Source: Candidatus Latescibacterota bacterium
GTDB lineage: Bacteria > Latescibacterota > UBA2968 > GCA-2709665
Length of the DNA stretch: 64,000 nt
Assembly (NCBI GenBank): GCA_965116875.1
Contig: OZ220733.1
Location: forward strand, 4,320,001 to 4,384,000
Direction: 5' to 3'
Both the position numbers and the translations under genes were made by a program. Under the pieces are notes generated by a model. It was not told where the DNA came from. It saw only the letters and a program-made list of their open reading frames with translations, and ran no database searches. Positions 1 through 64,000 of the stretch are shown piece by piece; positions within the stretch are counted from its first letter, which is position 1, and every line of letters starts with the position of its first letter.

Positions 1-2
1 AT

Positions 3-254
3 CTGGGCTGGAGCGAAATCCGGCTTCCCAATCCGGTATTCGTGGGCGATACGCTCTACTGTGAAACGGAGGTCCTCGCCAGGCGCGAGTCGAAGTCGCA
101 CCCGGAAGCGGGCATCGTGAAGGTGCGCACGCGCGGTGTGAATCAGGACGGTCGCGTCGTCATCGACCTGACGCGCAGTGTGATGATCTACAAGAAGGCG
201 CACGCGCCGTCGGGAGAACCCTTTCCCGAGATTCGCGAGGAGAAGAACGGGTGA
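3..254 (+). CDS. MaoC-family (hot-dog fold) dehydratase, 5'-truncated by the window edge
   Basis: Frame is open from position 3: LGWSEIRLPNPVFVGDTLYCETEVL...GIVKVRTRGVNQDG, a typical MaoC C-terminal half; stop overlaps the next start (GTGA). Confidence 0.85.
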   Translation: MGWSEIRLPNPVFVGDTLYCETEVLARRESKSHPEAGIVKVRTRGVNQDGRVVIDLTRSVMIYKKAHAPSGEPFPEIREEKNG

Positions 255-1111
255 AGGCAATGCGGTCCTGGCTGTTCGTGCCGGGCCACCGGCAGCGGAT
301 GATCGAGAAGGCATTCGGTCTGACGACGGACGTCGTGATCTTCGATCTGGAAGACGGCGTCCCGAGGGGCGAGAAGGATGACGCGCGCCGGAAGGTGGCT
401 GCCGCGCTGGTCGGTGCGCCTGCCGGCGCAACCGCGTTCGTGAGAGTTCATGCGGCGGGATCCCCGGATCTGCACGCCGATCTGCGGGCGCTTGCCGGGG
501 CGCGCCTTCAGGGATTCGTGCTGCCGAAGGTGCGGGGTCCGAAGGATGTGCTTGAGATGCACGGATGGCTGGACGGGCAGGAGACGAGGGCGGCATTGCC
601 ATCCGGCAGCGTCAGGCTTTTGGCGACCATCGAGAGCGCGGGCGGCCTGGTCCAGGCTCCCGCGATTGCGTCCGCCACGCCCAGGCTGGAGGGGCTCATG
701 TTCGGGGCGGAGGATTTCGCGCTGGATATGGGCCTCTTTTTGCGTCCGGGTCATGGTTTGTTTGACTATACCCGTTCTGCGCTGGCCGTTGCCGCGGCAA
801 GCGGCGGGATCGGGGCCATAGACAAGGTCTTTACCGACATTCGTGATTCGGACGGACTGGCGCGGGAAGCGCTGCGGGCACGGGACTTCGGATTTGCGGG
901 CAAAGCCGTGATTCACCCGGGCCAGATCGGCGCAGTGAATGAAATCTTCAGCCCCTCAGAGGAAGAGGTGGCGCGGGCAGGGAGGATCGTTGCGGCCTTC
1001 GAGCGCCATGCGGACGGCGGTGCCGCGGCCGTGGACGGCCGGATGGTCGACAGACCGGTGCTGGAACAGGCGCGAAGGATTCTGAACCGCCACGGGGAAG
1101 AACGCAAGTGA
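251..1111 (+). CDS. CitE-like CoA ester lyase (HpcH/HpaI aldolase/citrate lyase beta family)
   Basis: RSWLFVPG, DLEDGV, LPKV, IESA.G, FGAEDF, GKAVIHPGQ and DGRMVD.P motifs. Confidence 0.9.
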   Translation: MKAMRSWLFVPGHRQRMIEKAFGLTTDVVIFDLEDGVPRGEKDDARRKVAAALVGAPAGATAFVRVHAAGSPDLHADLRALAGARLQGFVLPKVRGPKDVLEMHGWLDGQETRAALPSGSVRLLATIESAGGLVQAPAIASATPRLEGLMFGAEDFALDMGLFLRPGHGLFDYTRSALAVAAASGGIGAIDKVFTDIRDSDGLAREALRARDFGFAGKAVIHPGQIGAVNEIFSPSEEEVARAGRIVAAFERHADGGAAAVDGRMVDRPVLEQARRILNRHGEERK

Positions 1112-1235
1112 GCCGGACCGGCCGGCAGACCTTCCGGGACGCGCGTGCCGTTCGCGATCGCTCGCGATCGATGGCGGACGGTACGATCCGGGGCGCGTTT
1201 TTTCCCGGGAGCGCTTCAAAGGACGAGAGGATCCC

Positions 1236-2441
1236 TTGCAGGAACGACACCAGCACCCGCCATTGGCCGGAATAAGGATCGTCTCCGTGGAGCAGTTCGG
1301 CGCGGGTCCATGGGGGACCATGATGCTCGCGGACCTGGGCGCGGAGATCATCAAGGTCGAAAATCCAGGGACACGCGGCGACGTCGCACGTTACGTGCCG
1401 CCGTATACCGGAGATCGGGACAGCCTGTATTTCCAGAGTTTCAACCGGAACAAGAAGAGTATCACGCTGAATCTACAGCATCCGGAATCCAGAGAGGTGT
1501 TGCATCGCCTCGTGAGGTTCTCGGAGGGCGTGTTCAACAACCTGCGTGGAGACCTTCCCGCCAGGCTGGGTCTGGACTATCCGTCCCTGAGTCAGGTCAA
1601 GGCTTCCATCGTATGCTGCTCGCTTTCCGCGTTCGGGCGCAAAGGACCCCGCGCGGACGAGCCGGGTTACGACTATCTGATGCAGGGCTATGCCGGCTGG
1701 ATGAGCCTTACGGGAGAGCCGGACGGACCGCCGACGAAGACGGGACTTTCCCTGGTGGACCTTGGCGCCGGCGCCATGGCGTCTCTGGGCATGGCAAGCG
1801 CGATTTTCCGCGCCAGGCAGACGGGTCTGGGGTGCGACGTGGACGTGAATCTGTTTGATACGGCGCTTGCGCATCTGGGATACGTGGGGGCGTGGTACCT
1901 GACCAGAGGGTACGAGGCGCACCGGACGCCCGATTCTTCTCATCCGTCTCAGATCCCGTCGCAGGTGGTGCCGACGAAGGACGGCTGGCTCGTGGTGATG
2001 TGCGCGAAGGAGAAGTTCTTCCGGAATCTCGCAGGCATTCTGGGGGTGCCCGAACTTGCGGAAGATCCCCGGTTCCGCTCCTTTGCGGATCGCCTGGAAA
2101 ACCGGGACGCGCTCGTTCCGATTCTGAAGGACCGATTCCGAACGAAGACCACGGCTGACTGGCTTGCGCTGCTCAGGGGCAGGGTACCCTGCGCGCCGGT
2201 GAACACCGTTGCGCATGCCTTTGCCGATCCGCACGTGGACGAGAACGACATGATACTGGAACTCCCGCATCCCGAGTTCGGCAAAGCCCGGGTCGTGGCG
2301 AGCCCCATAAAGGTCGATGGCCCGTCGGTCGAACCCCGGCGCGGTCCCTCGCTGGGAGAACACAACGAGCCGATTCTGCGAGACATTCTGGGCTATTCAT
2401 CGGCGGAGATCGAAAACCTCCGCAGCGAAGGCGTCGTCTGA
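1236..2441 (+). CDS. Family III CoA-transferase (CaiB/BaiF)
   Basis: PLAGIRIV...GPWGTMMLADLGAEIIKVE, NRNKKSITLNL, GYDYLMQ, catalytic-Asp region LVDLGAG, PSLGEHN. Confidence 0.93.
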   Translation: MQERHQHPPLAGIRIVSVEQFGAGPWGTMMLADLGAEIIKVENPGTRGDVARYVPPYTGDRDSLYFQSFNRNKKSITLNLQHPESREVLHRLVRFSEGVFNNLRGDLPARLGLDYPSLSQVKASIVCCSLSAFGRKGPRADEPGYDYLMQGYAGWMSLTGEPDGPPTKTGLSLVDLGAGAMASLGMASAIFRARQTGLGCDVDVNLFDTALAHLGYVGAWYLTRGYEAHRTPDSSHPSQIPSQVVPTKDGWLVVMCAKEKFFRNLAGILGVPELAEDPRFRSFADRLENRDALVPILKDRFRTKTTADWLALLRGRVPCAPVNTVAHAFADPHVDENDMILELPHPEFGKARVVASPIKVDGPSVEPRRGPSLGEHNEPILRDILGYSSAEIENLRSEGVV

Positions 2442-2477
2442 TTCATCGCATCCGGGCCTCTCCCCGTCCCATCAGAA

Positions 2478-2608
2478 GCGGGTAGACGGGAGACGTAAGA
2501 CGGTAGAAGATATCCTTGCCCGTTAATCTATCCCTCCTTGCCTCCGGCACGAATAGAAGCCTCACAAGGCAGGTGATCTCTACCCTCTACCGGCTCCCGT
2601 CTACCCGC
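2478..2608. repeat. 15-bp perfect inverted repeat embedded in degenerate 7-mer tandem repeats
   Basis: GCGGGTAGACGGGAG (2478-2492) and CTCCCGTCTACCCGC (2594-2608); GGTAGAC-like units on the left, TCTACCS-like units on the right. Confidence 0.8.
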
Positions 2609-2699
2609 ATTTGGTCTACCGTCTGCCCTCGGTCAAGCTCTTTGTGGACGATATTGCGTTCATCTTTTTTTGAAATGAGGAGAATAAAAGGGAGGCTTA

Positions 2700-3545
2700 A
2701 TGGGCGAAACAGTAACGCTACCTGCGCATTACTACCGTCAGCACGACGCGGACCTGGGCGCCGATATTCCGGGGCGCGGGTACGCGGGCTGGACCACGCG
2801 GTTGCTGGACGTGCCGCTTGAAAGAACGGCGCTGGTAAGCATGCACGCGTGGAATCCCGGCCTGGTGGACGCAATCCCGCCGGGACCGGGGTCGCCGTAC
2901 GACGGCTGGTTCCGTATGGTGGAATATCTGCCCAGGGCGATGAGGATCTCGCGGGACGTCTTTCCGCCGCTGCTGCAGGCGGCACGGCAGGCCGGTCTTA
3001 CCGTGATTCATGTCGGATCGAGCGAGAGTTATACCGCGTCGTACGGGGAATATCAGCGCATTAAGGCAATGGCGGGGGAGGAGGCGCAAGCCGCGCCGGG
3101 CGCGGTGGAAGACGCGTTGAGGAAGCAGTGGCAGGCGGACCGCGGCAGGCAGATGACCGGCGCGCACAACCAACCGGATATCTCGGCGGGGTTCAAACAC
3201 ATCGACTTTGCGCCGCAGGCAGTTCCCGACGCCGGCGAGCCCGTGGTCATCAATTCCCATCAACTCAACGCCGTATGCCGGGAGCGGGAAATCTGGCACC
3301 TGATCTATATCGGGTTCGCCATCAACTGGTGCCTGCTCGCCAGCCCGGGCGGCATGATCGATATGGGACGGATGGGGTACGTATGCTCCACCATCCGGCA
3401 GGCCACGACGGCCGTGGAGAACGGGGAGAGCTGCACGGAGGAATGGGCCAAGGAGATCGCGTTGTGGCGGGTCTCGCTGATGTTCGGGTACGTGTTTGAC
3501 CTCGACCCGGTGATGAAGGCGCTCGGTCAGTTGTCGGATGAATAA
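2700..3545 (+). CDS. Hypothetical protein, divergent isochorismatase/cysteine-hydrolase-like fold
   Basis: RBS GGGAGG; RTALVSMHAWN, AARQAGLTVIHV and LIYIGFAINWCL resemble the cysteine-hydrolase scaffold, but the usual catalytic Asp is not evident. Confidence 0.55.
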   Translation: MGETVTLPAHYYRQHDADLGADIPGRGYAGWTTRLLDVPLERTALVSMHAWNPGLVDAIPPGPGSPYDGWFRMVEYLPRAMRISRDVFPPLLQAARQAGLTVIHVGSSESYTASYGEYQRIKAMAGEEAQAAPGAVEDALRKQWQADRGRQMTGAHNQPDISAGFKHIDFAPQAVPDAGEPVVINSHQLNAVCREREIWHLIYIGFAINWCLLASPGGMIDMGRMGYVCSTIRQATTAVENGESCTEEWAKEIALWRVSLMFGYVFDLDPVMKALGQLSDE

Positions 3546-3792
3546 CGACCGGTTCGGGAGCCGATAGGTCGCGCGAGACGGACCCGCCTTGATTCGCAAT
3601 TGTTCGGGAATCTGATTGTCGATTATATACGGAAGAACAGAGGCGAATTGACGTCAAAGGTACCGGATGCTTGAGGTCACCGGACGTGTCGGGAGATTTC
3701 ATCCATTTAAGCGACCTCAACATCCCGTTTTCGCACCGTCACCTTCTGTGCCTTTTGTGGTAAATTGGCCTTTGTCTTCTTTCGAAATGAGG

Positions 3793-4455
3793 CTAGAGTG
3801 CCGTGACCAGGGCGATGCTTCCCACAACGAGCAGGGAGACGGCCCAGATCAGATCGAAGTTGATCCACTTCCGCCTCAGCACGGCCAGGCCCAGCTTCCG
3901 GTACACGATCCAGGCGACCGCGCCCATGACGAGCCACATGGCCAATGTGTGGACGCCCACGGCCAGAAGGACGTCTGCCAGCGAGTTCACGTCCGGCGGA
4001 CCGTGGCCGTGGTTGGCGGCCGCCACGCCCAGAAGGGCCGGAATCACCATCAATCCCGCGCCATGGGCGGTGGCCATCAGGAACGACCAGGCGAAGAGAT
4101 CTCCGGGCCCGACCTTCATGCCCACCCATCGAGGATGCCGGTAGTAGTTGAACAGCTTGTAGATCCCGAAGGCGATCAGCAGGAGGGCGGTTATCCACTG
4201 CAGGGCGGACAGGGAGACAAAATGGAGGCCTGCCAGTACCAGACCGGCGACGACGGCTACCGAGGCGGCATGGCCGGCCGCGATGGGGAAGAGGGCAATC
4301 CAGACCGCGCGTCCGCTGTTGTGCTGGAGTCCCAGAGACAGGGCGAAGAGCCAGCCCATACCGGGATTCAACCCGTGAAAGGCGCCGAAGCCGATCATCG
4401 CCAGCCACGGCCCCATCCCGTCAGGAAGGGTAGCAGAAAGAGTCGGTGGAGGCAT
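3793..4455 (-). CDS. Integral membrane protein adjacent to SBP56
   Basis: Several hydrophobic helices with GAFHGLNPGMGWLFA, WSFLMATAHGAGLM and W.NFDLIWA motifs; overlaps the SBP56 3' end. Confidence 0.8.
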   Translation of the reverse strand: MPPPTLSATLPDGMGPWLAMIGFGAFHGLNPGMGWLFALSLGLQHNSGRAVWIALFPIAAGHAASVAVVAGLVLAGLHFVSLSALQWITALLLIAFGIYKLFNYYRHPRWVGMKVGPGDLFAWSFLMATAHGAGLMVIPALLGVAAANHGHGPPDVNSLADVLLAVGVHTLAMWLVMGAVAWIVYRKLGLAVLRRKWINFDLIWAVSLLVVGSIALVTAL

Positions 4456-5818
4456 CTCCTCCTTCCAATCGGACCTGATGGACGCGCGTTTCGCCGAAGT
4501 CGATGAAGAAACCGGGGTCCAGTTCCAGGCCTCCGTCGGGGTCCGCGCCGGCTTTCGCCATCCAGCCGTTCATCCCCGCCGGATAGAACTGGTCGTCCCA
4601 GGCGCTGTAGAGGGAGTTGGTAAAGTAAATCCTCCGGCCGTCCCGGCTGATCTCCACCATTTGAGGTCCACCCGACAATGAGCCGTCACGCTTTGCGTGC
4701 GGTTTTTTGTTTACGATGCCCCCGATTTCCACCTTTCCGGTCAGGACCGGCTCGAATGGATCGGAAACGTCGTACTGATGCAGTTCGCCCAGGCCCCAGC
4801 AGGAAACGTACAGAAACCTGTCGTCCAGCGAGAGGTCGATATCGGTGACCAGGGGCGGTACGGCTTCGAACGCTTTCAACACGGGCGGCAGGTCCGCGGC
4901 GCCGGCCGGCACGGGTGGAATCGTGATCACCTTCCGCATTCGCCACGCGCCGTTTTCGCGGAACCAGGTCCAGATGGATGCGGACAGGTCCGCCGTGCTG
5001 ACGACCACGCCGGCGAAACCGTAGGTCTTCCGCGGGTCGTGTGCGGGACGCAGCTCGAGGAGCATCTGATTCTCGGGGCCGATGTCGACCGTCTGGTCGA
5101 GCCGGCGTTTTCTGAGGTCCCAGAAGTGGAGCCGGTGGCCGTACCGGTTCGCCAGCAGGTCCTCCGGCACCACCCCGTTCTCGAATTGCTCCGGCTTCCC
5201 CCATTCGCTGCTCATCATAACGTCTTCCGCGAGGTGCCACCAGAAGTCATACGCCAGTTCCTGCGATCCGCGATGGATTTCCCACGGCCCGATGACGTCG
5301 AAACTGAAGTGGTCCAGCAGGAAGATCCCTCCCGGGCCGTCGCTGTCGTTCGCCGGTCCCAGCGCGCTGACGTAGATCGCGTCGGGACCGCAGTGGACGG
5401 TGTGAGGCCGGCTGTAGCCCGATCTGGACATGAGCTCGTCAGGCTCTATGATCTTGATAATATGGGGCCTGGCGGGGTCCGGCCTGGTATCCACGATGTA
5501 GATGCGTGAGGTACGCAGTGCGGGCAGGATGAGGTAGCGTCGCTCCAGGTGAGGATGAGGCGCATAGGGGCACAGGGCCGAACTGCAGGCGTTCCAGCCG
5601 AAATGGTGGAGTTCGTCTCCGGTATACGGCATCTGAAGCGAGTAGATGTTCTGACTGTAGGTGGGGGACTCTGTGTCCAGATCCACCACGCACAGGGCAT
5701 CGGGTCTGTCGTTCGCGCCGGGATTGAGAGCGGACACGTACCCGTATCGCTCCCGGGGGGCCTGCATGGCCATCCTGGGCGACGGGTAGAACGTTGGGTC
5801 GGGCTTCCATAGTGGCAT
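4421..5818 (-). CDS. Selenium-binding protein SBP56 / methanethiol oxidase family
   Basis: DPTFYPSP, GDELHHFGWNACSS, SRPHTVHC, YDFWWH, GGPQMVEISRDGRRIYFTNSLYSAWDDQFYP, GGDASTD. Confidence 0.93.
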   Translation of the reverse strand: MPLWKPDPTFYPSPRMAMQAPRERYGYVSALNPGANDRPDALCVVDLDTESPTYSQNIYSLQMPYTGDELHHFGWNACSSALCPYAPHPHLERRYLILPALRTSRIYIVDTRPDPARPHIIKIIEPDELMSRSGYSRPHTVHCGPDAIYVSALGPANDSDGPGGIFLLDHFSFDVIGPWEIHRGSQELAYDFWWHLAEDVMMSSEWGKPEQFENGVVPEDLLANRYGHRLHFWDLRKRRLDQTVDIGPENQMLLELRPAHDPRKTYGFAGVVVSTADLSASIWTWFRENGAWRMRKVITIPPVPAGAADLPPVLKAFEAVPPLVTDIDLSLDDRFLYVSCWGLGELHQYDVSDPFEPVLTGKVEIGGIVNKKPHAKRDGSLSGGPQMVEISRDGRRIYFTNSLYSAWDDQFYPAGMNGWMAKAGADPDGGLELDPGFFIDFGETRVHQVRLEGGDASTDSFCYPS

Positions 5819-5959
5819 CGTTGCGCGTTCCTTACCAATGGGAGATTCAGGTTTTTTGCTGTGCCGGTCGCGTTGAGGGCAATGCGGTGAAAAAACGACG
5901 CGTCCAGGGCCCTCCGGAAAAGGACCATCCGTCGGTCGAGGGCGGACACCCGGCTGCCG

Positions 5960-7993
5960 TCAGAATTTCCGATAGTCGATGGGCCCCGGCTCCGAAACAA
6001 ATGGACGGCCCGAGACCTCGAGAGAGGAACCGGCGGCGAGCAGACCCGTCTCGACATTGTCATCCACGGTTCGGACGTGCGCGAACTCGGCATCCGTCCG
6101 GACTTCGTTGAAGGCGACCGTATACCCGGGTCCGGCCGTGAGTACGGTGTCGGCCGCGTTGCCCGTGCGAATGCGAATGGCGCAGCCCGAGGCATCGCCG
6201 GTGGCGTCGATTTCGGGCGGGCACGCGTCCTTTTGATGCGGGACGAGCGCCACGATGCAGAACAGCGGGCTCCAGAACCAGTCGTACCGCACCCGCGGAT
6301 GGTCGTGGAATCCCTCCTCGCGCCATCGGCCCGGCCACGGTGTCGCAATCTGGACGTCGCACCGGTTTTTACGCCTGCATCCGACGATGGATACCCGGTC
6401 CCGACCGCACTCCAGCCGATTGCCGGCCGCCGTGTGCAGCAGCCACGAAAGCATCGGCCGGTCGTGCATTTCGAAATCGAGGCGGTCGACAACAATCACC
6501 GCCGCGGGCGCGCCGGCCGCATCCGGCAGGCAGAGCGTCCTCCGGACGAAACGCTGAGCGCTTGCGTAACTTTCTCCCGCCTCGGACTCGATGTAGGGGA
6601 AAGCCCCCTGAATGTCCGCGCGGACGATGCCGTCATCACCGGCGGGGCCGCGGCGTTGCATCTCGCCCATCACCAGGGGCAGATTGTGGGCTTCCCCCAG
6701 CGCGCCCAGGCGAAGGACTTCGGTGGTGTCGGGGAGCCTTTCAAGGGCGTATCCGGAATCGCATGCGAAAGATTCTCCGAGGGCGTGCAGCGCGAAGTGG
6801 TTGCGATCGGCCTGCCGGTGTCCGCCCGCGGGGAAAACGTCGCACAGAAATGAAAGGAGGAAGTCTTCGGACCGCCACCCGGACCGGACGTCCACCAGCC
6901 CCCGGTTGCGAAAGTGCCTGACCCCCGGCATGTTCAGACGATCCGGAGGTACGGGCTCTACCGAAGGGTCGTAGTACAGTAGATAACGCGTAACGGTGTC
7001 GCTCCAGCCGTCGGCCGGCAGATGCCAGGTTTCGCCGCCGGACGGCGGTCTGTCGATGGTCTGCCAGAGCCATTGCGCGAGACCGCTGTTCTGCTGAGAA
7101 GCCAGAAGGGAAAGCCATTCGACCTGGAACCCGTCATTGCAGTCGTTCAGTGGATTGGGCCGCCCCGTCGCAGGGATGAGTTCATACGCCAGACCCTCCG
7201 CGATGCGTTCCCATCCGGGGTGGCTCGTGAGCTCCCGGTCCCCGCAGGCGGCCAGCGCCAGAGCGAACGGGGCGAGGTAGTGCAACGTGGCGCTGCCGTA
7301 CGCCGGACCTTCGTAAAAGGCGCCGTCGCCGTCGTGACCCTTTTCGAGGAAGAGCAGGCACCGTTTTTTTCCGGACGTCAGCGCACGGTCGAATCGTGAC
7401 TCGTCCAGTACGCCGTAACCGCGCAGTACCAGTCCGAGCAGGCCCAGCCCGATGAGGCCGATGGCGGCCATGTTCCAGTCGGGTCGGGTTTCCCCGGGAT
7501 CCGGCGGATTATCGAGCGTATAGTCGATGAACGGCAGGCAATAGGCGCCGATTTCCAGGCGTTCCGCGTCTGTCAGCTCCTGCCGTAACAGGTCCAGTCC
7601 GATGGCCAGAACCATGGAACTTGCGCCGGCGTCCAGGCAGTTGTCCCGCCACGTGCTGTACGGACGCCCATAGTTCGTGCCGCCGCAGTTCTCCACGATG
7701 CGGTGCTTCACGATCGTCCGGAGAATGTTGCATGCCTCCGCCGCGTACTTTCCGTCGAGAAGGATGCCGCCCACGGCAAGGGTTTCGATCGCCTTGGGAA
7801 GCAGACGGCCGCCGGGCCTGGTCCGCCAGAAAACCGATTTTCGTTCGTTATAGTCGATGTATGCGGGCGATGCCGAATCGATATGGCCTTCGCAGGCCTC
7901 CCGGAGGTTGCTCTTCAGTGAGGTGACGATCGGGCTGGCGTCAGTCCGACGGTTCTCCAGAATGGGCCGAAACAGAGATTGCGGAAGATTCAT
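5960..7993 (-). CDS. Heparinase II/III-like polysaccharide lyase (alpha-toroid plus beta-sandwich)
   Basis: DGAFYEGPAYG, NDC, RSGW, GGHRQADRNHF.L...GE.FA.DSGY and AHN motifs; likely start MNLPQ at 7993; no signal peptide. Confidence 0.7.
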   Translation of the reverse strand: MNLPQSLFRPILENRRTDASPIVTSLKSNLREACEGHIDSASPAYIDYNERKSVFWRTRPGGRLLPKAIETLAVGGILLDGKYAAEACNILRTIVKHRIVENCGGTNYGRPYSTWRDNCLDAGASSMVLAIGLDLLRQELTDAERLEIGAYCLPFIDYTLDNPPDPGETRPDWNMAAIGLIGLGLLGLVLRGYGVLDESRFDRALTSGKKRCLLFLEKGHDGDGAFYEGPAYGSATLHYLAPFALALAACGDRELTSHPGWERIAEGLAYELIPATGRPNPLNDCNDGFQVEWLSLLASQQNSGLAQWLWQTIDRPPSGGETWHLPADGWSDTVTRYLLYYDPSVEPVPPDRLNMPGVRHFRNRGLVDVRSGWRSEDFLLSFLCDVFPAGGHRQADRNHFALHALGESFACDSGYALERLPDTTEVLRLGALGEAHNLPLVMGEMQRRGPAGDDGIVRADIQGAFPYIESEAGESYASAQRFVRRTLCLPDAAGAPAAVIVVDRLDFEMHDRPMLSWLLHTAAGNRLECGRDRVSIVGCRRKNRCDVQIATPWPGRWREEGFHDHPRVRYDWFWSPLFCIVALVPHQKDACPPEIDATGDASGCAIRIRTGNAADTVLTAGPGYTVAFNEVRTDAEFAHVRTVDDNVETGLLAAGSSLEVSGRPFVSEPGPIDYRKF

Positions 7994-8067
7994 CGCTGAT
8001 TCCCTTAAGAAATTGTCTTGGAACTCCCGGCGGTCTTCGCACCGGCGTCGCGCCGGACGGGCCCGGA

Positions 8068-8832
8068 TCAATCCCCGTCCGTTCCCGGCGGCATGAAGAT
8101 TTCCCGCCGCCGGCCGTCGCTGTACCCGTCCACCTCGCTGAGCACCACGCCGGGACTGGCCAGCGCCGCCCTGACGATCTGGCGGTTGAAGGTGTGCACG
8201 TAGTCAGACGTCAGGTACTCTTCAACGGGCATCCAGAGACATTCTTCGATCTCCTCGGGCTGAGGGACGATATCGTAAGAAAGCGGGCTGAGGCGGCACA
8301 CAAAGTAAATGTCGGACTTGTCGTGGCGGTATCCGTGCCAGTGACGGAAACACACCATCGCTTCAAATGAGGTTTGAACTCCCGTTTCTTCCCGGATTTC
8401 CCGGACGACGGCCTCGGCCAGGTGTTCGCCGGGATGCAGCGCGCCGCCCGGCAGCTTATAGTACGGCCTGCTGCCGCCGCGGTGTTTTTCGCAGACAACC
8501 AGAATCTCGTGTTTCTCGCTGATGACCACCCCTCCCGCGCCAATATAGTGGGTGGCGAAGCCGGGGATGAACGCGTCTTCGACCAGCGGTCGGGTCAACA
8601 GGAGATACGCGTCGCCGCTGTGGTGAAAAGAGAAACCCGCCTGCACCGCAACGGGTATGAATTCCGACTTGCCTATGGGGACCTCCAGCCATACGAGTTG
8701 ATAGCCCCCGGTTTTCCAGGTCGCCAGGGACAACGAGAGGCGATGACTGAACGAATGAACGTCTGATGGAAGGCGTTCGGGGCTGATGACAATGCCGTTG
8801 AAGGCATTGGTTGTATGTTCGAGCACTTCCAT
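8068..8832 (-). CDS. Nudix hydrolase, NUDT6-like
   Basis: Nudix box GGALHPGEHLAEAVVREIREETG; N-terminal VWLEVP...GFSFHH domain; SDIYFVCRL. Confidence 0.9.
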   Translation of the reverse strand: MEVLEHTTNAFNGIVISPERLPSDVHSFSHRLSLSLATWKTGGYQLVWLEVPIGKSEFIPVAVQAGFSFHHSGDAYLLLTRPLVEDAFIPGFATHYIGAGGVVISEKHEILVVCEKHRGGSRPYYKLPGGALHPGEHLAEAVVREIREETGVQTSFEAMVCFRHWHGYRHDKSDIYFVCRLSPLSYDIVPQPEEIEECLWMPVEEYLTSDYVHTFNRQIVRAALASPGVVLSEVDGYSDGRRREIFMPPGTDGD

Positions 8833-8855
8833 ATCGGGATCCTCTAGATCCTTTT

Positions 8856-8906
8856 CGGCGCTTTTTCAGCCGCGCGAAGACCGCCGGGAATATTAAGACA
8901 GCGTCT
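8856..8906 (+). mobile_element. Partial copy (right end) of TIR element family A
   Basis: CGGCGCTTTTTCAGCCGCGCGAAGACCGCCGGGAATATTAAGACAGCGTCT aligns with the right end of 23544-23731. Confidence 0.75.
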
Positions 8907-8976
8907 GAATGTAAACAGCACGCGGCCGGTTTACAAGTGGTTTTGGCCAGGATTCGTGTGTTTTTGTGGACGTTAA

Positions 8977-9005
8977 CAGCCCGGATGGACTTTTCCAACG
9001 GGCCG
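8977..9005 (-). mobile_element. Collapsed remnant of TIR element family B
   Basis: CCGGATGGACTTTTCCAACGGGC is the reverse complement of the left end of 13614-13759. Confidence 0.7.
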
Positions 9006-9203
9006 TCAAGCCACGCTTCAGGGCTATTCGTCGCGTCGCCGCGTTGCTGATTTTTCGAATTGGGATTCATAAGGAAAGGTTTTGGCTTGACAGGGTATGG
9101 ACCGGGGTTGATATTGACGGTCCTTTCGGGTTGCGGAAAGCGGGCTTGCGTTCGCTTTTTCGTTTTTGCAAGGAGTTCCGGATCAGAGGCCAGGAGGTGG
9201 TGG

Positions 9204-10403
9204 ATGAGCAGCGTGTATGAACGCCTGGGGATTCGTACCATAATCAATGCATCCGGGCCGTCCACCCGGTTGAGCGGGTCAATCCTGCCCGTGGAGGTGG
9301 CGCAGGCCATGGCGGAAGCCTCTCAACATTGCGTGGATATCGCGGAACTGCAGGCCTGGGCGGGCCGGGCCATTGCAGACGTCACGGGCGCCGAGTCCGG
9401 ATACGTCACATCGGGCGCCGCGGCGGGAATCATGCTGGGCGTGGCGGCGTGCGTGACCGGGCTGGATCCGGGCAGGATGAACCGGCTACCGGATACCGGG
9501 GGCATGAAGGACGAAGTGATTATCCCGCGAAGCCACAGGAATTTTTATGACCACGCCATCCGTGCGGTCGGCGTTACGCTCGTGGAGGTGGGGATTTCCG
9601 ACCGGTACAGCGGAGCCGGGGTCCGGGATACGGAAGCGTGGGAGATTGCCGATGCAATTACCGACCGGACCGCGGCGGTTGCGTACGTGATGAACGCCCG
9701 GGCGCGTCCGGACCTGGCGGACGTTGTGAAAGCAGCCCACGATCGGGGTGTGCCGGTCGTTGTGGACGCCGCCGGCCAGCTTCCGCCCCAGTCGAACCTG
9801 CAGCGTTTTGTCGAAACCGGGGCGGACGTGGTCTGTTTCAGCGGAGGAAAGACCATTCGAGGGCCCCAGAGTTCAGGAATTCTGTGCGGTCGGAGAGACC
9901 TGGTATCGGCTGTCGCGCTGCAGCACCTGGACCAGGACGTGTTCTACGATCTCTGGAATCCGCCGCCGTCGCTGATTGACAAAGACCGCCTGCCTGGCGC
10001 ACCCCAGCACGGGATCGGGAGACCGTGCAAGGTGGGCAAGGAGGAGATCGTTGGTCTGATCACGGCGCTCAGGCTGTTCGTCGCCGAGGGGGATGAGGCG
10101 CGCCACGCCCGATGGGCCGCCGTGATACGGAACCTCGCGGCGGCGCTTGAACCATTGCCGAATGTGCGTGTAACCGCGACCATCGATCCCGGAAGACCCG
10201 TGCCGGGTCTGCAGCTGGAGATCGATGAAGCCGCGGCAGGCATTTCAGGCCTGGAACTGGCACGGAGGCTTATCGACGGCGAGCCCGGCATTCACTGCAA
10301 TACGGCGGAAGTGTACGAAGGCGTGTTGGGGTTCGGTCCCATGTGTCTGCGGGAAGGGGACGTGGAGGCGATAGGAAAGCGGATGGGCGAGTTGCTGGCT
10401 TGA
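9204..10403 (+). CDS. SelA-like PLP-dependent enzyme (DgaE/D-glucosaminate-6-phosphate ammonia-lyase-like)
   Basis: RBS AGGAGG; YERLGIRTIINASG..T.L.GS, VTSGAAAG, DAA, FSGGK.IRGPQSSG and GIGRPCKVGKEEI. Confidence 0.85.
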   Translation: MSSVYERLGIRTIINASGPSTRLSGSILPVEVAQAMAEASQHCVDIAELQAWAGRAIADVTGAESGYVTSGAAAGIMLGVAACVTGLDPGRMNRLPDTGGMKDEVIIPRSHRNFYDHAIRAVGVTLVEVGISDRYSGAGVRDTEAWEIADAITDRTAAVAYVMNARARPDLADVVKAAHDRGVPVVVDAAGQLPPQSNLQRFVETGADVVCFSGGKTIRGPQSSGILCGRRDLVSAVALQHLDQDVFYDLWNPPPSLIDKDRLPGAPQHGIGRPCKVGKEEIVGLITALRLFVAEGDEARHARWAAVIRNLAAALEPLPNVRVTATIDPGRPVPGLQLEIDEAAAGISGLELARRLIDGEPGIHCNTAEVYEGVLGFGPMCLREGDVEAIGKRMGELLA

Positions 10404-10450
10404 TTGAAGAGAAGGCATGCCGGCACAGGACAAGCTCCGGAGATTCAGTT

Positions 10451-11797
10451 ATGAACGTGGATTGGAATGCAGCGGGCCGGGAAGCGGTGGGCTGGCATTG
10501 CAGGCTCCTTCGATTCGACACCACGAACCCGCCGGGGAACGAACTGCCCCTCGCCCGGGACATTGCCGGGGCGCTGACCGGGGAGGGACTTTCTCCCGGC
10601 GTCCTGGAATCCGCGCCCGGGCGCGGGAATCTGGTGGTACGTCTCAAGGGCGACGGGTCGCAACGCCCGCTGCTGCTGCTGTCGCACATAGACGTGGTTC
10701 CCGCGGAGCCCGCCAAATGGACGCGCGATCCGTTCGGCGGCGAGGTGGACGCGGGGTACGTATGGGGTCGCGGCGCAATCGATTCCAAGCTGACGACGGC
10801 CGTTGGACTGCAGGTCCTGTTATTGTGCAAGCGTCTGAATCTGCCGCTGACGCGCGACCTGATTCTGGTGGCGGCAGCGGACGAGGAACTCGGGGGGGTG
10901 CATGGGGTGCGCTGGCTTGCGGCCAATCACCCGGAGGTGTTCGACGCGGAGTACGGCATCAATGAGGGCGGCGGTTTCGCTCTGCTGGTCGACGGGCGTC
11001 CGGTATACACGTGTCAGGTGGCCGAAAAGGGGAGTGCAGAGTTGAACCTGGTTGCGCGCGGACAACCGGGACACAGTTCCGTTCCCCACACCGACAATGC
11101 CGTTTTTCATCTGGCAGGGGCCCTGGAGCGATTGAGCCGCGTGAAGATGCCACACCGGATTACCCCCGGCGTGAAGGCGTTCTTCGAGGGCGCCGCCGCC
11201 GCGCAGGTCAGGGAGGAGGTGGCCGATCTGCTGCTTGGGGCCCTGGACCCGGACCGCTGCGATGCCTCGCTACAGGCCTTGCCGGTTGACGAGCCGACCC
11301 GGAAGATGTTCGACGCGATGGTGCGCAATACGTGCGCGCCGACCATCCTCGAGGCCGGCGTCAAGCGCAACGTGATCCCCTCCGAAGCCGTGGCGCGGCT
11401 GAGCGGCAGGCCATTGCCCGGTGTGGACGAAGACGGTTTCGTCCGGGAAGTTCGCGCTTTGGCCGGCGAGGGCGTCGCTTTCGAAATGGAAAAGGCATTC
11501 CGACCGGGAACGGAATTCGACCATCGGACGCCACTTCTGGACGCAATCCGGGCGTCGATCGCCCGATTCGACCCCGATGCAGCCGTGGTCCCTTACATGC
11601 AGACCGGTGGCACGGATGCGCGGTTTCTGCAGGACCGCGATATCCACATCTATGGATTCCTGCCCATGCGGTACGAAGAGGGCGAGGCGTACTTCGACCT
11701 GTGCCACGGTCACGACGAACGGGTGTCCGTCGCAAACGTCAAATTCGGGGTGCAGGTGCTTTTCGACGTCGTGTGCCGGTTGAACGGCATCCCGTAG
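10451..11797 (+). CDS. M20/M25/M40 metallo-hydrolase (ArgE/DapE-like peptidase)
   Basis: DTTNPPGNE, SHIDVVP, WGRGAIDSK, ADEE.GG, NEGGG, GHSSVP, GGTDAR and HGHDER. Confidence 0.9.
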   Translation: MNVDWNAAGREAVGWHCRLLRFDTTNPPGNELPLARDIAGALTGEGLSPGVLESAPGRGNLVVRLKGDGSQRPLLLLSHIDVVPAEPAKWTRDPFGGEVDAGYVWGRGAIDSKLTTAVGLQVLLLCKRLNLPLTRDLILVAAADEELGGVHGVRWLAANHPEVFDAEYGINEGGGFALLVDGRPVYTCQVAEKGSAELNLVARGQPGHSSVPHTDNAVFHLAGALERLSRVKMPHRITPGVKAFFEGAAAAQVREEVADLLLGALDPDRCDASLQALPVDEPTRKMFDAMVRNTCAPTILEAGVKRNVIPSEAVARLSGRPLPGVDEDGFVREVRALAGEGVAFEMEKAFRPGTEFDHRTPLLDAIRASIARFDPDAAVVPYMQTGGTDARFLQDRDIHIYGFLPMRYEEGEAYFDLCHGHDERVSVANVKFGVQVLFDVVCRLNGIP

Positions 11798-11821
11798 CCG
11801 GCGGTCGATCTCGCGCAGAAC

Positions 11822-12718
11822 CTACCGATCCAGTACGTGTCGAAGCGCGCCTTCGAGTTCCGGGTGTTGAAAGTCATATCCGGACTCCTGCAGCCGTGTG
11901 GGGGTTACACGGGCGCCGGACAGCAGCAGGGCGTCCGCCATTTCCCCGAAGGCCAGTCTGGCGGCGAATGCCGGCATAGGGAAGAGCGTCGGGCGGGAAA
12001 GCACGCCCCCCAGTGTTTTCGTGAATTCCCGGTTCGTCGCCGGCGCGGGCGACACCGCGTTGACGGGCCCCTCGAGCGATGCCGTGTTTAGCGCGTGGAC
12101 GATGATTCCCGACAGGTCGCTCAGCGAGACCCAGCTCATATACTGCGCGCCGCTGCCGATCACGCCTCCCACCCCCATCTTGAACGGGAACAGCATTTTG
12201 GCCAGCGCGCCCCCGTCCGCACTGAGCACGATTCCAATCCGCAGGGTTACGGTACGCACGCCCGCGTCAGCCGCGGGGCCTGCGGCATTCTCCCACGCAA
12301 TGCACGTTTCCGCAAGGAAGTCGGCGCCGGGCGGGCTTTCCTCGTTGAGGATTTCCTCGCCGCGATTGCCGTAGTATCCGATCGCCGATGCCGCAATCAG
12401 AACGCCGGGAGGGGTCTGCAATTCCGCAATGCCCTGTGCCAGAAGCCGGGTGCCGTCCACGCGGCTGCTGCGGATTCGGTTTTTCTTCGCTTCGTTCCAC
12501 CTGCCCGAAGCGATGTTCTCGCCGGCCAGATGAACCACGGCCTGGATTCCTTCGAGGGCGTCAGGCGCAATTTCTCCTGTTTCCGGGTCCCACCGGCGCT
12601 CCGTATCGTCTGTGGGACTCGTGCGAACCAGCCGCAGTACGCGGTGGCCGCCGGCTTCGAGATGGGGTACGAGAGAAGAACCGACGAGCCCGGTCGAACC
12701 CGTCACGAGTACGTTCAT
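11822..12718 (-). CDS. TIGR01777-family NAD-dependent epimerase/oxidoreductase (YfcH-like)
   Basis: TGSTGLVG, HLAGENIA, ASAIGYYG, RIGIVLS..GGAL, G.QYMSWV and GPVNAVSP. Confidence 0.92.
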   Translation of the reverse strand: MNVLVTGSTGLVGSSLVPHLEAGGHRVLRLVRTSPTDDTERRWDPETGEIAPDALEGIQAVVHLAGENIASGRWNEAKKNRIRSSRVDGTRLLAQGIAELQTPPGVLIAASAIGYYGNRGEEILNEESPPGADFLAETCIAWENAAGPAADAGVRTVTLRIGIVLSADGGALAKMLFPFKMGVGGVIGSGAQYMSWVSLSDLSGIIVHALNTASLEGPVNAVSPAPATNREFTKTLGGVLSRPTLFPMPAFAARLAFGEMADALLLSGARVTPTRLQESGYDFQHPELEGALRHVLDR

Positions 12719-12736
12719 GGCGTGCCTCCTTGTCAG

Positions 12737-13150
12737 TTAGAACAGGTAGAGCATCACGTAGATGATGACGCCGCTGACGCACACGAACATCCAGACCGGC
12801 CACACCCAGCGGGCGATGCGCCTGTGTGTCCGGAACCTCCCGCGCAGGGCAAGCCATACAACCGTGAGGACGAACGGCGCATTCAGTGCGGCCAGTACGA
12901 TGTGCGGGATCAGGATGGCAAAATAAACGCCGCGGGTCCAGTCATGGTGTGGATAGGGTACAGACCCCACATTGACGTGATAGAACAGATACGTAGACAG
13001 AAACAGGACCGAAAAGACGAGGGCGAAGACCATCATTCGCCGGTGTTGCCGGATATTGCCGCGGCGGATCTGAAGATAGCCCATCAGGAGAAAGACCGCG
13101 CCGATCGTGTTGAATATGGCATTGAGGGCTGGGAGATCGTTTACGGTCAT
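12737..13150 (-). CDS. DUF420 membrane protein
   Basis: LPALNA.FN, HRRMM, FL..YL.YH, YF.ILIPHI.LA, HRRIARWVWPVWMFV.VSGVIIY. Confidence 0.88.
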   Translation of the reverse strand: MTVNDLPALNAIFNTIGAVFLLMGYLQIRRGNIRQHRRMMVFALVFSVLFLSTYLFYHVNVGSVPYPHHDWTRGVYFAILIPHIVLAALNAPFVLTVVWLALRGRFRTHRRIARWVWPVWMFVCVSGVIIYVMLYLF

Positions 13151-13189
13151 CCGTATCTCGAATGAAGCTGTTTCGGGCTCGAAACCTGA

Positions 13190-13247
13190 CAGCCCGTTGA
13201 AAACGCCCATCCGGCCTCGCCTGCAGAGCGACTTTCTCAACGGACTG
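13190..13247 (+). mobile_element. Internally deleted copy of TIR element family B
   Basis: CAGCCCGTTGAAAACGCCCATCCGG joined directly to CCTCGCCTGCAGAGCGACTTTCTCAACGGACTG; both ends match 13614-13759. Confidence 0.8.
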
Positions 13248-13325
13248 CTAAGTGTACTCATTTTTCCAGGCTTTGGCAACCGCATGGGATTCCAGCGGAC
13301 GGGGCAACGGACATCGCCGGGCCGC

Positions 13326-13354
13326 TTGACACAGGATCGGATTTCTGCTATTTT
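13326..13354 (+). promoter_or_regulatory. Sigma70-type promoter for the small ORF and the nadB-guaA unit
   Basis: TTGACA-17 nt-TATTTT with an extended -10 TG. Confidence 0.6.
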
Positions 13355-13403
13355 TGGTTTCTGAGATTGTCATTAAGCCGATTTAAAACAGGAGGATAGT
13401 AGA

Positions 13404-13607
13404 ATGTCTGCAACGGGCGGCCAGTGGATGACACCCGGAGAAATCGAGCAGGCTCTCGGGCGAAGAAAATCCAGGGAGGTATTTGAAGACTTGATTTATG
13501 ACCGGCGCAAGCGGCGTGAGATCCTGGATCTCCTGATCGAGGCCACGGGCTGTAACGAGTTTTCGGCGGAAGACTTTCTCAGGGAAATCGTGAAGACCAG
13601 ACAGTGA
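13404..13607 (+). CDS. Small helical hypothetical protein (67 aa)
   Basis: Strong RBS AGGAGG, upstream promoter, host-like codon usage. Confidence 0.7.
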   Translation: MSATGGQWMTPGEIEQALGRRKSREVFEDLIYDRRKRREILDLLIEATGCNEFSAEDFLREIVKTRQ

Positions 13608-13613
13608 CTCTAA

Positions 13614-13759
13614 CAGCCCGTTGGAAAAGTCCATCCGGTCTGCGGCCGGCCCTTGCGGTCGAAAACCTGCGTTGCGCTCCCTCGCCGAATCGAAGGATGG
13701 GACTCGGTCGCGCGCCTTGTCTTCGACCTCGCCTGCAGAGCAACTTTTCCAACGGACTG
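13614..13759 (+). mobile_element. MITE-like TIR element family B (full copy)
   Basis: 17-bp TIR CAGCCCGTTGGAAAAGT / ACTTTTCCAACGGACTG with one mismatch; non-coding; three copies in the window. Confidence 0.8.
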
Positions 13760-13802
13760 CCAGCCGCCGCGGCGCCCGCGTCACCGAAGGGATGAACTGA
13801 TC

Positions 13803-15458
13803 GTGTCCGAATTCTGGAAAACAGATTACCTGGTCATCGGCAGCGGTATCGCCGGCCTGTCTTTCGCGCTCAGGGCAGCCGAGTCCGCCACCGTCGCGGT
13901 AATTACCAAGAAGGAGTCCCAGGAGTCGAATACCAACTATGCCCAGGGCGGCATTGCCGCCGTGTTCGATCCGGACGATTCATTCGGCCTCCACGTGGAG
14001 GACACGCTCTCCGCCGGGGCCGGTCTCTGCCGCCGTGAGGTGGTGGACCTCGTGATCGGACAGGGGCCGCGGATGGTCAGAGAACTGATGGCATGGGGCG
14101 CCGCGTTCACGAAACAGCCGGACGGCCGCCACCTGGCGCTCGGGCGGGAAGGCGGGCACACCAGGAACCGGATTGTCCACGCGGCGGATCTTACGGGAAA
14201 GGAAATCGAACGGGCGCTTACGGAAGCGATAGAAGCCCATCCCAACATTACGCGATTCGAACACCATATGGCCGTCGACCTGATTACGGAACACCATCTC
14301 TTCGGCGCCAAGACGGAACCGCAGGGACGCATTCATTGCTGGGGTGCGTACGTTCTGGATGCGGTTTCGGGGCGGGTCAGGCGATTTCTTGCGCGGGTAA
14401 CGCTTCTGTGTTCCGGTGGGGCCGGACAGATCTACACACACACAACCAACCCGGGCATCGCAACCGGCGACGGGGTCGCCATGGCCTACAGGGCGGGGGC
14501 GCCGATAGCCAATCTGGAGTTTATGCAGTTTCACCCCACCACGCTCTACCATCCGGAGGGAGATTCATTCCTGATTTCCGAGGCGGTACGCGGCCACGGG
14601 GGCGTGCTGATCGACGGAAACGGACGTCCTTTCATGGACGCGCATCACAAGATGGGAGCGCTCGCGCCGCGTGATATTGTCGCCAGGGCCATCGACAGTG
14701 AACTGAAGAAGAGCGGCGCACCCTGCGTGTATCTCGACGTCACTCACATGCCAGCCGCCGGGATTCAGGAACGTTTTCCCGGCATTTACAGGCGGTGTCT
14801 CGAACTCAATATAGATATCACCCGGCAGCCCATCCCGGTTGTGCCCGCGGCTCACTATATGTGCGGCGGCGTTGTGACGGACACGTGGGGTCGCACGGAA
14901 ATCGAAGGGCTCTATGCCTCCGGGGAGGTGGCGCACACGGGCCTGCACGGCGCGAATCGTCTGGCGAGTAATTCGCTTCTCGAGGCGCTGGTGTTTTCGG
15001 ACCGCGTTCATCAGCATGCGTCCCTGCGTCCGGATTCGGCAACCGTCTTTCCCGACGTGCCGGACTGGCGGGATGACGACGTGTTCAATACCGAAGAGTG
15101 GGTGCTGCTTGCCCACGACCGGGTGGAGGTGCAGCGGCTGATGTGGGACTATGTCGGTATCGTGCGTTCCGACTTCCGGCTCAAACGGGCGGCAAGGCGA
15201 ATTGGCGTCATCGCCAGGGAGGTTGAGGAGTTTTACAAGCGGACCCGGGTTACGGAAGCGCTCCTCGAATTGAGAAATATCACGACGGTGGCCGCGCTCG
15301 CGGTTCGATGCGCGCTGAAGCGGCGCGAGAGCCGGGGACTCCATTACAACGTGGACTGCCCCGAGGACGGCTCAGTGACTCCCGTGGATACGGTCCTGTC
15401 GGTACGTGAGACCTGGCGGTCATCCGAAATAGACTGGCAGGCGGCCCTGAATGTCTAG
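13803..15458 (+). CDS. nadB: L-aspartate oxidase
   Basis: [80 protein letters not shown]; probable GTG start at 13803. Confidence 0.95.
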
Positions 15459-15512
15459 GAAGCTCTTCTTCGTCCCTGTAGAATCCCGAGCGCGAGACCT
15501 GAGGAAGCATCC

Positions 15513-17312
15513 ATGCAAAACGGCATCGCCGTGCTGGATTTCGGGGGGCAATACGCCCACCTGATTGCAAACCGAATCCGCCGCCTGCAGGTCTGGTCCG
15601 AGGTCTTTCCGCCCGACGTGGACACTTCGGCGCTCGACGGGTTTTCGGGCCTGATTCTGTCGGGGGGGCCCGCAAGCGTCTACGACCCGGATCAGCCGGC
15701 GTTCAACACGGCGCACCTGAGTTCCGGGCTGCCCGTCCTTGGATTGTGTTACGGCCACCAGCTGTTGTGCCAGGAACTGGGCGGCGAAGTTGCCCGGGGG
15801 CAAATCCGCGAGTACGGTTCGGCGGAACTTCGGATACAATCGGCGAATGGCCTGTTCGCGGGCATGGAGTCGCCGCTGGCGGTGTGGATGAGCCATGGCG
15901 ACGTGGCAAGCCGTCTGCCGGCGGGGTTCGAGGTTCTGGGGACCACGGACGACTGCGCAACAGCCGCGGTGGGTGACGTTCGACGGAATCTGTACGGACT
16001 GCAGTTTCACCCCGAGGTCGCTCACACCTCCCGCGGTATGGACATACTGGACAATTTCCTGAATATCTGCGCCGCGCCGCGTACCTGGACCATGGCCGGT
16101 TACGCGGAAACGGCGATCGAGGAGATTCGGGAGCGGGTGGGTCGCAAGCGCGTGTTTCTGCTGGTTTCGGGCGGTGTGGACTCGAGCGTGGCCTTTGCGC
16201 TTTTCAACCGCGCGCTCGGACCGGAGCGCGTGCTGGGATTGCACATCAACAACGGGTTCATGCGGAAGGGGGAGTCCGCCAGCGTCGCAAACGCGCTTCG
16301 GGTCGAAGGATTCGAAAACCTGATTGTGGAGGATGCGTCGGAGGATTTCCTGCTCAGCGTGGAGGGCATGGTGGATCCGGAGCAGAAAAGGCTGGCCATT
16401 GGCCGGGCGTTTCTCGAAGTCAAGGATCGTGTGCTGGAACGGATGGGCCTGGATTCGAACGGCTGGTTGCTGGGGCAGGGCACGCTCTATCCGGATACCA
16501 TCGAGTCAGGCGGTACGGAACACGCTGCGGTGATCAAGACGCACCACAACCGGGTGGACGTGGTGGAGGAGCTGATCGCCCGCGGGCTGGTCATCGAACC
16601 GCTCGCGCACCTCTACAAGGACGAAGTGCGTGAACTGGGGAACGCCCTCGGACTGCCGCCGCACCTGATCTGGCGCCAGCCGTTTCCCGGGCCCGGGTTG
16701 TCCGTGCGCTGCCTCTGCTCCACGGGTGACGGCGCGCACCCACCGGATACGGAGACCGAGGAAGCCGCCCGCGATATTGCGATGCGCGCCGGGCTCCGGC
16801 TCCGGGTGCTCCCGCTTCAGAGCGTCGGCGTCCAGGGAGACTTCCGCACCTATGCGCACCCCGCGGTCGTCTGGGGTGAATCGGACTGGGCGGTACTGGA
16901 GGACGTTTCCACGCGCATTACGAATACGGTCTCCGAGATCAACCGGGTGGTCTACCTGCTGGCGCCATCGGTCCTTCCCGCTCTGAAGCTGAAACGGGCC
17001 TTCCTCACGCAATCCCGTCTGGACCTTCTCAGGGACGTGGACGCGCTCGCCATGGCGGCCCTGGAGCGCGAGGCCCTGTCCAGGACGGTGTCCCAGATGC
17101 CCACTGTACTCCTTCCGTTGACGTCCGACGGTATCGCGGAAACCGTGGTCTTGAGGCCGGTGGAAACGCCGGACTTCATGACGGCCAGGTTCAGCGCGTT
17201 GCCCTTCGATTTCGTGCGAAAGCTCGCTGGTGAGATTTTAGACGTGGAAGGCGTCGAGGCGGTGTTTTACGACGTTACGCACAAGCCGCCGGGAACGGTC
17301 GAGTGGGAGTAG
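15513..17312 (+). CDS. guaA: GMP synthase (glutamine-hydrolysing)
   Basis: LDFGGQY, GLCYGHQ, MSHGD, QFHPEV, SGGVDS, QGTLYPDTIES, IKTHHN, PFPGPGL and KPPGTVEWE. Confidence 0.97.
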   Translation: MQNGIAVLDFGGQYAHLIANRIRRLQVWSEVFPPDVDTSALDGFSGLILSGGPASVYDPDQPAFNTAHLSSGLPVLGLCYGHQLLCQELGGEVARGQIREYGSAELRIQSANGLFAGMESPLAVWMSHGDVASRLPAGFEVLGTTDDCATAAVGDVRRNLYGLQFHPEVAHTSRGMDILDNFLNICAAPRTWTMAGYAETAIEEIRERVGRKRVFLLVSGGVDSSVAFALFNRALGPERVLGLHINNGFMRKGESASVANALRVEGFENLIVEDASEDFLLSVEGMVDPEQKRLAIGRAFLEVKDRVLERMGLDSNGWLLGQGTLYPDTIESGGTEHAAVIKTHHNRVDVVEELIARGLVIEPLAHLYKDEVRELGNALGLPPHLIWRQPFPGPGLSVRCLCSTGDGAHPPDTETEEAARDIAMRAGLRLRVLPLQSVGVQGDFRTYAHPAVVWGESDWAVLEDVSTRITNTVSEINRVVYLLAPSVLPALKLKRAFLTQSRLDLLRDVDALAMAALEREALSRTVSQMPTVLLPLTSDGIAETVVLRPVETPDFMTARFSALPFDFVRKLAGEILDVEGVEAVFYDVTHKPPGTVEWE

Positions 17313-17353
17313 GGTCGCAATCCGGCAGTTCAACCCGATCTGGAGGAACAGAC

Positions 17354-17791
17354 ATGCATGAGGTCAATTATCTCGCCATACTGGTTGCCGGTTTTGTCCC
17401 GATGATCGCAGGCGCCGTCTGGTACGGGCCATTGTTCGGAAAGCGTTGGCTCGGATACATGGAGACCACGGAGGAGGAGATACGCAAGGACTTCAACCCC
17501 CTCAAGACATACGGCGTCAGTTTTCTTCTGGCGCTTGTCACTGCGTTCATCCTTGCGCAATTGCTTGCCGGAATGGGTGAGCCGCAGGACGTCTCGACGC
17601 TGCAGGGGAGCGGGGGAAAGGCGATGGCGGGCATCCATCTTGGATTGATGGCTCTGATCGCCTTCGTGCTCCCGGTGGCGCACCAGTCGGTGGCCTTTGA
17701 GGGGCGGAAGGCGGGTCTGTTCTGGCTCAGCCTCGGGTACAACGGCGTATCGCTTCTCGGACAGGGCGTGGTCATCGCCGTCTGGCGCTGA
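17354..17791 (+). CDS. DUF1761 membrane protein
   Basis: RBS GGAGG; VNYLAILVA...GAVWYGPLFGKRW pattern; four hydrophobic segments. Confidence 0.8.
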   Translation: MHEVNYLAILVAGFVPMIAGAVWYGPLFGKRWLGYMETTEEEIRKDFNPLKTYGVSFLLALVTAFILAQLLAGMGEPQDVSTLQGSGGKAMAGIHLGLMALIAFVLPVAHQSVAFEGRKAGLFWLSLGYNGVSLLGQGVVIAVWR

Positions 17792-17829
17792 CGGGACAGG
17801 ACATCAGGGTGGGCTGAAATGGAAAACGG

Positions 17830-18519
17830 TCAGTCGGAGGCGACGGCCGTTTTTTCGTCCAGGGCCAGATCTTCGAGCGCAAAACGATCGATCGGCACGG
17901 ACTGTTCGGCGCGCCGGTGACGTGCGGCGAACGCGGCCTTGACTTTCGAGCCAAGCAACACGCAAATGAAGAAAACGGCGCCGCCAGCCAGCATGAGATT
18001 GGTGAGATTCAGCAGATTTCCGATCAGCGCAAAGAAAAAGTACCGCGGGAATCGCCCGAGAAACACGGCGACCAGGTACCGTTGGAAAGGGTAACCGCTT
18101 GCCGGACTGAGGATCCGGAAGATATAGAAAGGGATGAACGGAACCAGCGCGGCAAACCATATCGCGAAAAAGGGCGCTTTCATGAAATAGTGAACGGCGC
18201 CCTTATAGACGTCGCTCTCGCGCGTCCGTCTGATTCCGGGCTTCTGAAAAGCGAAGTTCATGGCCCGATAGTCCACGAAGCAGGCGATCAGGGTGCCTGC
18301 AACGGCCGCAACCGCAACTGCCAGAGGATGATAGGACCGGCCAAGGAAGACCAGTGCGGGTTCGTGGGGAAAGGGCACGAAAGAGTTGGCGGGAATGCTG
18401 TAAAAGAAAAGTAGCGACAGGTTTCGATATTGGGGCAGCAGGAGCGCCGCTGCGCCTGCGACCGTGAAAAGGCCGGCCGCTGCGCCAAGAAACGCTTTCC
18501 AGTTCTTGCTTACCGTCAT
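17830..18519 (-). CDS. VTT/DedA (SNARE-associated) family membrane protein
   Basis: P.PHEP, G..IA..VDY, ALVPFIPFY.F and ..GRFPRY motifs; multiple TM segments. Confidence 0.7.
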   Translation of the reverse strand: MTVSKNWKAFLGAAAGLFTVAGAAALLLPQYRNLSLLFFYSIPANSFVPFPHEPALVFLGRSYHPLAVAVAAVAGTLIACFVDYRAMNFAFQKPGIRRTRESDVYKGAVHYFMKAPFFAIWFAALVPFIPFYIFRILSPASGYPFQRYLVAVFLGRFPRYFFFALIGNLLNLTNLMLAGGAVFFICVLLGSKVKAAFAARHRRAEQSVPIDRFALEDLALDEKTAVASD

Positions 18520-18957
18520 GCCCGTTGGACCTTTCTATCGGTGGGAAGTACGACCGACGATAATATAAGTGAATCTTTTAAAAGCGTCAATGTGTTTTCA
18601 GTTGACATTCTGAATATCGCAGATACGCAGTTCCTCTATCGACTCCGCAGCCGGCGCACGGTTCCAAAGAAGCTGTATTAGCCTCAATCCGAAAAAAACA
18701 GCAACGCGGCGACGCGATAAAACCCTCCGTAACGGGGCGTTATCGACGTATAGAAGGACGTTTTTTCCCTACACGTCCAGAGACCTGGTGTATCCTGGTA
18801 ATCCGCCGTCTAATCGCCTTTATTTACAAGAACATATTCGTATTATCGTCCCCGAAGACTTACGAATCATGGTTAAAGTCCTCATCGGCCTTTGCGCGGC
18901 TGGACCGACACCCTTTCGCCCGCGATCGGGAACCCACCGGTAATCCTCACACAGAAT

Positions 18958-20310
18958 CTAAAACGTGCTCTCCGGCGTTGTTTCCGGGCACCAGCGGGCC
19001 GTTGTCAACGCGGGGATGAGCGCATTCATTGCCGCGGGGGTCCCGATTCGTCTGAGCGCCTCGGCGGCGTTTCCGCGTGCGTAACGATTGGCATCCGTCA
19101 ACCCGTCACTCAGTTCCGGAACGGCGGATTCGGCTGCGGGACCCAGTTTGGCCAGAGCCAGCGCGGCGGTGAGGCGCACGTCGCCGTCGCTGTCCTTCAT
19201 CTGCTTCTTCAGGCCCGATACCGCGGCGGGCTCCGCCAGTGCGACGTTACCGAGGGCTTCGGCCGACCACCGGCGGACCTCGGGATCCTCGTGTTCCAGG
19301 GTGTCGACCAGCCGCGGGACGGCCTCTTCGGCGCCTCCGCCTATATCCGCCAGGATCTGGACGGCCTGGGCAGCGTCGTGTCCCAGCCTCCCAACCAGGC
19401 TCGGAACCGCCGGGGCGCCGATGGCGCTGAGGGCGTAGGCCGCGTTGCGTCGCACGGACTCGGATCCGTCGTCCAGAAAACTCGAAAGGGTGGGAATGGC
19501 GGGGGTACCTATCCCGGCGAGGCGGTAGGCGGCATTCAGGGCCGTGTTCTCATGCTCGTCGACAAGGTCCCGCGCGGTGTCTGCCACCGACGCGTTCAGG
19601 CCGTTCGCGGACGGACGTCCCCGGTGCCAGTCCCAAAGGTGGTTCCACAGCAAAGCGCGGTCATCCGAGCGCGTCCAGCCACGGTGTGCGGGGCCCTCGT
19701 TCGCGGCTCCCCGCCAGCTCGGAGCATCCGGTTCCTTCATCCGGGTAAAAAGGAATTTCATCATATAACGGGGCGCGTCGCTGGAATTCGGCATCGCCCG
19801 GTGCCACAGGTCGTAGTGTACGATCGTGACGTCGCCCGCGTCCCCGCAAAGCGGTAATTCTTCGCTCGCATCGGCGTCACAGGTGTTGTTGAAGTGGCTG
19901 CCCGGCACGACGCCGGTAGGTCCCAGGCTTATCGGCGTGGGCTGGGGGTAATAGAACGCCATCGCCCACCGGGTGTGGTGGTGCCGCCGGTTCCAGCCGT
20001 CCATATGCATCCGCTGCCCGGTGCTCCCGGGCGGGTTGGCGTGGCAATGGCGGTGGGGATGCATGGAATAGTCGGCGCCCAGAAGGCCCGTGAGCGCGCC
20101 GACGACGTTGGGATCCTGGAAGACCAATTGGATTTCCGGCAGCCTGGGCAGAAGGTTGTTCCCGGGATTTCCCTCTTTTTGGAATATGTCGTCGGTGCGT
20201 TGGAAGATGTCGGCGTGAAATTCCGGAGGAAGCTCGGTCTTGACGGAAATGAACCCGTTGACGACGTAGAACCGCATCTGTTCGTCGGTTAGCAGCTTGA
20301 TTTCTCGCAT
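18958..20310 (-). CDS. Phytanoyl-CoA dioxygenase (PhyH)-family Fe(II)/2OG oxygenase fused to HEAT/PBS-lyase repeats
   Basis: HxD (MHMDG), GPTGVVPGSH and distal His (DLWHRA), followed by VRRNAAYAL..IG, VRRWSAEALG and VRLTAALAL repeats. Confidence 0.85.
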   Translation of the reverse strand: MREIKLLTDEQMRFYVVNGFISVKTELPPEFHADIFQRTDDIFQKEGNPGNNLLPRLPEIQLVFQDPNVVGALTGLLGADYSMHPHRHCHANPPGSTGQRMHMDGWNRRHHHTRWAMAFYYPQPTPISLGPTGVVPGSHFNNTCDADASEELPLCGDAGDVTIVHYDLWHRAMPNSSDAPRYMMKFLFTRMKEPDAPSWRGAANEGPAHRGWTRSDDRALLWNHLWDWHRGRPSANGLNASVADTARDLVDEHENTALNAAYRLAGIGTPAIPTLSSFLDDGSESVRRNAAYALSAIGAPAVPSLVGRLGHDAAQAVQILADIGGGAEEAVPRLVDTLEHEDPEVRRWSAEALGNVALAEPAAVSGLKKQMKDSDGDVRLTAALALAKLGPAAESAVPELSDGLTDANRYARGNAAEALRRIGTPAAMNALIPALTTARWCPETTPESTF

Positions 20311-20332
20311 GGGAGAACCTCTCTCGTGGACG

Positions 20333-21520
20333 TCACGACCGGTGGCGCCCGGGTTGACAGGGATGCGCCAGCAGGGCTTCTTCCACGACTTCCGTGCCCC
20401 AACCCGGCCCGTCCGGGACCGCCATGCGTCCGTCGACGATTGTTGGCGGTTTCGTGACGAGGTCGTCTTTCCAGGGCACGTCGTCGATGTCGATTTCCAT
20501 GATGCGCACGTTGGGAAGCACCCCGCAAAGGCTCGCGCTGATGAACGATGCGAGGTGACTGTAGTAGTTGTGCGGGGCGACGTTCAACTGAAAGACTTCA
20601 GCGAGATCTCCGATTTTCCTGGACTGGGAGAATCCGTTCCAGGGTACATCGACCATGTACACGTCGGCCGCATGGCGTTCAAAATAGGGAAGATAACCGC
20701 GCATGTGAAACAGATTCTCGCCGGTGCAGATGGGCGTGGCGGTGGACTGCTTTATCGCAAGGATGGCATCCGGATCGTACATGTCGATTTCAAGCCAGAG
20801 CAGGTTGAAAGGTTCCAGGATTTTCGCGATTCGCCTGCAGGCCTCCGGCTTGAAGTTGAAATTGAGGTCCAGGTTCAGGTCGACGTGGGGCCCAACGGCA
20901 TCACGAAAAGTACCCACCAGAGTCTCGATATGCGACAGCAGCCGGTTCGATATCGCCTGGTCGGTCGTGCCGGGTCCGCCCCCAAAGCCGGGAAAGTAGA
21001 CGGAACCGGGATCGCCGGGCATCAGAATGTTGGTTTTAAGCGCCGTGAAGCCTCTCCGCACCACTTCCCGGCCCAGCGCGGCCACGTCGTCCAGGTTGCG
21101 CAGCGGCGGGGTCCCGATGAGTTCGTGCGCCCGGATCCTGCTGGTGCCGCAATGCGACCAGTACAGCCGGACGTCTTCCCGCGTGGGTCCGCCGAACAGT
21201 TCCACAACGGAAATGCCGAGGGCCCGAGCCTTGATGTCCACCAGGGCCAGTTCGATACCCGCAATGGCTTTCATGGTCGCGCCGTCCGGACTCTGGCGGC
21301 TCCGTCTGACCATGTCCTGGAATCTCATTTCAAACGGGCGCGGGTCCCTCCCGATCAGCACTGGCTCGAGGTCCTTCACCGCGCCTGCGACGCTTAGGGG
21401 CATCTTGTCGTCGCTGCATTCGCCCCAGCCCGTGATTCCGCTGTCGGTTTCCACCCTGACGAACAACCAGGATCGCCAGCCCGCGTCCACGTGGAACGTC
21501 CGGATATCGGTGATGCGCAT
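20333..21520 (-). CDS. Mandelate racemase/muconate lactonizing enzyme family (acid-sugar dehydratase-like)
   Basis: VRVETDSGITGWGE, ELALVDIKA, ALKTN, metal ligands D/E/E (DLN, WLE, TGEN), APHN and PGWG. Confidence 0.9.
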   Translation of the reverse strand: MRITDIRTFHVDAGWRSWLFVRVETDSGITGWGECSDDKMPLSVAGAVKDLEPVLIGRDPRPFEMRFQDMVRRSRQSPDGATMKAIAGIELALVDIKARALGISVVELFGGPTREDVRLYWSHCGTSRIRAHELIGTPPLRNLDDVAALGREVVRRGFTALKTNILMPGDPGSVYFPGFGGGPGTTDQAISNRLLSHIETLVGTFRDAVGPHVDLNLDLNFNFKPEACRRIAKILEPFNLLWLEIDMYDPDAILAIKQSTATPICTGENLFHMRGYLPYFERHAADVYMVDVPWNGFSQSRKIGDLAEVFQLNVAPHNYYSHLASFISASLCGVLPNVRIMEIDIDDVPWKDDLVTKPPTIVDGRMAVPDGPGWGTEVVEEALLAHPCQPGRHRS

Positions 21521-21576
21521 TTATCCTGCCCTTTCGTATGTCCCCGGCCGCCGGTCCTGCCGTATCAGAACAAAGA

Positions 21577-21605
21577 AACAGGGGGCGCGTGCCCGGCCCC
21601 CTGTT
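21577..21605 (-). terminator. Probable intrinsic terminator after glnA
   Basis: AACAGGGGGC...GCCCCCTGTT stem followed by a U-rich tract on the minus strand. Confidence 0.65.
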
Positions 21606-21634
21606 CGTGTCGCGTGTGTGTCGTGTGTACGGGA

Positions 21635-23053
21635 TTACGCATCGAAATACAGCGCGAATTCGTACGGATGCGGCCTCAGTCGCATCTCGTCGATTTCATT
21701 CTTGCGCTTGTAGTCGATCCAGCTGTCAACCACGTCTCTGGTGAACACGTCTCCCTCGAGAAGGAAATCGTGATCGGATTCGAGGGCGTTGATGGCTTCT
21801 TCCAGCGATCCGCACGTCTGGGGGACTCTGGCCATGTCTTCCGGTTCCAGTTCATAGAGGTCCATGTCCAGTGGTTCACCCGGGTCGATCCGGTTCCGGA
21901 TGCCATCCAGGCCGGCCATGAGCATGGCCGCAAAGGCCAGGTAGGGGTTGCAGGACGGGTCCGGGCAGCGGAACTCCATTCGCTTGGCTTTGGGACTGGG
22001 GGAATACATCGGGATCCGGACGCAAGCACTTCGGTTTCGCTTGGAGTAGGCCAGGTTGACCGGGGCTTCGTATCCGGGCACCAGGCGTTTGTAGGAGTTG
22101 GTGGTCGGCGCGACAAATGCCAGTAACGCGTTCGCATGCTTCAGGATCCCGCCGATATAGTGCAGCGCCATGTCGCTGAGTCCGGCGTATTCGGAACCCG
22201 CAAAGAGGGGCTCGCCGTCCTTCCAGAGGCTCTGGTGTACGTGCATCCCGGTACCGTTGTCCTGGAAGAGCGGCTTGGGCATGAACGTGGCCGTCCTTCC
22301 GTGTTTCCGTGCGGTGTTTTTGACGATGTACTTATAAAGGATCAGTTTGTCGGCGCACTTCAGCAACGGTGCGAACCTGAAGTCGATCTCTGCCTGGCCG
22401 CCGGTCGCCACCTCGTGATGGTGGGCTTCGACTTCGATTCCGCAGTTGAGCATATGCAGGACCATCTCACTCCGGATATCCTGAAGGCTGTCGGTGGGCG
22501 GCACCGGGAAGTACCCCTCTTTGTACCGGGGTTTGTAGCCCAGGTTCGGCTGTTCGTCACGCCCGGTATTCCAGCGGCCTTCAACTGAATCGACGTAATA
22601 ATAGCCCGTATTGTTCGTCTGGTCGAAACGGACGTCGTCGAAGACGAAGAACTCCGCCTCGGGACCGAAGGTCGCCTCGTCTGCGATGCCGGTTTCCCTG
22701 AGATAGATTTCGGCCCTTCGCGCCACGGTACGTGGATCACGGGTGTATTGCCCTCTCGTGATCGGATCCTGTATCTCGCAGAACATCGCGAGCGTGGGAA
22801 TCTCAAGGAAAGGATCGACGAAGGCCGTATCGGGCTCGGGCATCACGAGCAGGTCGCTCTCGTGGATGGACTGCCAGCCGCGCATGCTGGAACCGTCGAA
22901 GCCGAGGCCGTCTTCGAAGGTGTCGTCCTCGACTTCCTCCGCGGGCACGGAAAAGTGCTGCCAGAGCCCCGGATAGTCCGTAAAGCGGAAATCCACGATT
23001 TTTACGTTGTTTTCCTTGATCATGTCAAGGACGTCTTGAGGCGTCTTGCCCAT
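21635..23053 (-). CDS. glnA: Glutamine synthetase type I
   Basis: [29 protein letters not shown]...[33 protein letters not shown] and adenylylation-region DLY. Confidence 0.98.
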
Positions 23054-23154
23054 GCTGCGGCTCCTTTCGGATGTGAGTCATTGTCTGGTCTCTACAGATG
23101 TCAGGACGTGTTTGGAATGGCGCAAATATACGGGGCATACATTTCGTATAGATT

Positions 23155-23182
23155 GCTATTATGTTAAATCCATGTTAATAGC
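23155..23182. promoter_or_regulatory. Candidate operator upstream of glnA
   Basis: GCTATTA-N14-TAATAGC inverted repeat overlapping two ATGTTAA direct repeats 11 bp apart. Confidence 0.45.
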
Positions 23183-23289
23183 GGTACCGTCCAACCTGAG
23201 CGCGCGATGCCGGCCGCGCCCCGTCGGCAATGTCCCGAAACCGATACGGAGCAGCGCATTTTCGCCGCTTCGGATCTGCCGCAAAAGGC

Positions 23290-23318
23290 TTGACAATAAA
23301 CCTGCATTCCTTTATCAT
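23290..23318 (+). promoter_or_regulatory. Sigma70-type promoter upstream of hrcA
   Basis: TTGACA-17 nt-TATCAT. Confidence 0.7.
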
Positions 23319-23543
23319 TTGTGGGAATTATGGATTTATGCGAACTCCGAAAGCCTGAAGCTGCTCCTGTCGTCCGGCATGCCGGTTGCGTCACCCTTCA
23401 CGTGGTCCTCTCTCCTCCGGAAGAAGCCATCTACACACATAGTTCGTTATTCTTCGACTCAACGGGCATCTCCTCCGGCCCCGTCGTTTTATTCTGACGC
23501 CTTGTCTTCTGTCCCGCAGTCTGTCCGCGGGACGGGAAATTTG

Positions 23544-23731
23544 AGAAGCTGTTTTAAAATTACCGGTGAGTTCCAGAGCGCGAGCGAAAAAGTGGCGGTC
23601 AAGGCGGGAATACCCGGCTATGAGAGGCGAGCAAGCGCAGCCTCGATCTCGTAAGACGGGCGGGTTTGACCAACGCCGACCGGCGCTTTTGCAGCCGTGC
23701 GAAAACCGCTGGGAATTTTAAGACAGCTTCT
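23544..23731 (+). mobile_element. MITE-like TIR element family A
   Basis: TIR AGAAGCTGTTTTAAAATT / AATTTTAAGACAGCTTCT; inverted copy at 30005-30168, partial copy at 8856-8906. Confidence 0.85.
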
Positions 23732-23748
23732 AAGGATTGGTGGGTCGT

Positions 23749-24780
23749 ATGATGCAGCTACAGCAGCGTGAAGCCGCCATTCTGGATATTCTTATCAGCA
23801 GGCATATCAATACCGGAGAGCCCGTGGGGTCGCGCGCCATCGCCAGGTCGGGCCTGGGGCTCAGTTCCGCCACGGTACGCAATTCCATGGCCGACCTGGA
23901 GGAAAAGGGCCTGCTCACCCATCCGCACACGTCGGCCGGCCGCGTTCCCACGGACGAAGGCTACCGCTATTACGTCGACAAAGTGATGCCCAGACAGACG
24001 ATCCGGGAGGAGGAGCGCGAACAGATCCGCGAGCGGGTCAGGGCATACGTCCGCGAGGGGGATATCGAAGCCTTGCTGGAGCAGATGTCCCGGTTGATCG
24101 CGGATCTCTCGATGAATCTGGGAATGGTTCTCTCGCCGAGGTTCGAGCGGGGCGTGTTCGACCGTCTGGAAATGGTCCATCTGTCTGAAGGCAGGCTGCT
24201 GCTGGTTCTTGCAATCAAGTCGGGGCTGGTGAAGACGATGGTGATGGAGGTGGATTCGGCCATATCACCCGGCGAGCTGGATGAGACGTCGCGGGCGGTG
24301 AACGAACGCCTGTCCGGACTCAGCGTGGCGGAAATCAGAGACTCGGTCGCAGAGCGGCTCCGTGAGGTCTCGAGCGGATCTCCCAGACTTTTGCGTGTGC
24401 TTTGTGACAGCGCGTCGAACCTTTTCCGGTTTCAGAGCGGAATGGATCTGCATTTCGGTGGCGCCGGCAACTTTATCATGCATCCGGAGTTCAACCGCAA
24501 GAAGAACGACCTGGCCGCCCTGATGGAACTGCTCGAAGCCCGGGAACCGATGATCACCATTCTGGACGAACGGACCGAGCACGACGGGATTTCCGTGACG
24601 ATCGGCGCCGAGAATGATCCGCCGCAACTCCGGGGCTGCAGCGTACTCACGTCGAGATACCGCGTTGGCGCCATTTCGGGTGTCATCGGGCTGATCGGAC
24701 CGACGCGCATCCCGTATGCGAGGCTCATTCCCCTCACCCGGTATATGGCGACCCTGGCGGAGGAAATGCTGGATCAATAG
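23749..24780 (+). CDS. hrcA: Heat-inducible transcription repressor HrcA
   Basis: GEPVGSR, SSATVRNSMADLEE.GLL.HPHTSAGRVPT..GYRYYVD and IGPTRI.Y. Confidence 0.97.
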   Translation: MMQLQQREAAILDILISRHINTGEPVGSRAIARSGLGLSSATVRNSMADLEEKGLLTHPHTSAGRVPTDEGYRYYVDKVMPRQTIREEEREQIRERVRAYVREGDIEALLEQMSRLIADLSMNLGMVLSPRFERGVFDRLEMVHLSEGRLLLVLAIKSGLVKTMVMEVDSAISPGELDETSRAVNERLSGLSVAEIRDSVAERLREVSSGSPRLLRVLCDSASNLFRFQSGMDLHFGGAGNFIMHPEFNRKKNDLAALMELLEAREPMITILDERTEHDGISVTIGAENDPPQLRGCSVLTSRYRVGAISGVIGLIGPTRIPYARLIPLTRYMATLAEEMLDQ

Positions 24781-24801
24781 CAGGAGGATACCCGTAAGAA
24801 T

Positions 24802-25419
24802 ATGGTGAACCCTGACGAAGTCAACGGCGAGGAGACGCAGGAGGAAACCGCCGAACCGGAAGGTGGTGGGGAAGCGGAGGCTTCCTGCGAAGAAGACGCA
24901 CCGGATCCGCATGAAGAAGCCCTCCGCGTGTCCGAAGAGTACAAGGACCGGTGGATGCGCCTGGCGGCCGAGTTCGACAATTACAAGAAGCGGAGGACGA
25001 GGGAGTTCGATGCCCTGATTCAGTCGGCCAGCGAAAACCTGATTCGGGACCTGCTGCCCGTTCTCGACTCGGTCGCGCGTGCGCTGGAGCACAGCGCCGA
25101 CGGCGAGGAGGATTCCGATGGGTTCAGACAGGGCGTGGCCATGATCATGGAGGAGTTCCCCAAAGTCCTCCAGCGTCGCGGTCTTTCCGAGATCGAGGCC
25201 GCGGGGCAGCCGTTCGATCCCAACTTTCATGAAGCGCTGATGCAGATGACGTCCGAAGATCACGCGGAAGGGCTCGTGATGGCCGTGGTGGAACGCGGGT
25301 ACCGTATTGGCGAAAAGGTGATCCGGCCTGCCAGGGTCGTCGTGAGTGGAGGAAGCGCCGGCGAGGAGTCCGAGAGCGAGGAAGAGGGCGAGAAGGAGAG
25401 TGAAGCGCGGCAATCCTGA
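24802..25419 (+). CDS. grpE: Nucleotide exchange factor GrpE
   Basis: RLAAEFDNYKKR, LLPVLD, FDPNFHEAL and GY.IGEKVIRPARVVV. Confidence 0.96.
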   Translation: MVNPDEVNGEETQEETAEPEGGGEAEASCEEDAPDPHEEALRVSEEYKDRWMRLAAEFDNYKKRRTREFDALIQSASENLIRDLLPVLDSVARALEHSADGEEDSDGFRQGVAMIMEEFPKVLQRRGLSEIEAAGQPFDPNFHEALMQMTSEDHAEGLVMAVVERGYRIGEKVIRPARVVVSGGSAGEESESEEEGEKESEARQS

Positions 25420-25470
25420 GCAGGGCCGGAATCCGGCTCTGTTCTCTGTTTTGCCCCACGGGAATGAAAC

Positions 25471-26628
25471 ATGTCCAAGCGTGACTATTATGACGTTCTT
25501 GGCGTGCAGCGCGACGCGACCGAGGGCGACATCAAGAAAGCCTATCGCAAGCAGGCGATGAAGTATCATCCGGACCGGAACGCGGGCGATGAAGAGGCCG
25601 CGGCCAGTTTCAAGGAGGCCGCGGAAGCGTACGAAGTCCTGGGCGACGCCCGGAAACGCCAGGTTTACGACCAGTACGGGCACGCGGGCCTGGGCGGTCC
25701 GTTCCAGGGCGGCGGCTTTCAGTGGTCCGACTTTACCCACGCAACCGATTTTGAAGACATCTTCTCCAACCTGGACGACGTGTTCGGCGGCGGGATTCTG
25801 GGCGATCTGTTCGGCCGCCGCGGGGGCCGGCGCGGTCCACAGCGCGGGGAAGACCTCCGCATACCGGTCCGCCTGACCCTCGAGGAAATCGCGTCTGGCG
25901 CCCGGAAGAGGATCCGGTTTGCCCGCATGGACAGGTGCGACACGTGCGCCGGAAGCGGGGCCCGTTCCGGGGCCGCGGCCAGGACCTGCAGCGTCTGCAA
26001 CGGGATGGGGCAGGTGCGTCAGGCCACGAGGTCTCTGTTCGGGCAATTCGTAAACGTCACCGCGTGCCCCCAATGTAACGGCGAAGGCAAGGTGATCGGC
26101 GACCGCTGTTCCGACTGCGGCGGCGAAGGACGGGCGAAGAAGACCGTCAGTCTGTCCGTCAATATCCCTGCGGGCGTGACCGACGGCAACTACATCCCGT
26201 TACGGGGGCAGGGGAGCGTCGGGCCCAGGGACGGGACCGCGGGCGACTGTATGGTGGTGATCGAAGAAGCGGAGCATGAGCATTTCGAGCGGCACGGCAA
26301 CGACATTCTCTATGAATTGCCCATAAGCTTCAGCCAGGCCGCGCTCGGCGCGGAGGTCACCGTGCCCACACTGAACAGCAGGGCCGAGATGAAGATCCCG
26401 GAAGGGACCCAGTCCGGGCAGGTTTTTCGCCTGAAGGGCAAGGGGATACCGGAACTGAACGGATATGGTACAGGAGACCAGCTGGTCCGCGTGATGGTCT
26501 GGACGCCCGCTCGTCTGAACGAGGAAGAGAAGACGCTGTTCAGGCAGCTTGCCGAACTCGAAAGCATCCAGCCTCCCGAAGGCGGAAAGGGCCTGTTCGA
26601 ACGCATGAAGGAGGCGTTCGGCGCGTAA
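25471..26628 (+). CDS. dnaJ: Chaperone DnaJ
   Basis: J domain with HPD, G/F-rich region, four CxxCxGxG repeats and the C-terminal domain. Confidence 0.98.
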
Positions 26629-26699
26629 CGTCCGTTATCGGCAAATTCGTATCCAACGCCGAAGAACACGGTGTGCGATCGCTGCATCGCGCGTTTCGC

Positions 26700-26883
26700 T
26701 TCTTTCGCAGTTTCGTATTCTCGTTTCTTCGTATTTTCGTCTTCTCGCAGTTTCGTCTATTCGCATTCTCGTAGTTTCGCTTATTCGTAATCTCGTATTC
26801 TCGCAGTTTCGTCTTTTTGTAGATTCGCCTTTTCGTAGTCTCGTATTCTCGTTCATTCGTTTCTACACAGTCTCGTAGTTTCT
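26700..26883. repeat. Degenerate 8-bp tandem array (23 units, consensus YNNNNTCG)
   Basis: Strict 8-bp phasing; TCG closes 20 of 23 units (e.g. CAGTTTCG, TATTCTCG, TAGTCTCG). Confidence 0.9.
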
Positions 26884-28319
26884 CATGCCAGCCTTGGGAA
26901 AAGGGGCTGGCTTTTTTGTATCCGCGATTTTGAGAAACCGGTCTCAATTCTACACGCTGTACCAGGAAGAAAGGGTCTCAAACCACGCGATATACCCAGA
27001 ACGGAACCGATCCAGGCCGAGAGGTGTTCATTCAACCTTTCGGACTTCTGCTTTTTCAGGAGTTCCCACGGTCGTGCCGCGTCGATTTCGCGGTTCAGCT
27101 TTCCGATGCGGACCCAGATGGCCCGGAGTGCGCCGGCGAAGTCGAACCTGTCCAGCGCGGCGCTTACGTCGGGCGGAATCCGGGTGTCGCGCGTCTCCAC
27201 CGGACCGTGACCGGACCTCTCGCAGAGCGATTCCAGCCGGCGTACCAGGTTGCCCAGGCCATTCGCCAGTTCCGTATTGTAGAGGTCCCGGAGCCGGGCT
27301 TCCGATACGTCTCCGTCCTCCCCGGAGCGTACGGCGCGGAGCAGGTAGTACCGGAGGGCGTCCGAGCCGTATTGCCGGATCAGAGGGAAAGGATCCACGG
27401 CGTTTCCATGGGACTTGCCGATCTTGCGACCCTCGACGGTCAGGTGTCCGTGGACGAAGAGGGTCCCTGGCAGCGGCAGGCCGGCCGAGAGCAACAGGGC
27501 CGGCCAGTAGATCGCGTGGAATTTGAGGATGTCTTTTCCGATCACGTGGATCCTGTCGGGGCAGTTCTTCCAGAAGCGTTCGAAACTGGCTGCGTTCGAT
27601 CCATAGCCCGGTCCGGAAAGATAGTTGGTCAGGGCGTCGAACCACACGTACATCACCTGCGTCGCATCTCCCGGAACGGGCACGCCCCAGCCTCCCGATC
27701 GCTCCCGATTGCGTGAAATGCTGAAATCCCGCAGTCCCCGGCGGATGAATCCAAGCGCTTCGTTTCGCCGGGTCTCAGGCAGAATGCGCAACTTTCCGGA
27801 CGCGATCAGGGTCTCAAGCACCTTCTGATAGGCGGACAGGCGGAAGAAATAGTTCGTTTCCTCGACGGGCTCGAGCTCGACGCCGTGTACGGGGCACCGT
27901 CCGTCCGTCAGGTCCCGTTTCAGATAGAAGTCCTCGCAGCCCACGCAATACAGACCCCGGTATTGTTTGAGTACGATATCCTCCTTGCGGCAGGCAAGCC
28001 AGAACCGGGAGGCCCCGCGGAAGTGCACATCGCAGGTGGAGCGAATAAAGCGACTGTGAGAGATATCGAGGGCGCCGGCGAGTTCCTGGAAGACCGCTGC
28101 GTTCCGGTCGCATAGCTGCCGGGGCGTCAGGCCTTCATTCGCGGCGGCCTGTACGTTCTTGAATGCGTTCTCGTCTGTACCTGTAAGCAGGAACGCGTCG
28201 TCGCCCTGCAGCCGGCGCCAGCGGGCGATCACGTCGGCCTGAACGAGTTCCAGCGCGAAACCCACGTGCGGCCGCGCGTTGACGTAGGGAATGGACGTCG
28301 ATACATAGCAGGACTTCAT
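26883..28319 (-). CDS. metG: Methionine--tRNA ligase, short form without the C-terminal tRNA-binding domain
   Basis: STSIPYVNA.PHVG, LTGTDEN, Y.GLYC..CE.F, EE.NYFFRLS, YVWFDAL.NY, IGKDILKFHAIYWPA, KIGKS.GN, LANGLGNL..R and PW. Confidence 0.93.
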   Translation of the reverse strand: MKSCYVSTSIPYVNARPHVGFALELVQADVIARWRRLQGDDAFLLTGTDENAFKNVQAAANEGLTPRQLCDRNAAVFQELAGALDISHSRFIRSTCDVHFRGASRFWLACRKEDIVLKQYRGLYCVGCEDFYLKRDLTDGRCPVHGVELEPVEETNYFFRLSAYQKVLETLIASGKLRILPETRRNEALGFIRRGLRDFSISRNRERSGGWGVPVPGDATQVMYVWFDALTNYLSGPGYGSNAASFERFWKNCPDRIHVIGKDILKFHAIYWPALLLSAGLPLPGTLFVHGHLTVEGRKIGKSHGNAVDPFPLIRQYGSDALRYYLLRAVRSGEDGDVSEARLRDLYNTELANGLGNLVRRLESLCERSGHGPVETRDTRIPPDVSAALDRFDFAGALRAIWVRIGKLNREIDAARPWELLKKQKSERLNEHLSAWIGSVLGISRGLRPFLPGTACRIETGFSKSRIQKSQPLFPRLA

Positions 28320-28336
28320 AGCGAATCCTTTCCGAT

Positions 28337-28377
28337 AAAAAAAGAAAAACCCACCGCCGATCCGCCGGCGGTGGGTT
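28337..28377 (-). terminator. Intrinsic terminator in the metG leader (attenuator)
   Basis: Minus strand AACCCACCGCCG-GCGGAT-CGGCGGTGGGTT then TTTCTTTTTTT, ending just before the metG RBS GGAAAGGA. Confidence 0.9.
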
Positions 28378-28406
28378 GGTCGATTCCGATACCAATGTCA
28401 TTCAGT

Positions 28407-28568
28407 TCAAGTCATGGGATGCTCCGCCGCGGGACGTCCGATAGAAATAGAGGACATCATGCACATCGAACTCGCAGCGACACGGGTCCACGCAATGCCG
28501 TGCGGACCGGATGAAGGTCGTTCCGAAACACCCGACCTGATGACTGAAAACTGAACGGATTTCATCAT
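28407..28568 (-). CDS. Putative metG leader peptide (53 aa) with an M-C-M-M cluster
   Basis: Hand translation MMKSVQFSVIRSGVSERPSSGPHGIAWTRVAASSMCMMSSISIGRPAAEHPMT*; GGGAG RBS; lies between the promoter and the terminator; not in the ORF track. Confidence 0.65.
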   Translation of the reverse strand: MMKSVQFSVIRSGVSERPSSGPHGIAWTRVAASSMCMMSSISIGRPAAEHPMT

Positions 28569-28593
28569 AAGCTCCCGTTATTGTGCGGGCGTA

Positions 28594-28622
28594 AAGATAG
28601 ATGGCACGCCTTGAATTGTCAA
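28594..28622 (-). promoter_or_regulatory. Sigma70-type promoter of the metG leader
   Basis: Minus strand TTGACA (28622-28617), 17 nt, TATCTT (28599-28594). Confidence 0.8.
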
Positions 28623-28779
28623 GCGCGGAATTTTCATCTAACTCTTGTCCTTTTCGCGGGATGGGCTTACATTGTCGAAGACGGCAAGATCGGAGATTCA
28701 CTCGCCTGTTGACCCGGTATACGCTATTGCCGGGCGCAGCGTGACTTTCGCTTACATCGCGGGAAACAGGGATTCGGAT

Positions 28780-29829
28780 TTGCTATTCTGGCTGGGAGAG
28801 CGTTTCGCTGACATTTACGGGCCGCTTCGGCTGTTGACGTCCTATCTGTTTCTGGCCGTCGTCGGCACGGCGCTGGCCGGGTTCTTCACCTGGCGCCTGC
28901 TACCCAGGTTGTGGATGCGGCTGCCCAAAGACCGCGGCCGGAAGTACGCCGTGGAGAACGAGCAGAGCCACGGCAAACCGGTGGGCGCGGGCATCATCTT
29001 CATACCGATCTACGTCGCCGTATGCATCCTTGTCCTCCCGCCGGGTTCCCAATACTGGCAGGTCCTCGGATGCGTCCTTCTCGCGATGGTGGCCGGCTTT
29101 CTGGACGATCGGAGTCCGGGGGGATGGGGAGAGTATCGCGTAGGCGCCATCGACCTGGGCATTTCGTTACTGGGCGCCATGGTCATCTGCCAGTTGGAAC
29201 CGGTTCAACTCTGGCTGCCGCTGATGAAGACGCCGGTATCGGTTCCGCCCTGGATTTTCGTACCCGGCGCCGCGCTGTTGATCTGGGTTTCAATCAACGC
29301 CACCAACTGTACCGACGGCGTGGACGGATTGTCGGGCAGTCTGAGCGTGATGGCCTTTGTCTACCTGGCCACGATTCTGTACGGGATCGTGGGACACCGC
29401 GACATCGCCAGGTACCTGCTGGTGCCGCATTACCCGGATGGCGCGGTCTGGGCGCTGTTTGCATTTATCATGGCCGGATGTCTGGCCGGCTACCTCTGGT
29501 ACAACGCGTATCCCAGTTCGGTGCTGATGGGAGACGCGGGCTCCCGGCCGATGGGCTTCCTGCTCGGCGTATTGGTTCTGGCGTGCGGCAATCCGTTTCT
29601 GATCGTGGTCGTCGCCGGCGTGGTACTCGTAAACGGCGCCACGGGGCTCCTGAAAGTTGCGTTTCTGCGGTTTTTGAATATCGGAATATTCAGGACGGTT
29701 CGTTATCCGCTGCACGATCACGTCCGGCACAAGAACGGCTGGTCGAATACCCATGTACTGGTGCGATTCATTCTGCTTCAGGCGTTCGTTACGCCAATCC
29801 TGCTGGTACTGCTGGTCAAGATCCGTTGA
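28780..29829 (+). CDS. mraY: Phospho-N-acetylmuramoyl-pentapeptide transferase (glycosyltransferase family 4)
   Basis: GKP.GAG, GFLDD, NATNCTDGVDGL, LWYNAYPS.VLMGDAGS and PLHDH....GWS; probable TTG start; not in a dcw cluster. Confidence 0.85.
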   Translation: MLFWLGERFADIYGPLRLLTSYLFLAVVGTALAGFFTWRLLPRLWMRLPKDRGRKYAVENEQSHGKPVGAGIIFIPIYVAVCILVLPPGSQYWQVLGCVLLAMVAGFLDDRSPGGWGEYRVGAIDLGISLLGAMVICQLEPVQLWLPLMKTPVSVPPWIFVPGAALLIWVSINATNCTDGVDGLSGSLSVMAFVYLATILYGIVGHRDIARYLLVPHYPDGAVWALFAFIMAGCLAGYLWYNAYPSSVLMGDAGSRPMGFLLGVLVLACGNPFLIVVVAGVVLVNGATGLLKVAFLRFLNIGIFRTVRYPLHDHVRHKNGWSNTHVLVRFILLQAFVTPILLVLLVKIR

Positions 29830-29837
29830 GTGACCCC

Positions 29838-30004
29838 TAATGTCCTGTCCCAAAAATTCCTCACCATTCGGCCGCCGATTCATCCCGTCTCGCTACGTTC
29901 CCCTCGCTCGCCGACCATACCCAGGTCGCCTGCGCTCCGGCGCCTTGCGAGACGGGCGACTCAGCGGCCAAATTTAGGCAACTTATTTCCGGGACAGAAC
30001 ACTA
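29838..30004 (+). mobile_element. MITE-like TIR element family C
   Basis: Imperfect TIR TAATGTCCTGTCCCAAAAAT / ATTTCCGGGACAGAACACTA; abuts the family A copy; single copy in the window. Confidence 0.7.
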
Positions 30005-30168
30005 AGAAGCTGTCTTAAAATACCCAGCGGTCTTCGCGCGGCTGCAAAAGCGTCGGTCGGCGTTGGTCAAACCCACCCGTATAGACAAATATGGGCGGGT
30101 TTTCCCGCCTTGACCGCCACTTTTTCGCTCGCGCTCGGGAACTCACCGGGAATTTTAAAACAGCTTCT
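30005..30168 (-). mobile_element. MITE-like TIR element family A, inverted copy
   Basis: Reverse complement aligns with 23544-23731 except for the central loop. Confidence 0.85.
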
Positions 30169-30179
30169 AAGAGGAGTGT

Positions 30180-31526
30180 ATGGACGGGAAAGAGGCGTTG
30201 AAGCGAAGGATCTGCGAAGCCATCGACCGCCGCCGCGGACAGATCGAGCGGATCGGGGAGCACATCATGGCCCACCCCGAGACCGGATTCAAGGAATTCG
30301 AGACTGCCAGGCTGGCAGTGAATACCATGGAAGAGTTCGGGATTTCACCGGAAACCGGGCTGGGAATCACGGGCGTAAAGGGGATCCTCCGCGGAGCGAA
30401 GCCCGGTCCGACGGTGGCCCTGATCGGCGAGCTGGACTCGCTCGTGGTACCGGACCATCCCATGGCGGACCCCGATACCGGCGCCGCCCACGCGTGCGGC
30501 CACAACGCCCAGATGGCCGGGCTGCTGGGCGCGATGATGGGGATGGTGGACACCGGCGCGGCCGAGTCCCTGGCCGGAAACGTCGTGTTCTTTGCTGTGC
30601 CGGCGGAAGAGTACATCGAGGTGGAATACCGGATGGGACTGGTCAGGGAAGGAAAACTGGAGTTTCTGGGCGGAAAACCGGAACTCGTGCGGCTCGGGCA
30701 ATTCGACGACGTCGACATGGCGGCGATGATCCACACACACAGCGATCCCAACATGAAGAAAGCCGCGATCTCCGAGTCGTGCAACGGATGCCTGGTGAAG
30801 ATGATCCACTTCATCGGCAAGGCCGCGCACGCCGGGGGCGCACCGCACCGGGGAATCAATGCGTTGAACGCCGCCCAGATTGCATTGGCGGCCATTCACG
30901 CGCAGCGGGAGACGTTTCGAGACAATGACGCGATCCGCGTTCATCCGATTATCACGAAGGGCGGCGATATCGTAAACGTGGTACCGGCGGAAGTCAGGAT
31001 GGAGACCTACGTCAGGGGAAAGACGAACGAAGCCATGCTGGACGCCAACGAAAAGGTCGACCGTGCGATCCGCGCCGGGGCCATGGCGGTGGGGGCGCGC
31101 GTGGAGATCGAAACGCTTCCGGGTTACCTGCCGCTTCGGAACGATCCGGCACTCAGCGCGGTTTTCGAAGCGAATTCAAGGACGTTGTTCGGGGAGGACG
31201 AAGTCTGTGAGGTCTCGCACCGGACGGGATCCACCGATATGGGCGACCTGTCCCACATCATGCCGGCGATCCATCCGTACATGGCCGGAGCGGACGGCGT
31301 GGGTCACAGCGCGGATTGGCACATTTCGGACATGGAAACGGGGTATCTGGCGCCCGCGAAATCGCTGGCGATGCTGGCGGTGGACCTGCTTCACGGCGAG
31401 GGCGAGACTGCGGCGGGTCTGCTCAGGGATTACAAACCGGCAATGACGAAGGACGAATACCTGGCGTTTCAGCGGGCGCTGTTCAAGACGGAGATCTACG
31501 ACGGTGCGGGCGCGGGTCGCGGATAG
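30180..31526 (+). CDS. M20D amidohydrolase (AbgB/ACY1L2-like)
   Basis: HPETGFKE, GELD, AHACGHNAQ, PAEE, GKAAHAG..P..GINALNA and GSTDMGD.S. Confidence 0.9.
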   Translation: MDGKEALKRRICEAIDRRRGQIERIGEHIMAHPETGFKEFETARLAVNTMEEFGISPETGLGITGVKGILRGAKPGPTVALIGELDSLVVPDHPMADPDTGAAHACGHNAQMAGLLGAMMGMVDTGAAESLAGNVVFFAVPAEEYIEVEYRMGLVREGKLEFLGGKPELVRLGQFDDVDMAAMIHTHSDPNMKKAAISESCNGCLVKMIHFIGKAAHAGGAPHRGINALNAAQIALAAIHAQRETFRDNDAIRVHPIITKGGDIVNVVPAEVRMETYVRGKTNEAMLDANEKVDRAIRAGAMAVGARVEIETLPGYLPLRNDPALSAVFEANSRTLFGEDEVCEVSHRTGSTDMGDLSHIMPAIHPYMAGADGVGHSADWHISDMETGYLAPAKSLAMLAVDLLHGEGETAAGLLRDYKPAMTKDEYLAFQRALFKTEIYDGAGAGRG

Positions 31527-31587
31527 CGCGTCCGAAACCGTAAACAGGCGGCGACGAGCCTGAGAATACCGCGCTGCCGTGCGAATT

Positions 31588-31612
31588 GTAGGGGCGTCCC
31601 TTGTGGGCGCCC
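31588..31612 (+). repeat. GTAG-type REP-like palindrome
   Basis: GTAGGGGCGTCCCTTGTGGGCGCCC; near-identical copy at 42134-42158. Confidence 0.75.
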
Positions 31613-31656
31613 GTTTTAGTACTGAAGAGGCATGGATCTGGTTAAGGAGAATGAAG

Positions 31657-33285
31657 ATGTCAAATCCGAATGAAGATAACATGGGCTGGAACGCCGTCAG
31701 CAGTACGGGCGCGGTTGCCGCGGGCGGCGCGGGGGCCGTGGCGGCCGGGATCCGGATCCTGGAGCGCGGCGGGAATGCCGCGGACGCGGCGGCGGGGACC
31801 ATCCTCGCGCTGAACGTGACCGACCACGGCGCGTGCTCGATCGGCGGCGAGGTGCCGGTGATCCTCTACGATGCGGGCAGGAATGAAGTGAAAACGCTTT
31901 CCGGGCAGGGCCGGGCGCCGCTCTCGCGGAAAGCGATCGACTGGTACATGGCAAACGGCATTCCCGACAGGGACATCAAGATGGCCCCGGTCCCTTCGGT
32001 TGTGGATCTGTGTACGACGCTGCTCATCCGGTACGGCACGCAATCCTTCGAGGCGATCGTTTCTCCCACGCTGGAAATCCTGGATAAAGGTAAGGAGTCC
32101 TGGCATCCCAGGCTTGCGGTGACGCTGCGCAGGCTGGTCGAGGCGGAGCAAGCAGCGCGCGGAAGCCGCGAGGAGAGGGTGGCGGCGGCGAGCGACCGCT
32201 TCTACGGGCGAAGCGGGGCCCGCCAGGACGTCGCGGATGAACTGGAAGCGGACTACGTCGAAAAGGGCGGATTTTTGCGCAAGGCGGACTTGGCGGCTCA
32301 CCAGACGCTGATTGAGGATCCCGTTGCGGTCAGCTACCGGGGATATGACGTATACAAATGCGGTCCGTGGACGCAGGGGCCGTACCTCTGCCAGGCGCTG
32401 CGCCTGCTGGAGGGTTTCGACCTGAAATCCATGGGCCATCTTTCCGCGGATTACGTGCACGTGGCGGTTGAAGCGCTGAAGCTGGCGATGGCCGACAGGG
32501 ACGCGTATTACGCCGACCCGGAATTCACGGACGTTCCGATGTCCGAACTGCTGTCGGACGCCTATACCGAAATCCGCCGGCCGCTGATCGATATGGCGAA
32601 CGCGTCGCTGGAGGCTCGTCCCGGCGACCCGTACGGGTTGAAGCCGCTTCGGGGTACGGGGATGTTCGAACGCGGAATCGGGGGAACGACCACGTGCGTG
32701 GTCGCGGACCGCTGGGGAAACGTCGTTTCGGCAACACCGAGCGCGAACGTCTATCGCGGGGAAACACCACTTGGCGGGCGAACGGGGGTGTCGTACGGAA
32801 ACCGCCTGCGAAGCCTGAATACGACCCCCGGCCATCCCAACTGCATCCAGCCGGGAAAACGACCGCGCATCACGCTGACGCCCACGCTCGTCCTGAAAGA
32901 CGGCAAGCCGGTTCTGGCGATCAGCGTGGCGGGCGGGGACCTGCAGGACCAGGCGACGCTGAATCTGCTCCTGGATTTCATCGAATTCGATATGCTTCCT
33001 GAATGCGCCGTCACCGCGCCGCGTTTCGCCACGTCCCACCACGAGGACTCGTTCGATCCAAATCCCGATCGTCCCGCAACGTTCAAACAGGTCGGCTCTC
33101 TAACGATAAGCGACCGCGTGAGCCGGGGCGTCCGCGCCGACCTCGCCTCGCGGGGGCATCGCGTGGCATCGAGCGCTGGTCCGATCGCGACCCCGGTCAT
33201 GCTCTTCATCGATCGGGAAAACGGACGGTTCCACGCCGCAGGCGACCCCGCCGCGGGCCGCCACGCGGCCGGGCTGGAGGGATAA
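31657..33285 (+). CDS. Gamma-glutamyltransferase family protein (Ntn hydrolase)
   Basis: GGNAADAA, IGGE, LAMADRDAYYADP, nucleophile-Thr motif GTTTCVVADRWGNVVS.T.S, PGKRPR.TL.P and GGD.Q.Q; no signal peptide. Confidence 0.9.
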   Translation: MSNPNEDNMGWNAVSSTGAVAAGGAGAVAAGIRILERGGNAADAAAGTILALNVTDHGACSIGGEVPVILYDAGRNEVKTLSGQGRAPLSRKAIDWYMANGIPDRDIKMAPVPSVVDLCTTLLIRYGTQSFEAIVSPTLEILDKGKESWHPRLAVTLRRLVEAEQAARGSREERVAAASDRFYGRSGARQDVADELEADYVEKGGFLRKADLAAHQTLIEDPVAVSYRGYDVYKCGPWTQGPYLCQALRLLEGFDLKSMGHLSADYVHVAVEALKLAMADRDAYYADPEFTDVPMSELLSDAYTEIRRPLIDMANASLEARPGDPYGLKPLRGTGMFERGIGGTTTCVVADRWGNVVSATPSANVYRGETPLGGRTGVSYGNRLRSLNTTPGHPNCIQPGKRPRITLTPTLVLKDGKPVLAISVAGGDLQDQATLNLLLDFIEFDMLPECAVTAPRFATSHHEDSFDPNPDRPATFKQVGSLTISDRVSRGVRADLASRGHRVASSAGPIATPVMLFIDRENGRFHAAGDPAAGRHAAGLEG

Positions 33286-33696
33286 CCGGAGAAAACACCG
33301 TTCAATACGTGTACGGTTTGTCGAAGTAAGTCCGTATGGCCAATCCGCGCAATCGGACGTTGCTTCTTCCCACGGCCTTTGCTGATAATATGTCAACAGG
33401 GCCTTTTTCAGTTTGATTTCGCGACCCCGACCGGGCTGAAACAGAACACATCCGGCAACGATACCAATCTGCATTCAATTCCACGCGGCCTCCACCCACG
33501 GTCCCGCTCATTTCCCCGCAATCGACGTACAGGCTCTCCAACCCAACTGGCGCCTCACGACTCTTCCTGGACGCCATAACCACCCATTGATGTTCTGATA
33601 GTACTCCGGTGCGATCTGATCCGAGATCGTCGGCAACCGCCTGTCCCAGGTGTACCGACCGGCATCGCCGGGAATTTTTGTTGTTTTCGCGAGAAT

Positions 33697-33760
33697 TCAC
33701 GATAATATCACGATTTAAGGACGCAATAGTCACTATAAAAACACTTTAACGTGGTATATT
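33697..33760 (+). promoter_or_regulatory. Phased-box promoter 1 (five 11-bp units plus extended -10)
   Basis: TCACGATAATA/TCACGATTTAA/GGACGCAATAG/TCACTATAAAA/ACACTTTAACG then TGGTATATT. Confidence 0.7.
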
Positions 33761-33826
33761 ATCATGATATTTATATATTATCTGTCGCTCATAGCAACCG
33801 TAGGCCAACTCAAGGGGAGGGATGTC

Positions 33827-36800
33827 GTGTATATTCACTATCGCAGGCGATTCAAGGCGTGTGTTGCTGCCTGGAGGCGGTTGTGCGGCGTCGCGTACCG
33901 CGGTGTCGTGCGGACCGGCGGCTGGATGGCGGTCCCTGCAATCTGTTTGTTTCTGGTAACGACGATCTACGCGCAGACCGGCAACGGTCCGACGAACCTG
34001 AACGTGTCGCTGGTCGGACAGGACGTGGTGGAACTGACGTGGGACCCGCCGGCGGTGGATGGGGCGAGTGTGAACCATTACGACATCAGATACGAGGAAC
34101 AGACCGGAGCATTGCAGGGATGGGAGAACGGCACGATCGGCGCGCTGGGAAGTGCGACGAGCACGCAGTTGTTGTTGAGAAACCGCACGCAGGCGAGGTA
34201 TTACACGTATCGAATGTTTGCCGTACGCAACGGCGTGGAAAGCGAGTGGTCGAACAGCGTAACGTATGATGCGGACACGGACGCGGTGGTGGCGCTGCCG
34301 GCGGCGCCTGGCGGGCTTACGGCCAGTCCGCGAGACGGCGCGATCGGTTTGTCCTGGGACGACCCTGCCGACGCCACGATCGTCAACTATCAGTTGCGCT
34401 ACGCTCCCGGCGGCATGACCTCCCCACCGAACTGGACGGGCGTTGTATGGAGCGATATTGCCGGCAGTGACGCCGGCACGACCGATCACGACGTCACGGA
34501 CCTGATCGCCGGCACCGAGTATACGTTCGAGATGCGGGCCAGAAACGCGGCCGGCGTGGGTGACTCGAGCGTGGTAACGGCCACGCCCGGCCTGCCGTCT
34601 CCGCCCGTCAATCTGTCGTCGACTCCCGGCGACGGATCGGTGCGGTTGACGTGGGACGATCCGGGCGACGTCAGGATCACGGGATACCAGCGTCATGTAC
34701 AGCACTGCCACGGTCCTGGAACAGGACTGGACGGACATCACGCCTAGCGATCGATACACGGCGGAACACGAGGTGACGGGCCTGACGAACTGGACTGAGT
34801 ATACGTTCAAGGTGCGCGCGTTGAACGCGGCGGGCCCCGGGGCGCCGGCCGGCGTAATCAGCAGGCCCGGGGGCCCGCGGGCGCCCGAGGGTCTGTCCGC
34901 ATCCGCGGGCGACGGGGCGGTGACGCTGTCATGGGACGATCCGACCGATGCCGCGATCACCAAGTACCGGATCCGGTACGCGGAGACGAACGCGTCGCTG
35001 CCGGCGTGGAGCGACATATCGGGCAGCGGCGCAAGCACCACGACCCACGACGTGATGGACCTGACCAACGATACGGAATACACCTTCGAATTGCGAGCGC
35101 AGGCGACGGACACACCCGGCGACTCGTCGGTCGTGACGGGGACGCCGCGGTCGTGTCCGGCGATTATTGTGACCGGAATCGGCCCTGCGACCGTGACGGT
35201 GAACCAGGCCGTCACGCTCGCGGCGCAGGCCAGAGGGGGATGCGGGAGGATCGAATTCACGAAGAAGAGCGGCCCGACGTGGATCACCGTCCACGCCAAC
35301 GGGAACATCCGTGGCACGGCGCCATCCACGCCCGGCTCGCATCCTGTCACCCTGACGGCGGCGGACGGCGAAGGGAACAGCACGGACAAGACGTTCACGA
35401 TTACCGTCCGGTGCAGCAGGGTCAGAATCACAGACATCCCCGACCTGACGGTGTCAGCGGCCGCCGCCTTTTTGCACACCACGTCCGTGGGCGGGGGCTG
35501 CGGGTCGCGAACGTCGTCGACCGAGGACGCGCCGGAGTGGGTTGAGGATAGAATCGAAAACAACGGAGACCTGACCATCCACGGCACCGCGCCATCGTCG
35601 CCCGGCACGCAGGGCGTGACGGTGCGGGTGCACGACGCCTTCGGCAACGGCCACGGCGACTTTTTCAGGATCACGGTTGTGTGTCCAGACGTCGAACTCG
35701 AGGACATCCCCGGCATGACGGTGACGGTGGGCGATTCCATCTCGATTGCGGCGAGCGCGCAAGGAGGATGTGGGGCGCTTAGCTATTCGATGTCCGGCGC
35801 GCCATCGGGGGTATCCATTGATCCGTCAACCGGGGAAATCAGAGGCGTCGTTGGCGGCCCTGCCGGCGAAAACAGCGTAAGGGTGACGGCGAGCGACAAC
35901 CACGCGAATTCCGATGATGTTAATTTCATCGTCACCGTTTGCGGGAAGGTCGTCATCTCACCTATATCTAATTTGACGGTCACGAAGGGCGATACAGTCG
36001 ATATTAGACCGAGTACGACTGGTGGATGCGGGAATATTACATACACGTTGACAGGCACTCTTCCTGAAGGTGTAAAATTCAACGACGGCACGGGTGTCAT
36101 CTACGGTCCAGCCAACGAGACAGGAACATTCCCCTTGACGTTGACGGCGACCGCGACGAACGACAGTGGTAATTTCGACACGGTGCAATTCGTGATCGAC
36201 GTGATCGATCCCTGTGAGCCAATCACGATCGCCGGACTGAGCAACGTGATGATTGCGGTGGGTGATTCGATTGAGGGGATCACGGCGACCGCGTCCGGCG
36301 GAAAGGCGCCGTATGAGTACAGATATGCGATCGAGAGCGGCCCCGACTGGGTAACGATCGGCGAGGTAAGCGGGTGTGTCCGAGGGACGGCCCCATTCAG
36401 TGCGGTTGGCGACAACGATGTGACTGTAAAGGTGAGCGAAGGGGACTGCCCTGAAGGCCAGGGCTCATTCCGTGTTACGGTGAAATGCCCGCAGCTTGCA
36501 GTAACGTATGGCAATCTGACGGTGGCGGTGGGCGCGTCACCCGAGCGACCCTCGAATACGCCGACGGTGAACGGGGGATGCCCGCCGATTACATTCGCAA
36601 TGCACGGGACGTGGCCGTCGTGGGTAACCCTGAACGAAGGCAACGGGAGCATTGGCGGCACGGCGCCAGCGTCCGATGCCGGGAAGAGCTTCGCGTTGAC
36701 GGTGCGGGCAACGGACAATAAGGGCAATTCCGTCGATGCGACGTTTACACTCACCGTTCCCTGCCTTCCGCTGTCACTCGCGTTCATCTCCGACGTGGTG

Positions 36801-37517
36801 GCACAGCAGGGTGTGGCCATAAGCGCGATACAGGCCAGGGGCACCGGCGGTTGTGCGCCCCTCGAGTACGGGCTTACGGCGAACCCTTCATCGGGGTCAG
36901 GCCTCTCCATTGGCACGTCCAGTGGACTTATCACCGCAACGCCGACGGCAGTGGACACGTACGCAGTCGACGTGACGGTAACCGACTCCCTCAACACGTC
37001 TAAGTCGAGGTCGTTCGAAATGCGTGTGGCGCCGGCGCTGACGTTGGACGTCGTGGATCTGTGGGAGGCCGTGGACGCGCCGATTCTGAGTGTATACGTC
37101 AGCGCCTCCGGCGGGCAGCCGCCCTACCGTTATTCGCTGTCCGGCGGTCCCGCGGGGCTTTCCCTGAACGCGACGACGGGTGAGTTCACCGGCACGGTAA
37201 CGCAGACGGGCACGTGGAACGGGACCGTCAGGGTGACCGATGCGGACAATCGCAGCAAGTCGGAGGGCATCACGATCACGATATATCTGCCCGGGGACTT
37301 CAATCGCGATGGAAAGCGTGACGCGGCCGATGCGGCGTTATTCAACCAGAAACTGGGTCTGCGGTCGACGGATGCGGAATATGACCGGATGTATGACCTG
37401 AACGGTGACGGGATCATCAACTGGGCGGACTACGTGATCCTGTCGGGGTACATCGAGGACGACGCGTCGTCCGGGAGCGGAAGCGGGGATACATCGGGTA
37501 GCGGTGAGGGCGGGTGA
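33827..37517 (+). pseudogene. Secreted FN3-repeat / putative-Ig (He_PIG-like) / dockerin-like protein split by a +1 frameshift at about 34690
   Basis: ORFs 33827-34747 and 34695-37517 join within an FN3 repeat (GGA TAC CAG [C] GTC ATG TAC AGC = GYQ-VMYS). Signal peptide, four FN3 repeats, Ig repeats, C-terminal GDFNRDG...DLNGDGIINWADY. Could be an assembly error. Confidence 0.8.
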
Positions 37518-37551
37518 TCCCTTCGCGCATCGCGAGCAAGCGCGTGTGAGG

Positions 37552-37576
37552 GTGGGGCGCACATTCCTGTCTGCCC
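37552..37576 (+). repeat. REP-like palindrome, second type
   Basis: GTGGGGCGCACATTCCTGTCTGCCC; related copy GTGGGGCGGACATTCATGTCTGCCC at 42183-42207. Confidence 0.65.
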
Positions 37577-37647
37577 ACGTGTGCAGTCTTGTCAAACTGA
37601 CTTCGCCATAGAGCAGTCGAAGCATCTCTCATGGAGGCGATATCTTT

Positions 37648-40600
37648 GTGAAGAGAAGGGTTGTTTATCGTTTGTCACTTTGGCTGCCGCTGTCGGCGTG
37701 TCTCCTGCCAGCGCCGTTCCTACCCACGGTCGTACGCGCAGCGCAGGCGCCTGCGGACAGCGTGGCGTTCTGCCGCGTAGTGGGCCACGAACACTGGCCG
37801 CGCGGTTACGTCGAGGCTGCGGACAAGGTTGCATCGTCGCAGCTGAACGCGGGCGAGCCGCGGACGGTGCGGATGATCTACTTTCTGCCGAACGACCGCC
37901 CGTACCGACAGTCGGTGGTGGATACGATGAGGGCGAGGATGGTGCGTATGCAGGCGTTCTTCGGAGAGCAGATGGAAGCCCACGGATATGGATATATGAC
38001 GTTTCGATATGAAGCGGACGCTGCCGGGGAACCCGTGGTGCATCGCCTGAATGGGGAGCACGACGACGCCCGATATATCGAGGAGACGAGTGGCTCAGTG
38101 CAGCAGGAGTTTTTCAGGGCGTACGAACGTGACCACCGCGTCTACTTCATCGTCATCGACAACAGCACGGATCTTATCCACCTGGCGCATGGTTTGGACG
38201 TACTTGGCGTTGCATCCGCAACCAGGAACCGAGGTCGTGCGATGGTCCCCGGGCGTTACACTTTCGATACGGCGGCACATGAACTCGGGCATGCCTTCGG
38301 GATGCTGTGGCACGATTTCCGGGACAGCGCCTATATCATGTCAGGTAGTCCCTTCAGGCACAGGCTGTCGGCGTGCTCGGCGGGGTATCTGTCGGTGTCG
38401 CCGTACTTCAACCCTGAGGTAGCTATTGAGACCGATTATACCTCTGCGCCGACCGTTGAATACGTCGGGTCCAACCCCTGGTATGGTGAGGGTACCAGGC
38501 GTTTCACACTGCCGTTGCGCGTGACGGATGCGGACGGTGTTCACCAGGTGTTCCTTACCGTCGGCAGTCCGGAAGTTCGCCTGCTGACAGCGGAGCTGAA
38601 GGCGTGCCGGTTGATGTCCGGCGAGACGGATGCGGTCGTGGCGTTCGAGTATGACGGTGTGATCCCGTCGGTGCGCCGTTCGAGCTTTTCGTATCCCACG
38701 ACACACCAGTTTCAGGCGCAGGTGTTCGATAAGGCGGCGCATTTTGGCAGTGACAATTTCGCCATCGCGCGGGCGTCGCCGCATCACGTGGCCACGTTAG
38801 CGACGGAGGGGGGGCTCTGGATTTCCTCTGTGGCGTTCTCGCCCGGCGGCGGCATGTTGGCGGCCGCGTGGGTTGGCGATAACGTCTCATCGGCTGACGT
38901 GAACACAGTGAGACTGTGGGACGTGGCAACGCGCGAAGTGGTCGCCTCGCTTGGCGGATACAGGCCGGTCGTGGAGTCGGTGGCGTTCTCTCCCGACGGT
39001 GCGATATTGGCGGCCGGGTTGAGCTCCGGCACGCTGGGGGTATGGGACGTGTCAATGCGCGAAGAGGTCGCCGTGCTGGAGGGTCACAAGGGGATGGCGT
39101 GGTCCGTGGCGTTTTCACCCGGCGGTCGCCTGCTGGCGTCGGGGTCGTGGGATGCGACGGTGAAGGTGTGGGACTCGTCGTCGTGGGAGGAGGTCGCCGC
39201 GCTGGAAGGGCATACGGATATCGTCAGTTCCGTGGCGTTTTCTCCCGACGGGCGCCTGCTGGCGTCGAGCTCTCGGGACCGCACGGTCAGATTGTGGGAC
39301 ACGTCGTCGTGGCAGGAGGCCGCCAGGCTGGCGGGGCATACGGATTTCATCTGGTCGATCGCGTTCTCTCCGGACGGCCGGCTGCTGGCGTCGGGGTCGC
39401 GCGACGGGACGGTGAAGCTGTGGGACGTGGGGTCCCGAGCGGAAACCGCAACGCTGGTAGCGCCCCTGCGGCTTGTCACGTCGCTCGCGTTTTCCCCCGA
39501 CGGCAGCACGCTGGCCGCTGTATCGCAATACGGGCTGGTCGACCTGTGGGACGTATTCAGCCGCGAGATCGTGGAGCAGTACGCGCATCCCGGCGGGGTC
39601 TATTCGCTGGCGTACGCTCCCGACGGTCGCATCCTGGCCGCCGCCGTTTCGCGGGGCCGGGTGGAGCTGTGGGACACCTCGCAATGGATGGCCCCGCGTC
39701 CTGTCGGCGTGACGGCGATATCGGGCGTTGGGCAGCGCGGCGCGCCGGGGTCCGTGCTGCCGCGGCCCTTTGTGGTGGAGGTGCGCGACCAGTATGACGA
39801 GCCGCTTGCGGGGGTTTCCGTGACGTTCACGGTGACGGAGGGCGGCGGCAGGGTGGGGGCCCGGTTCGGCAGTATGCGGGCAAGGACCGACAGCGCGGGC
39901 CGGGCGGAGGCGTTGCTGACGCTGGGCCCGGCGTCAGGACGTCACGCGGTGGACGTGTCCGTCGGCGGGCGGGTGTTCACGACGGTGGAGGCGCGCGGCG
40001 TGGGCGCGTGGGTGGATGCCGAGGAAGGTGACGTGTCGCTATGGCATCTGCCGCGAGGCGCCCTGGCGCGCCTGGGCAAGGGTGGCGTCGGCAGCGGCGC
40101 GCACGCCCTGGCCCTGTCTGCCGACGGGGGGTATCTGGTGGTGGGCACGGGCGTGGGCGCGTGGGTGTATGACGCGCGCGGGGGCGGTTACGTGACGCTT
40201 TGTCGTTCCGGCGGCGGCGCGCGTGAAAGCGTCGGATCGGTGTCGATCTCGCCGGACGGGTCGACGGTGGCGACGGGTCACGAGGGCGAACTGAAGCTGT
40301 GGGATCTTGCCACGGGGGCGCGGAAGGGCTATCTGTACCGGCCCGGCGAGCCCCTGTACTACCCTGTCGGGGTGTTTTCGCCCGACGGCGAGGTGCTGGC
40401 ATCGGGACAGAACGACGGTTCGGTGCTGTTGTGGGACGTGGCTTCCGGGCAGGTTGCCGCACGACTGGACGGGCACGGGCGCGGCGTGCGTTCTCTGGCG
40501 TTCACGCCCGACGCCCGTGTGTTGGCCACGGCGTCGGCGGACAGCACGGTGCGGTTGTGGGACGTGGTCTCGCGCGAAGCGCTGGGGGTGTTGCGGGGCC

Positions 40601-42021
40601 ACGGCGGCGGCGTGAAATCGGTGTCTTTCTCACCCGACGGTCAACTGCTGGCGTCGGGATCGGCTGACGGCGCGGTGCTCTTGTGGGACGTGGCGTCGCG
40701 CGAGGAGGTGGCGGGGTTGCGCGGCGTCGCGGGCGCGGTCAACGCGGTGTCGTTTGCCTCCGGCGGCGGTAGGCTGGCCGCGGCGCTGAACGACGGTACG
40801 GTCAGGGTATGGGACGTCGCATCGTGGGACGAGGCGGCGGTGCTGGAGGGCGGCGGGGGGCGGATCGGTTCGGTGGCGTACTCGCGCGACGGCGCCGTCA
40901 TGGCCTACGGCGCCGTTGACGGGGCCGTTGTGGTGCATGACGAGGCGACGGGGCGCACGCGCAGGCTGCAGGGGTTTGCCGGTAACGACGCGATGGCGGT
41001 CTCTCCGGGAGGAACGGTGGTGGCGTCGGGGTCCTGGCAGGGCCGGGTCGTGCTGTGGGACGCGGCGTCGCGGTCGGCGCTGGCGGCGCTTTTGGCACAC
41101 GACGGTCACATCACCGCATTGTCGTTCTCTCCCGGCGGGCGCATGCTGGCCTCGGCAGGGGCCGACGCAACGGTCAGACTGTGGGACGCGGGCACCGGCG
41201 AGGCGATCGCCACGCTGCCGGGGCATGCGTCCGGCGCCGCGCTGTCTTTTTCCGAAGACGGCAGCAGGCTGGCCTCGGGCGGAGCCCGGGACGGCGTGGT
41301 GCGGGTGTCGGACGTCGCAAAGCGGAAGGTGATCGCAACCGTGGAAGCAGGAGACGGCTTCACCACCCTGGCGCTGTCTCCCGGCGGGACGCTGCTGGCG
41401 ACGGGGACGAGTGCCGGCGCGGTGACGGTGTGGGACGTGGATCCGGGGCGCAACGTCGCGACGCTGGAAGGGCGCGAACGCGTGGTGACGCTGGCGTTCT
41501 CGCCGGACGGCGGCGCGCTATCTTCCGTGACGGACGCGGGGACCGTGACGGTGTGGGACGTGGAGACCCGGCAGGCGCGGGCAGTGACGCATACGTCGCC
41601 CCGGGTGGTCCGCGCGGCGGCGCTCTCACCCGGCGGGGAGGTGCTGGCGATCGCGTCCGGTTGGGGACGGATCACGTTGTGGGACGCCGCAACGGGGCGG
41701 CAGGCGGCCGTCCTTTCAGGACAAAGCGGCGGTGTCGACCACCTGGCGTTCTCCCATAGCGGGAGGACGCTGGCGTCGGGCGCGCGCGACGGCGCCATAC
41801 TGGTCTGGGATATGTCCGCGTACGTCACGCCGCGATACCGCAGCGCGGACTTCGACGGCGACGGGCAGGTGGACTTCAGCGACTTCGTCGTGTTCGCGGG
41901 AAAGTTCGGGACAAGCCGCGGCGATTCGGGCTATGACGCGCGCTTCGACCTGGACTGGAACGGCGCCATCGGCTTTTCCGACTTCCTCATCTTCGCCGGC
42001 GCCTTCGGGCAGACCGCGTGA
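37648..42021 (+). CDS. Secreted protein: zinc-peptidase-like domain, multiple WD40 propellers, Ig-like domain and dockerin/EF-hand-like C-terminus
   Basis: Signal peptide; AHELGHAFGMLWH with downstream YIMS; many GH....S.AFSPDG..LASGS.D.TV.LWD repeats; C-terminal ADFDGDGQVDFSDF...DLDWNGAIGFSDF. Confidence 0.9.
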   Translation: MKRRVVYRLSLWLPLSACLLPAPFLPTVVRAAQAPADSVAFCRVVGHEHWPRGYVEAADKVASSQLNAGEPRTVRMIYFLPNDRPYRQSVVDTMRARMVRMQAFFGEQMEAHGYGYMTFRYEADAAGEPVVHRLNGEHDDARYIEETSGSVQQEFFRAYERDHRVYFIVIDNSTDLIHLAHGLDVLGVASATRNRGRAMVPGRYTFDTAAHELGHAFGMLWHDFRDSAYIMSGSPFRHRLSACSAGYLSVSPYFNPEVAIETDYTSAPTVEYVGSNPWYGEGTRRFTLPLRVTDADGVHQVFLTVGSPEVRLLTAELKACRLMSGETDAVVAFEYDGVIPSVRRSSFSYPTTHQFQAQVFDKAAHFGSDNFAIARASPHHVATLATEGGLWISSVAFSPGGGMLAAAWVGDNVSSADVNTVRLWDVATREVVASLGGYRPVVESVAFSPDGAILAAGLSSGTLGVWDVSMREEVAVLEGHKGMAWSVAFSPGGRLLASGSWDATVKVWDSSSWEEVAALEGHTDIVSSVAFSPDGRLLASSSRDRTVRLWDTSSWQEAARLAGHTDFIWSIAFSPDGRLLASGSRDGTVKLWDVGSRAETATLVAPLRLVTSLAFSPDGSTLAAVSQYGLVDLWDVFSREIVEQYAHPGGVYSLAYAPDGRILAAAVSRGRVELWDTSQWMAPRPVGVTAISGVGQRGAPGSVLPRPFVVEVRDQYDEPLAGVSVTFTVTEGGGRVGARFGSMRARTDSAGRAEALLTLGPASGRHAVDVSVGGRVFTTVEARGVGAWVDAEEGDVSLWHLPRGALARLGKGGVGSGAHALALSADGGYLVVGTGVGAWVYDARGGGYVTLCRSGGGARESVGSVSISPDGSTVATGHEGELKLWDLATGARKGYLYRPGEPLYYPVGVFSPDGEVLASGQNDGSVLLWDVASGQVAARLDGHGRGVRSLAFTPDARVLATASADSTVRLWDVVSREALGVLRGHGGGVKSVSFSPDGQLLASGSADGAVLLWDVASREEVAGLRGVAGAVNAVSFASGGGRLAAALNDGTVRVWDVASWDEAAVLEGGGGRIGSVAYSRDGAVMAYGAVDGAVVVHDEATGRTRRLQGFAGNDAMAVSPGGTVVASGSWQGRVVLWDAASRSALAALLAHDGHITALSFSPGGRMLASAGADATVRLWDAGTGEAIATLPGHASGAALSFSEDGSRLASGGARDGVVRVSDVAKRKVIATVEAGDGFTTLALSPGGTLLATGTSAGAVTVWDVDPGRNVATLEGRERVVTLAFSPDGGALSSVTDAGTVTVWDVETRQARAVTHTSPRVVRAAALSPGGEVLAIASGWGRITLWDAATGRQAAVLSGQSGGVDHLAFSHSGRTLASGARDGAILVWDMSAYVTPRYRSADFDGDGQVDFSDFVVFAGKFGTSRGDSGYDARFDLDWNGAIGFSDFLIFAGAFGQTA

Positions 42022-42065
42022 TATGGCCCTCCCACTGTCGCAAAACGCTACAGTCGCGACGCATT
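42022..42065 (+). repeat. 44-bp element directly after the stop codon of WD40 gene 1
   Basis: 38/44 identical to 44834-44877 after WD40 gene 2. Confidence 0.85.
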
Positions 42066-42133
42066 ATGCGACACACCTGCCATTCCGGAAACTGCCAATT
42101 GGCTCTACCGCTTCACCCGGCCCCGTTCCCGAT

Positions 42134-42207
42134 GCAGGGGCGTCCCTTGTGGGCGCCCGCACCTCGACGGACCGGTCTGAAGGTGGGGCGGACATTCATG
42201 TCTGCCC
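42134..42207 (+). repeat. Pair of REP-like palindromes
   Basis: Copies of the motifs at 31588 and 37552. Confidence 0.7.
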
Positions 42208-42289
42208 GCGTCGCATCGTCCCACCCTCCCCGCGTCCGGGAGGGTGGGGGAGGGATCTCGTACCGACGAAGCTTTTTTACAGAGGTGGT

Positions 42290-44833
42290 ATGGCCATGAA
42301 GAGAAGGGATGTTCATCGATGGGTCAGACGGTCGGGGGTGGTGTCGTATTTCGTGGCAGTGCTGATTCAGCCTGTGATGACGCATGCTTCATCTGCTCAA
42401 TCGGACAGCGTGCTTCACTGCGTGCTGCTGAATGAGGAGGACTGGCCGCGTGGGGACGTGGAGGCTGCCGGCAAGCGCGCGTCGGAGCTGAACGTGGGCG
42501 AGCCGCGCACCGTGCGCATGATCTACTTTCTGCCGAACGACCGCCCGTACCGTCAGTCGGTGGCGGACACGATGAAAGCGTGGATGGTGCGTATGCAGCG
42601 GCTCTTCGGAGAGCAGATGGAGGCCCACGGGTACGGGTATATGACGTTCCGTTATGAAGCGGACGCGGAAGGCGCCCCGGTGGTGCACCGCATGGACGGC
42701 GAACACACCCGTGGCTACTACTATGCCTCCACGTTTAACCGCATGCGGCCGGAGGTTAACGAGGCGTTTGATCGGAATCATGTGGTGCGCTTCTTCGTGA
42801 TCGACCACGGATACAGGCCGGCGATAGGTACCAGTGCCGGCGGCAAAGCGGCAGGCACGGCTGCCGGGCATAAGGATCGAGGTAGCGCGTACCTTCCGGC
42901 GGGATTCCGGTTTGGCACGGGCGTGCACGAGCTTGCGCACGCATTCGGATTGATGTGGCACGACAACCGCGACGACGACTACTTCCTTTCGCCTGTAGGT
43001 GGTGGGCAACTGTCGGCCTGCAGCGCGGCCCACCTATCTGTCAGTCCGTTTTTCAACCCGGAGGTCCCCCTCGAGAGGGAGTGGCGGTCCTTGCCATCCA
43101 TCGACCTGCTGTCGCCACGCTCCTATTATGTAGTGGGTACGAAGGCCCTCGTCGTCCATGTCAGGATCGCGGCGCCGCACGGCCTGAATCATGTGACCGC
43201 GCTGGTGCCGGAACTCGGTGCGTTTTCGGTGGAAGTGTTGGGGTGCCGTATGCTTTCCGGCGAGGAGGAAGCGGAGATCGAGTACGAGTATGACGGGGTG
43301 ATCCCTTCCACCCGCACCAGCCGCGGCCACTCCACGCTGTCGGAGCCGCCTGTCCATAGTGTCTGGTTCTCGGCGATGGACAGGCGGGGTAATCAACATG
43401 CAGAGAGATTTCGCTTCGCGCAACGGTCACCGTATCACCTGGCCACGCTGGAAGGGCATTCACAACTCGCCCGGAGTGTGGCGGTCTCTCCCGACGGGTC
43501 ACTGCTGGCGTCAGGATCGTTCGACAAGACCGTCAGGTTGTGGGATACGACAACGCTGGAAGCCATCGCCACCCTGGACATGAGCGGGCCAGATCGACAG
43601 GTCTCGTCACTGGCGTTCTCTCTGGACGGGTCGCTGCTGGCCGTCGGGGAGACCGGAGGCGGAATCACGCTGTGGGACGTGGCGTCGCGGCAGATGACCG
43701 GCACGCTGGAAGGGCATACGGGTAGGGTGCAAACGCTGGCGTTCTCCGCCAGTGGTGACACGCTGGTGTCGGGGGCGTCCTATGACGAGGACAGGATCAA
43801 GGTCTGGGACGTGGCCTCGCGGCAGCTTATCGGCGTGCTGAAAGGGCATACGTCCCACGTGAGACAGGTGGCGTTTTCTCCCGACGGTCGCGTTCTGGCG
43901 TCGTGTTCGCAGGACCGTACCATCCGGGTCTGGGACCTGTCCGCGATGAAGGAACGGTACCGGCTTGTACGCATCGGCGGGGGCCGGATCGGAACGATGG
44001 CGTTCTCGCCGGACGGGCGCATCCTGGCTGCTGACTCGACGGAGGAGGGGGTGATCGCACTGTGGGACTGGGCCGCGCGCCGCAACATCGCGGACGTGCC
44101 GATTGCGCACGAAAGGGGGATTACCTATCTGACGTTTTCGCCGGACGGGGAGAGTCTGGCCACGGCGGGAGGCGGTTGGGTGATCGTGCGTGACGCCGCG
44201 ACGGGGAAGCGGGGCGAGCGGTTCAAGGTGCGGGCAAGGTTTCCGCATATCGCGACGCCGTGGACGATGGCCTTCTGGCGGGGCGGGTCGGTGCTGGCTG
44301 TGGGAACGACGAATGGCAAAGTGGAGCTGTGGGACATGTCCGAGTGGGTGCGGCGGCGTCCCGAGCGGGTGGAGGTCGTCTCGGGTCTGGGGCAGCGCGG
44401 CGTGGCGGGCGCGTCGCTGCCGGCGCCGTTCGAGGTGAGTGTGCGCGATGAGAACGGAGACCCGTTCCCGGGCATTCCCGTAATCTTCGACGTCACCGGC
44501 GGCGGAGGCGCACTTTCCCGTACGGCCGCCAGGGCCGATACGGCCGGGAACGCGGCCACGACGCTGACGCTGGGACCGGAGTCGGGGGTTCAGACCGTGG
44601 TGGCGCGGGCAGCGGGCCTGGCGCCGGCGGTGTTTACGGCCACCGCATACGGCAGCCCCGACCTGAACGCCGACGGGCAGGTGGATTTCAGTGATTTTGT
44701 GTTGCTTGCCGGAAAGTTCGGGCTGAGCGAGGACGACGAGGCGTACGACCCGCGCATTGACCTGGACGGCGACGGCGCCATCGGCTTTTCCGACTTCCTC
44801 ATCTTGGCCGGGGCGTTCGGGCAGTCCGCGTAA
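42290..44833 (+). CDS. Paralogous secreted peptidase-like/WD40/Ig/dockerin-like protein (single propeller)
   Basis: RBS GAGG; VHELAHAFGLMWH; about seven WD40 repeats; PDLNADGQVDFSDF...DLDGDGAIGFSDF. Confidence 0.9.
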   Translation: MAMKRRDVHRWVRRSGVVSYFVAVLIQPVMTHASSAQSDSVLHCVLLNEEDWPRGDVEAAGKRASELNVGEPRTVRMIYFLPNDRPYRQSVADTMKAWMVRMQRLFGEQMEAHGYGYMTFRYEADAEGAPVVHRMDGEHTRGYYYASTFNRMRPEVNEAFDRNHVVRFFVIDHGYRPAIGTSAGGKAAGTAAGHKDRGSAYLPAGFRFGTGVHELAHAFGLMWHDNRDDDYFLSPVGGGQLSACSAAHLSVSPFFNPEVPLEREWRSLPSIDLLSPRSYYVVGTKALVVHVRIAAPHGLNHVTALVPELGAFSVEVLGCRMLSGEEEAEIEYEYDGVIPSTRTSRGHSTLSEPPVHSVWFSAMDRRGNQHAERFRFAQRSPYHLATLEGHSQLARSVAVSPDGSLLASGSFDKTVRLWDTTTLEAIATLDMSGPDRQVSSLAFSLDGSLLAVGETGGGITLWDVASRQMTGTLEGHTGRVQTLAFSASGDTLVSGASYDEDRIKVWDVASRQLIGVLKGHTSHVRQVAFSPDGRVLASCSQDRTIRVWDLSAMKERYRLVRIGGGRIGTMAFSPDGRILAADSTEEGVIALWDWAARRNIADVPIAHERGITYLTFSPDGESLATAGGGWVIVRDAATGKRGERFKVRARFPHIATPWTMAFWRGGSVLAVGTTNGKVELWDMSEWVRRRPERVEVVSGLGQRGVAGASLPAPFEVSVRDENGDPFPGIPVIFDVTGGGGALSRTAARADTAGNAATTLTLGPESGVQTVVARAAGLAPAVFTATAYGSPDLNADGQVDFSDFVLLAGKFGLSEDDEAYDPRIDLDGDGAIGFSDFLILAGAFGQSA

Positions 44834-44877
44834 TACGGCCCTCCCACCGTCGCAAAACGCGACAGCAGCGACGTATT
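44834..44877 (+). repeat. 44-bp element directly after the stop codon of WD40 gene 2
   Basis: Contains GTCGC-AAAAC-GCGAC palindrome; copy of 42022-42065. Confidence 0.85.
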
Positions 44878-44890
44878 TCTCAAAACCGGA

Positions 44891-47332
44891 TTACTGCTCC
44901 CCCTCCGGTTGCGTTGGGCGGACGCTTTCTGACGTTTCAGTTGAATCTCCTTCCGGCACTCCGATACGGTATCCCACCCCGTGCTCAGTGAAAATGTAGC
45001 ACGGTTCGTCGGCGTCGTCACCCAACTTCCGCCGAAGCCTCTTGACCAGCGTACGGACGCGGCGCATGTCGCCGCCGCGCTGCCTGCCCCAGATTCGACG
45101 CAGAAGCACGTTGTGCGTCACCACCCGACCGGGGCTGACACAGAGCTCATACAGCAACTCATACTCGTGTGCGGTCAATTCCACGAGGCGTCCGCCCACG
45201 GTCACGCTCCGTTCCTCGAAGTTGACGGTCAGGTCCTGTAACACACATGGTTCTTCGGGGTCTTTCCGTGCCTCGCCCTCCTCCTTGCGCAGCGCCGCCT
45301 TGATTCGTACGACGAGCTCCGTTGGAGAAAAGGGCTTTACGATATAATCGGACGCGCCCATTGCGAACGCCCGTTCGACGTTTTCCTGCTGGCCGTATCC
45401 GGAAAGAAAGATTACCGGGATCCTGTCGATCTCGAGGATATCTTTCATCAGTTCAAACCCGTCCGTTCCGGGCAGTACGAGGTCGAGGAGAACAAGGCAG
45501 GGCTCGCGCGCCTCGATCAGTCCCGCAACTTCGCCGGGATCCCCCGTAACGATTGCCGTGTATCCCGCTCGTGTAAGGATTTCGCGCACGGACCTCAATG
45601 TCTGGGGGTCGTCATCCACCGCGAGGATCGCGCCGTTGTGTTTATCGGTGCCGCGCGCGTGCTGACCCGAACGTGCCGGGGTGCGGTCCACGGATGACGG
45701 GATCTCCTCCGCAACGGGCACGGTAAACGTGACCTTCGTGCCCTGGCCGGGTCCGTCGCTTTCGGCCCACACTCTTCCGCCATGGGCCTCAACGATTCCC
45801 TTGCAGATGGCAAGACCCAGCCCCGTGCCCTGGGTTACCCTCTCATCGTTGCTACTCTCGATTCGCGAAAACTTCCTGAAGAGTTGCGGCAGGAGATCCT
45901 CGGTCAGGCCCTTGCCCTCGTCGGCAACCGAAATGTGAACGTGGAAGTCTTCACGCAACGCGGCCAGCCGGATGGGGGACGACGCGTCGGAGTACCTGGC
46001 GGCATTGAATAGGAGATTGTCCAGCACCTGGACGATGCGACGCCTGTCTACCATGACCCAGGGCAGGTCCGGCGACAGGTTGATTTCTATGGCGCGCGCG
46101 TCGCCGCCGCGCAGGAAGGTATTCCGTGCCTCATCGACGATTTCTCCCACGTCGGCCGGCTCCGGGGTGATCGCAAGCGAGCCCGTCTCGATTCTGGCCA
46201 CGTCGAGAAGGTCGCTGATGAGGTCCCGCATGCGATCCGCCTGCTGGTCGATGATCCTGTAGAACTGCCGCGCTTCGGCGGGATCGAGTATCGACGCATC
46301 GTCGAGCAGGGCGGCGGTCGAGCCCTTGATGGACGTCAACGGGACCCGGAGTTCGTGGCTGACCATCCCCAGAAATTCGGCGCGCAGGCGCTCCAGGTCT
46401 TCCAGGGGCGTCATGTCCTGAATGGTCACGATCACGGACTCGATGTCGCCATTCCCGGAACGGATGGGCGTGGCATTGACCAGCGTCGTCACGGACCGGC
46501 CGTCGGGTACAACGAGGACGATCTCCTCCGCGCGCAACGTTTCCCCTGAGCGTAGCAACTGGGCCAGTTGGGACTCCTCCAGGGAGACCTCCCGACCGTC
46601 GGCGCGCCGGAACTTCATCACCTCGAGAAGCTGCTCCTCCGGATGGCCCGGCGTGCGCAGGTCCCCCACGATTCTCTTTGCCTCCCGGTTGAACGTCAGC
46701 GGCGCACCGGACCTGGCGTCGAAGACCACGACCCCGACGGGTGAGGTGTCGATCAGGGTCTCCAGGTCGAGCCTTGCCTTCTGCTCGTCCCGGTGCCGGC
46801 GTGCATTGGCGATGACCAGCGCCGCCTGCGAGGCAAACATCACCAGGGTCTCTTCGTCTGCCGCCGTGAACGCGTCTTCGCCTCCCTTCTCGCAAAGACT
46901 GAATGTCCCCACGCTCTGGCCACGGTAGCGGATCGGCGTTGCCAGCGCCGCGGGAGAGGGACTCAGAGTTACTTGAGGGCGAAACTCAGGCAGGCCTTGG
47001 GACCGGATGTAACTGTGGAGGTTCCGAAGCCGCAGCGGCTCCTTTATATGGGTGAAGTGTTCGAAGAGCCCGTGCCTCTCCGGCCGCAACCACAGCCGCT
47101 TGGACTGAATGGACGTTAAACCGGACGTAATGCAGTCCTGCACCCGCCCGTCATCGTCAAGCAATGTCATCAGGCCGTACCTCGCGCCAGTCAGCGATCG
47201 GGCGCTGTCCAGGACCTCCTGCAATACAGCGTCGAACTCCAGACTCTCATTGATACGAAGGCTGGCCTCTCCAAGCCTGGACAGCCGGTTGCGGAGGGCC
47301 TCGATCTGTTGATCCCGTTCGTCGATTTGCAT
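44891..47332 (-). CDS. Soluble hybrid regulator GAF-PAS-HisKA-HATPase-REC-OmpR-type wHTH
   Basis: H box VSHELRVPLTSIKG, N box NLLFNA, G boxes DEGKG and GTGLGL, REC (DDD, LLDLVLPG, DYIVKPF) and wHTH (LRRKLGDD...YIFTEHGVGY); no TM segment; start probably MQIDER. Confidence 0.93.
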   Translation of the reverse strand: MQIDERDQQIEALRNRLSRLGEASLRINESLEFDAVLQEVLDSARSLTGARYGLMTLLDDDGRVQDCITSGLTSIQSKRLWLRPERHGLFEHFTHIKEPLRLRNLHSYIRSQGLPEFRPQVTLSPSPAALATPIRYRGQSVGTFSLCEKGGEDAFTAADEETLVMFASQAALVIANARRHRDEQKARLDLETLIDTSPVGVVVFDARSGAPLTFNREAKRIVGDLRTPGHPEEQLLEVMKFRRADGREVSLEESQLAQLLRSGETLRAEEIVLVVPDGRSVTTLVNATPIRSGNGDIESVIVTIQDMTPLEDLERLRAEFLGMVSHELRVPLTSIKGSTAALLDDASILDPAEARQFYRIIDQQADRMRDLISDLLDVARIETGSLAITPEPADVGEIVDEARNTFLRGGDARAIEINLSPDLPWVMVDRRRIVQVLDNLLFNAARYSDASSPIRLAALREDFHVHISVADEGKGLTEDLLPQLFRKFSRIESSNDERVTQGTGLGLAICKGIVEAHGGRVWAESDGPGQGTKVTFTVPVAEEIPSSVDRTPARSGQHARGTDKHNGAILAVDDDPQTLRSVREILTRAGYTAIVTGDPGEVAGLIEAREPCLVLLDLVLPGTDGFELMKDILEIDRIPVIFLSGYGQQENVERAFAMGASDYIVKPFSPTELVVRIKAALRKEEGEARKDPEEPCVLQDLTVNFEERSVTVGGRLVELTAHEYELLYELCVSPGRVVTHNVLLRRIWGRQRGGDMRRVRTLVKRLRRKLGDDADEPCYIFTEHGVGYRIGVPEGDSTETSESVRPTQPEGEQ

Positions 47333-47496
47333 CACCTTCTGATCGATGATTTCATGTTGCGCTGTGGAATGTTTCGTTGGCGACAGTCGATATATCTGAT
47401 TGTTCACAATATAGGTAAGGACGTCTCGTGAATCCAGCGCATTTTCCCGGCGGCGCGTCGGTTCACCGGAAGTCACGATTGGAAGGCCCGGTCCGG

Positions 47497-48708
47497 TCAG
47501 TCACCCAATCGATACCCTTCCCCCGGCTGATTGAAGACGTAAGTGGGATTGTCTACGTCGTCTCCCAGCTTGCGGCGGATTTTCTTTACCGTTGTTCGCA
47601 AACGTCGCGTATCACCGGCGTCCAGCGTGTCCCAGACCCGCCTCAGCAGGTCTTCATTGGTCACCAACCGCCCCGCGTTCGCAGACAACTCCCGCATCAG
47701 ACGGTACTCGAGCCTGGTCAGATGTACCGGCCTGCCTGCGAGTGTCACTTCTCGCCTGTCGTAGTCAATCCTCAAGTCTCCCAGCACGAACGGCTCTTCC
47801 GAATGGGCTTGTACCCGCGCCTCACGGCGGCGCAGCGCTGCCCTGATCCTGGCCGACAGTTCGACGGGCGCAAAGGGTTTGACCACGTAGTCGGCTGCCC
47901 CGGCATCGAGTGCGCGGGCAATGGCTTCCTCGTGCGCGTACGCTGAGAGAAAGATGACCGGAAGGTCCGGATCTGCGATGACGTCGGTCATCACCTCAAC
48001 CCCGTCTGTTCCCGGCAGGACCAGGTCCAGCAGTACGAGCGCCGGACGGTGTTTCACCAGCAGTTCGGGTATGTCGTGCGGATTGGCGGTCCCGCAGGGT
48101 CGATATCCTTCGTCGGCCAGGACGTCCAGAACGTTTCGCAGCGTTTGAAGATCGTCGTCAACCGCCAGGATGCATGTCGACTCCCGTCCCGTCGCCCGCT
48201 TGTCCGCGTCGTCCGCCCGTCCGCCGCGCATCCGCATCCGTTCTTCTACGGGCGTCAGATCCTGCAGTGTCACCACAAGCGACTCGACCGCGCCGTCGTC
48301 CGAAAGAACCGGTCTGGCGTTCATCAGTGCGCTTACCCGTCGGTCGTCGGGGGCCGGGAACTCGACTTCCACTGCCCGAATCGTCTCGCCCGCGCTCACC
48401 GCCCGGGCAACGGGATGCTCCTCGAGCGAGAGCGTTCGCCCGTCTTCTCGTCGAACCGAGATCGCCTTCAGGAAATGATTCATCGACTGCCCTGCCGTCA
48501 ACAGGTCGCCGGCGAGCCTGCTTGCCTCGCGGTTGATGGATGCCAGTGTTCCCGCGATGGCATCGATGACGACGATGCCGATGGGCATCGTGTCCGTCAA
48601 CGTATGCATGTCGAGGCGCCCACTGATCCGTACGCTCGCTTCACCCGTGATGGAAGGCCTCGCCGCCACCGTTTTGTCTTCGCCTCCGGCCCGTTGCCCG
48701 GACTCCAT
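47497..48708 (-). CDS. PAS-REC-wHTH response regulator lacking the kinase core
   Basis: PAS domain homologous to that of the hybrid kinases, joined directly to REC (LLDLVLPGTDG, DYVVKPF) and wHTH; RBS GGGAGAGG. Confidence 0.88.
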   Translation of the reverse strand: MESGQRAGGEDKTVAARPSITGEASVRISGRLDMHTLTDTMPIGIVVIDAIAGTLASINREASRLAGDLLTAGQSMNHFLKAISVRREDGRTLSLEEHPVARAVSAGETIRAVEVEFPAPDDRRVSALMNARPVLSDDGAVESLVVTLQDLTPVEERMRMRGGRADDADKRATGRESTCILAVDDDLQTLRNVLDVLADEGYRPCGTANPHDIPELLVKHRPALVLLDLVLPGTDGVEVMTDVIADPDLPVIFLSAYAHEEAIARALDAGAADYVVKPFAPVELSARIRAALRRREARVQAHSEEPFVLGDLRIDYDRREVTLAGRPVHLTRLEYRLMRELSANAGRLVTNEDLLRRVWDTLDAGDTRRLRTTVKKIRRKLGDDVDNPTYVFNQPGEGYRLGD

Positions 48709-48818
48709 GACCTCTCCCTGATTGGCTGATTGAACTCCCTGGCATCGATCGACGGAAACCTCCCGCCCCAACGTTACGGAATGGTGGTGCGGTAGTTTTT
48801 TATTGGACGCTCAAAAAA

Positions 48819-48882
48819 TCACTAAAAAATCACGTAAAATAAACCCAATAGACACAAATAAGTCACGATTATTTGGTATATT
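48819..48882 (+). promoter_or_regulatory. Phased-box promoter 2
   Basis: TCACTAAAAAA/TCACGTAAAAT/AAACCCAATAG/ACACAAATAAG/TCACGATTATT then TGGTATATT. Confidence 0.7.
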
Positions 48883-49176
48883 TACATCAAAGTACGCCTC
48901 TGTACGGGGTCCGTCAAGGCAAATTGTGGCCAAAATCCGCTGAAATGTCATATTGGCGACCGCCCCCGGCTGGGGAGGGCTGCACGTCTGGAGGCACAGG
49001 GCACACGACAGACCCGGGGAGGGGACGCCGCGATCTACAGCATCAGGATTTCTGGTCGCATCAACCGGTAGCGACTTTTAAGTCGATGGAAGCGTGATCG
49101 AGTTGCAGAACAACCGGTATTCCGATCAGAACGTCCCCCGGAGTGGATACAGCCGTTATCAGGAAGGGAGAGACAT

Positions 49177-51984
49177 ATGCACAAAAGATGCCTCCGACTC
49201 GCCGTACGAATCGCATCGATCTCCATCATTGTCGGACTGAACGTCCTTCAGGGTCCGTCCGAGGTTTTCGCCGACCACGAGATTGCCACCTTGCGAGAGA
49301 TGAACGTGATCTCCGTACCTCCGGATTCCGCGTTCTACAGCGTCTTTTCTTCATATGGCCCCAATGGAAACACCTACGGGCTGGGAGAGATCATCGAAAT
49401 CGAGGCCACCTTCAACAGGGGCATGCTGGTCACAGGGAGCGGCGAGGTCTTGATGGACCTCACCGTCGGCGACTCGACGCGGACCGCCAGGTACCATCGC
49501 GGATCCGGCACGAGAAAGCTGGTCTTCCGTTACAAAGTGATCGCCACGGACACGGATACCGACGGGATCAGCGCACCCGCGACCGCCTGGAGCGGCAGCG
49601 GCACGGTGAAGACTTCCGTCTCCAACTTTGCGGCGGTCTTCACGCCCATAGGGCTCGACACCCAGTCGGGTCACAGGGTGAACGGCAGCCTGGGCCCCTG
49701 GGTCACCCAGGTGGAAATCGCCTCCACGCCTGCCTCCGGCACCACCTACCGGCATGGAGAAGAGGTCGAGATCGACGTGACGTACACCGCTCCCGTGCGG
49801 GTCGACAGCGTCGACCGACCCTGGCTGGCCTATTTCTGGGACCGGGCGTCGGATGGCACGGAACAGCAGAATTTCGCCTCGTACCGGAGCGGGACCGGTA
49901 CCAACACGCTGCGTCTCTCCTTTACGGTGAGATCCGAATTCAAGGACACCGACGGGGTGCGGATCGGGAGTGCTTTCCCTGATCAGCCGGGCGAGAGAAG
50001 GGAAAGAATCGTCTGGGCGTTGAATCACGACGGCGTGAGGGCGCCCTGGAAGATGTCGGGGCTCGACGCGGATCCCGACCACCAGATGAACGGGGAGCCT
50101 TACGTCAAGGGGGTTGCCGTCACCTCGAGTCCGGCCTACGGCGCCACCTACCGGCGCACGGAGGCGATCCGGATCACGGTCACCTTCGACCAGAACGTCC
50201 AGGTAGAGGGTACCGTGACCAAGGGCTTGAAGTTCACCTATGGCGACGGCGAATTCACCAGCCCATTTGCCGGACACGCCGGCGGCAACCGCACCCGGGC
50301 CCTGGTCTTCAAACACACGGTCGTGGAAGGGGATGAAGACACGGACGGTCTCACCGTCCTGGCCGGCGATGACGGTGGGTGGGGGGGGAGCGGAAAGATC
50401 TGGTCGTCGCGCCCCGCGGGCTCCCTGGAGACTCTGGCGCAAGCCGATCTGAGCCACAGCGAAATCGCGAACGCCGACAGCCACAAGGTGAACGGAGCGC
50501 TGACCCTGCCCGTTCCCGGCATCTCGTCGGTCGAGTTGGTAACGGATCCGGGGGACGACTCCACATATGTCGCCGGCGACTGGATTGGCGCAAAGGTGAC
50601 CTTCGACGAAAGCGTGTCCGTCACGGGAACTCCGCAGCTCGGGATGGGAATCGGGACAACGGAGAAGATCGCCCGGTTCGGGCAGGGCTCGTTCGAGGGA
50701 AGTGTCAGCCCCGGCGACAGGACCGCCGGCCCCGAGGTGGTCTTCGGCTACCAGGTGCAGGAAGGCGACGTCGACAGCGACGGCATCGCCATCGGGGAGG
50801 ACAAGCTCACCCTCAACGGCGGCGCCATCAAGCAGGCCGTGACGGACGTGGCCGCGGACCTTAGCCACGATCCCGTGACCTCCGATGCCGGCCACAAGGT
50901 GGATGCCGTGGCTCCTGTCGTGTCATCCATCGCCATCAGCTCCCGTGCGGGCGGCGATTCCCTCTACGCCATCGGCGACAGCATCGAGGTGACGATGACC
51001 TTCAGCGAGGAGGTGACTGTCTCCGGCGCCCCGCAACTGGAGCTGGACCTCGGCGGAGAGGCGAAAACGGCCGCCTACGATTCCCCCGGTGATTCAACAG
51101 CGGTCTTTGCCTACGTCGTTCAGGAGGGGGACGCCGACACGGACGGCATCGCCATCGACGCCGACACCCTCGGTCTCGAGGACGACAGCGCCATCACGGA
51201 CCGCGTCGGCAATCCGGCGGAGCTGGCCTACGGGGCCGTCGCCGCCGACCGCGCCCACAGGGTCGACGGGGTGCCCCCGACTCGCAGCTCCGCGGAAGTC
51301 CTCCACACCGGCCGCCAGGTCAACCTGTTTTTCAGCGAGCAGGTCACCATTCCCCGGATTCTTCGCACGATCAGTGGCATCGTCAACGTAAATCTCGGTC
51401 AGTTCTACATAGCCGTCCTGACCCTTGAGGTGGACGGCGATCAGGTGAGGCCCAGTTCCGCCTCTCTTCACGGTCTCACGTTGCAGCTGGGCCTCAACGC
51501 CTCGAATCGGGTGACCGAGAACCAAAGGGTCAAAATATCCTACGACAACATCTTCGCCCGCGATGCAGTGGGGCTCTTCATCGACAGGGTCGGCAACCCG
51601 ATGGCCAACTTCGGCGCCGCCACTGCACAGAACCTTTCCAACCAGGCGGACGCGGAGGAACCGGACGTCGGGCAACTGGTATTGAGCCGGAACGAATTGA
51701 GGATCAACGAAGGGGAAACCAGAGGGTATACGGTGGCCCTGGAGTCCCAGCCTTCCGACAGCGTGACCGTCGCCGTCAGCAGCTCCTCGAGCAAGCTGTC
51801 CGCCAATCGTGACAGCCTCACCTTCACCACGGACAACTGGCATGTGGCGCAGCGGGTGAGGCTCACCGCCAGCCAGGACGACGACGACCTGAACTATTGG
51901 GTGGCTGTGACCAACAGGGGCAGCGGGGGAGGGTACGACGACACAAGGAAGTGGGTGCTTGTCGTCATCGACGACGACGACTGA
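49177..51984 (+). CDS. Large secreted or surface protein with five Ig-like repeats plus SwmB-like and Calx-beta-like C-terminal domains
   Basis: Signal peptide; repeats of TY..G..I.V.VTF...V.V.G.P.L...F.Y.V..GD.D.DG...H.V.G; C-terminal EGETRGYTVAL.SQP...LTFT..NW...Q.V...DDD. Confidence 0.8.
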   Translation: MHKRCLRLAVRIASISIIVGLNVLQGPSEVFADHEIATLREMNVISVPPDSAFYSVFSSYGPNGNTYGLGEIIEIEATFNRGMLVTGSGEVLMDLTVGDSTRTARYHRGSGTRKLVFRYKVIATDTDTDGISAPATAWSGSGTVKTSVSNFAAVFTPIGLDTQSGHRVNGSLGPWVTQVEIASTPASGTTYRHGEEVEIDVTYTAPVRVDSVDRPWLAYFWDRASDGTEQQNFASYRSGTGTNTLRLSFTVRSEFKDTDGVRIGSAFPDQPGERRERIVWALNHDGVRAPWKMSGLDADPDHQMNGEPYVKGVAVTSSPAYGATYRRTEAIRITVTFDQNVQVEGTVTKGLKFTYGDGEFTSPFAGHAGGNRTRALVFKHTVVEGDEDTDGLTVLAGDDGGWGGSGKIWSSRPAGSLETLAQADLSHSEIANADSHKVNGALTLPVPGISSVELVTDPGDDSTYVAGDWIGAKVTFDESVSVTGTPQLGMGIGTTEKIARFGQGSFEGSVSPGDRTAGPEVVFGYQVQEGDVDSDGIAIGEDKLTLNGGAIKQAVTDVAADLSHDPVTSDAGHKVDAVAPVVSSIAISSRAGGDSLYAIGDSIEVTMTFSEEVTVSGAPQLELDLGGEAKTAAYDSPGDSTAVFAYVVQEGDADTDGIAIDADTLGLEDDSAITDRVGNPAELAYGAVAADRAHRVDGVPPTRSSAEVLHTGRQVNLFFSEQVTIPRILRTISGIVNVNLGQFYIAVLTLEVDGDQVRPSSASLHGLTLQLGLNASNRVTENQRVKISYDNIFARDAVGLFIDRVGNPMANFGAATAQNLSNQADAEEPDVGQLVLSRNELRINEGETRGYTVALESQPSDSVTVAVSSSSSKLSANRDSLTFTTDNWHVAQRVRLTASQDDDDLNYWVAVTNRGSGGGYDDTRKWVLVVIDDDD

Positions 51985-52051
51985 AAGGTACTACCCGCCG
52001 ACGCGCCTGCCGGCGTCACACAGAGACTTCAAACCGGATCGAGGCAGCAAA

Positions 52052-53299
52052 ATGAAGGCATTGTTGTTGTTCGTTATCGTGATCTTTCCGGTCTCTTCAT
52101 GGGCAGACGCGCCTTCTCCGCCGGATACGTGGAACCTGGTTCCGAACAGTCTTGATTTCAATATTCGGACCATTGTCTATCCTCCGGACGAAGAGGTCGA
52201 TCCCATTCCCGTGACGCCCTATCTCACCCTTGAATTGTACCGGTGCAATTCCTACAGGCTGACCGTTGGGGTCCGGGCGGCAGCGGGGTACAGGTTTCCC
52301 CATTTCCTGCCAGGCCGGCAGGCTCACGAACCGGTTCCTGAATCGAGAGCCGTCGTCGCGTTCGGCTACTATACACTGCAATCCGATATCCTGCGTTTCA
52401 ACGCTCATTATTTGAGCCTGTTCGAAGACGGCGAAGATCTGGAAAACGTCGTAAAGCTGTCCGATAGCGAGATGGCACTGGAGGAATACAGGCTCGTTAT
52501 CACCTTCGTAAACACGATTTTCCTTGAGTTCTTTAACGACCTCTACGCGCACCTGACCCGCGACCGGCTGGTCTTCATGCTGCCCGGCGACAGCGATTTT
52601 GCCGACCCTTTCGCGGATTCTGGCGAGGAAATCGTCTGGGAACTGGCGCGGCCGGGAGGTCCCTCGTCGATTTCCCGGTCGGCGGTACAGGCCACCGTAA
52701 CGGGAAAGGCGACGGAGGCTCTGACGGTGGAATTCGCCCGTTCGGTATCGGGGCGGCCCCCGCAATTCGCCTGGTGTGCGGTCACCGACGGCGCAGGCCG
52801 CGTGGAGCTGGACGTCGTCACGCTGCACGGTTCGGGAGTCACCGGCTACTACAGCGCTCGCGCCCGCAATGAAGCCGGCGAGATCGTGGGCCGATGGCGC
52901 AGCATTCCTCTCAACGAGGACCACCGCCAGATCCTGGAATTGACACTGGGGGGCGGCGTGCGGGTGCTTGCCAGCCACGCGCTCTATTCAGGCAAAGTCG
53001 CGCCGCCCGGGAACGCACAACCTGAAGCCGGGTTGGCGCCCAATTTTCCCAATCCGTTCAACAGCAGCACGCTGATCGTGTACCGTCTGGCGGACGCGGG
53101 TCCCGTGCGTCTGGAGGTCTTCAATTCCCTGGGCCAGCATCTGAACACGCTGGTGGATGATCATCAGGCCGCGGGCAGGTACGTGGTCCGGTGGCACGCG
53201 CGCGACCGGCGCGGGAATGAAGTGGCCGCAGGTGTTTACGTCATGCGCCTGTTCCATCCGGGTGGCATGGACGCCCGGCGCATGTTGTACCTCAAGTAA
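52052..53299 (+). CDS. Secreted protein with C-terminal FlgD-Ig / T9SS-CTD-like domain
   Basis: Signal peptide MKALLLFV...WA; C-terminal NFPNPFNSST.I.Y.L.....V.LEVFN.LGQ...L......G.Y...W...D..G..VAAGVY...MLYLK. Confidence 0.8.
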   Translation: MKALLLFVIVIFPVSSWADAPSPPDTWNLVPNSLDFNIRTIVYPPDEEVDPIPVTPYLTLELYRCNSYRLTVGVRAAAGYRFPHFLPGRQAHEPVPESRAVVAFGYYTLQSDILRFNAHYLSLFEDGEDLENVVKLSDSEMALEEYRLVITFVNTIFLEFFNDLYAHLTRDRLVFMLPGDSDFADPFADSGEEIVWELARPGGPSSISRSAVQATVTGKATEALTVEFARSVSGRPPQFAWCAVTDGAGRVELDVVTLHGSGVTGYYSARARNEAGEIVGRWRSIPLNEDHRQILELTLGGGVRVLASHALYSGKVAPPGNAQPEAGLAPNFPNPFNSSTLIVYRLADAGPVRLEVFNSLGQHLNTLVDDHQAAGRYVVRWHARDRRGNEVAAGVYVMRLFHPGGMDARRMLYLK

Positions 53300-53375
53300 C
53301 GAGACTGAACAAGCTTTCAGGACAGGATTGAAACACGCCGCTGGATAAACAGAATCGGGGATAGGAGGAAATGCA

Positions 53376-54134
53376 ATGAAATACGCACTGGCTCATTCGA
53401 TCGTCGCGATGGCCGTTCTGGCAACCGCCGTTGCGGCGGAAGAGCCTCGTTTTGAGGGACAGGTGGTCAATCCGAAGTCCCAACCGGTCAAAAGGGTGGA
53501 GGTAGTGGTTTTCAGGCTCGATGATCCGCGTCAGAGGCTGACCGCGCTAACGGATGAAAGCGGGGGTTTCTCGCTGCCGCTGCGAGACCTTGTTCCGCCG
53601 AGACCGAATGCGCTGCTGCAGAATCATCCGAATCCATTCAATCCTTCCACCCTGATACCCTTTGAGATCGAGAAGCGCGGGCACGTGCGTCTGGACGTTT
53701 ATAACATTCTGGGACAGCGCGTGATCACGCTGGTCGACGAAGAACGCCCGGCCGGATTCCACAGGGTGCAGTGGGACGGCGCCGACAGACGTGGCAGGGG
53801 CGTGAGCGCGGGGGTCTACATCTACCGGCTCAGCACGGGAAACTGGCACGATGCGCGGAAACTGATGCTGCTGGACGGCGCGTCTGGGCGTGTTGGCGGT
53901 AACGCGGCGGGATTCTCGGAAGAAGCAGGGGCTCACACGCTGGGTGTGAAGATTACGGGCGAGGAGATCCTGCCATCGACCTTTACCTGGAGCCGGGACT
54001 CCGGGCCCCTGGTGGCGGAAGTGAAAGGAATAGAAGACCTCCTTCCGCCTGAGGTCGTGGACTCCAGGACCGGAGCCAATCCCTTCTCCGGTACCAGCCT
54101 CGCGTCCATCATCCAGATCGTTTCAGCGCGCTGA
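53376..54134 (+). CDS. Secreted protein: carboxypeptidase-regulatory-like domain with an internal FlgD-Ig-like domain
   Basis: RBS AGGAGG; signal peptide; G.V......V..VEV...TDESG.F; QNHPNPFNPST...SAGVYIYRL. Confidence 0.78.
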   Translation: MKYALAHSIVAMAVLATAVAAEEPRFEGQVVNPKSQPVKRVEVVVFRLDDPRQRLTALTDESGGFSLPLRDLVPPRPNALLQNHPNPFNPSTLIPFEIEKRGHVRLDVYNILGQRVITLVDEERPAGFHRVQWDGADRRGRGVSAGVYIYRLSTGNWHDARKLMLLDGASGRVGGNAAGFSEEAGAHTLGVKITGEEILPSTFTWSRDSGPLVAEVKGIEDLLPPEVVDSRTGANPFSGTSLASIIQIVSAR

Positions 54135-54169
54135 AACTAGATCCGTCGGCGACGTCAGCCCATACGGGC

Positions 54170-54205
54170 GGCCCTGTCTCGCATTGACGCCGGCAGGGCC
54201 TTTTT
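54170..54205 (+). terminator. Probable intrinsic terminator ending the 49177-54134 unit
   Basis: GGCCCTGTC...GGCAGGGCC followed by TTTTTG. Confidence 0.6.
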
Positions 54206-54320
54206 GTGTCGGGTGAATTCGTTGCTTCACAAACCCACGTGTGATTCTACCGCAACCGCGCCTGCGCTTTCATGATGAGGAAGCCTTCCGGCTGACGATA
54301 CGCCGCCGGCGCTTCTCTGC

Positions 54321-56732
54321 CTACGCGCTCTTCGACGCTGTTTCCCGACCCTTCGGCTTTCCGATGCGGTAGCCGACTCCGTGTTCCGTGAAAATGTACT
54401 TCGGGTCGGCGGCGTTGTCCCCCAACTTTCCACGCAGTCTCCTGACCAGGGAACGGACGTGTCGCAAATCGCGCCCGCCGCGCCCGCCCCAGATTCGGCG
54501 CAACAGGGCCTCATGCGTCACCACCCGACTGGGGTTGGTGGTGAGTTCATGCAACATCCGATACTCGTTCCTGGTCAGTTGCACGTCCAGCCCGCCTAAC
54601 GTCACGAGCCGTTCCCTGTAGTCCAGCGTCAGTTCCAGATACACGAAGGGAGCGTCGGGCGCCGCCTGGACCGGACCGGCCTCCTTTTTCAGTGCGGCGT
54701 TGATTCTTGCAACGAGTTCCGTCGGTGAAAAGGGCTTTACGATATAGTCGGACGCGCCCGATTCGAATGCCCGTGCGATGTTGTCTTCCCGGCCGTATCC
54801 GGACAGGACGATCACGGGCACCTTGTCGACCTTGACGACCTCCCCCAACAGTTCAAATCCGTCGGTACCCGGCAGGATCAGGTCGAGCAGCACCAGGCAG
54901 GGTTCGTGCAACTCGATGAGATCCGCGACCTCTCCCGGGTCGGCGGTCACAATGGGCGTGAAGCCCGCATTCTTAAGGATCTCACGAACGGATTTGAGCG
55001 TCTGCGGGTCGTCGTCCACCGCCAGAATTCTTCCTCCCCCTTCTTCGATATCGGGCGAATGCTCGGTGCTGGTCCCGGCCGTACGGGCCGGCGATGCCGG
55101 TACCTCCTCGGCCACCGGTACGGTGAACGAGACCTTCGTGCCCTCGCCCGATCCTTCGCTCTCGGCCCATATCCGCCCGCCGTGGGCCTCTACGATGCCT
55201 TTGCAGATCGCCAGGCCCAGGCCGGTTTCGTGATTTCTGCGTTCGTCGTCGTTCCGTGAGAACTTCCTGAACAGGTGCGGCAGGAGATCCGCGGTGACTC
55301 CCGAGCCTTCATCCGTAACGGAAACCTCCACGTGGAAGTCACCAGGAACCGCGGTGAGGCGGATGGCGGATGACGCGTCGGAGTATCGTGCCGCGTTCGT
55401 AAGGAGATTGTTCAATACCTGCACGACCCGGCGCCGGTCGGCCATGACCCGTGGCAGGTCCGGCGGAAGGTCGAACTCGATGTTATTGCTGCCCCCGCCA
55501 CTCAGAAACGTGCTTCTGGCCTGTTCGACGATGGCGGTAAGGTCGGTCGGGTCAGGAACGACCGAGAGCGAGCCGGTCTCGATCTGCGCCACGTCGAGCA
55601 GGTCGCTGATCATATCCCGCATGCGGTCCGCCTGGTGGTCGATGATCCGGTGGAACTGCCGCATTTCGGCGGGGTCGAGGATCGACGAATCGTCCAGCAG
55701 GGTCGTGGTAGAGCCCTTTATGGACGACAGCGGGATCCGGAGTTCATGGCTGACCATGGCCAGGAACTCGGCACGAAGGCGCTCCAGGTCCTCCAGGGGG
55801 GCCATGTCCTGCATCGTCGCAACAACGGACTCGATATTGCCATCCCTGGAACGGATGGGCGTGGCATTGACCAGCGTCGTCACGGACCGGCCGTCGGGCA
55901 CAGCGAGGACGATCTCCTCCGCACGGACGGTCTCGCCTGCGCGCAACAGCTGCACCAGGGGTAACTCTTTAAGGGAGACCTCCCGACCGTCGGCGCGCCG
56001 AAAGGTCAGCACCTCCAGAATCTGCTCCTCCGGATAGCCCGGTGTTCGTAGGTCTCCCACGATCCTTCTGGCCTCGCGGTTGAACGTCAGTGGCGATCCG
56101 GACCCGGCGTCCAGGACCGCGACCCCGATCGGTGAAGTGTCGATCAGGGTCTCCAGGTCCAGCCTTGCCTTCTGTTCGTCCCGGTGCCGGCGTGCGTTGG
56201 CGATGACCAGCGCCGCCTGCGAGGCAAACATCACCAGGGTCTCTTCGTCTTCGGCCGTGAACGCTTCTCCACCTTCCTTTTCGCACAGATAGAACGTTCC
56301 CACGCTCTCACCGCGGTAGCGGATCGGCGCTGCCAACAGCGCGGGGGACGGACTCAAAGGTAACTGGGGGCGGAACTCAGGCAGGCCCTCGGATCTGAGG
56401 TGGCTTTGTACGTCCCGCAGCCGAAGCGGCTCCGTAATCGCGGAGAAGTGTTCAAAGAGCCTGTCCCTTCCCGGGTGAAACCACAAACGCCTGGACTGAT
56501 AGGGCGTAAACCCTGAGGTAATGCAGTCCTGCGCCTGTCCTGCATCGTCCAGCAGCGCCATCATGCCGTACCTGGCATTGGTCAGCGATCTCGCGCTGTC
56601 CACGGCTTCCTTCAGTACAGCATCGAATTCGAGACTTTCGTTGATGCGAAGGCTGGCCTCGCTCAGCTTTGTGAGGCGGTCCCGCAGGGCAGCCGCTTCC
56701 GGATTGCGCTCGTCCGATTTCGTCACGCTCAA
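54321..56732 (-). CDS. Second soluble hybrid regulator GAF-PAS-HisKA-HATPase-REC-wHTH (paralog of 44891-47332)
   Basis: Same motifs (VSHELRIPLSSIKG, NLLTNA, GLGL, LLDLILPG, YIFTEHGVGY); start is TTG 56732 or GTG 56726. Confidence 0.93.
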   Translation of the reverse strand: MSVTKSDERNPEAAALRDRLTKLSEASLRINESLEFDAVLKEAVDSARSLTNARYGMMALLDDAGQAQDCITSGFTPYQSRRLWFHPGRDRLFEHFSAITEPLRLRDVQSHLRSEGLPEFRPQLPLSPSPALLAAPIRYRGESVGTFYLCEKEGGEAFTAEDEETLVMFASQAALVIANARRHRDEQKARLDLETLIDTSPIGVAVLDAGSGSPLTFNREARRIVGDLRTPGYPEEQILEVLTFRRADGREVSLKELPLVQLLRAGETVRAEEIVLAVPDGRSVTTLVNATPIRSRDGNIESVVATMQDMAPLEDLERLRAEFLAMVSHELRIPLSSIKGSTTTLLDDSSILDPAEMRQFHRIIDHQADRMRDMISDLLDVAQIETGSLSVVPDPTDLTAIVEQARSTFLSGGGSNNIEFDLPPDLPRVMADRRRVVQVLNNLLTNAARYSDASSAIRLTAVPGDFHVEVSVTDEGSGVTADLLPHLFRKFSRNDDERRNHETGLGLAICKGIVEAHGGRIWAESEGSGEGTKVSFTVPVAEEVPASPARTAGTSTEHSPDIEEGGGRILAVDDDPQTLKSVREILKNAGFTPIVTADPGEVADLIELHEPCLVLLDLILPGTDGFELLGEVVKVDKVPVIVLSGYGREDNIARAFESGASDYIVKPFSPTELVARINAALKKEAGPVQAAPDAPFVYLELTLDYRERLVTLGGLDVQLTRNEYRMLHELTTNPSRVVTHEALLRRIWGGRGGRDLRHVRSLVRRLRGKLGDNAADPKYIFTEHGVGYRIGKPKGRETASKSA

Positions 56733-56830
56733 ACCTCACTGATTTCGCGCTCCGTCTCCGGCCGGGGATGGTCCAGCCCAAGCCGGTGACGCGTACACGG
56801 CTCAATCAAATCTGTCGAATTGTCAAAATA

Positions 56831-56894
56831 TCACGATAATAGCACGAAAAAATGACCCGTTCTCACAGATTTGTTATAACTATTTCTTTATATT
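56831..56894 (+). promoter_or_regulatory. Phased-box promoter 3
   Basis: TCACGATAATA/GCACGAAAAAA/TGACCC.../TCACAG...; TATATT at 56889, 58 bp after the first box as in promoters 1 and 2. Confidence 0.6.
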
Positions 56895-57168
56895 ATGCGC
56901 AACATAAGACAGAATGCTTGAATAATCCAGCGGATTCTTTAGAAAAATCCAGATTTCCTGGAAAAGCATCGGTCGCGTGACCACCGGCAGTGGCGCCATC
57001 TGTTTCCTCCTGAACACCTGGGTCGCCCGGTTTCCGCAGCCCTGACCTGAGGAATCTGAGCAGATCGAAGGGCCGGACGGCCGCCGCAGAATGCGCCACC
57101 TTCGTATTCAGATCGCAATATTCGATGCCTGTTCCAATTGATGTCGAAACTGCAAAGGGAGACAACCC

Positions 57169-58240
57169 GTGACGTTGATGGTTCGAAGCTTTGCCATTTT
57201 GGTCCTGTCAGGTTTTTTCAGTGCCGTATCCGCCCAGCTACCGCCGGATATCCTCGTGGACAAACACCTGATTCACGCGGATCAACTTCACGCCGCGAAG
57301 GACTTTGCGGCCGCCTTCAACGTGATGCAGAAGATCGTCGCGCTGCAAAAAGCGCACAATCTTGCGGTGCCCGACGAGTTTCACTTCAAGTATGCGCAGG
57401 TGGCCCTGTCGGCGGACTCCATGCGAATCGCGCTGGAGTCGGTGACCAGGTACCTGGCGGCAACGGGGAAAGAGGGACAGCATTACCAGGAGGCGCTGAA
57501 GGTGATGCTCAAGGCCGAGGGGAACGAGGTCCTGTCTCTCGACGTCATCAAGGCTCAGGGGACGTGCGAAGGATTGCCAGGGGGCTCGAGTTGCTGGATG
57601 GCGTTGACCAACCATTCCGATTGTTACGTTTGGAACGCCGATCTATCCCCTGGCCAAAGCGTTATCTGGGATGGCAGGTGTGCAGGTCACGTGGCGGAGG
57701 GAGAGGGCACGCTCACCTGGTATTACATCGTAGATAGAAACGGTAGCCAGACAAAAAAAAAGGGAAACGAAAGCACGGGGCGCTTGAAGAGCGGCAAGAA
57801 GGAGGGGAAGTGGGTTTCGTCCCCGCTTTATACCGCCTTCAATGCAAAAAGGGGACATTGGAGTGTTGCCGAAACTTACCACTTTAAAGGCAGGAAGGAT
57901 ATTTTGATCGTGTGGTGGCGGGGGGCAGCCGTCACTGAGGCTGTCAGGAATGTTGCAGACATACGATCCGAGAATTTCCACCACGCAACAATAGACCTGT
58001 ACATTGACGGGGACACGACCGAACGTATTTCAATACAAGGCCTTGATGCAAACTGGACGATCGAAATTTGTAGGTCCTGACGAGACAGTCAGCGGCCGAA
58101 TTGTCATCCGCACTCCGGACGGGCGCGAATGGGGAGGTCAATATGTGAACGGCAGGAGGCATGGTCATTGGATTAACCTTGATTCAGCATATCTGAGCTA
58201 CGTTAACCTGGAAATATACGCAAGAACACGGGCATTTTGA
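57169..58240 (+). CDS. Secreted TPR-like N-domain, Cys motif and MORN-like repeat protein; C-terminus probably frameshifted near 58065
   Basis: Main ORF 57169-58080; the overlapping frame to 58240 carries a further MORN-like unit GQYVNGRRHGHW; paralog of 61900 and 62946. Confidence 0.7.
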
Positions 58241-59270
58241 TGTCGAGAATACACGATTCTTCGGCTCACTGGACGGTGACGGAATCACAATATATTTTTA
58301 TAGTAGACATATCTGTTTTCAAGCGACTTATCTATGATCTGGACCGTATATTTCTGAGGAATCAAGGTTAACCGTGAAGGCATAGACTGGAGAAGTAAGG
58401 GAGAATACATTCGCGGGAAGAGAGATGGCGATTGGCTGGCATTCTCCGGCGAATCGTGCAGGGCAATGACCTTTCGACAAGGCGAAGAGGTTGCGTCACA
58501 GCAAGTCGCCGAGTCGAAGTGCGAGGGCTGGTAACTGGATCGGATCCCATCACGAAACCGACGTCCGCGACAGCCTGGTGCAAACGAACGGCAGCAACGG
58601 ATCAAGCGCGGGTTCGGAGGAAATCGTGAAGGTGTTGGCGTCTGATCAACCCAATCCCACGCGATTGTCGTTCTAATGACGCAAATTGTGTCACGTACAA
58701 CTTTCGTAATGTGTACCATCAGTCGCAAATCGCAGCACAACCTTGCCATTGTGCCGCCTCCATTTCGATCCATTGAGACAGCACCCGCCTTGAGATTGCA
58801 CAGATGCAGGACTGTCCGAATACACGCATTAACGCATCTGAAGAAAGGACCTTCTCATGCCACCGTGATCCACTCACCATCCTGTGTATTGTGTCCAATT
58901 TTGGACCGGCGCTATGTAAAACAGCAAAAACGGGGTTGATACAATCTTTAAATGTCGCTCAGCCATAAAATTCAGCATTGGCACTATTGGAAAGAAATCC
59001 AAGCGAGCCAGAAAATGTGCTAAGGAGTATTAATTCGACATTCCAGATCCTCGTGTACAGTGTCAACTGCAACAGCAAGTGGGTGCTATTCTCAATTCTC
59101 CCGCCACGCTAATTTCTTTGTGCTCGCGAAGAACATCCTTGAAGAATTGGACTCAACTCCAGCAGACCGAATCATTCAATACACTGACACGGATTGAACG
59201 CCTTCTACAAAAGACTCGTGGTACATAACACACCTCCTCAAATCAGAATCAACTTAAAGGAGATTAGACT

Positions 59271-59687
59271 ATGGACACGTGGATCATCGTGGCATTTGTC
59301 TTGTGGATCGTGGCGAGTGTATTGCAATTAATACACAGTATTCCACGTCGGTGGAAGGGCACCATTTCTATCTTTCTTGCATTGACTGGAATAGGGGCCA
59401 CTTACGTGTGGGCAGATAAGGAGATTAAAGGGGAAATAACCGCCTTGGTACAAAAAAACATGGCACTGATTAAGCAAGATAGCCTTTTCGCGGCTTCGCA
59501 AGACTCAATGCTGCGTTCACATCGACTGATGAGATTGAATCTCGTGAAAGCCGTGGCTATGCACGACAGCATTCTGATGCGGATTTCTCGGCTTGACAGT
59601 TGCATCGACAGGCACTTTCAGCACGAAATAGACGGATCTCAAACATTAAAAGATAATTGGATAATCGAGGGATGGTCGTGCACCTGA
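59271..59687 (+). CDS. Hypothetical protein with two N-terminal TM helices (low GC)
   Basis: RBS AGGAG; two hydrophobic segments followed by a helical region. Confidence 0.6.
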   Translation: MDTWIIVAFVLWIVASVLQLIHSIPRRWKGTISIFLALTGIGATYVWADKEIKGEITALVQKNMALIKQDSLFAASQDSMLRSHRLMRLNLVKAVAMHDSILMRISRLDSCIDRHFQHEIDGSQTLKDNWIIEGWSCT

Positions 59688-59778
59688 TGCTGAAGCCTCC
59701 GTGTACAACGACCGCAATAGACTAGGTCTTTGTCGAAATGAGCAGTCCAGAAAATCCGAAACCTCGTCGGAGGGAAAT

Positions 59779-60000
59779 ATGCGCTCATTCCAATGGAGAA
59801 CGTGCGATTGGCTAAGGGTTGTCTGGTGTGATAACGGCACGCCATTCGATCTTACCATAAGACCAGTCGCCAAGGTAGAATGTCTTTTTACATGTGGCGA
59901 TTCGATGTATAAAGCAGGCGCAAATGTGCCATGTGAAAGGGAAACGTGCAAGAATCCAAACAAGAGAAGCGGGCGTCCCCAATATGTCAAGGGCAACTAA
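59779..60000 (+). CDS. Possible small Cys-rich protein (73 aa, 6 Cys)
   Basis: GGAGGG-AAAT-ATG; no recognisable family. Confidence 0.35.
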   Translation: MRSFQWRTCDWLRVVWCDNGTPFDLTIRPVAKVECLFTCGDSMYKAGANVPCERETCKNPNKRSGRPQYVKGN

Positions 60001-60095
60001 CCTGATTAATTCATGAATCGTGAGGAAATGCAATTTACGGAAGCAGAAGGAGCTTCCGTGTGATTTGAGAAATGAAAGCGCCGCGGCGGTGACGT

Positions 60096-61052
60096 ATGTC
60101 ACGAGATTATCCACCAAAGATCCATCCAATTGAGTCCGGCAGCATCATCAATCAGAAAGTCCCTTGGTACCTGATCTGGTACCATTTCCAAAGTATTGCG
60201 CAGGCCGGGAAATACACCGTTCTATCCACACCAAAGAATAACAAAGCCCTGATCTTCGCATCTGGTGAGGGCAATCAGAAGAAAGCAGTCGCTATTGAAC
60301 CCCTTCCTGCCGGGTTCGAGCACGCGGGCGGAATCGGAGTTTTGAAAATCAGTGACGAAGGATGGATTATCGCGGTGCCCGTTTGGGTTAAGTCTTCCAA
60401 TAATGAGGGTGCAATCTTGCATTACTTCCTCCCCCAAAAGGGCGGTATTGAATCGATGGAATGTGTCGGGATCACTGAGGTTTCCGGCACGAGGGTTTAC
60501 GCCGTGGGAATTACTCAATATCAAGATTCTGTGTTAATCGCCGCTGTGATTGACGATAAAGGGAAAAAGATCGCATTCCTGACCAGCAAGGATTCGAGTG
60601 GTGACCGCGGATATCGCCAATTGGGTGACGTCTGGAATGCGCAAACTGCCATCAAGGGCGGATGGTCTCCGGATAGAAACTGGGGACCCTATCCAAATAG
60701 CATTTCGCTGATCAATTGTGGGCACAAGATCTATCTTGTGGGAATGCGCAACGGTTGGGCAGGTTTCGGTAAGGATTCGGCGGACATTTACGACGTAAAT
60801 CTGGAAGGAAACGCCAGCAACAGGCGCCTGACCAAGAAGCAACACTTCCATGCCCATTGTAATGAACCCTCGTTTCGTTGGGGCGCCAGTACAAGCATAC
60901 ATAGTGGGCTTGTCGAAATTCTGACTGTCGAGCGCAATTTTAAGAATCGCGTCCGTTATGACAGATTCCGCCTCGATTTCGACTGTGAATCTCATTCAAG
61001 TCCATTGCGGCCACATGAAATTCCAATAGACAGAGTGGACATCTCTGACTGA
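60096..61052 (+). CDS. Hypothetical beta-rich protein (low GC)
   Basis: 318-aa ORF in an AT-richer region where long ORFs are unlikely by chance; HFQSIA and HAGGIG motifs; possibly a beta-propeller. Confidence 0.65.
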   Translation: MSRDYPPKIHPIESGSIINQKVPWYLIWYHFQSIAQAGKYTVLSTPKNNKALIFASGEGNQKKAVAIEPLPAGFEHAGGIGVLKISDEGWIIAVPVWVKSSNNEGAILHYFLPQKGGIESMECVGITEVSGTRVYAVGITQYQDSVLIAAVIDDKGKKIAFLTSKDSSGDRGYRQLGDVWNAQTAIKGGWSPDRNWGPYPNSISLINCGHKIYLVGMRNGWAGFGKDSADIYDVNLEGNASNRRLTKKQHFHAHCNEPSFRWGASTSIHSGLVEILTVERNFKNRVRYDRFRLDFDCESHSSPLRPHEIPIDRVDISD

Positions 61053-61154
61053 TGTAGCTCCAACTTAGACTGTGTGGAGACCGGTATGCGCGTTTGTTAG
61101 CATTTGGGTGGTTTGAAAAGGGAAATGGCGACGCACGACTTAAGGACACGAGCC

Positions 61155-61632
61155 ATGCGATATTTTATCGTACTCTTTGTCGTTGTAATCATGTTAGGGT
61201 TCTTCGCCGATCCATCCGTCAAACCTCCTCCCGAAATCATGGCGGTGCCTATCTGCTGCAAGTGGAGCAGCCGATTCGCGACGGGGATCTTGACCGGGGC
61301 AGGACTGTGATTCGCAAGATTCGCGCCGTGAAGAACCAGCACGAATTGGACCTGGAGGTTGAGTTTACTTCAGGTACGCCCGCGCCGCAGACGCTCTCCA
61401 CTTGTCGGATGTGGCGCTTGAATCCATCGTGAAGTACCCGGCTGCGGCAGGACGCGAGGGCAAACACGATGTCGAGACTCTCACATTGATGAACCAGGCG
61501 CAGTTCACGGTGGGTTGCACGGGTGGGGACACGGAAGAATAGTACAAAACCGCGACCCTCGATGAGGTAACGGCCTGTATTGACATGGGTATCGAAGCGA
61601 AAGTGAAGGACGATTCCGGCGTTACGCCGGGC
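61155..61632 (+). pseudogene. Decayed paralog: signal peptide, TPR-like N-domain and the start of an ankyrin-repeat region
   Basis: Reconstructed across two frameshifts and a TAG: PPEIMA / YLLQVEQ.IRDGD...QHELDLEVEF / FRYARAA...ALESIVKY..AAGREGKH...LTLMNQ...C.G.DTEE*YKTATLDEVTACIDMG....KDDSGVTP. Confidence 0.75.
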
Positions 61633-61899
61633 AGTGAAATATTCCGAATACGCGGATTTTATTATTGTCCCGCTCGATGCGCCGAGTCGATGGAGTGTAA
61701 GATCATGCGTGCGCGAACCAACGGAGCGCCAACCTATCGCGCCGATAGAAACCCGTCCCGCCAACAACGCCGCGGTCAGACTCGCCACCGGTCAGGATAC
61801 CGGGTTCGATCATCAACAGCGCTCATCCAATCATATGTCGCCCTCCCGTAGAGTTTCCCTGAGCGCAATGACGTCCGGGTGCCTGGTAGAAGAAGCCAA

Positions 61900-62778
61900 A
61901 TGGATTTAACCATGCGTAGCCCGACCCGAGCCTGTGCTTTTTTATGGGGTACAGCATTTTCCACGGCCGTATGTCTGTCCGTCGTGCACGCCTCGATCGA
62001 TTTGCCGCCGGAGATGAAGGCGGATAAGTATCTGATCAAGTCGGAGCAATTGCATGCAAAAGAAGACTATGCAGGGGCTCTCAGAGTAATGGAAGAGATC
62101 ATCGCCCTGCAAAAGGAACACGAATTCAAACTGCCGGACGCCTTTCACTTCAAGTATGCGCGCGCTGCCCTCTCCGCGGGTTCGGTCAAGACCGCTTTGG
62201 AATCGATCGGCAAGTATCTGTCAAATACGGGGAGAGAGGGCGAATTCTACAGGGACGCGTTGGCGTTATTGCTTGAGCTCGAAGAAACGCAGATCAGTGC
62301 CGAACAAACCTGCACCGGTAAGCCGGAAGGCGCCCTGTGCTGGAAGGAATTGGCCAACCATCCCCAATGTTATATCTGGGACGACTATTACTACGAGGAC
62401 CAGACGGTAACTTGGTCCGGCAAGCGTTACGGACGCTTAGCGCACGGCGACGGGACGCTGACCTGGACCTGGGGCGACGACAAGTTATCCCATACAGGTC
62501 GCCTTGAAAGAGGAAAGAAGCAAGGCCGGTGGGTCGAGCGAGGCAATGCGACGCACGAAGGTCCTTACGTGGATGGGAAACCACACGGGCATTGGGTAGT
62601 ACGGTGGGATGACGGAGACAAAGAAAAACGCTTTTATTCTGCAGGAAAAAAACAAGGCAGATGGTTGAGTTTCAGATCAGTGAGACCGGCCGGTGAAAGA
62701 TGCAGGTCTGCTATATTTCGAAATGATGTTCAAGTAACGGAATGGAGTTACGTATATGACTCAATGTGTGACTTCTGA
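61900..62778 (+). CDS. Secreted TPR-like N-domain, Cys motif and MORN-like repeat protein
   Basis: LPPEMKADKYL, FHFKYA, GREGEFY..AL, CTGKPEG..CW.EL.NHP.CYIW, G.GTLTW, EGPYVDGKPHGHWV; start 61900 or 61912. Confidence 0.8.
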   Translation: MDLTMRSPTRACAFLWGTAFSTAVCLSVVHASIDLPPEMKADKYLIKSEQLHAKEDYAGALRVMEEIIALQKEHEFKLPDAFHFKYARAALSAGSVKTALESIGKYLSNTGREGEFYRDALALLLELEETQISAEQTCTGKPEGALCWKELANHPQCYIWDDYYYEDQTVTWSGKRYGRLAHGDGTLTWTWGDDKLSHTGRLERGKKQGRWVERGNATHEGPYVDGKPHGHWVVRWDDGDKEKRFYSAGKKQGRWLSFRSVRPAGERCRSAIFRNDVQVTEWSYVYDSMCDF

Positions 62779-62945
62779 CGGAATCGGCTCCGACATTTGG
62801 GAGTACGGGCATGGACTGCAGTTGGATTATAGAAAACGGATCGCGTAGATCGCACCAAATTCAGGGAACATCCGGGTGCAGATTCGGCAGTTCGCCCGGG
62901 CAGACGTCGCGTGTATCCAGGTAAATGGAGCGGAGGAGAAACACC

Positions 62946-63842
62946 ATGCGGCATTTCGCAGGTAGCATTTATCTCCTGATCCTGATCGGGACCTTCACCG
63001 AGGCATCTGCCGAGTTGCCACCGAAGGTCCTGGCGGACAAATATCTGATGGAGGCGGAACAGCTTGTTGAGATAAAGCATTACAACGATGCGCTAAAACT
63101 CCTGGATAGGATTATCGCGCTGCAACGGGAGCACGGTTTCGACCTGCGCGACGAGTTCAATTTCAAGCGTGCGAAGATTGCCTTTGCGGCGGGGTTGGTC
63201 CCAATGGCGATTGAATCGGTGACCGCGTATCTGTCAACAGGAAATGAAGGTGCGTTCTACAAAGAGGCACTCGCACTGCTGATCAAGGCCGAAAAAGAGA
63301 TGCAAAAGATGCACGAGGTCGAAATCACCCCCGACAATACATGTGCGGGCAAGCTTGAAGGCGGCAGTTGTTGGATGGCGTTGGCCGATCGCCCGGAATG
63401 CTATGTCTGGAACCCAAACCCTCAAAAGGACGAATCCGTGACATGGTCCGGCGCGTGTCTCGGAAACGTGGCTCGGGGTGAGGGAACGCTTACGTGGGCT
63501 GTTGCTGACGCGGACTCGATCAAAATCAGCCAGACGTCAACGGGCCGCCTGCGTAACGGCAAGTTTCACGGTGATTGGATCTCACATGATGCGGACGGAG
63601 ACGTTTCCGAAGGTACATTTGCGGATGGCGTTAGACATGGGACTTTTGTCTGGCGAAAAATCTATCAAGATAGGATGATCCAGGGATCAAAAGGGAAATA
63701 TGTACACGGTAAATCAGAAGGCAGATGGTTGTATTATGATCCTGAATGGAAGACCTGTAGTTCGAGAATATTTCGTCAAGGTGAAGCAATTTCCGAGCAA
63801 CAGGAAGTCAATCTGGAGAATTGTCAACGAGAAACGTGGTGA
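62946..63842 (+). CDS. Secreted TPR-like N-domain, Cys motif and MORN-like repeat protein
   Basis: RBS GGAGGAG; LPPKVLADKYL, CAGKLEG.SCWMAL...P.CYVW, G.GTLTW, EGTFADGVRHG and KGKYVHGKSEGRW. Confidence 0.82.
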   Translation: MRHFAGSIYLLILIGTFTEASAELPPKVLADKYLMEAEQLVEIKHYNDALKLLDRIIALQREHGFDLRDEFNFKRAKIAFAAGLVPMAIESVTAYLSTGNEGAFYKEALALLIKAEKEMQKMHEVEITPDNTCAGKLEGGSCWMALADRPECYVWNPNPQKDESVTWSGACLGNVARGEGTLTWAVADADSIKISQTSTGRLRNGKFHGDWISHDADGDVSEGTFADGVRHGTFVWRKIYQDRMIQGSKGKYVHGKSEGRWLYYDPEWKTCSSRIFRQGEAISEQQEVNLENCQRETW

Positions 63843-64000
63843 GCGAATCTGAAGGATTCACGGCTCCAATGGGATCGCAGGCGCGGCTCTCGTGCGAAGG
63901 ATTCCGAAAGGGCTCGGGCTTTTTTCGCAGGTGGTATTGTATCATAGGTCAATGGGCACACGATTATCGCTTACCTGACGCAAATTGCATCAGCCAAGAG

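Follow-up and report, generated by a model that had tools for sequence, protein, structure and literature searches.

The locus lies on contig OZ220733.1 of a Candidatus Latescibacterota bacterium, inside the 64,000-nt stretch of DNA analysed here, which we call the window and to whose positions all unqualified coordinates refer. On its minus strand is metG2 (26883..28319, ATG at 28319), which encodes a short methionine--tRNA ligase (MetRS) of 478 aa and is the putative regulated gene. A 325-nt gap separates it from a divergent MraY-like glycosyltransferase gene (28645..29829, plus strand). An original prediction, made from the sequence, had placed a Met-sensing ribosome-mediated attenuator in this gap. 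The leader elements are indeed inside it, on the minus strand.

The most upstream element is a promoter-like site (28594..28622) made of the hexamers TTGACA (28622-28617) and TATCTT (28599-28594), 17 nt apart. Both hexamers are conserved in 13/13 aligned orthologues. By count such matches are no more frequent than chance (1 found vs 1.2 expected in a scan of 26500-30200); the same region yielded no other promoter-like site and no internal metG2 promoter. Next comes a Shine-Dalgarno site, GGGAG (28572..28576), where a purine-rich GG(G/A)G block is found in 13/13 aligned orthologues. It precedes a leader open reading frame (28407..28565) of 52 codons with a TGA stop (28409-28407). An intrinsic terminator follows (28337..28377), with a stem-loop at 28377-28348, a CGGA loop and a T-run to 28337; a terminator scan gives it 13 pairs including one G-T pair, not the 12 first proposed. 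The metG2 Shine-Dalgarno site, GGAAAGGA (28326..28333), begins 4 nt past the T-run, and this G/A-rich block (consensus GAAAGGA) recurs, with variants, at the 16 loci displayed. Since only 4 nt lie between T-run and ribosome site, there is no room for a promoter, and metG2 transcription depends on terminator read-through. Promoter hexamers, GGGAG and metG ribosome site were thus all present on the minus strand as claimed.

The leader ORF had been given as 53 codons. Starting from the ATG at 28568 it does encode 53 aa (28568..28407), but this extra in-frame ATG is unique to the window's genome. The conserved start is the second ATG, at 28565, which is the sole ATG in the orthologues and stands at 6-nt spacing from GGGAG. 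Counted from there, the regulatory codons ATG-TGC-ATG-ATG (28455..28466) are Met34, Cys35, Met36 and Met37; their position was correct and their numbering as codons 35-38 was not. A further late Met, at codon 51 of 52, was also part of the prediction. It is present in the window, yet only 8/14 orthologues have ATG there and the other six have Leu; on this comparison it is not part of the putative device. Clusters of at least three ATG in four codons are rare, occurring in 39 of 74,664 small ORFs (10-80 codons, both strands) of the whole genome. As a side check for other Met leaders in the genome, two look-alike ORFs among the 38 others were inspected and rejected, both lying inside longer ORFs on the opposite strand.

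A 291-nt leader query was searched with blastn over 168 genomes of the phylum. Near-full or extensive matches were confined to the window's genus, namely the window's genome (G000) and 13 of 14 others, with one copy per genome, always ahead of the short metG. Ten of the matches are close to full length (about 260-291 of the 291 nt). In G009, G011, G012 and G013 the match is limited to the 3' 124-156 nt, and the full leader was confirmed by alignment. G001, of the same genus, has neither the leader nor metG2. The genus set used below comprises 14 leaders, 13 of them aligned and the other being L121 (for G011). The distance from -35 box to terminator is 290-293 nt in all 13 aligned leaders.

Within the genus the ORF is open and has a Shine-Dalgarno site in 14/14 genomes carrying metG2. 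Its length is 52 codons in 13/14 and 50 in L006, where a 1-nt deletion is followed by a compensating 1-nt insertion and the stop comes two codons earlier. The number of codons ahead of the Met cluster is 33 in 14/14. L009 and L121 are no exception, although the first ORF half in these two has an unrelated sequence of the same length. The orthologue alignment, proposed as a check on the Met cluster, bears it out: M-x-M-M is found in 13/14 same-genus genomes, the middle residue being C, Y or R, and the exception is M-Y-M-P in L012. Clusters also occur in leaders that cannot be aligned with these (see below).

Constraint on the ORF does not follow the pattern of a selected protein. Mean column entropy is 0.67/0.60/0.68 at codon positions 1/2/3 (13 sequences), with no codon-position periodicity, and the leader peptide has no match in Pfam. 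Flat variability together with a kept frame indicates a peptide free of selection at the amino acid level, as expected of a leader peptide. Constraint at every codon position is seen in the Met cluster with TCC-TCC, GCGGCG, CATCCC and the terminator; ATGATGTCCTCC and TGAACTGAAT are also listed as conserved in this way. GCGGCG, which reads as two Ala codons, is invariant in 14/14 orthologues despite the four codons available for Ala. No run of any other residue was seen in the leader ORFs of the window's genus.

The downstream gene is identified as a MetRS by TIGR00398 (390.6 bits vs a cut-off of 336) and also matches Pfam PF09334. The genome further encodes a housekeeping MetRS of 634 aa with a C-terminal tRNA-binding domain (NF008900, 837.9 bits vs a cut-off of 598), and the two proteins are 37% identical. 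Judged by homology, metG2 is an auxiliary second MetRS paralogue and not the sole MetRS. The short enzyme has the motifs HVGF and KIGKS, the long one HLGH and KMSKS. Because HxGF is common across the short MetRS clade, including Patescibacteria, we do not read HVGF as a defect. The housekeeping gene has no such leader; no ORF with at least three Met in seven codons was found upstream of 13 housekeeping metG genes (12 sister-family loci and G000's own).

Matches to metG2 at E up to 1e-110 occur in 24/168 genomes of the phylum. The one in G078, a long open frame with 47% identity, is probably no orthologue. At 22/23 likely orthologue loci there is an upstream ORF (uORF) with at least two Met within seven codons, accompanied by a terminator at 20 of the 22. 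L018 is truncated and has an in-frame TGA, and no leader was seen there. Leaders in distant Latescibacterota cannot be aligned with the genus type and still carry in-frame Met clusters before orthologous genes. Four of them have a terminator: L016 (leader peptide ..STVRSSMGMPMSMRDTISVAVESPLDNST, cluster SMGMPMSM), L135 (..STVRNGMGMSMRDRVSAAVEYPLDYRT, GMGMSM), L136 (..STRSMGMHTHTAK..SAVDPPET, SMGMH) and L137 (MTDFSLQAPIAAQNPPMAMPRMTSRDSGECG, PMAMPRM). L138 and L139 have two small ORFs in tandem, both His-rich as well as Met-rich and each followed by a separate terminator. L014 and L015 have a different Met-containing uORF and no terminator. The clustered Met codons number only two in L012 and L136. 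Leaders of family f4 are rich in His besides Met (MHHHHMM, HMHHHHVM, HHYHFHCHAM), so specificity for Met codons is not exclusive in every lineage. In sister lineages a second Met-codon uORF is present, and its Met codons are predicted to pair with the metG2 Shine-Dalgarno site and start codon.

Outside the phylum, 72 loci were scanned, 70 of which had enough upstream sequence. Under strict criteria (an ORF of 6-70 codons, at least three ATG in six codons and a terminator within 130 nt), three sense-strand matches were found, all directly before metG, against none on the antisense strand, in 156 kb. They are in the alphaproteobacterium Pelagibius sp. L058 (MLYARTFFTSNMMMPVTMTGAA) and in two Chloroflexota, the Anaerolineae genome L059 (..SMSMVMRMRGIPRAP..) and the Ktedonobacterales genome L068. 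The leader of L063, of the Chloroflexota kind, is similar by eye. Among cultured carriers, Pelagibius sp. L058 is clear, and Rhizobium sp. L055 and Actinorhabdospora filicis L075 are weaker candidates, in which the ORF was seen but no terminator was detected.

RNA structure was compared over the genus set and, for the terminator, over 18 leaders (the 14 of the genus plus L016, L135, L136 and L137). The original prediction had named covarying stems as a further check, and the terminator has them. Across the 18 leaders 216/216 cells are paired, 6/12 pairs are changed on both sides, and 0/500 shuffles reach the observed covariation. Sequence and comparison establish the parts of the leader, their order and conservation, and the covariation of the terminator.

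The candidate antiterminator is formed by two strands. Its 5' strand, segment 2 (CCGCGGCGG, 28424..28432), lies within codons 45-48 of the ORF, and its partner, segment 3 (CCGCCGGCGG, 28362..28371), is the distal part of the terminator 5' arm plus the loop. When the part downstream of a stalled ribosome was folded with RNAalifold, CCGCGGCGG (28432-24) paired with CCGCCG-G-CGG (28371-62) as a 9-bp antiterminator. The block earlier proposed for this role, CGGCGGAG (28429-28422), is present and overlaps segment 2, which both RNAalifold and a partner scan pair with the terminator 5' arm. Within the genus, 95% of antiterminator cells are paired. Segments 2, 3 and 4 are almost invariant there, so no in-genus covariation is seen for the antiterminator, and 105/500 shuffles reach the observed values.

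Comparison between lineages is more informative. Column-wise counting of the antiterminator fails across leader kinds because the register differs by 3 nt, so per-sequence duplexes were used. In the partner scan, every 12-nt window of each ORF was compared with the terminator 5' arm in 17 leaders, leaving out L121, L138 and L139. The best partner of the arm falls within the last 5-12 ORF codons, 6-22 nt before the stop, in 16/17 leaders; L008 is a near tie. In the window's leader the best partner is segment 2. The partner changes along with the arm: CGGCGG pairs with CCGCCG in the genus, GGCAGUGG with CCGCUGUC in L016 and L135, and GACAGUGG with CCGCUGUC in L137, while the partner of the terminator 5' arm in L136 is CGGCGGUGG. 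Of the comparative evidence for the proposed antiterminator, this three-way agreement of segments 2, 3 and 4 across lineages is the strongest.

Two further helices could compete for segment 2 or lie next to it. Whole-leader minimum free energy folds gave noisy long-range pairings, and local folds were used instead. Hairpin H (28433..28458), the predicted stem GATGTCC (28458-28452)/GGACGTC (28439-28433), is present, and its 5' arm overlaps Met36 and Met37. Segment 1, TCGCTGCG (28473..28480), is a candidate anti-antiterminator strand that pairs in local folds with 28431-28424. In local folds of codons 27-50 this helix, TCGCCGCG (28480-73) with CGCGGCGG (28431-24), encloses GATGTCC/GGACGTC in 10/13 leaders. 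L011 and L012 have a shifted, compensated version of the segment 1:2 helix, CGCCGUCGA with UCGGCGGCG. Paired cells amount to 89% for the segment 1:2 helix and 87% for hairpin H, in which no pair is changed on both sides. Since the helices within the genus fit (given overall as 93-95% of cells paired) but hardly vary, they prove nothing there. A long-range helix between GTTCAG (codons 4-5) and TTGAAC in the stop region is lost in L009 and L121, so it was not counted as part of the switch.

We then modelled the leader with a ribosome on it. The folded RNA ran from codon 27 to the terminator loop just made, pairing was forbidden in an assumed footprint (P site -12 to +15), and an antiterminator was called at 5 bp or more, in 14 leaders. 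The original prediction held that stalling on the Met codons frees the antiterminator, and the constrained folds agree. With the A site on Met34 the antiterminator is predicted in 14/14 leaders and the segment 1:2 helix in 0/14; the figures are 12/14 and 1/14 on Met36, and 10/14 and 3/14 on Met37. With the ribosome at the stop codon they are 5/14 and 7/14. Without a ribosome the antiterminator is predicted in 7/14 leaders, including the window's own, and the segment 1:2 helix in 5/14. In the window's leader the modelled antiterminator has 8 bp in the stalled state, 0 bp at the stop codon (where the 1:2 helix has 8 bp) and 9 bp with no ribosome. This geometry fits the classical attenuation scheme.

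The other half of the predicted switch, in which a ribosome at the stop codon occludes the antiterminator, fares less well. With the ribosome there, the antiterminator is still predicted in the 5/14 leaders given above. The trailing edge of the assumed footprint falls at the CGGCGG block, 21 to 15 nt short of the stop codon, and occlusion in the model is only marginal. A terminating ribosome would not reach segment 2 in L016 or L135, where that segment ends 22 and 19 nt ahead of the stop. The 28480-28473/28431-28424 helix and the Met-codon hairpin probably also sequester the antiterminator strand after the ribosome has passed. With 6-9 bp across a loop of ~55 nt, the antiterminator falls far short of the terminator in strength, and any effect it has would have to be kinetic.

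Known RNA families were searched with Rfam. A cmscan of the whole window gave no match at gathering score to any of 4227 families. For the T-box (RF00230) no match was found in 28250-28720 at gathering score or at E up to 10. The same model does match another locus in the genome (G000:C1:3824184-3824466, 78.9 bits, sub-threshold), so a T-box at the metG2 leader would probably have been detected. SAM-I (RF00162) has no match in the whole genome. The earlier statement that no T-box or SAM-I consensus was seen therefore stands. A permissive scan of 28250-28720 returned only Hrs13, a terminator-like partial match of 19.4 bits vs a gathering score of 52.

Two alternatives dispense with Met sensing by a ribosome. 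The leader might be an RNA element independent of translation, either a hitherto undescribed riboswitch with Met, SAM or tRNA as its ligand or a site where the synthetase binds CAU-containing stretches of its own leader, in the manner of ThrRS and thrS, with the ORF incidental. The blocks ATGATGTCCTCC, GCGGCG, CATCCC and TGAACTGAAT are constrained at the RNA level, and CAU triplets are frequent because CATG recurs. Against this, no Rfam family matches and the candidate contact points are not conserved: T-box-like tRNA binding was rejected on the UGGN motif of the antiterminator loop, absent in L003, L007 and L008, and anticodon mimicry on the CAU of GAGCATCCC, which is CAC in L013. Moreover, frame, Shine-Dalgarno site and in-frame ATGs are kept in 14/14 leaders and in unrelated ones, and an untranslated element needs none of them. 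We consider such an element very unlikely. It is harder still to credit an independent small-protein or small-RNA gene ended by the terminator, with metG2 reached through leaky read-through or from an unseen promoter. The strong terminator would lead one to expect a stable transcript of ~250 nt, and the weak likeness to Hrs13, an Hfq-dependent sRNA, resides mainly in the terminator hairpin and a small stem before it. A functional small protein was rejected on the flat codon-position variability and the lack of a Pfam match, and in L009 and L121 a different N-terminal half of the same length stands in the ORF. The element is found only before metG2 and is absent where metG2 is absent, and just 4 nt lie between its T-run and the metG2 ribosome site. 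A separate gene seems to us highly improbable.

A third alternative keeps the ribosome and gives up the specificity. The leader could be a general attenuator of translation status, responding to any slowing of the ribosome (antibiotics, other scarce tRNAs, stress), with the Met codons one slow spot of several. The His runs beside Met codons in family f4 relatives would suit this, as would an ORF that is unusually long at 52 codons and whose length before the Met cluster is fixed in 14/14. Yet the Met cluster is the only codon feature common to all leader kinds examined before metG2, the leaders of the window's genus have no run of any other residue, and the gene controlled is a MetRS. We think a general sensor very unlikely.

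Under the reading we prefer, the leader senses Met codons and governs the auxiliary short MetRS gene as a transcription attenuator of the ribosome-mediated (leader-peptide) kind. Comparative sequence evidence and modelling support this overall reading of the original prediction, and we hold it to be likely. The leader contains a short ORF preceded by a ribosome-binding site, a codon cluster for the amino acid of the regulated gene (MetRS), an intrinsic terminator between leader ORF and gene and, in silico, an exclusive antiterminator placed for control by ribosome position. Translation of the ORF, ribosome stalling and the switch itself are what we infer from this arrangement.

The mechanism would run as follows. 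Transcription would start ~7 nt past the TATCTT box, and a ribosome would translate the 52-codon leader ORF while RNA polymerase advances. With plentiful Met-tRNA(Met), the ribosome would pass Met34, Met36 and Met37 and reach the stop codon. At that point segment 2 (CCGCGGCGG) would lie within the ribosome or immediately in its wake, and would be masked or else taken up by segment 1 together with hairpin H. With segment 2 unavailable, the 13-bp terminator would form and transcription would end 4 nt before the metG2 ribosome site. If charged tRNA(Met) were scarce, the ribosome would stall on the Met cluster and cover segment 1 and the 5' arm of hairpin H, halting ~25 nt short of segment 2. Free segment 2 could then pair with the terminator 5' arm and loop, no terminator would form, and metG2 would be transcribed.

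Leader-peptide attenuation is textbook knowledge for Trp, His, Leu, Thr, Ile/Val and Phe, and Met genes use T-boxes, SAM riboswitches or repressors. In the trpL and hisL attenuators, segment 1 lies at the regulatory codons, 2:3 is the antiterminator and 3:4 the terminator with a U-run. The window's leader would share this four-segment logic. It differs from trpL and hisL in having no sequence or covariance-model likeness to them (0 matches among the Rfam leader families scanned), in preceding a synthetase gene and no biosynthetic operon, and in Met codons that alternate (M-x-M-M) without a long run.

Closer relatives in function are attenuators of aminoacyl-tRNA synthetase genes. PMC1262725 describes candidate classical attenuators ahead of trpS2 (Streptomyces avermitilis) and leuS (Streptomyces) and cites pheST in gamma-proteobacteria; for methionine operons in Actinobacteria it reports that no RNA element was seen. 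As described there, the pheM-pheST, trpS2 and leuS systems resemble the window's leader in having an ORF rich in cognate codons, an antiterminator and a terminator before a synthetase gene, and trpS2 is likewise a second copy of its synthetase. Here, in contrast to that account, the codons are Met codons, the ORF has 52 codons and the antiterminator strand lies inside the ORF before the stop; the host also differs, belonging to the uncultured phylum Latescibacterota. T-box control of Met genes in Firmicutes is reported, for example, for the Staphylococcus aureus met leader (PMC3771891, PMC7913692). Its input (uncharged vs charged tRNA(Met)) and output (terminator read-through) would be the same as here. 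T-box RNAs in general bind tRNA directly, independently of translation. The available part of PMC2965389 makes no mention of a Met leader. A full-text literature search, whose coverage lies outside subscription journals, found no published Met-codon leader-peptide attenuator, in line with the original prediction, which knew of no characterised example for metG. The leader is best filed as a new amino acid specificity (Met) of a known mechanism. Its special features, as read from the sequence, would be control of a spare MetRS, a long leader ORF of fixed length and, in sister lineages, its combination with the second Met-codon uORF.

A wider reading is that an unpublished class of Met-codon attenuators accompanies short-form MetRS genes across several phyla, and that the Latescibacterota leader is the first tier of a two-tier device guarding the backup MetRS. 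Tier 1 would be the transcription attenuator of the window and tier 2 the second uORF of sister lineages, acting by translational attenuation. We put this forward tentatively, at a little under even chances. The similar leaders in cultured bacteria make the Met-attenuator idea directly testable, and in-frame Met clusters before short metG genes may help annotate regulation in uncultured phyla.

A Met-reading attenuator is awkward in that the start of its leader itself needs Met-tRNA. Met shortage also lowers fMet-tRNA and hence leader initiation, which could blunt such a sensor. The device must tell elongator from initiator supply, or tolerate fewer initiations. If the two-tier class is true, elongating ribosomes can read Met-tRNA charging although initiation needs the same amino acid. 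For Latescibacterota, the locus suggests that a second, probably acquired, MetRS is kept as an inducible backup.

The short MetRS encoded by metG2 (26883-28319, minus strand) carries HVGF at the position of the HIGH motif and KIGKS at that of KMSKS, and its zinc knuckle reads CVGC...CPVH. The housekeeping MetRS of the same genome has HLGH and KMSKS, with CVPD...CPEC at the zinc knuckle positions. The HxGF form is common across many phyla within the clade of short MetRS. Downstream of metG2, between its stop codon (26883) and that of dnaJ (26628), some 20 degenerate octamers (TTCGTATT, CTCGCAGT and similar) are repeated in tandem at 26693-26852. Tandem Repeats Finder (TRF) gives periods of 16, 24 and 56. 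At the equivalent position, 7 of 13 same-genus loci carry arrays of the same octamer unit, in varying copy number, and the other six have none.

A probably spurious 99-aa ORF at 28402-28701 on the minus strand covers the promoter and the leader in another frame; most orthologues have it interrupted. Outside the window, the same genome contains a T-box-like element (G000:C1:3824184-3824466, plus strand) scoring 78.9 bits (E 4e-17), below the T-box gathering score of 93.

In G011, a genome of the same genus, the short metG match (L017, G011:C5:1245477-1246908) falls into two pieces in different frames, covering residues 1-136 and 136-477; the break is due to a frameshift in the gene or to misassembly. 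The G011 leader (L121) is intact, with a weaker T-run in its terminator.

At two more distant Latescibacterota loci of family f4 (L138 and L139), two small ORFs stand in tandem upstream of metG2, with a separate terminator after each; the leader peptides are His-rich besides Met-rich (MHHHHMMWVLAASALA, ..HMHHHHVMPAAW.. and ..HHYHFHCHAMPRAW..GGMSRMR). At two Chloroflexota loci (L060 and L085), the final 90 nt upstream of metG hold a good promoter (TTGACG, 17 nt, TATACT in L060) followed directly by a GC-rich hairpin and T-run, with no leader ORF. This leader is of a different kind, though it precedes the same kind of gene.

A second type of uORF, absent from the window, occupies roughly the last 125 nt upstream of metG2 at seven loci: L009, L012 and L017 of the same genus and the more distant L014, L015, L135 and L136. 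Its peptide follows the pattern ..SHSxGGIS-Y/F-M-R/C-M-S.., and the ORF overlaps the metG2 start in a different frame. In minimum free energy (MFE) folds of six of the seven loci, a CAUG-GCAUGUCC segment is paired with GGAC-UGCCAUG, which comprises the metG2 Shine-Dalgarno site and start codon. The pairing shows matching changes between loci (GCAUGUC/GACAUGC and GCGUGUCC/GGACAUGC); in L135, GCACGUC/GACGUGC was spotted by eye only and the MFE fold lacks it. The second-type uORF looks like a Met-codon translational attenuator of metG2.

Follow-up and report, generated by a model that had tools for sequence, protein, structure and literature searches.

Genetic organization of the locus

The window, a 64-kb stretch of the genome of a Candidatus Latescibacterota bacterium, contains three short arrays of phased boxes on the forward strand, each located upstream of a different set of forward-strand genes. 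It also carries three reverse-strand regulator genes coding for a winged helix-turn-helix (wHTH) domain, and a decayed remnant of such a domain (Table 1).

Table 1. Positions of the arrays, the regulator genes and the downstream genes in the window.
Feature	Position	Strand	Description
Decayed wHTH remnant	33426..33533	-	Upstream of copy 1; 76% DNA match over 110 nt to window positions 45124-45233
Array copy 1	33697..33760	+	Boxes at 33697, 33708, 33719 (weak), 33730 and 33741; -10 TATATT at 33755-33760
Target cluster 1	33827..44833	+	fn3 protein, He_PIG/fn3/dockerin protein, two WD40 proteins (Pfam)
HK861	44891..47476	-	GAF-PAS-HisKA-HATPase-REC-wHTH; listed ORF of 861 aa (Pfam)
RR424	47497..48771	-	PAS-REC-wHTH response regulator, 424 aa (Pfam); heads the operon that also holds HK861
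Array copy 2	48819..48882	+	Boxes at 48819, 48830, 48841 (weak), 48852 and 48863; -10 TATATT at 48877-48882
Target cluster 2	49177..54134	+	935-aa protein without Pfam match, then two FlgD_ig proteins
HK803	54321..56732	-	GAF-PAS-HisKA-HATPase-REC-wHTH, 803 aa (Pfam)
Array copy 3	56831..56894	+	Boxes at 56831, 56842, 56853 (weak) and 56863; unit 5 degenerate; -10 TATATT at 56889-56894
First gene after copy 3	57169..58080	+	303 aa, no Pfam match, signal-like N-terminus; paralogues at 61879 and 62925

The original prediction held that three segments of the window share one promoter-like layout, and this was confirmed: the coordinates, the plus-strand orientation, the 11-bp phasing of the boxes and TATATT at +58 were all reproduced. 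Counting from the first box, the units at index 0, 11, 22, 33 and 44 read TCACG, TCACG, GGACG, TCACT and ACACT in copy 1, and TCACT, TCACG, AAACC, ACACA and TCACG in copy 2. In copy 3, they read TCACG, GCACG, TGACC, TCACA and TTATA, the fourth unit being found at index 32 and not at 33. TATATT occupies index 58-63 in the three copies. In copies 1 and 2, TGG comes directly before it, and in the same two copies the third unit ends in CAATAG, as had been noted. A sigma-70-type -35/-10 pair was found on the plus strand in none of the three regions, in agreement with the absence of a -35 noted originally. Moreover, copies 2 and 3 do lie divergently from wHTH genes (Pfam), at 47 and 98 bp from the respective minus-strand gene starts; copy 2 is divergent from RR424 and copy 3 from HK803, while copy 1 has no adjoining intact regulator. 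An Rfam scan of the whole window gave zero families at the gathering score.

The regulators are of the OmpR/PhoB type and probably soluble

The DNA-binding and receiver domains of the three window regulators all exceed the Pfam cut-offs, with 73.4, 63.9 and 70.3 bits for Trans_reg_C (PF00486, cut-off 26.2) and 83.3, 76.6 and 81.6 bits for Response_reg (PF00072, cut-off 30.2). The same holds for both domains in two other paralogues of the genome, and for HisKA and HATPase_c in the hybrid regulators. By motif matching only, the receiver motifs VDDD, LVLLDL and KPF, which represent the acidic pair, the phospho-acceptor Asp and the conserved Lys, were recovered in all three window regulators, and a SHELR H-box, an N-box and a G1 box in HK861 and HK803, the strict G2 pattern being matched in HK861 only. 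Motif matching for the H-box and the N and G boxes found none in RR424, and because these kinase motifs are absent RR424 is, judged from its sequence, not a kinase.

HK861 and HK803 share 71% identity from residue 48 of HK861 onward, and homology places the true start of HK861 probably near 47335. In their REC-wHTH parts, RR424 and the hybrids are 50% identical. The best match of the HK803 REC-wHTH part among solved proteins was MtrA (2gwr, E=1.5e-35), with full-length REC-wHTH alignments to MtrA and KdpE; the closest solved proteins to this part are MtrA, KdpE, BaeR, RpaA and RegX3. By sequence comparison, the REC-wHTH part is a true member of the OmpR/PhoB family. No membrane segment was detected in the window regulators, for which the maximum hydropathy over 19 residues was 1.5-1.8 and fell within charged REC/PAS stretches.

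Genes downstream of the arrays

The three gene clusters had been labelled FN3/WD40-dockerin, Ig/FlgD and TPR-MORN, respectively. The first label was right, as Pfam returned fn3, He_PIG, Dockerin_1 and WD40. The second was right for the two FlgD_ig proteins and not for the 935-aa protein preceding them. The third was not confirmed: Pfam returned nothing for the first gene, and the further genes gave weak matches only (TPR_16, E=0.039 and 0.14; MORN, E=0.54). Signal-peptide-like N-termini were noticed, by eye only, in clusters 1 and 2 and in the first gene after copy 3.

At the level of the genome, five of the six arrays (see below) lie ahead of genes for proteins that carry fn3, WD40, LRR, cadherin, dockerin, M60 or M8 domains. 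Genes of the repeat-protein type were also present downstream in 11 of 20 sampled modules of relatives, and were absent among the ORFs tested in the other 9. The downstream genes are mostly those of giant repeat proteins (FN3, WD40, LRR, cadherin, dockerin, M60).

The arrays are rare and associated with one regulator family

Two boxes combined with TATATT at +58 matched three times in the window (0.00 expected) and in none of 100 shuffled sequences. This pattern was defined post hoc; its independent validation comes from the scans of the genome and of relatives. The two-box pattern alone was no more frequent than chance would give (3 matches, 2.77 expected; 53 of 100 shuffles reached 3) and was dropped as a signal.

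Using a strict regular expression on the 5.45-Mb genome, we obtained five matches, namely the three window copies, copy 4 (3172089) and one GC-rich match. When a matrix was built from the four copies, the next-ranked genome positions were 2586163 and 2565415, each ~110 bp from, and divergent to, one of the sole two other full-length GAF-PAS-HK-REC-wHTH paralogues. This brings the genome total to six arrays, and all four regulator operons (4/4) have an array divergently upstream. Matrix scanning of the genome, which the original prediction had proposed, found wHTH-hybrid neighbours.

With a generic four-box score of at least 12, AT-rich DNA yielded 12 hits among 126,988 positions, 7 of them inside the six arrays. 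The AT-rich background, named at the outset as the level to be exceeded, therefore amounts to only ~5 per 127,000 positions outside the arrays. Other sites reaching this score, e.g., 1644828, 1123633, 2968435, 2417278 and 4582380, had no adjoining regulator in tblastn searches; none of the array-like sites of the genome scoring at least 13 was tied to another regulator type, and no boxes were detected at any pst or pho gene in the genome scan.

It should be noted that copy 5 consists of seven units and has its -10-like TGGTATAC near +77 instead of +58. By BLAST, the leaders that follow arrays 2, 3, 5 and 6 have no second copy in the genome, so that a detectable multi-copy RNA family was rejected for them; the copy-4 leader contains a short dispersed repeat.

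Conservation in related genomes

Of 41 relatives, 17 have the regulator, among them all 14 in the genus; in the phylum, it was found in 37 of 168 genomes, across two families. In the same family of genomes, 26 of 41 operon-head regulators are preceded by an array scoring at least 12, as are 15 of 20 in the second family; the remaining 15 and 5, respectively, score below 12. Several of these lower-scoring operon heads appeared, by eye only, to have variant boxes (ACAC, TTAC, TCAA) or one-base shifts. The same layout also precedes a regulator of 52% identity in a metagenome-assembled genome titled Candidatus Versatilivorator and labelled Acidobacteriota.

Among individual arrays, that of copy 2 recurs upstream of six orthologous PAS-REC-wHTH genes (each 14/14) and that of copy 3 is near-identical upstream of regulator orthologues (L005-L007, L061-L064). 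In this genome and in relatives, the units occupy positions 0, 11, (22), 32/33 and 43/44, and this geometry is the same for regulators that are merely 50-55% identical and whose spacers are unalignable. Because the TCA positions were used to select the arrays, their information content is partly circular. Regulator and array are moreover inherited together, so that their association alone falls short of proving binding.

Orphan arrays and decayed regulator genes

Two of the six arrays, copies 1 and 4, have no intact regulator and show decayed wHTH remnants upstream instead. The window stretch matched by the copy-1 remnant (Table 1) lies within the 861-aa regulator gene, and the same remnant is found at copy 4, with stop codons and broken frames. 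The two copies are ~80% identical over 470 bp and >90% over ~230 bp; going by this similarity, they are recent duplicates. A stretch of ~130 bp that is near-identical in both is far less conserved in other species; it was set aside as a conserved element and read as a trace of recent duplication. There is no ORF common to copies 1 and 4 upstream, because the stop codons differ between them.

Orthologues of copy 1 occur in 5 of the 14 other genomes of the genus and have kept boxes 1, 2 and 4 and the -10. Moreover, copies 1 and 4 and the orthologues possess a further box-like unit and a palindrome just 3' of the -10. As to the regulator that would serve the orphan copies, the four TCACG-type arrays are alike and cross-talk among them is possible.

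A model of activator-dependent promoters

The wHTH domains of OmpR/PhoB proteins bind direct repeats of 10-11 bp, which are able to replace the -35 at activated promoters. The arrays share with promoters of the PhoB type the direct repeats on one strand with a 10-11-bp period, and the -10 at a fixed distance without a -35. A TAnnnT skeleton, a feature independent of the selection of the arrays, follows unit 5 by 14-16 bp in 32 of 37 non-redundant arrays, at most 4 arrays having it at any other offset. The absence of a -35, with boxes in its place, fits activation.

The common architecture, its rarity, its strict association, in many genomes, with a single family of regulators and the fixed -10 all point to activator-dependent promoters of the PhoB/OmpR kind, which would be bound by the wHTH domains of the adjacent single-chain regulators. 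We give this reading a probability of about 0.7; binding, activation and transcription start sites are what we infer from these features. The pairs of regulator and array are likely switches for giant secreted repeat proteins.

According to this model, the five 11-bp-phased units would form a strong distal pair (about -70/-59) and a proximal pair (about -37/-26), with one weak unit between them. The proximal pair would substitute for the -35, ahead of a sigma-70-type -10 whose distance from unit 5 is fixed at 14-16 bp. The boxes are candidate sites for the neighbouring soluble GAF-PAS-kinase-receiver-wHTH proteins, to which one operon adds the kinase-less PAS-REC-wHTH partner. A cytoplasmic cue sensed by GAF/PAS may trigger autophosphorylation and transfer of the phosphoryl group to the protein's own receiver domain, after which the kinase dimer would place its two wHTH domains, arranged head to tail, on a single box pair. 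With the pairs spaced by 33 bp (three turns), two dimers could sit on the same face of the DNA, the proximal one recruiting RNA polymerase to the -10. The promoter would then fire away from the regulator gene, into the genes of the giant secreted repeat proteins.

The link between the boxes and the hybrid regulators, as originally proposed, is strongly supported by co-occurrence, whereas its extension to a single, co-ordinate regulon is not supported. Insulated local modules, each with one regulator, look like a simpler reading of the sequences, because there is one array per regulator operon and the box signatures are clade-specific.

Box signatures and alternative readings

The box core differs with the regulator clade, and is TCAC, TCA followed by a non-C base, CCAC, ACAC or TTAC. 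Where residue 5 of the recognition-helix window is Arg, base 4 of the box is C in 85 of 96 boxes; where it is His, this is so in 4 of 20. The His type forms a single clade, so this link represents one evolutionary event. A link between Gln and ACAC was seen in 2 of 4 events, with sign-test p values of 0.5 or more. Covariation of the recognition helix with the box is only suggestive from these comparisons, and as proof on trees it was discarded, being not significant with too few independent events.

The clade-specific cores would be intolerable for a single global factor, and this bears on the possibility that the arrays are real promoter elements read by another trans-acting factor, the hybrid regulators merely travelling along. 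Such a factor could be a conventional OmpR-family response regulator of this genome, which does encode further REC-wHTH proteins (e.g., near 2496147, 2138202 and 4225482), or a dedicated sigma factor. The four TCACG-type arrays have the very similar boxes that one global factor would need, and the two orphan arrays, if functional, act without an adjacent intact regulator. However, an array accompanies all four regulator operons of this genome and most of the 61 operon heads elsewhere, and the sites scoring at least 13 provide no tie to another type of regulator. We consider that another factor is improbable.

The boxes could also be, in the main, operators through which the divergent regulator gene is autoregulated or repressed, and not sites for activation of the targets. 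The divergent arrangement would allow this, the array being near the regulator start in most cases: for arrays scoring at least 12, the distance to the first in-frame start codon of the regulator ranges from -37 to 372 bp. The box-like unit and palindrome that follow the -10 of copies 1 and 4 and of the orthologues could likewise be a repressing site. Yet it is on the target side that the -10 skeleton is fixed with respect to unit 5, while the distance to the regulator start varies; the orphan arrays retain boxes and -10 despite a decayed regulator gene; and the missing -35 fits a need for activation. A mainly autoregulatory function therefore seems unlikely to us, and both roles may coexist.

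Finally, shared descent or chance resemblance in AT-rich spacers, with no function, can draw on the recent duplication of copies 1 and 4 and on the chance frequency of the two-box pattern alone, but is already disfavoured and has very little probability left given the low AT-rich background, the conserved -10 offset and the common geometry of regulators that are 50-55% identical with unalignable spacers.

Building on activator-dependent promoters with adjacent regulators, we tentatively put forward a broader picture. The soluble one-protein two-component system, the five-box promoter without a -35 and the genes for giant eukaryote-like secreted proteins might form a self-contained cassette that duplicates as a whole, re-tunes box core and recognition helix together, and sometimes loses its regulator and passes to the control of a paralogue. 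Its patchy spread would cover two Latescibacterota families and at least one Acidobacteriota-labelled genome, and it might constitute the main control layer for host-interaction proteins through cytoplasmic GAF/PAS cues.

Comparison with known systems

The pho-box promoters of Escherichia coli PhoB (pstS, phoA) have 11-bp direct repeats and tandem sites, with a proximal pair at -35 and no -35 hexamer. The arrays resemble them in the wHTH family, OmpR/PhoB, in the 11-bp repeats and in a proximal pair near the -10. In contrast to the pho box, the core here is TCAC and the phased units number five, the middle one being weak; in contrast to PhoB, the regulator carries kinase and sensor in its own chain, and the targets are secreted repeat proteins and not phosphate genes.

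For MtrA of actinobacteria, one report gives the recognition motif GTCACAgcg, so that a (G)TCAC core is common to this motif and the arrays (PMC2945938). MtrA, however, is a response regulator distinct from its kinase, the membrane protein MtrB, and controls cell-cycle and envelope genes; its sequence identity to the window REC-wHTH parts is moderate and does not imply orthology.

The hybrid two-component systems (HTCS) of Bacteroides combine kinase, receiver and DNA-binding domain in one polypeptide and control polysaccharide utilisation loci (PMC11253607, PMC13292587). As here, these accounts describe many paralogues per genome, each beside the secreted- or surface-protein locus that it is thought to control (PMC11253607, PMC13292587). 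HTCS sit in the membrane and pair a periplasmic sensor with an AraC-type HTH, whereas the present regulators have GAF/PAS, no membrane segment and an OmpR-type wHTH. Pfam found neither HTH_AraC nor HTH_18 in the window regulators, whose output domain is Trans_reg_C. On this domain evidence, they are HTCS-like in being one chain, yet they are not members of the HTCS, the sensor and output domains being non-homologous.

In Legionella, the PmrA box consists of direct repeats just upstream of the -10. PmrA and CpxR provide OmpR-family control of type IV effectors, and the likeness is that of an OmpR-family switch for host-interaction proteins, many with eukaryote-like domains (PMC3814349). These are classical two-protein systems with one global regulon, in contrast to the several fused regulators with local arrays described here.

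Our literature search found no paper on the hybrid GAF-PAS-HK-REC-wHTH regulator family and none dealing with the promoters of genes for eukaryote-like proteins in Latescibacterota, absence from a search not being proof; nor did it find any on the regulation of giant LRR, WD40, FN3 or cadherin genes in uncultured bacteria. The present work supplies named candidate regulators, candidate binding sites at base resolution and a conserved promoter geometry, all of which lend themselves to tests in vitro or in a heterologous host, the organism being uncultured. The paralogous pairs of regulator and site are possible material for the study of how specificity diverges in the OmpR family. The findings also give the membrane-bound, AraC-type hybrid two-component systems of Bacteroides a counterpart that is soluble and of the wHTH type.

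Layout of the arrays in the window

The window spans positions 4320001–4384000 of a single 5.45-Mb contig with a G+C content of 59.6%. The three array segments in it (copies 1, 2 and 3) share a common register: counted from the start of box 1, (T/G)CAC(G/T) boxes stand at index 0 and 11, a weak unit is present at index 22, more CAC units follow at index 32/33 and 44, and TATATT occupies index 58–63, with TGG directly in front of it in copies 1 and 2. The two-box pattern alone occurred in the window at chance frequency (3 matches versus 2.77 expected); boxes combined with TATATT at +58 gave 3 matches versus 0.00 expected (100 shuffles). At none of the three sites did the + strand hold a sigma-70 -35/-10 pair. 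Since register, chance tests and the -35/-10 scan agree, the layout put forward in the original prediction, with its phased boxes, its TATATT at a fixed distance and its missing -35, is correct, the exception being the gene content. Upstream of copy 1, at 26 bp from its box 1, a terminator-like hairpin with a run of T residues could insulate this promoter from read-through; the stem shows weak conservation across other species.

Coordinates of the arrays, regulator genes and neighbouring features
Feature	Window position	Contig position	Strand	Description
Copy 1	33697-33760	4353697	+	AT-rich, intergenic; then fn3, He_PIG-dockerin and WD40 proteins (cluster 1)
Copy 2	48819-48882	4368819	+	AT-rich, intergenic; then 935-aa protein of no family and two FlgD_ig proteins (cluster 2)
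Copy 3	56831-56894	4376831	+	AT-rich, intergenic; then 303-aa protein of no family
Arrays outside the window		2565415; 2586163; 3172089 (copy 4)	+	the three precede, taken together and in no set order, a 1981-aa LRR/fn3/cadherin protein, an M60-WD40 protein, and an LRR protein with an fn3/cadherin/M8 protein after it
HK861 (hybrid regulator)	44891-47476		-	GAF-PAS-HisKA-HATPase-REC-Trans_reg_C (domain matches)
RR424 (operon head before HK861)	47497-48771		-	PAS-REC-Trans_reg_C (domain matches)
HK803 (hybrid regulator)	54321-56732		-	GAF-PAS-HisKA-HATPase-REC-Trans_reg_C (domain matches)
RR424-HK861 spacer	47336-47496			160 nt
Leader after copy 3	56895-56945
Terminator-like hairpin	33659-33671
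Palindrome, copy 1	33758-33775
Palindrome, copy 4	L001:10150-10166
Dispersed repeat	37544-37583; 42133-42211; L001:10344-10383 (copy 4 leader)
Low-G+C stretch	57000-60000			down to 40-50% G+C, versus ~62% around
Secreted-looking paralogues	57169; 61879; 62925			~300 aa, common N-terminal motif, no Pfam family
L001 is the sequence that holds copy 4.

Association with a family of hybrid regulators

Three minus-strand genes of the window encode OmpR-type wHTH domains. Receiver motifs are intact in these proteins, as are the kinase motifs of the two hybrids, and a search for membrane-like segments found none. Over its full length, the REC-wHTH part can be aligned with MtrA (2gwr, E=1.5e-35), KdpE, BaeR, RpaA and RegX3. 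The best 120 clusters of at least 8000 scored database candidates are all at least 57% identical and have the full architecture in common, under names that are generic only (e.g., 'response regulator', 'ATP-binding protein'). Our literature search for this regulator family found no paper.

Whole-genome scanning for arrays covered this genome alone. A strict regular expression returned five matches, namely the three window copies, copy 4 and one GC-rich match. With a matrix built from the four copies, the next-ranked among ~10.9 million positions were 2586163 and 2565415. Using the three regulators as tblastn queries, we found exactly two more full-length paralogues in the genome (53–54% identical), whose starts lie ~110 bp from these two positions, in divergent orientation. 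An array is thus present at every regulator operon (4/4). A generic four-box score of at least 12 was reached at 12 of 126,988 AT-rich genome positions, 7 of them within the six arrays. All six share the + strand of the contig, be it by chance or owing to the direction of replication.

Full-length relatives of HK803 were found in 17 of 41 related genomes (14/14 in the genus, 0/19 in the sister family); across the phylum, the HK803-type regulator occurs in 37 of 168 genomes and is confined to two families (16/21 and 20/76). The relatives' sample comprised 52 regulator-type ORFs with available upstream sequence: 41 operon heads, 8 operon members that follow a PAS-REC-wHTH gene, and 3 fragments. 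Most operon heads have an array, with a score of at least 12 of 14 upstream of 26/41 and at least 11 upstream of 30/41; in the second family these scores were reached at 15/20 and 18/20 regulators. By eye only, this layout was also recognised in several of the low-scoring cases, where the cores differ (ACAC, TTAC, TCAA) or a unit is displaced by one base. A MAG titled Candidatus Versatilivorator (Acidobacteriota) encodes a 52%-identical regulator with the same array layout and TATAGT at +57; no clear array was seen upstream of a 55%-identical regulator in a SAR202-titled MAG. The patchy two-family spread and the outside-phylum MAGs (L065, L066) could reflect horizontal spread or binning errors. 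Overall, the array is a genuine and conserved cis-element, of which our literature search found no earlier description, and it goes with an uncharacterised family of soluble single-chain two-component regulators.

The RR424-HK861 spacer resembles the leader after copy 3, with AATCCAGCG and its flanks common to both, and in three relatives the spacer between the small regulator and HK861 carries a GC-richer degenerate box run. Together, these features suggest that the RR424 gene was inserted between the HK861 gene and its old array.

Predicted promoter direction and orphan copies

In 32 of 37 non-redundant arrays, unit 5 is followed at 14–16 bp by the start of a -10 skeleton, TAnnnT, which was not among the features used in picking arrays; any other offset accounts for at most 4. 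In arrays scoring at least 12, by contrast, box 1 lies anywhere between -37 and 372 bp from the first in-frame start codon of the regulator. Copies 1 and 4 are orphan arrays with ~470 bp in common; upstream of both lies a decayed wHTH coding remnant (76% DNA identity to the HK861 gene), which is broken by stop codons at copy 4. Copy 1 has orthologues in 5/14 other genus genomes, in which boxes 1, 2, 4 and the -10 are retained and the flanks drift. The fixed -10 offset, the variable regulator distance and the conserved orphan copy indicate that the array is built around a putative target-side promoter, which would fire away from the regulator gene.

Copies 1 and 4 carry, directly behind the -10, a palindrome formed around ATTATCA-TGATAAT; in other species its site holds a further TCACGATAAT box at index 65–66, then a second TATATT near index 77. 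The palindrome could serve as an operator, or it could mark a second promoter. A short hairpin-like dispersed repeat (~30–40 nt) has ~90 BLAST matches genome-wide on both strands.

Genes downstream of the arrays

Inspected by eye, the proteins encoded first in each of the three clusters carry signal-peptide-like N-termini. The fn3, He_PIG, dockerin and WD40 domains of cluster 1 match the FN3/WD40-dockerin content ascribed to it. The Ig/FlgD label of cluster 2 holds for two proteins and not for the first, and the domain search did not confirm the TPR-MORN label of cluster 3.

Candidate targets in relatives were sampled in 20 modules, with two or three ORFs tested in each. Eleven contain M60, FlgD_ig, dockerin, Calx-beta, fn3, CARDB, LRR or cadherin proteins, 6 only proteins of no family, and 3 other genes. 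In 4 of the 20 (L089, L092, L098, L099), three of them among the repeat-protein modules and one among the no-family modules, an additional response regulator of NtrC, LuxR or AraC type comes first after the array; in three cases it precedes a giant repeat protein. These modules hint at regulatory cascades.

Box specificity and scope of control

Box cores vary with the regulator clade. With Arg at position 5 of the extracted recognition-helix window, C is the fourth box base in 85/96 boxes; with His there, in 4/20. Of four lineages that carry Gln close to the start of the helix, two have ACAC boxes. As the His type is a single event on the tree and sign tests were not significant, the helix-box covariation is suggestive only, and co-inheritance would look identical. 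The clade-specific cores speak against one global factor reading all arrays, and they favour local modules over the single co-ordinated regulon first proposed. The genome's four TCACG-type arrays are so alike that a paralogous regulator may plausibly also control the two orphan ones.

Proposed mechanism and comparison with known systems

The wHTH domains of the OmpR/PhoB family occupy direct repeats with a 10–11-bp spacing in a head-to-tail arrangement, and at PhoB-type promoters a wHTH-bound repeat pair stands in for the -35. Here, the proximal box pair (index 33–48) ends ~9 bp before the -10, and the distal pair lies 33 bp (three turns) further upstream. One histidine-kinase dimer, with two wHTH domains, would match a single box pair, and the array as a whole would accommodate two dimers. 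We put at roughly 0.7 the probability of the predicted model in which the boxes are regulator binding sites through which the promoter is activated. The array promoter may work like a pho-box promoter. The MtrA motif, in the form quoted from one source (GTCACAgcg; PMC2945938), has the same core as the array boxes, a weak but consistent hint. These regulators fall outside the family of the Bacteroides hybrid two-component systems, since their sensors are GAF/PAS domains, a membrane segment is absent and the output is a wHTH rather than AraC; what they share with that family is that each is one chain encoded beside its putative target locus.
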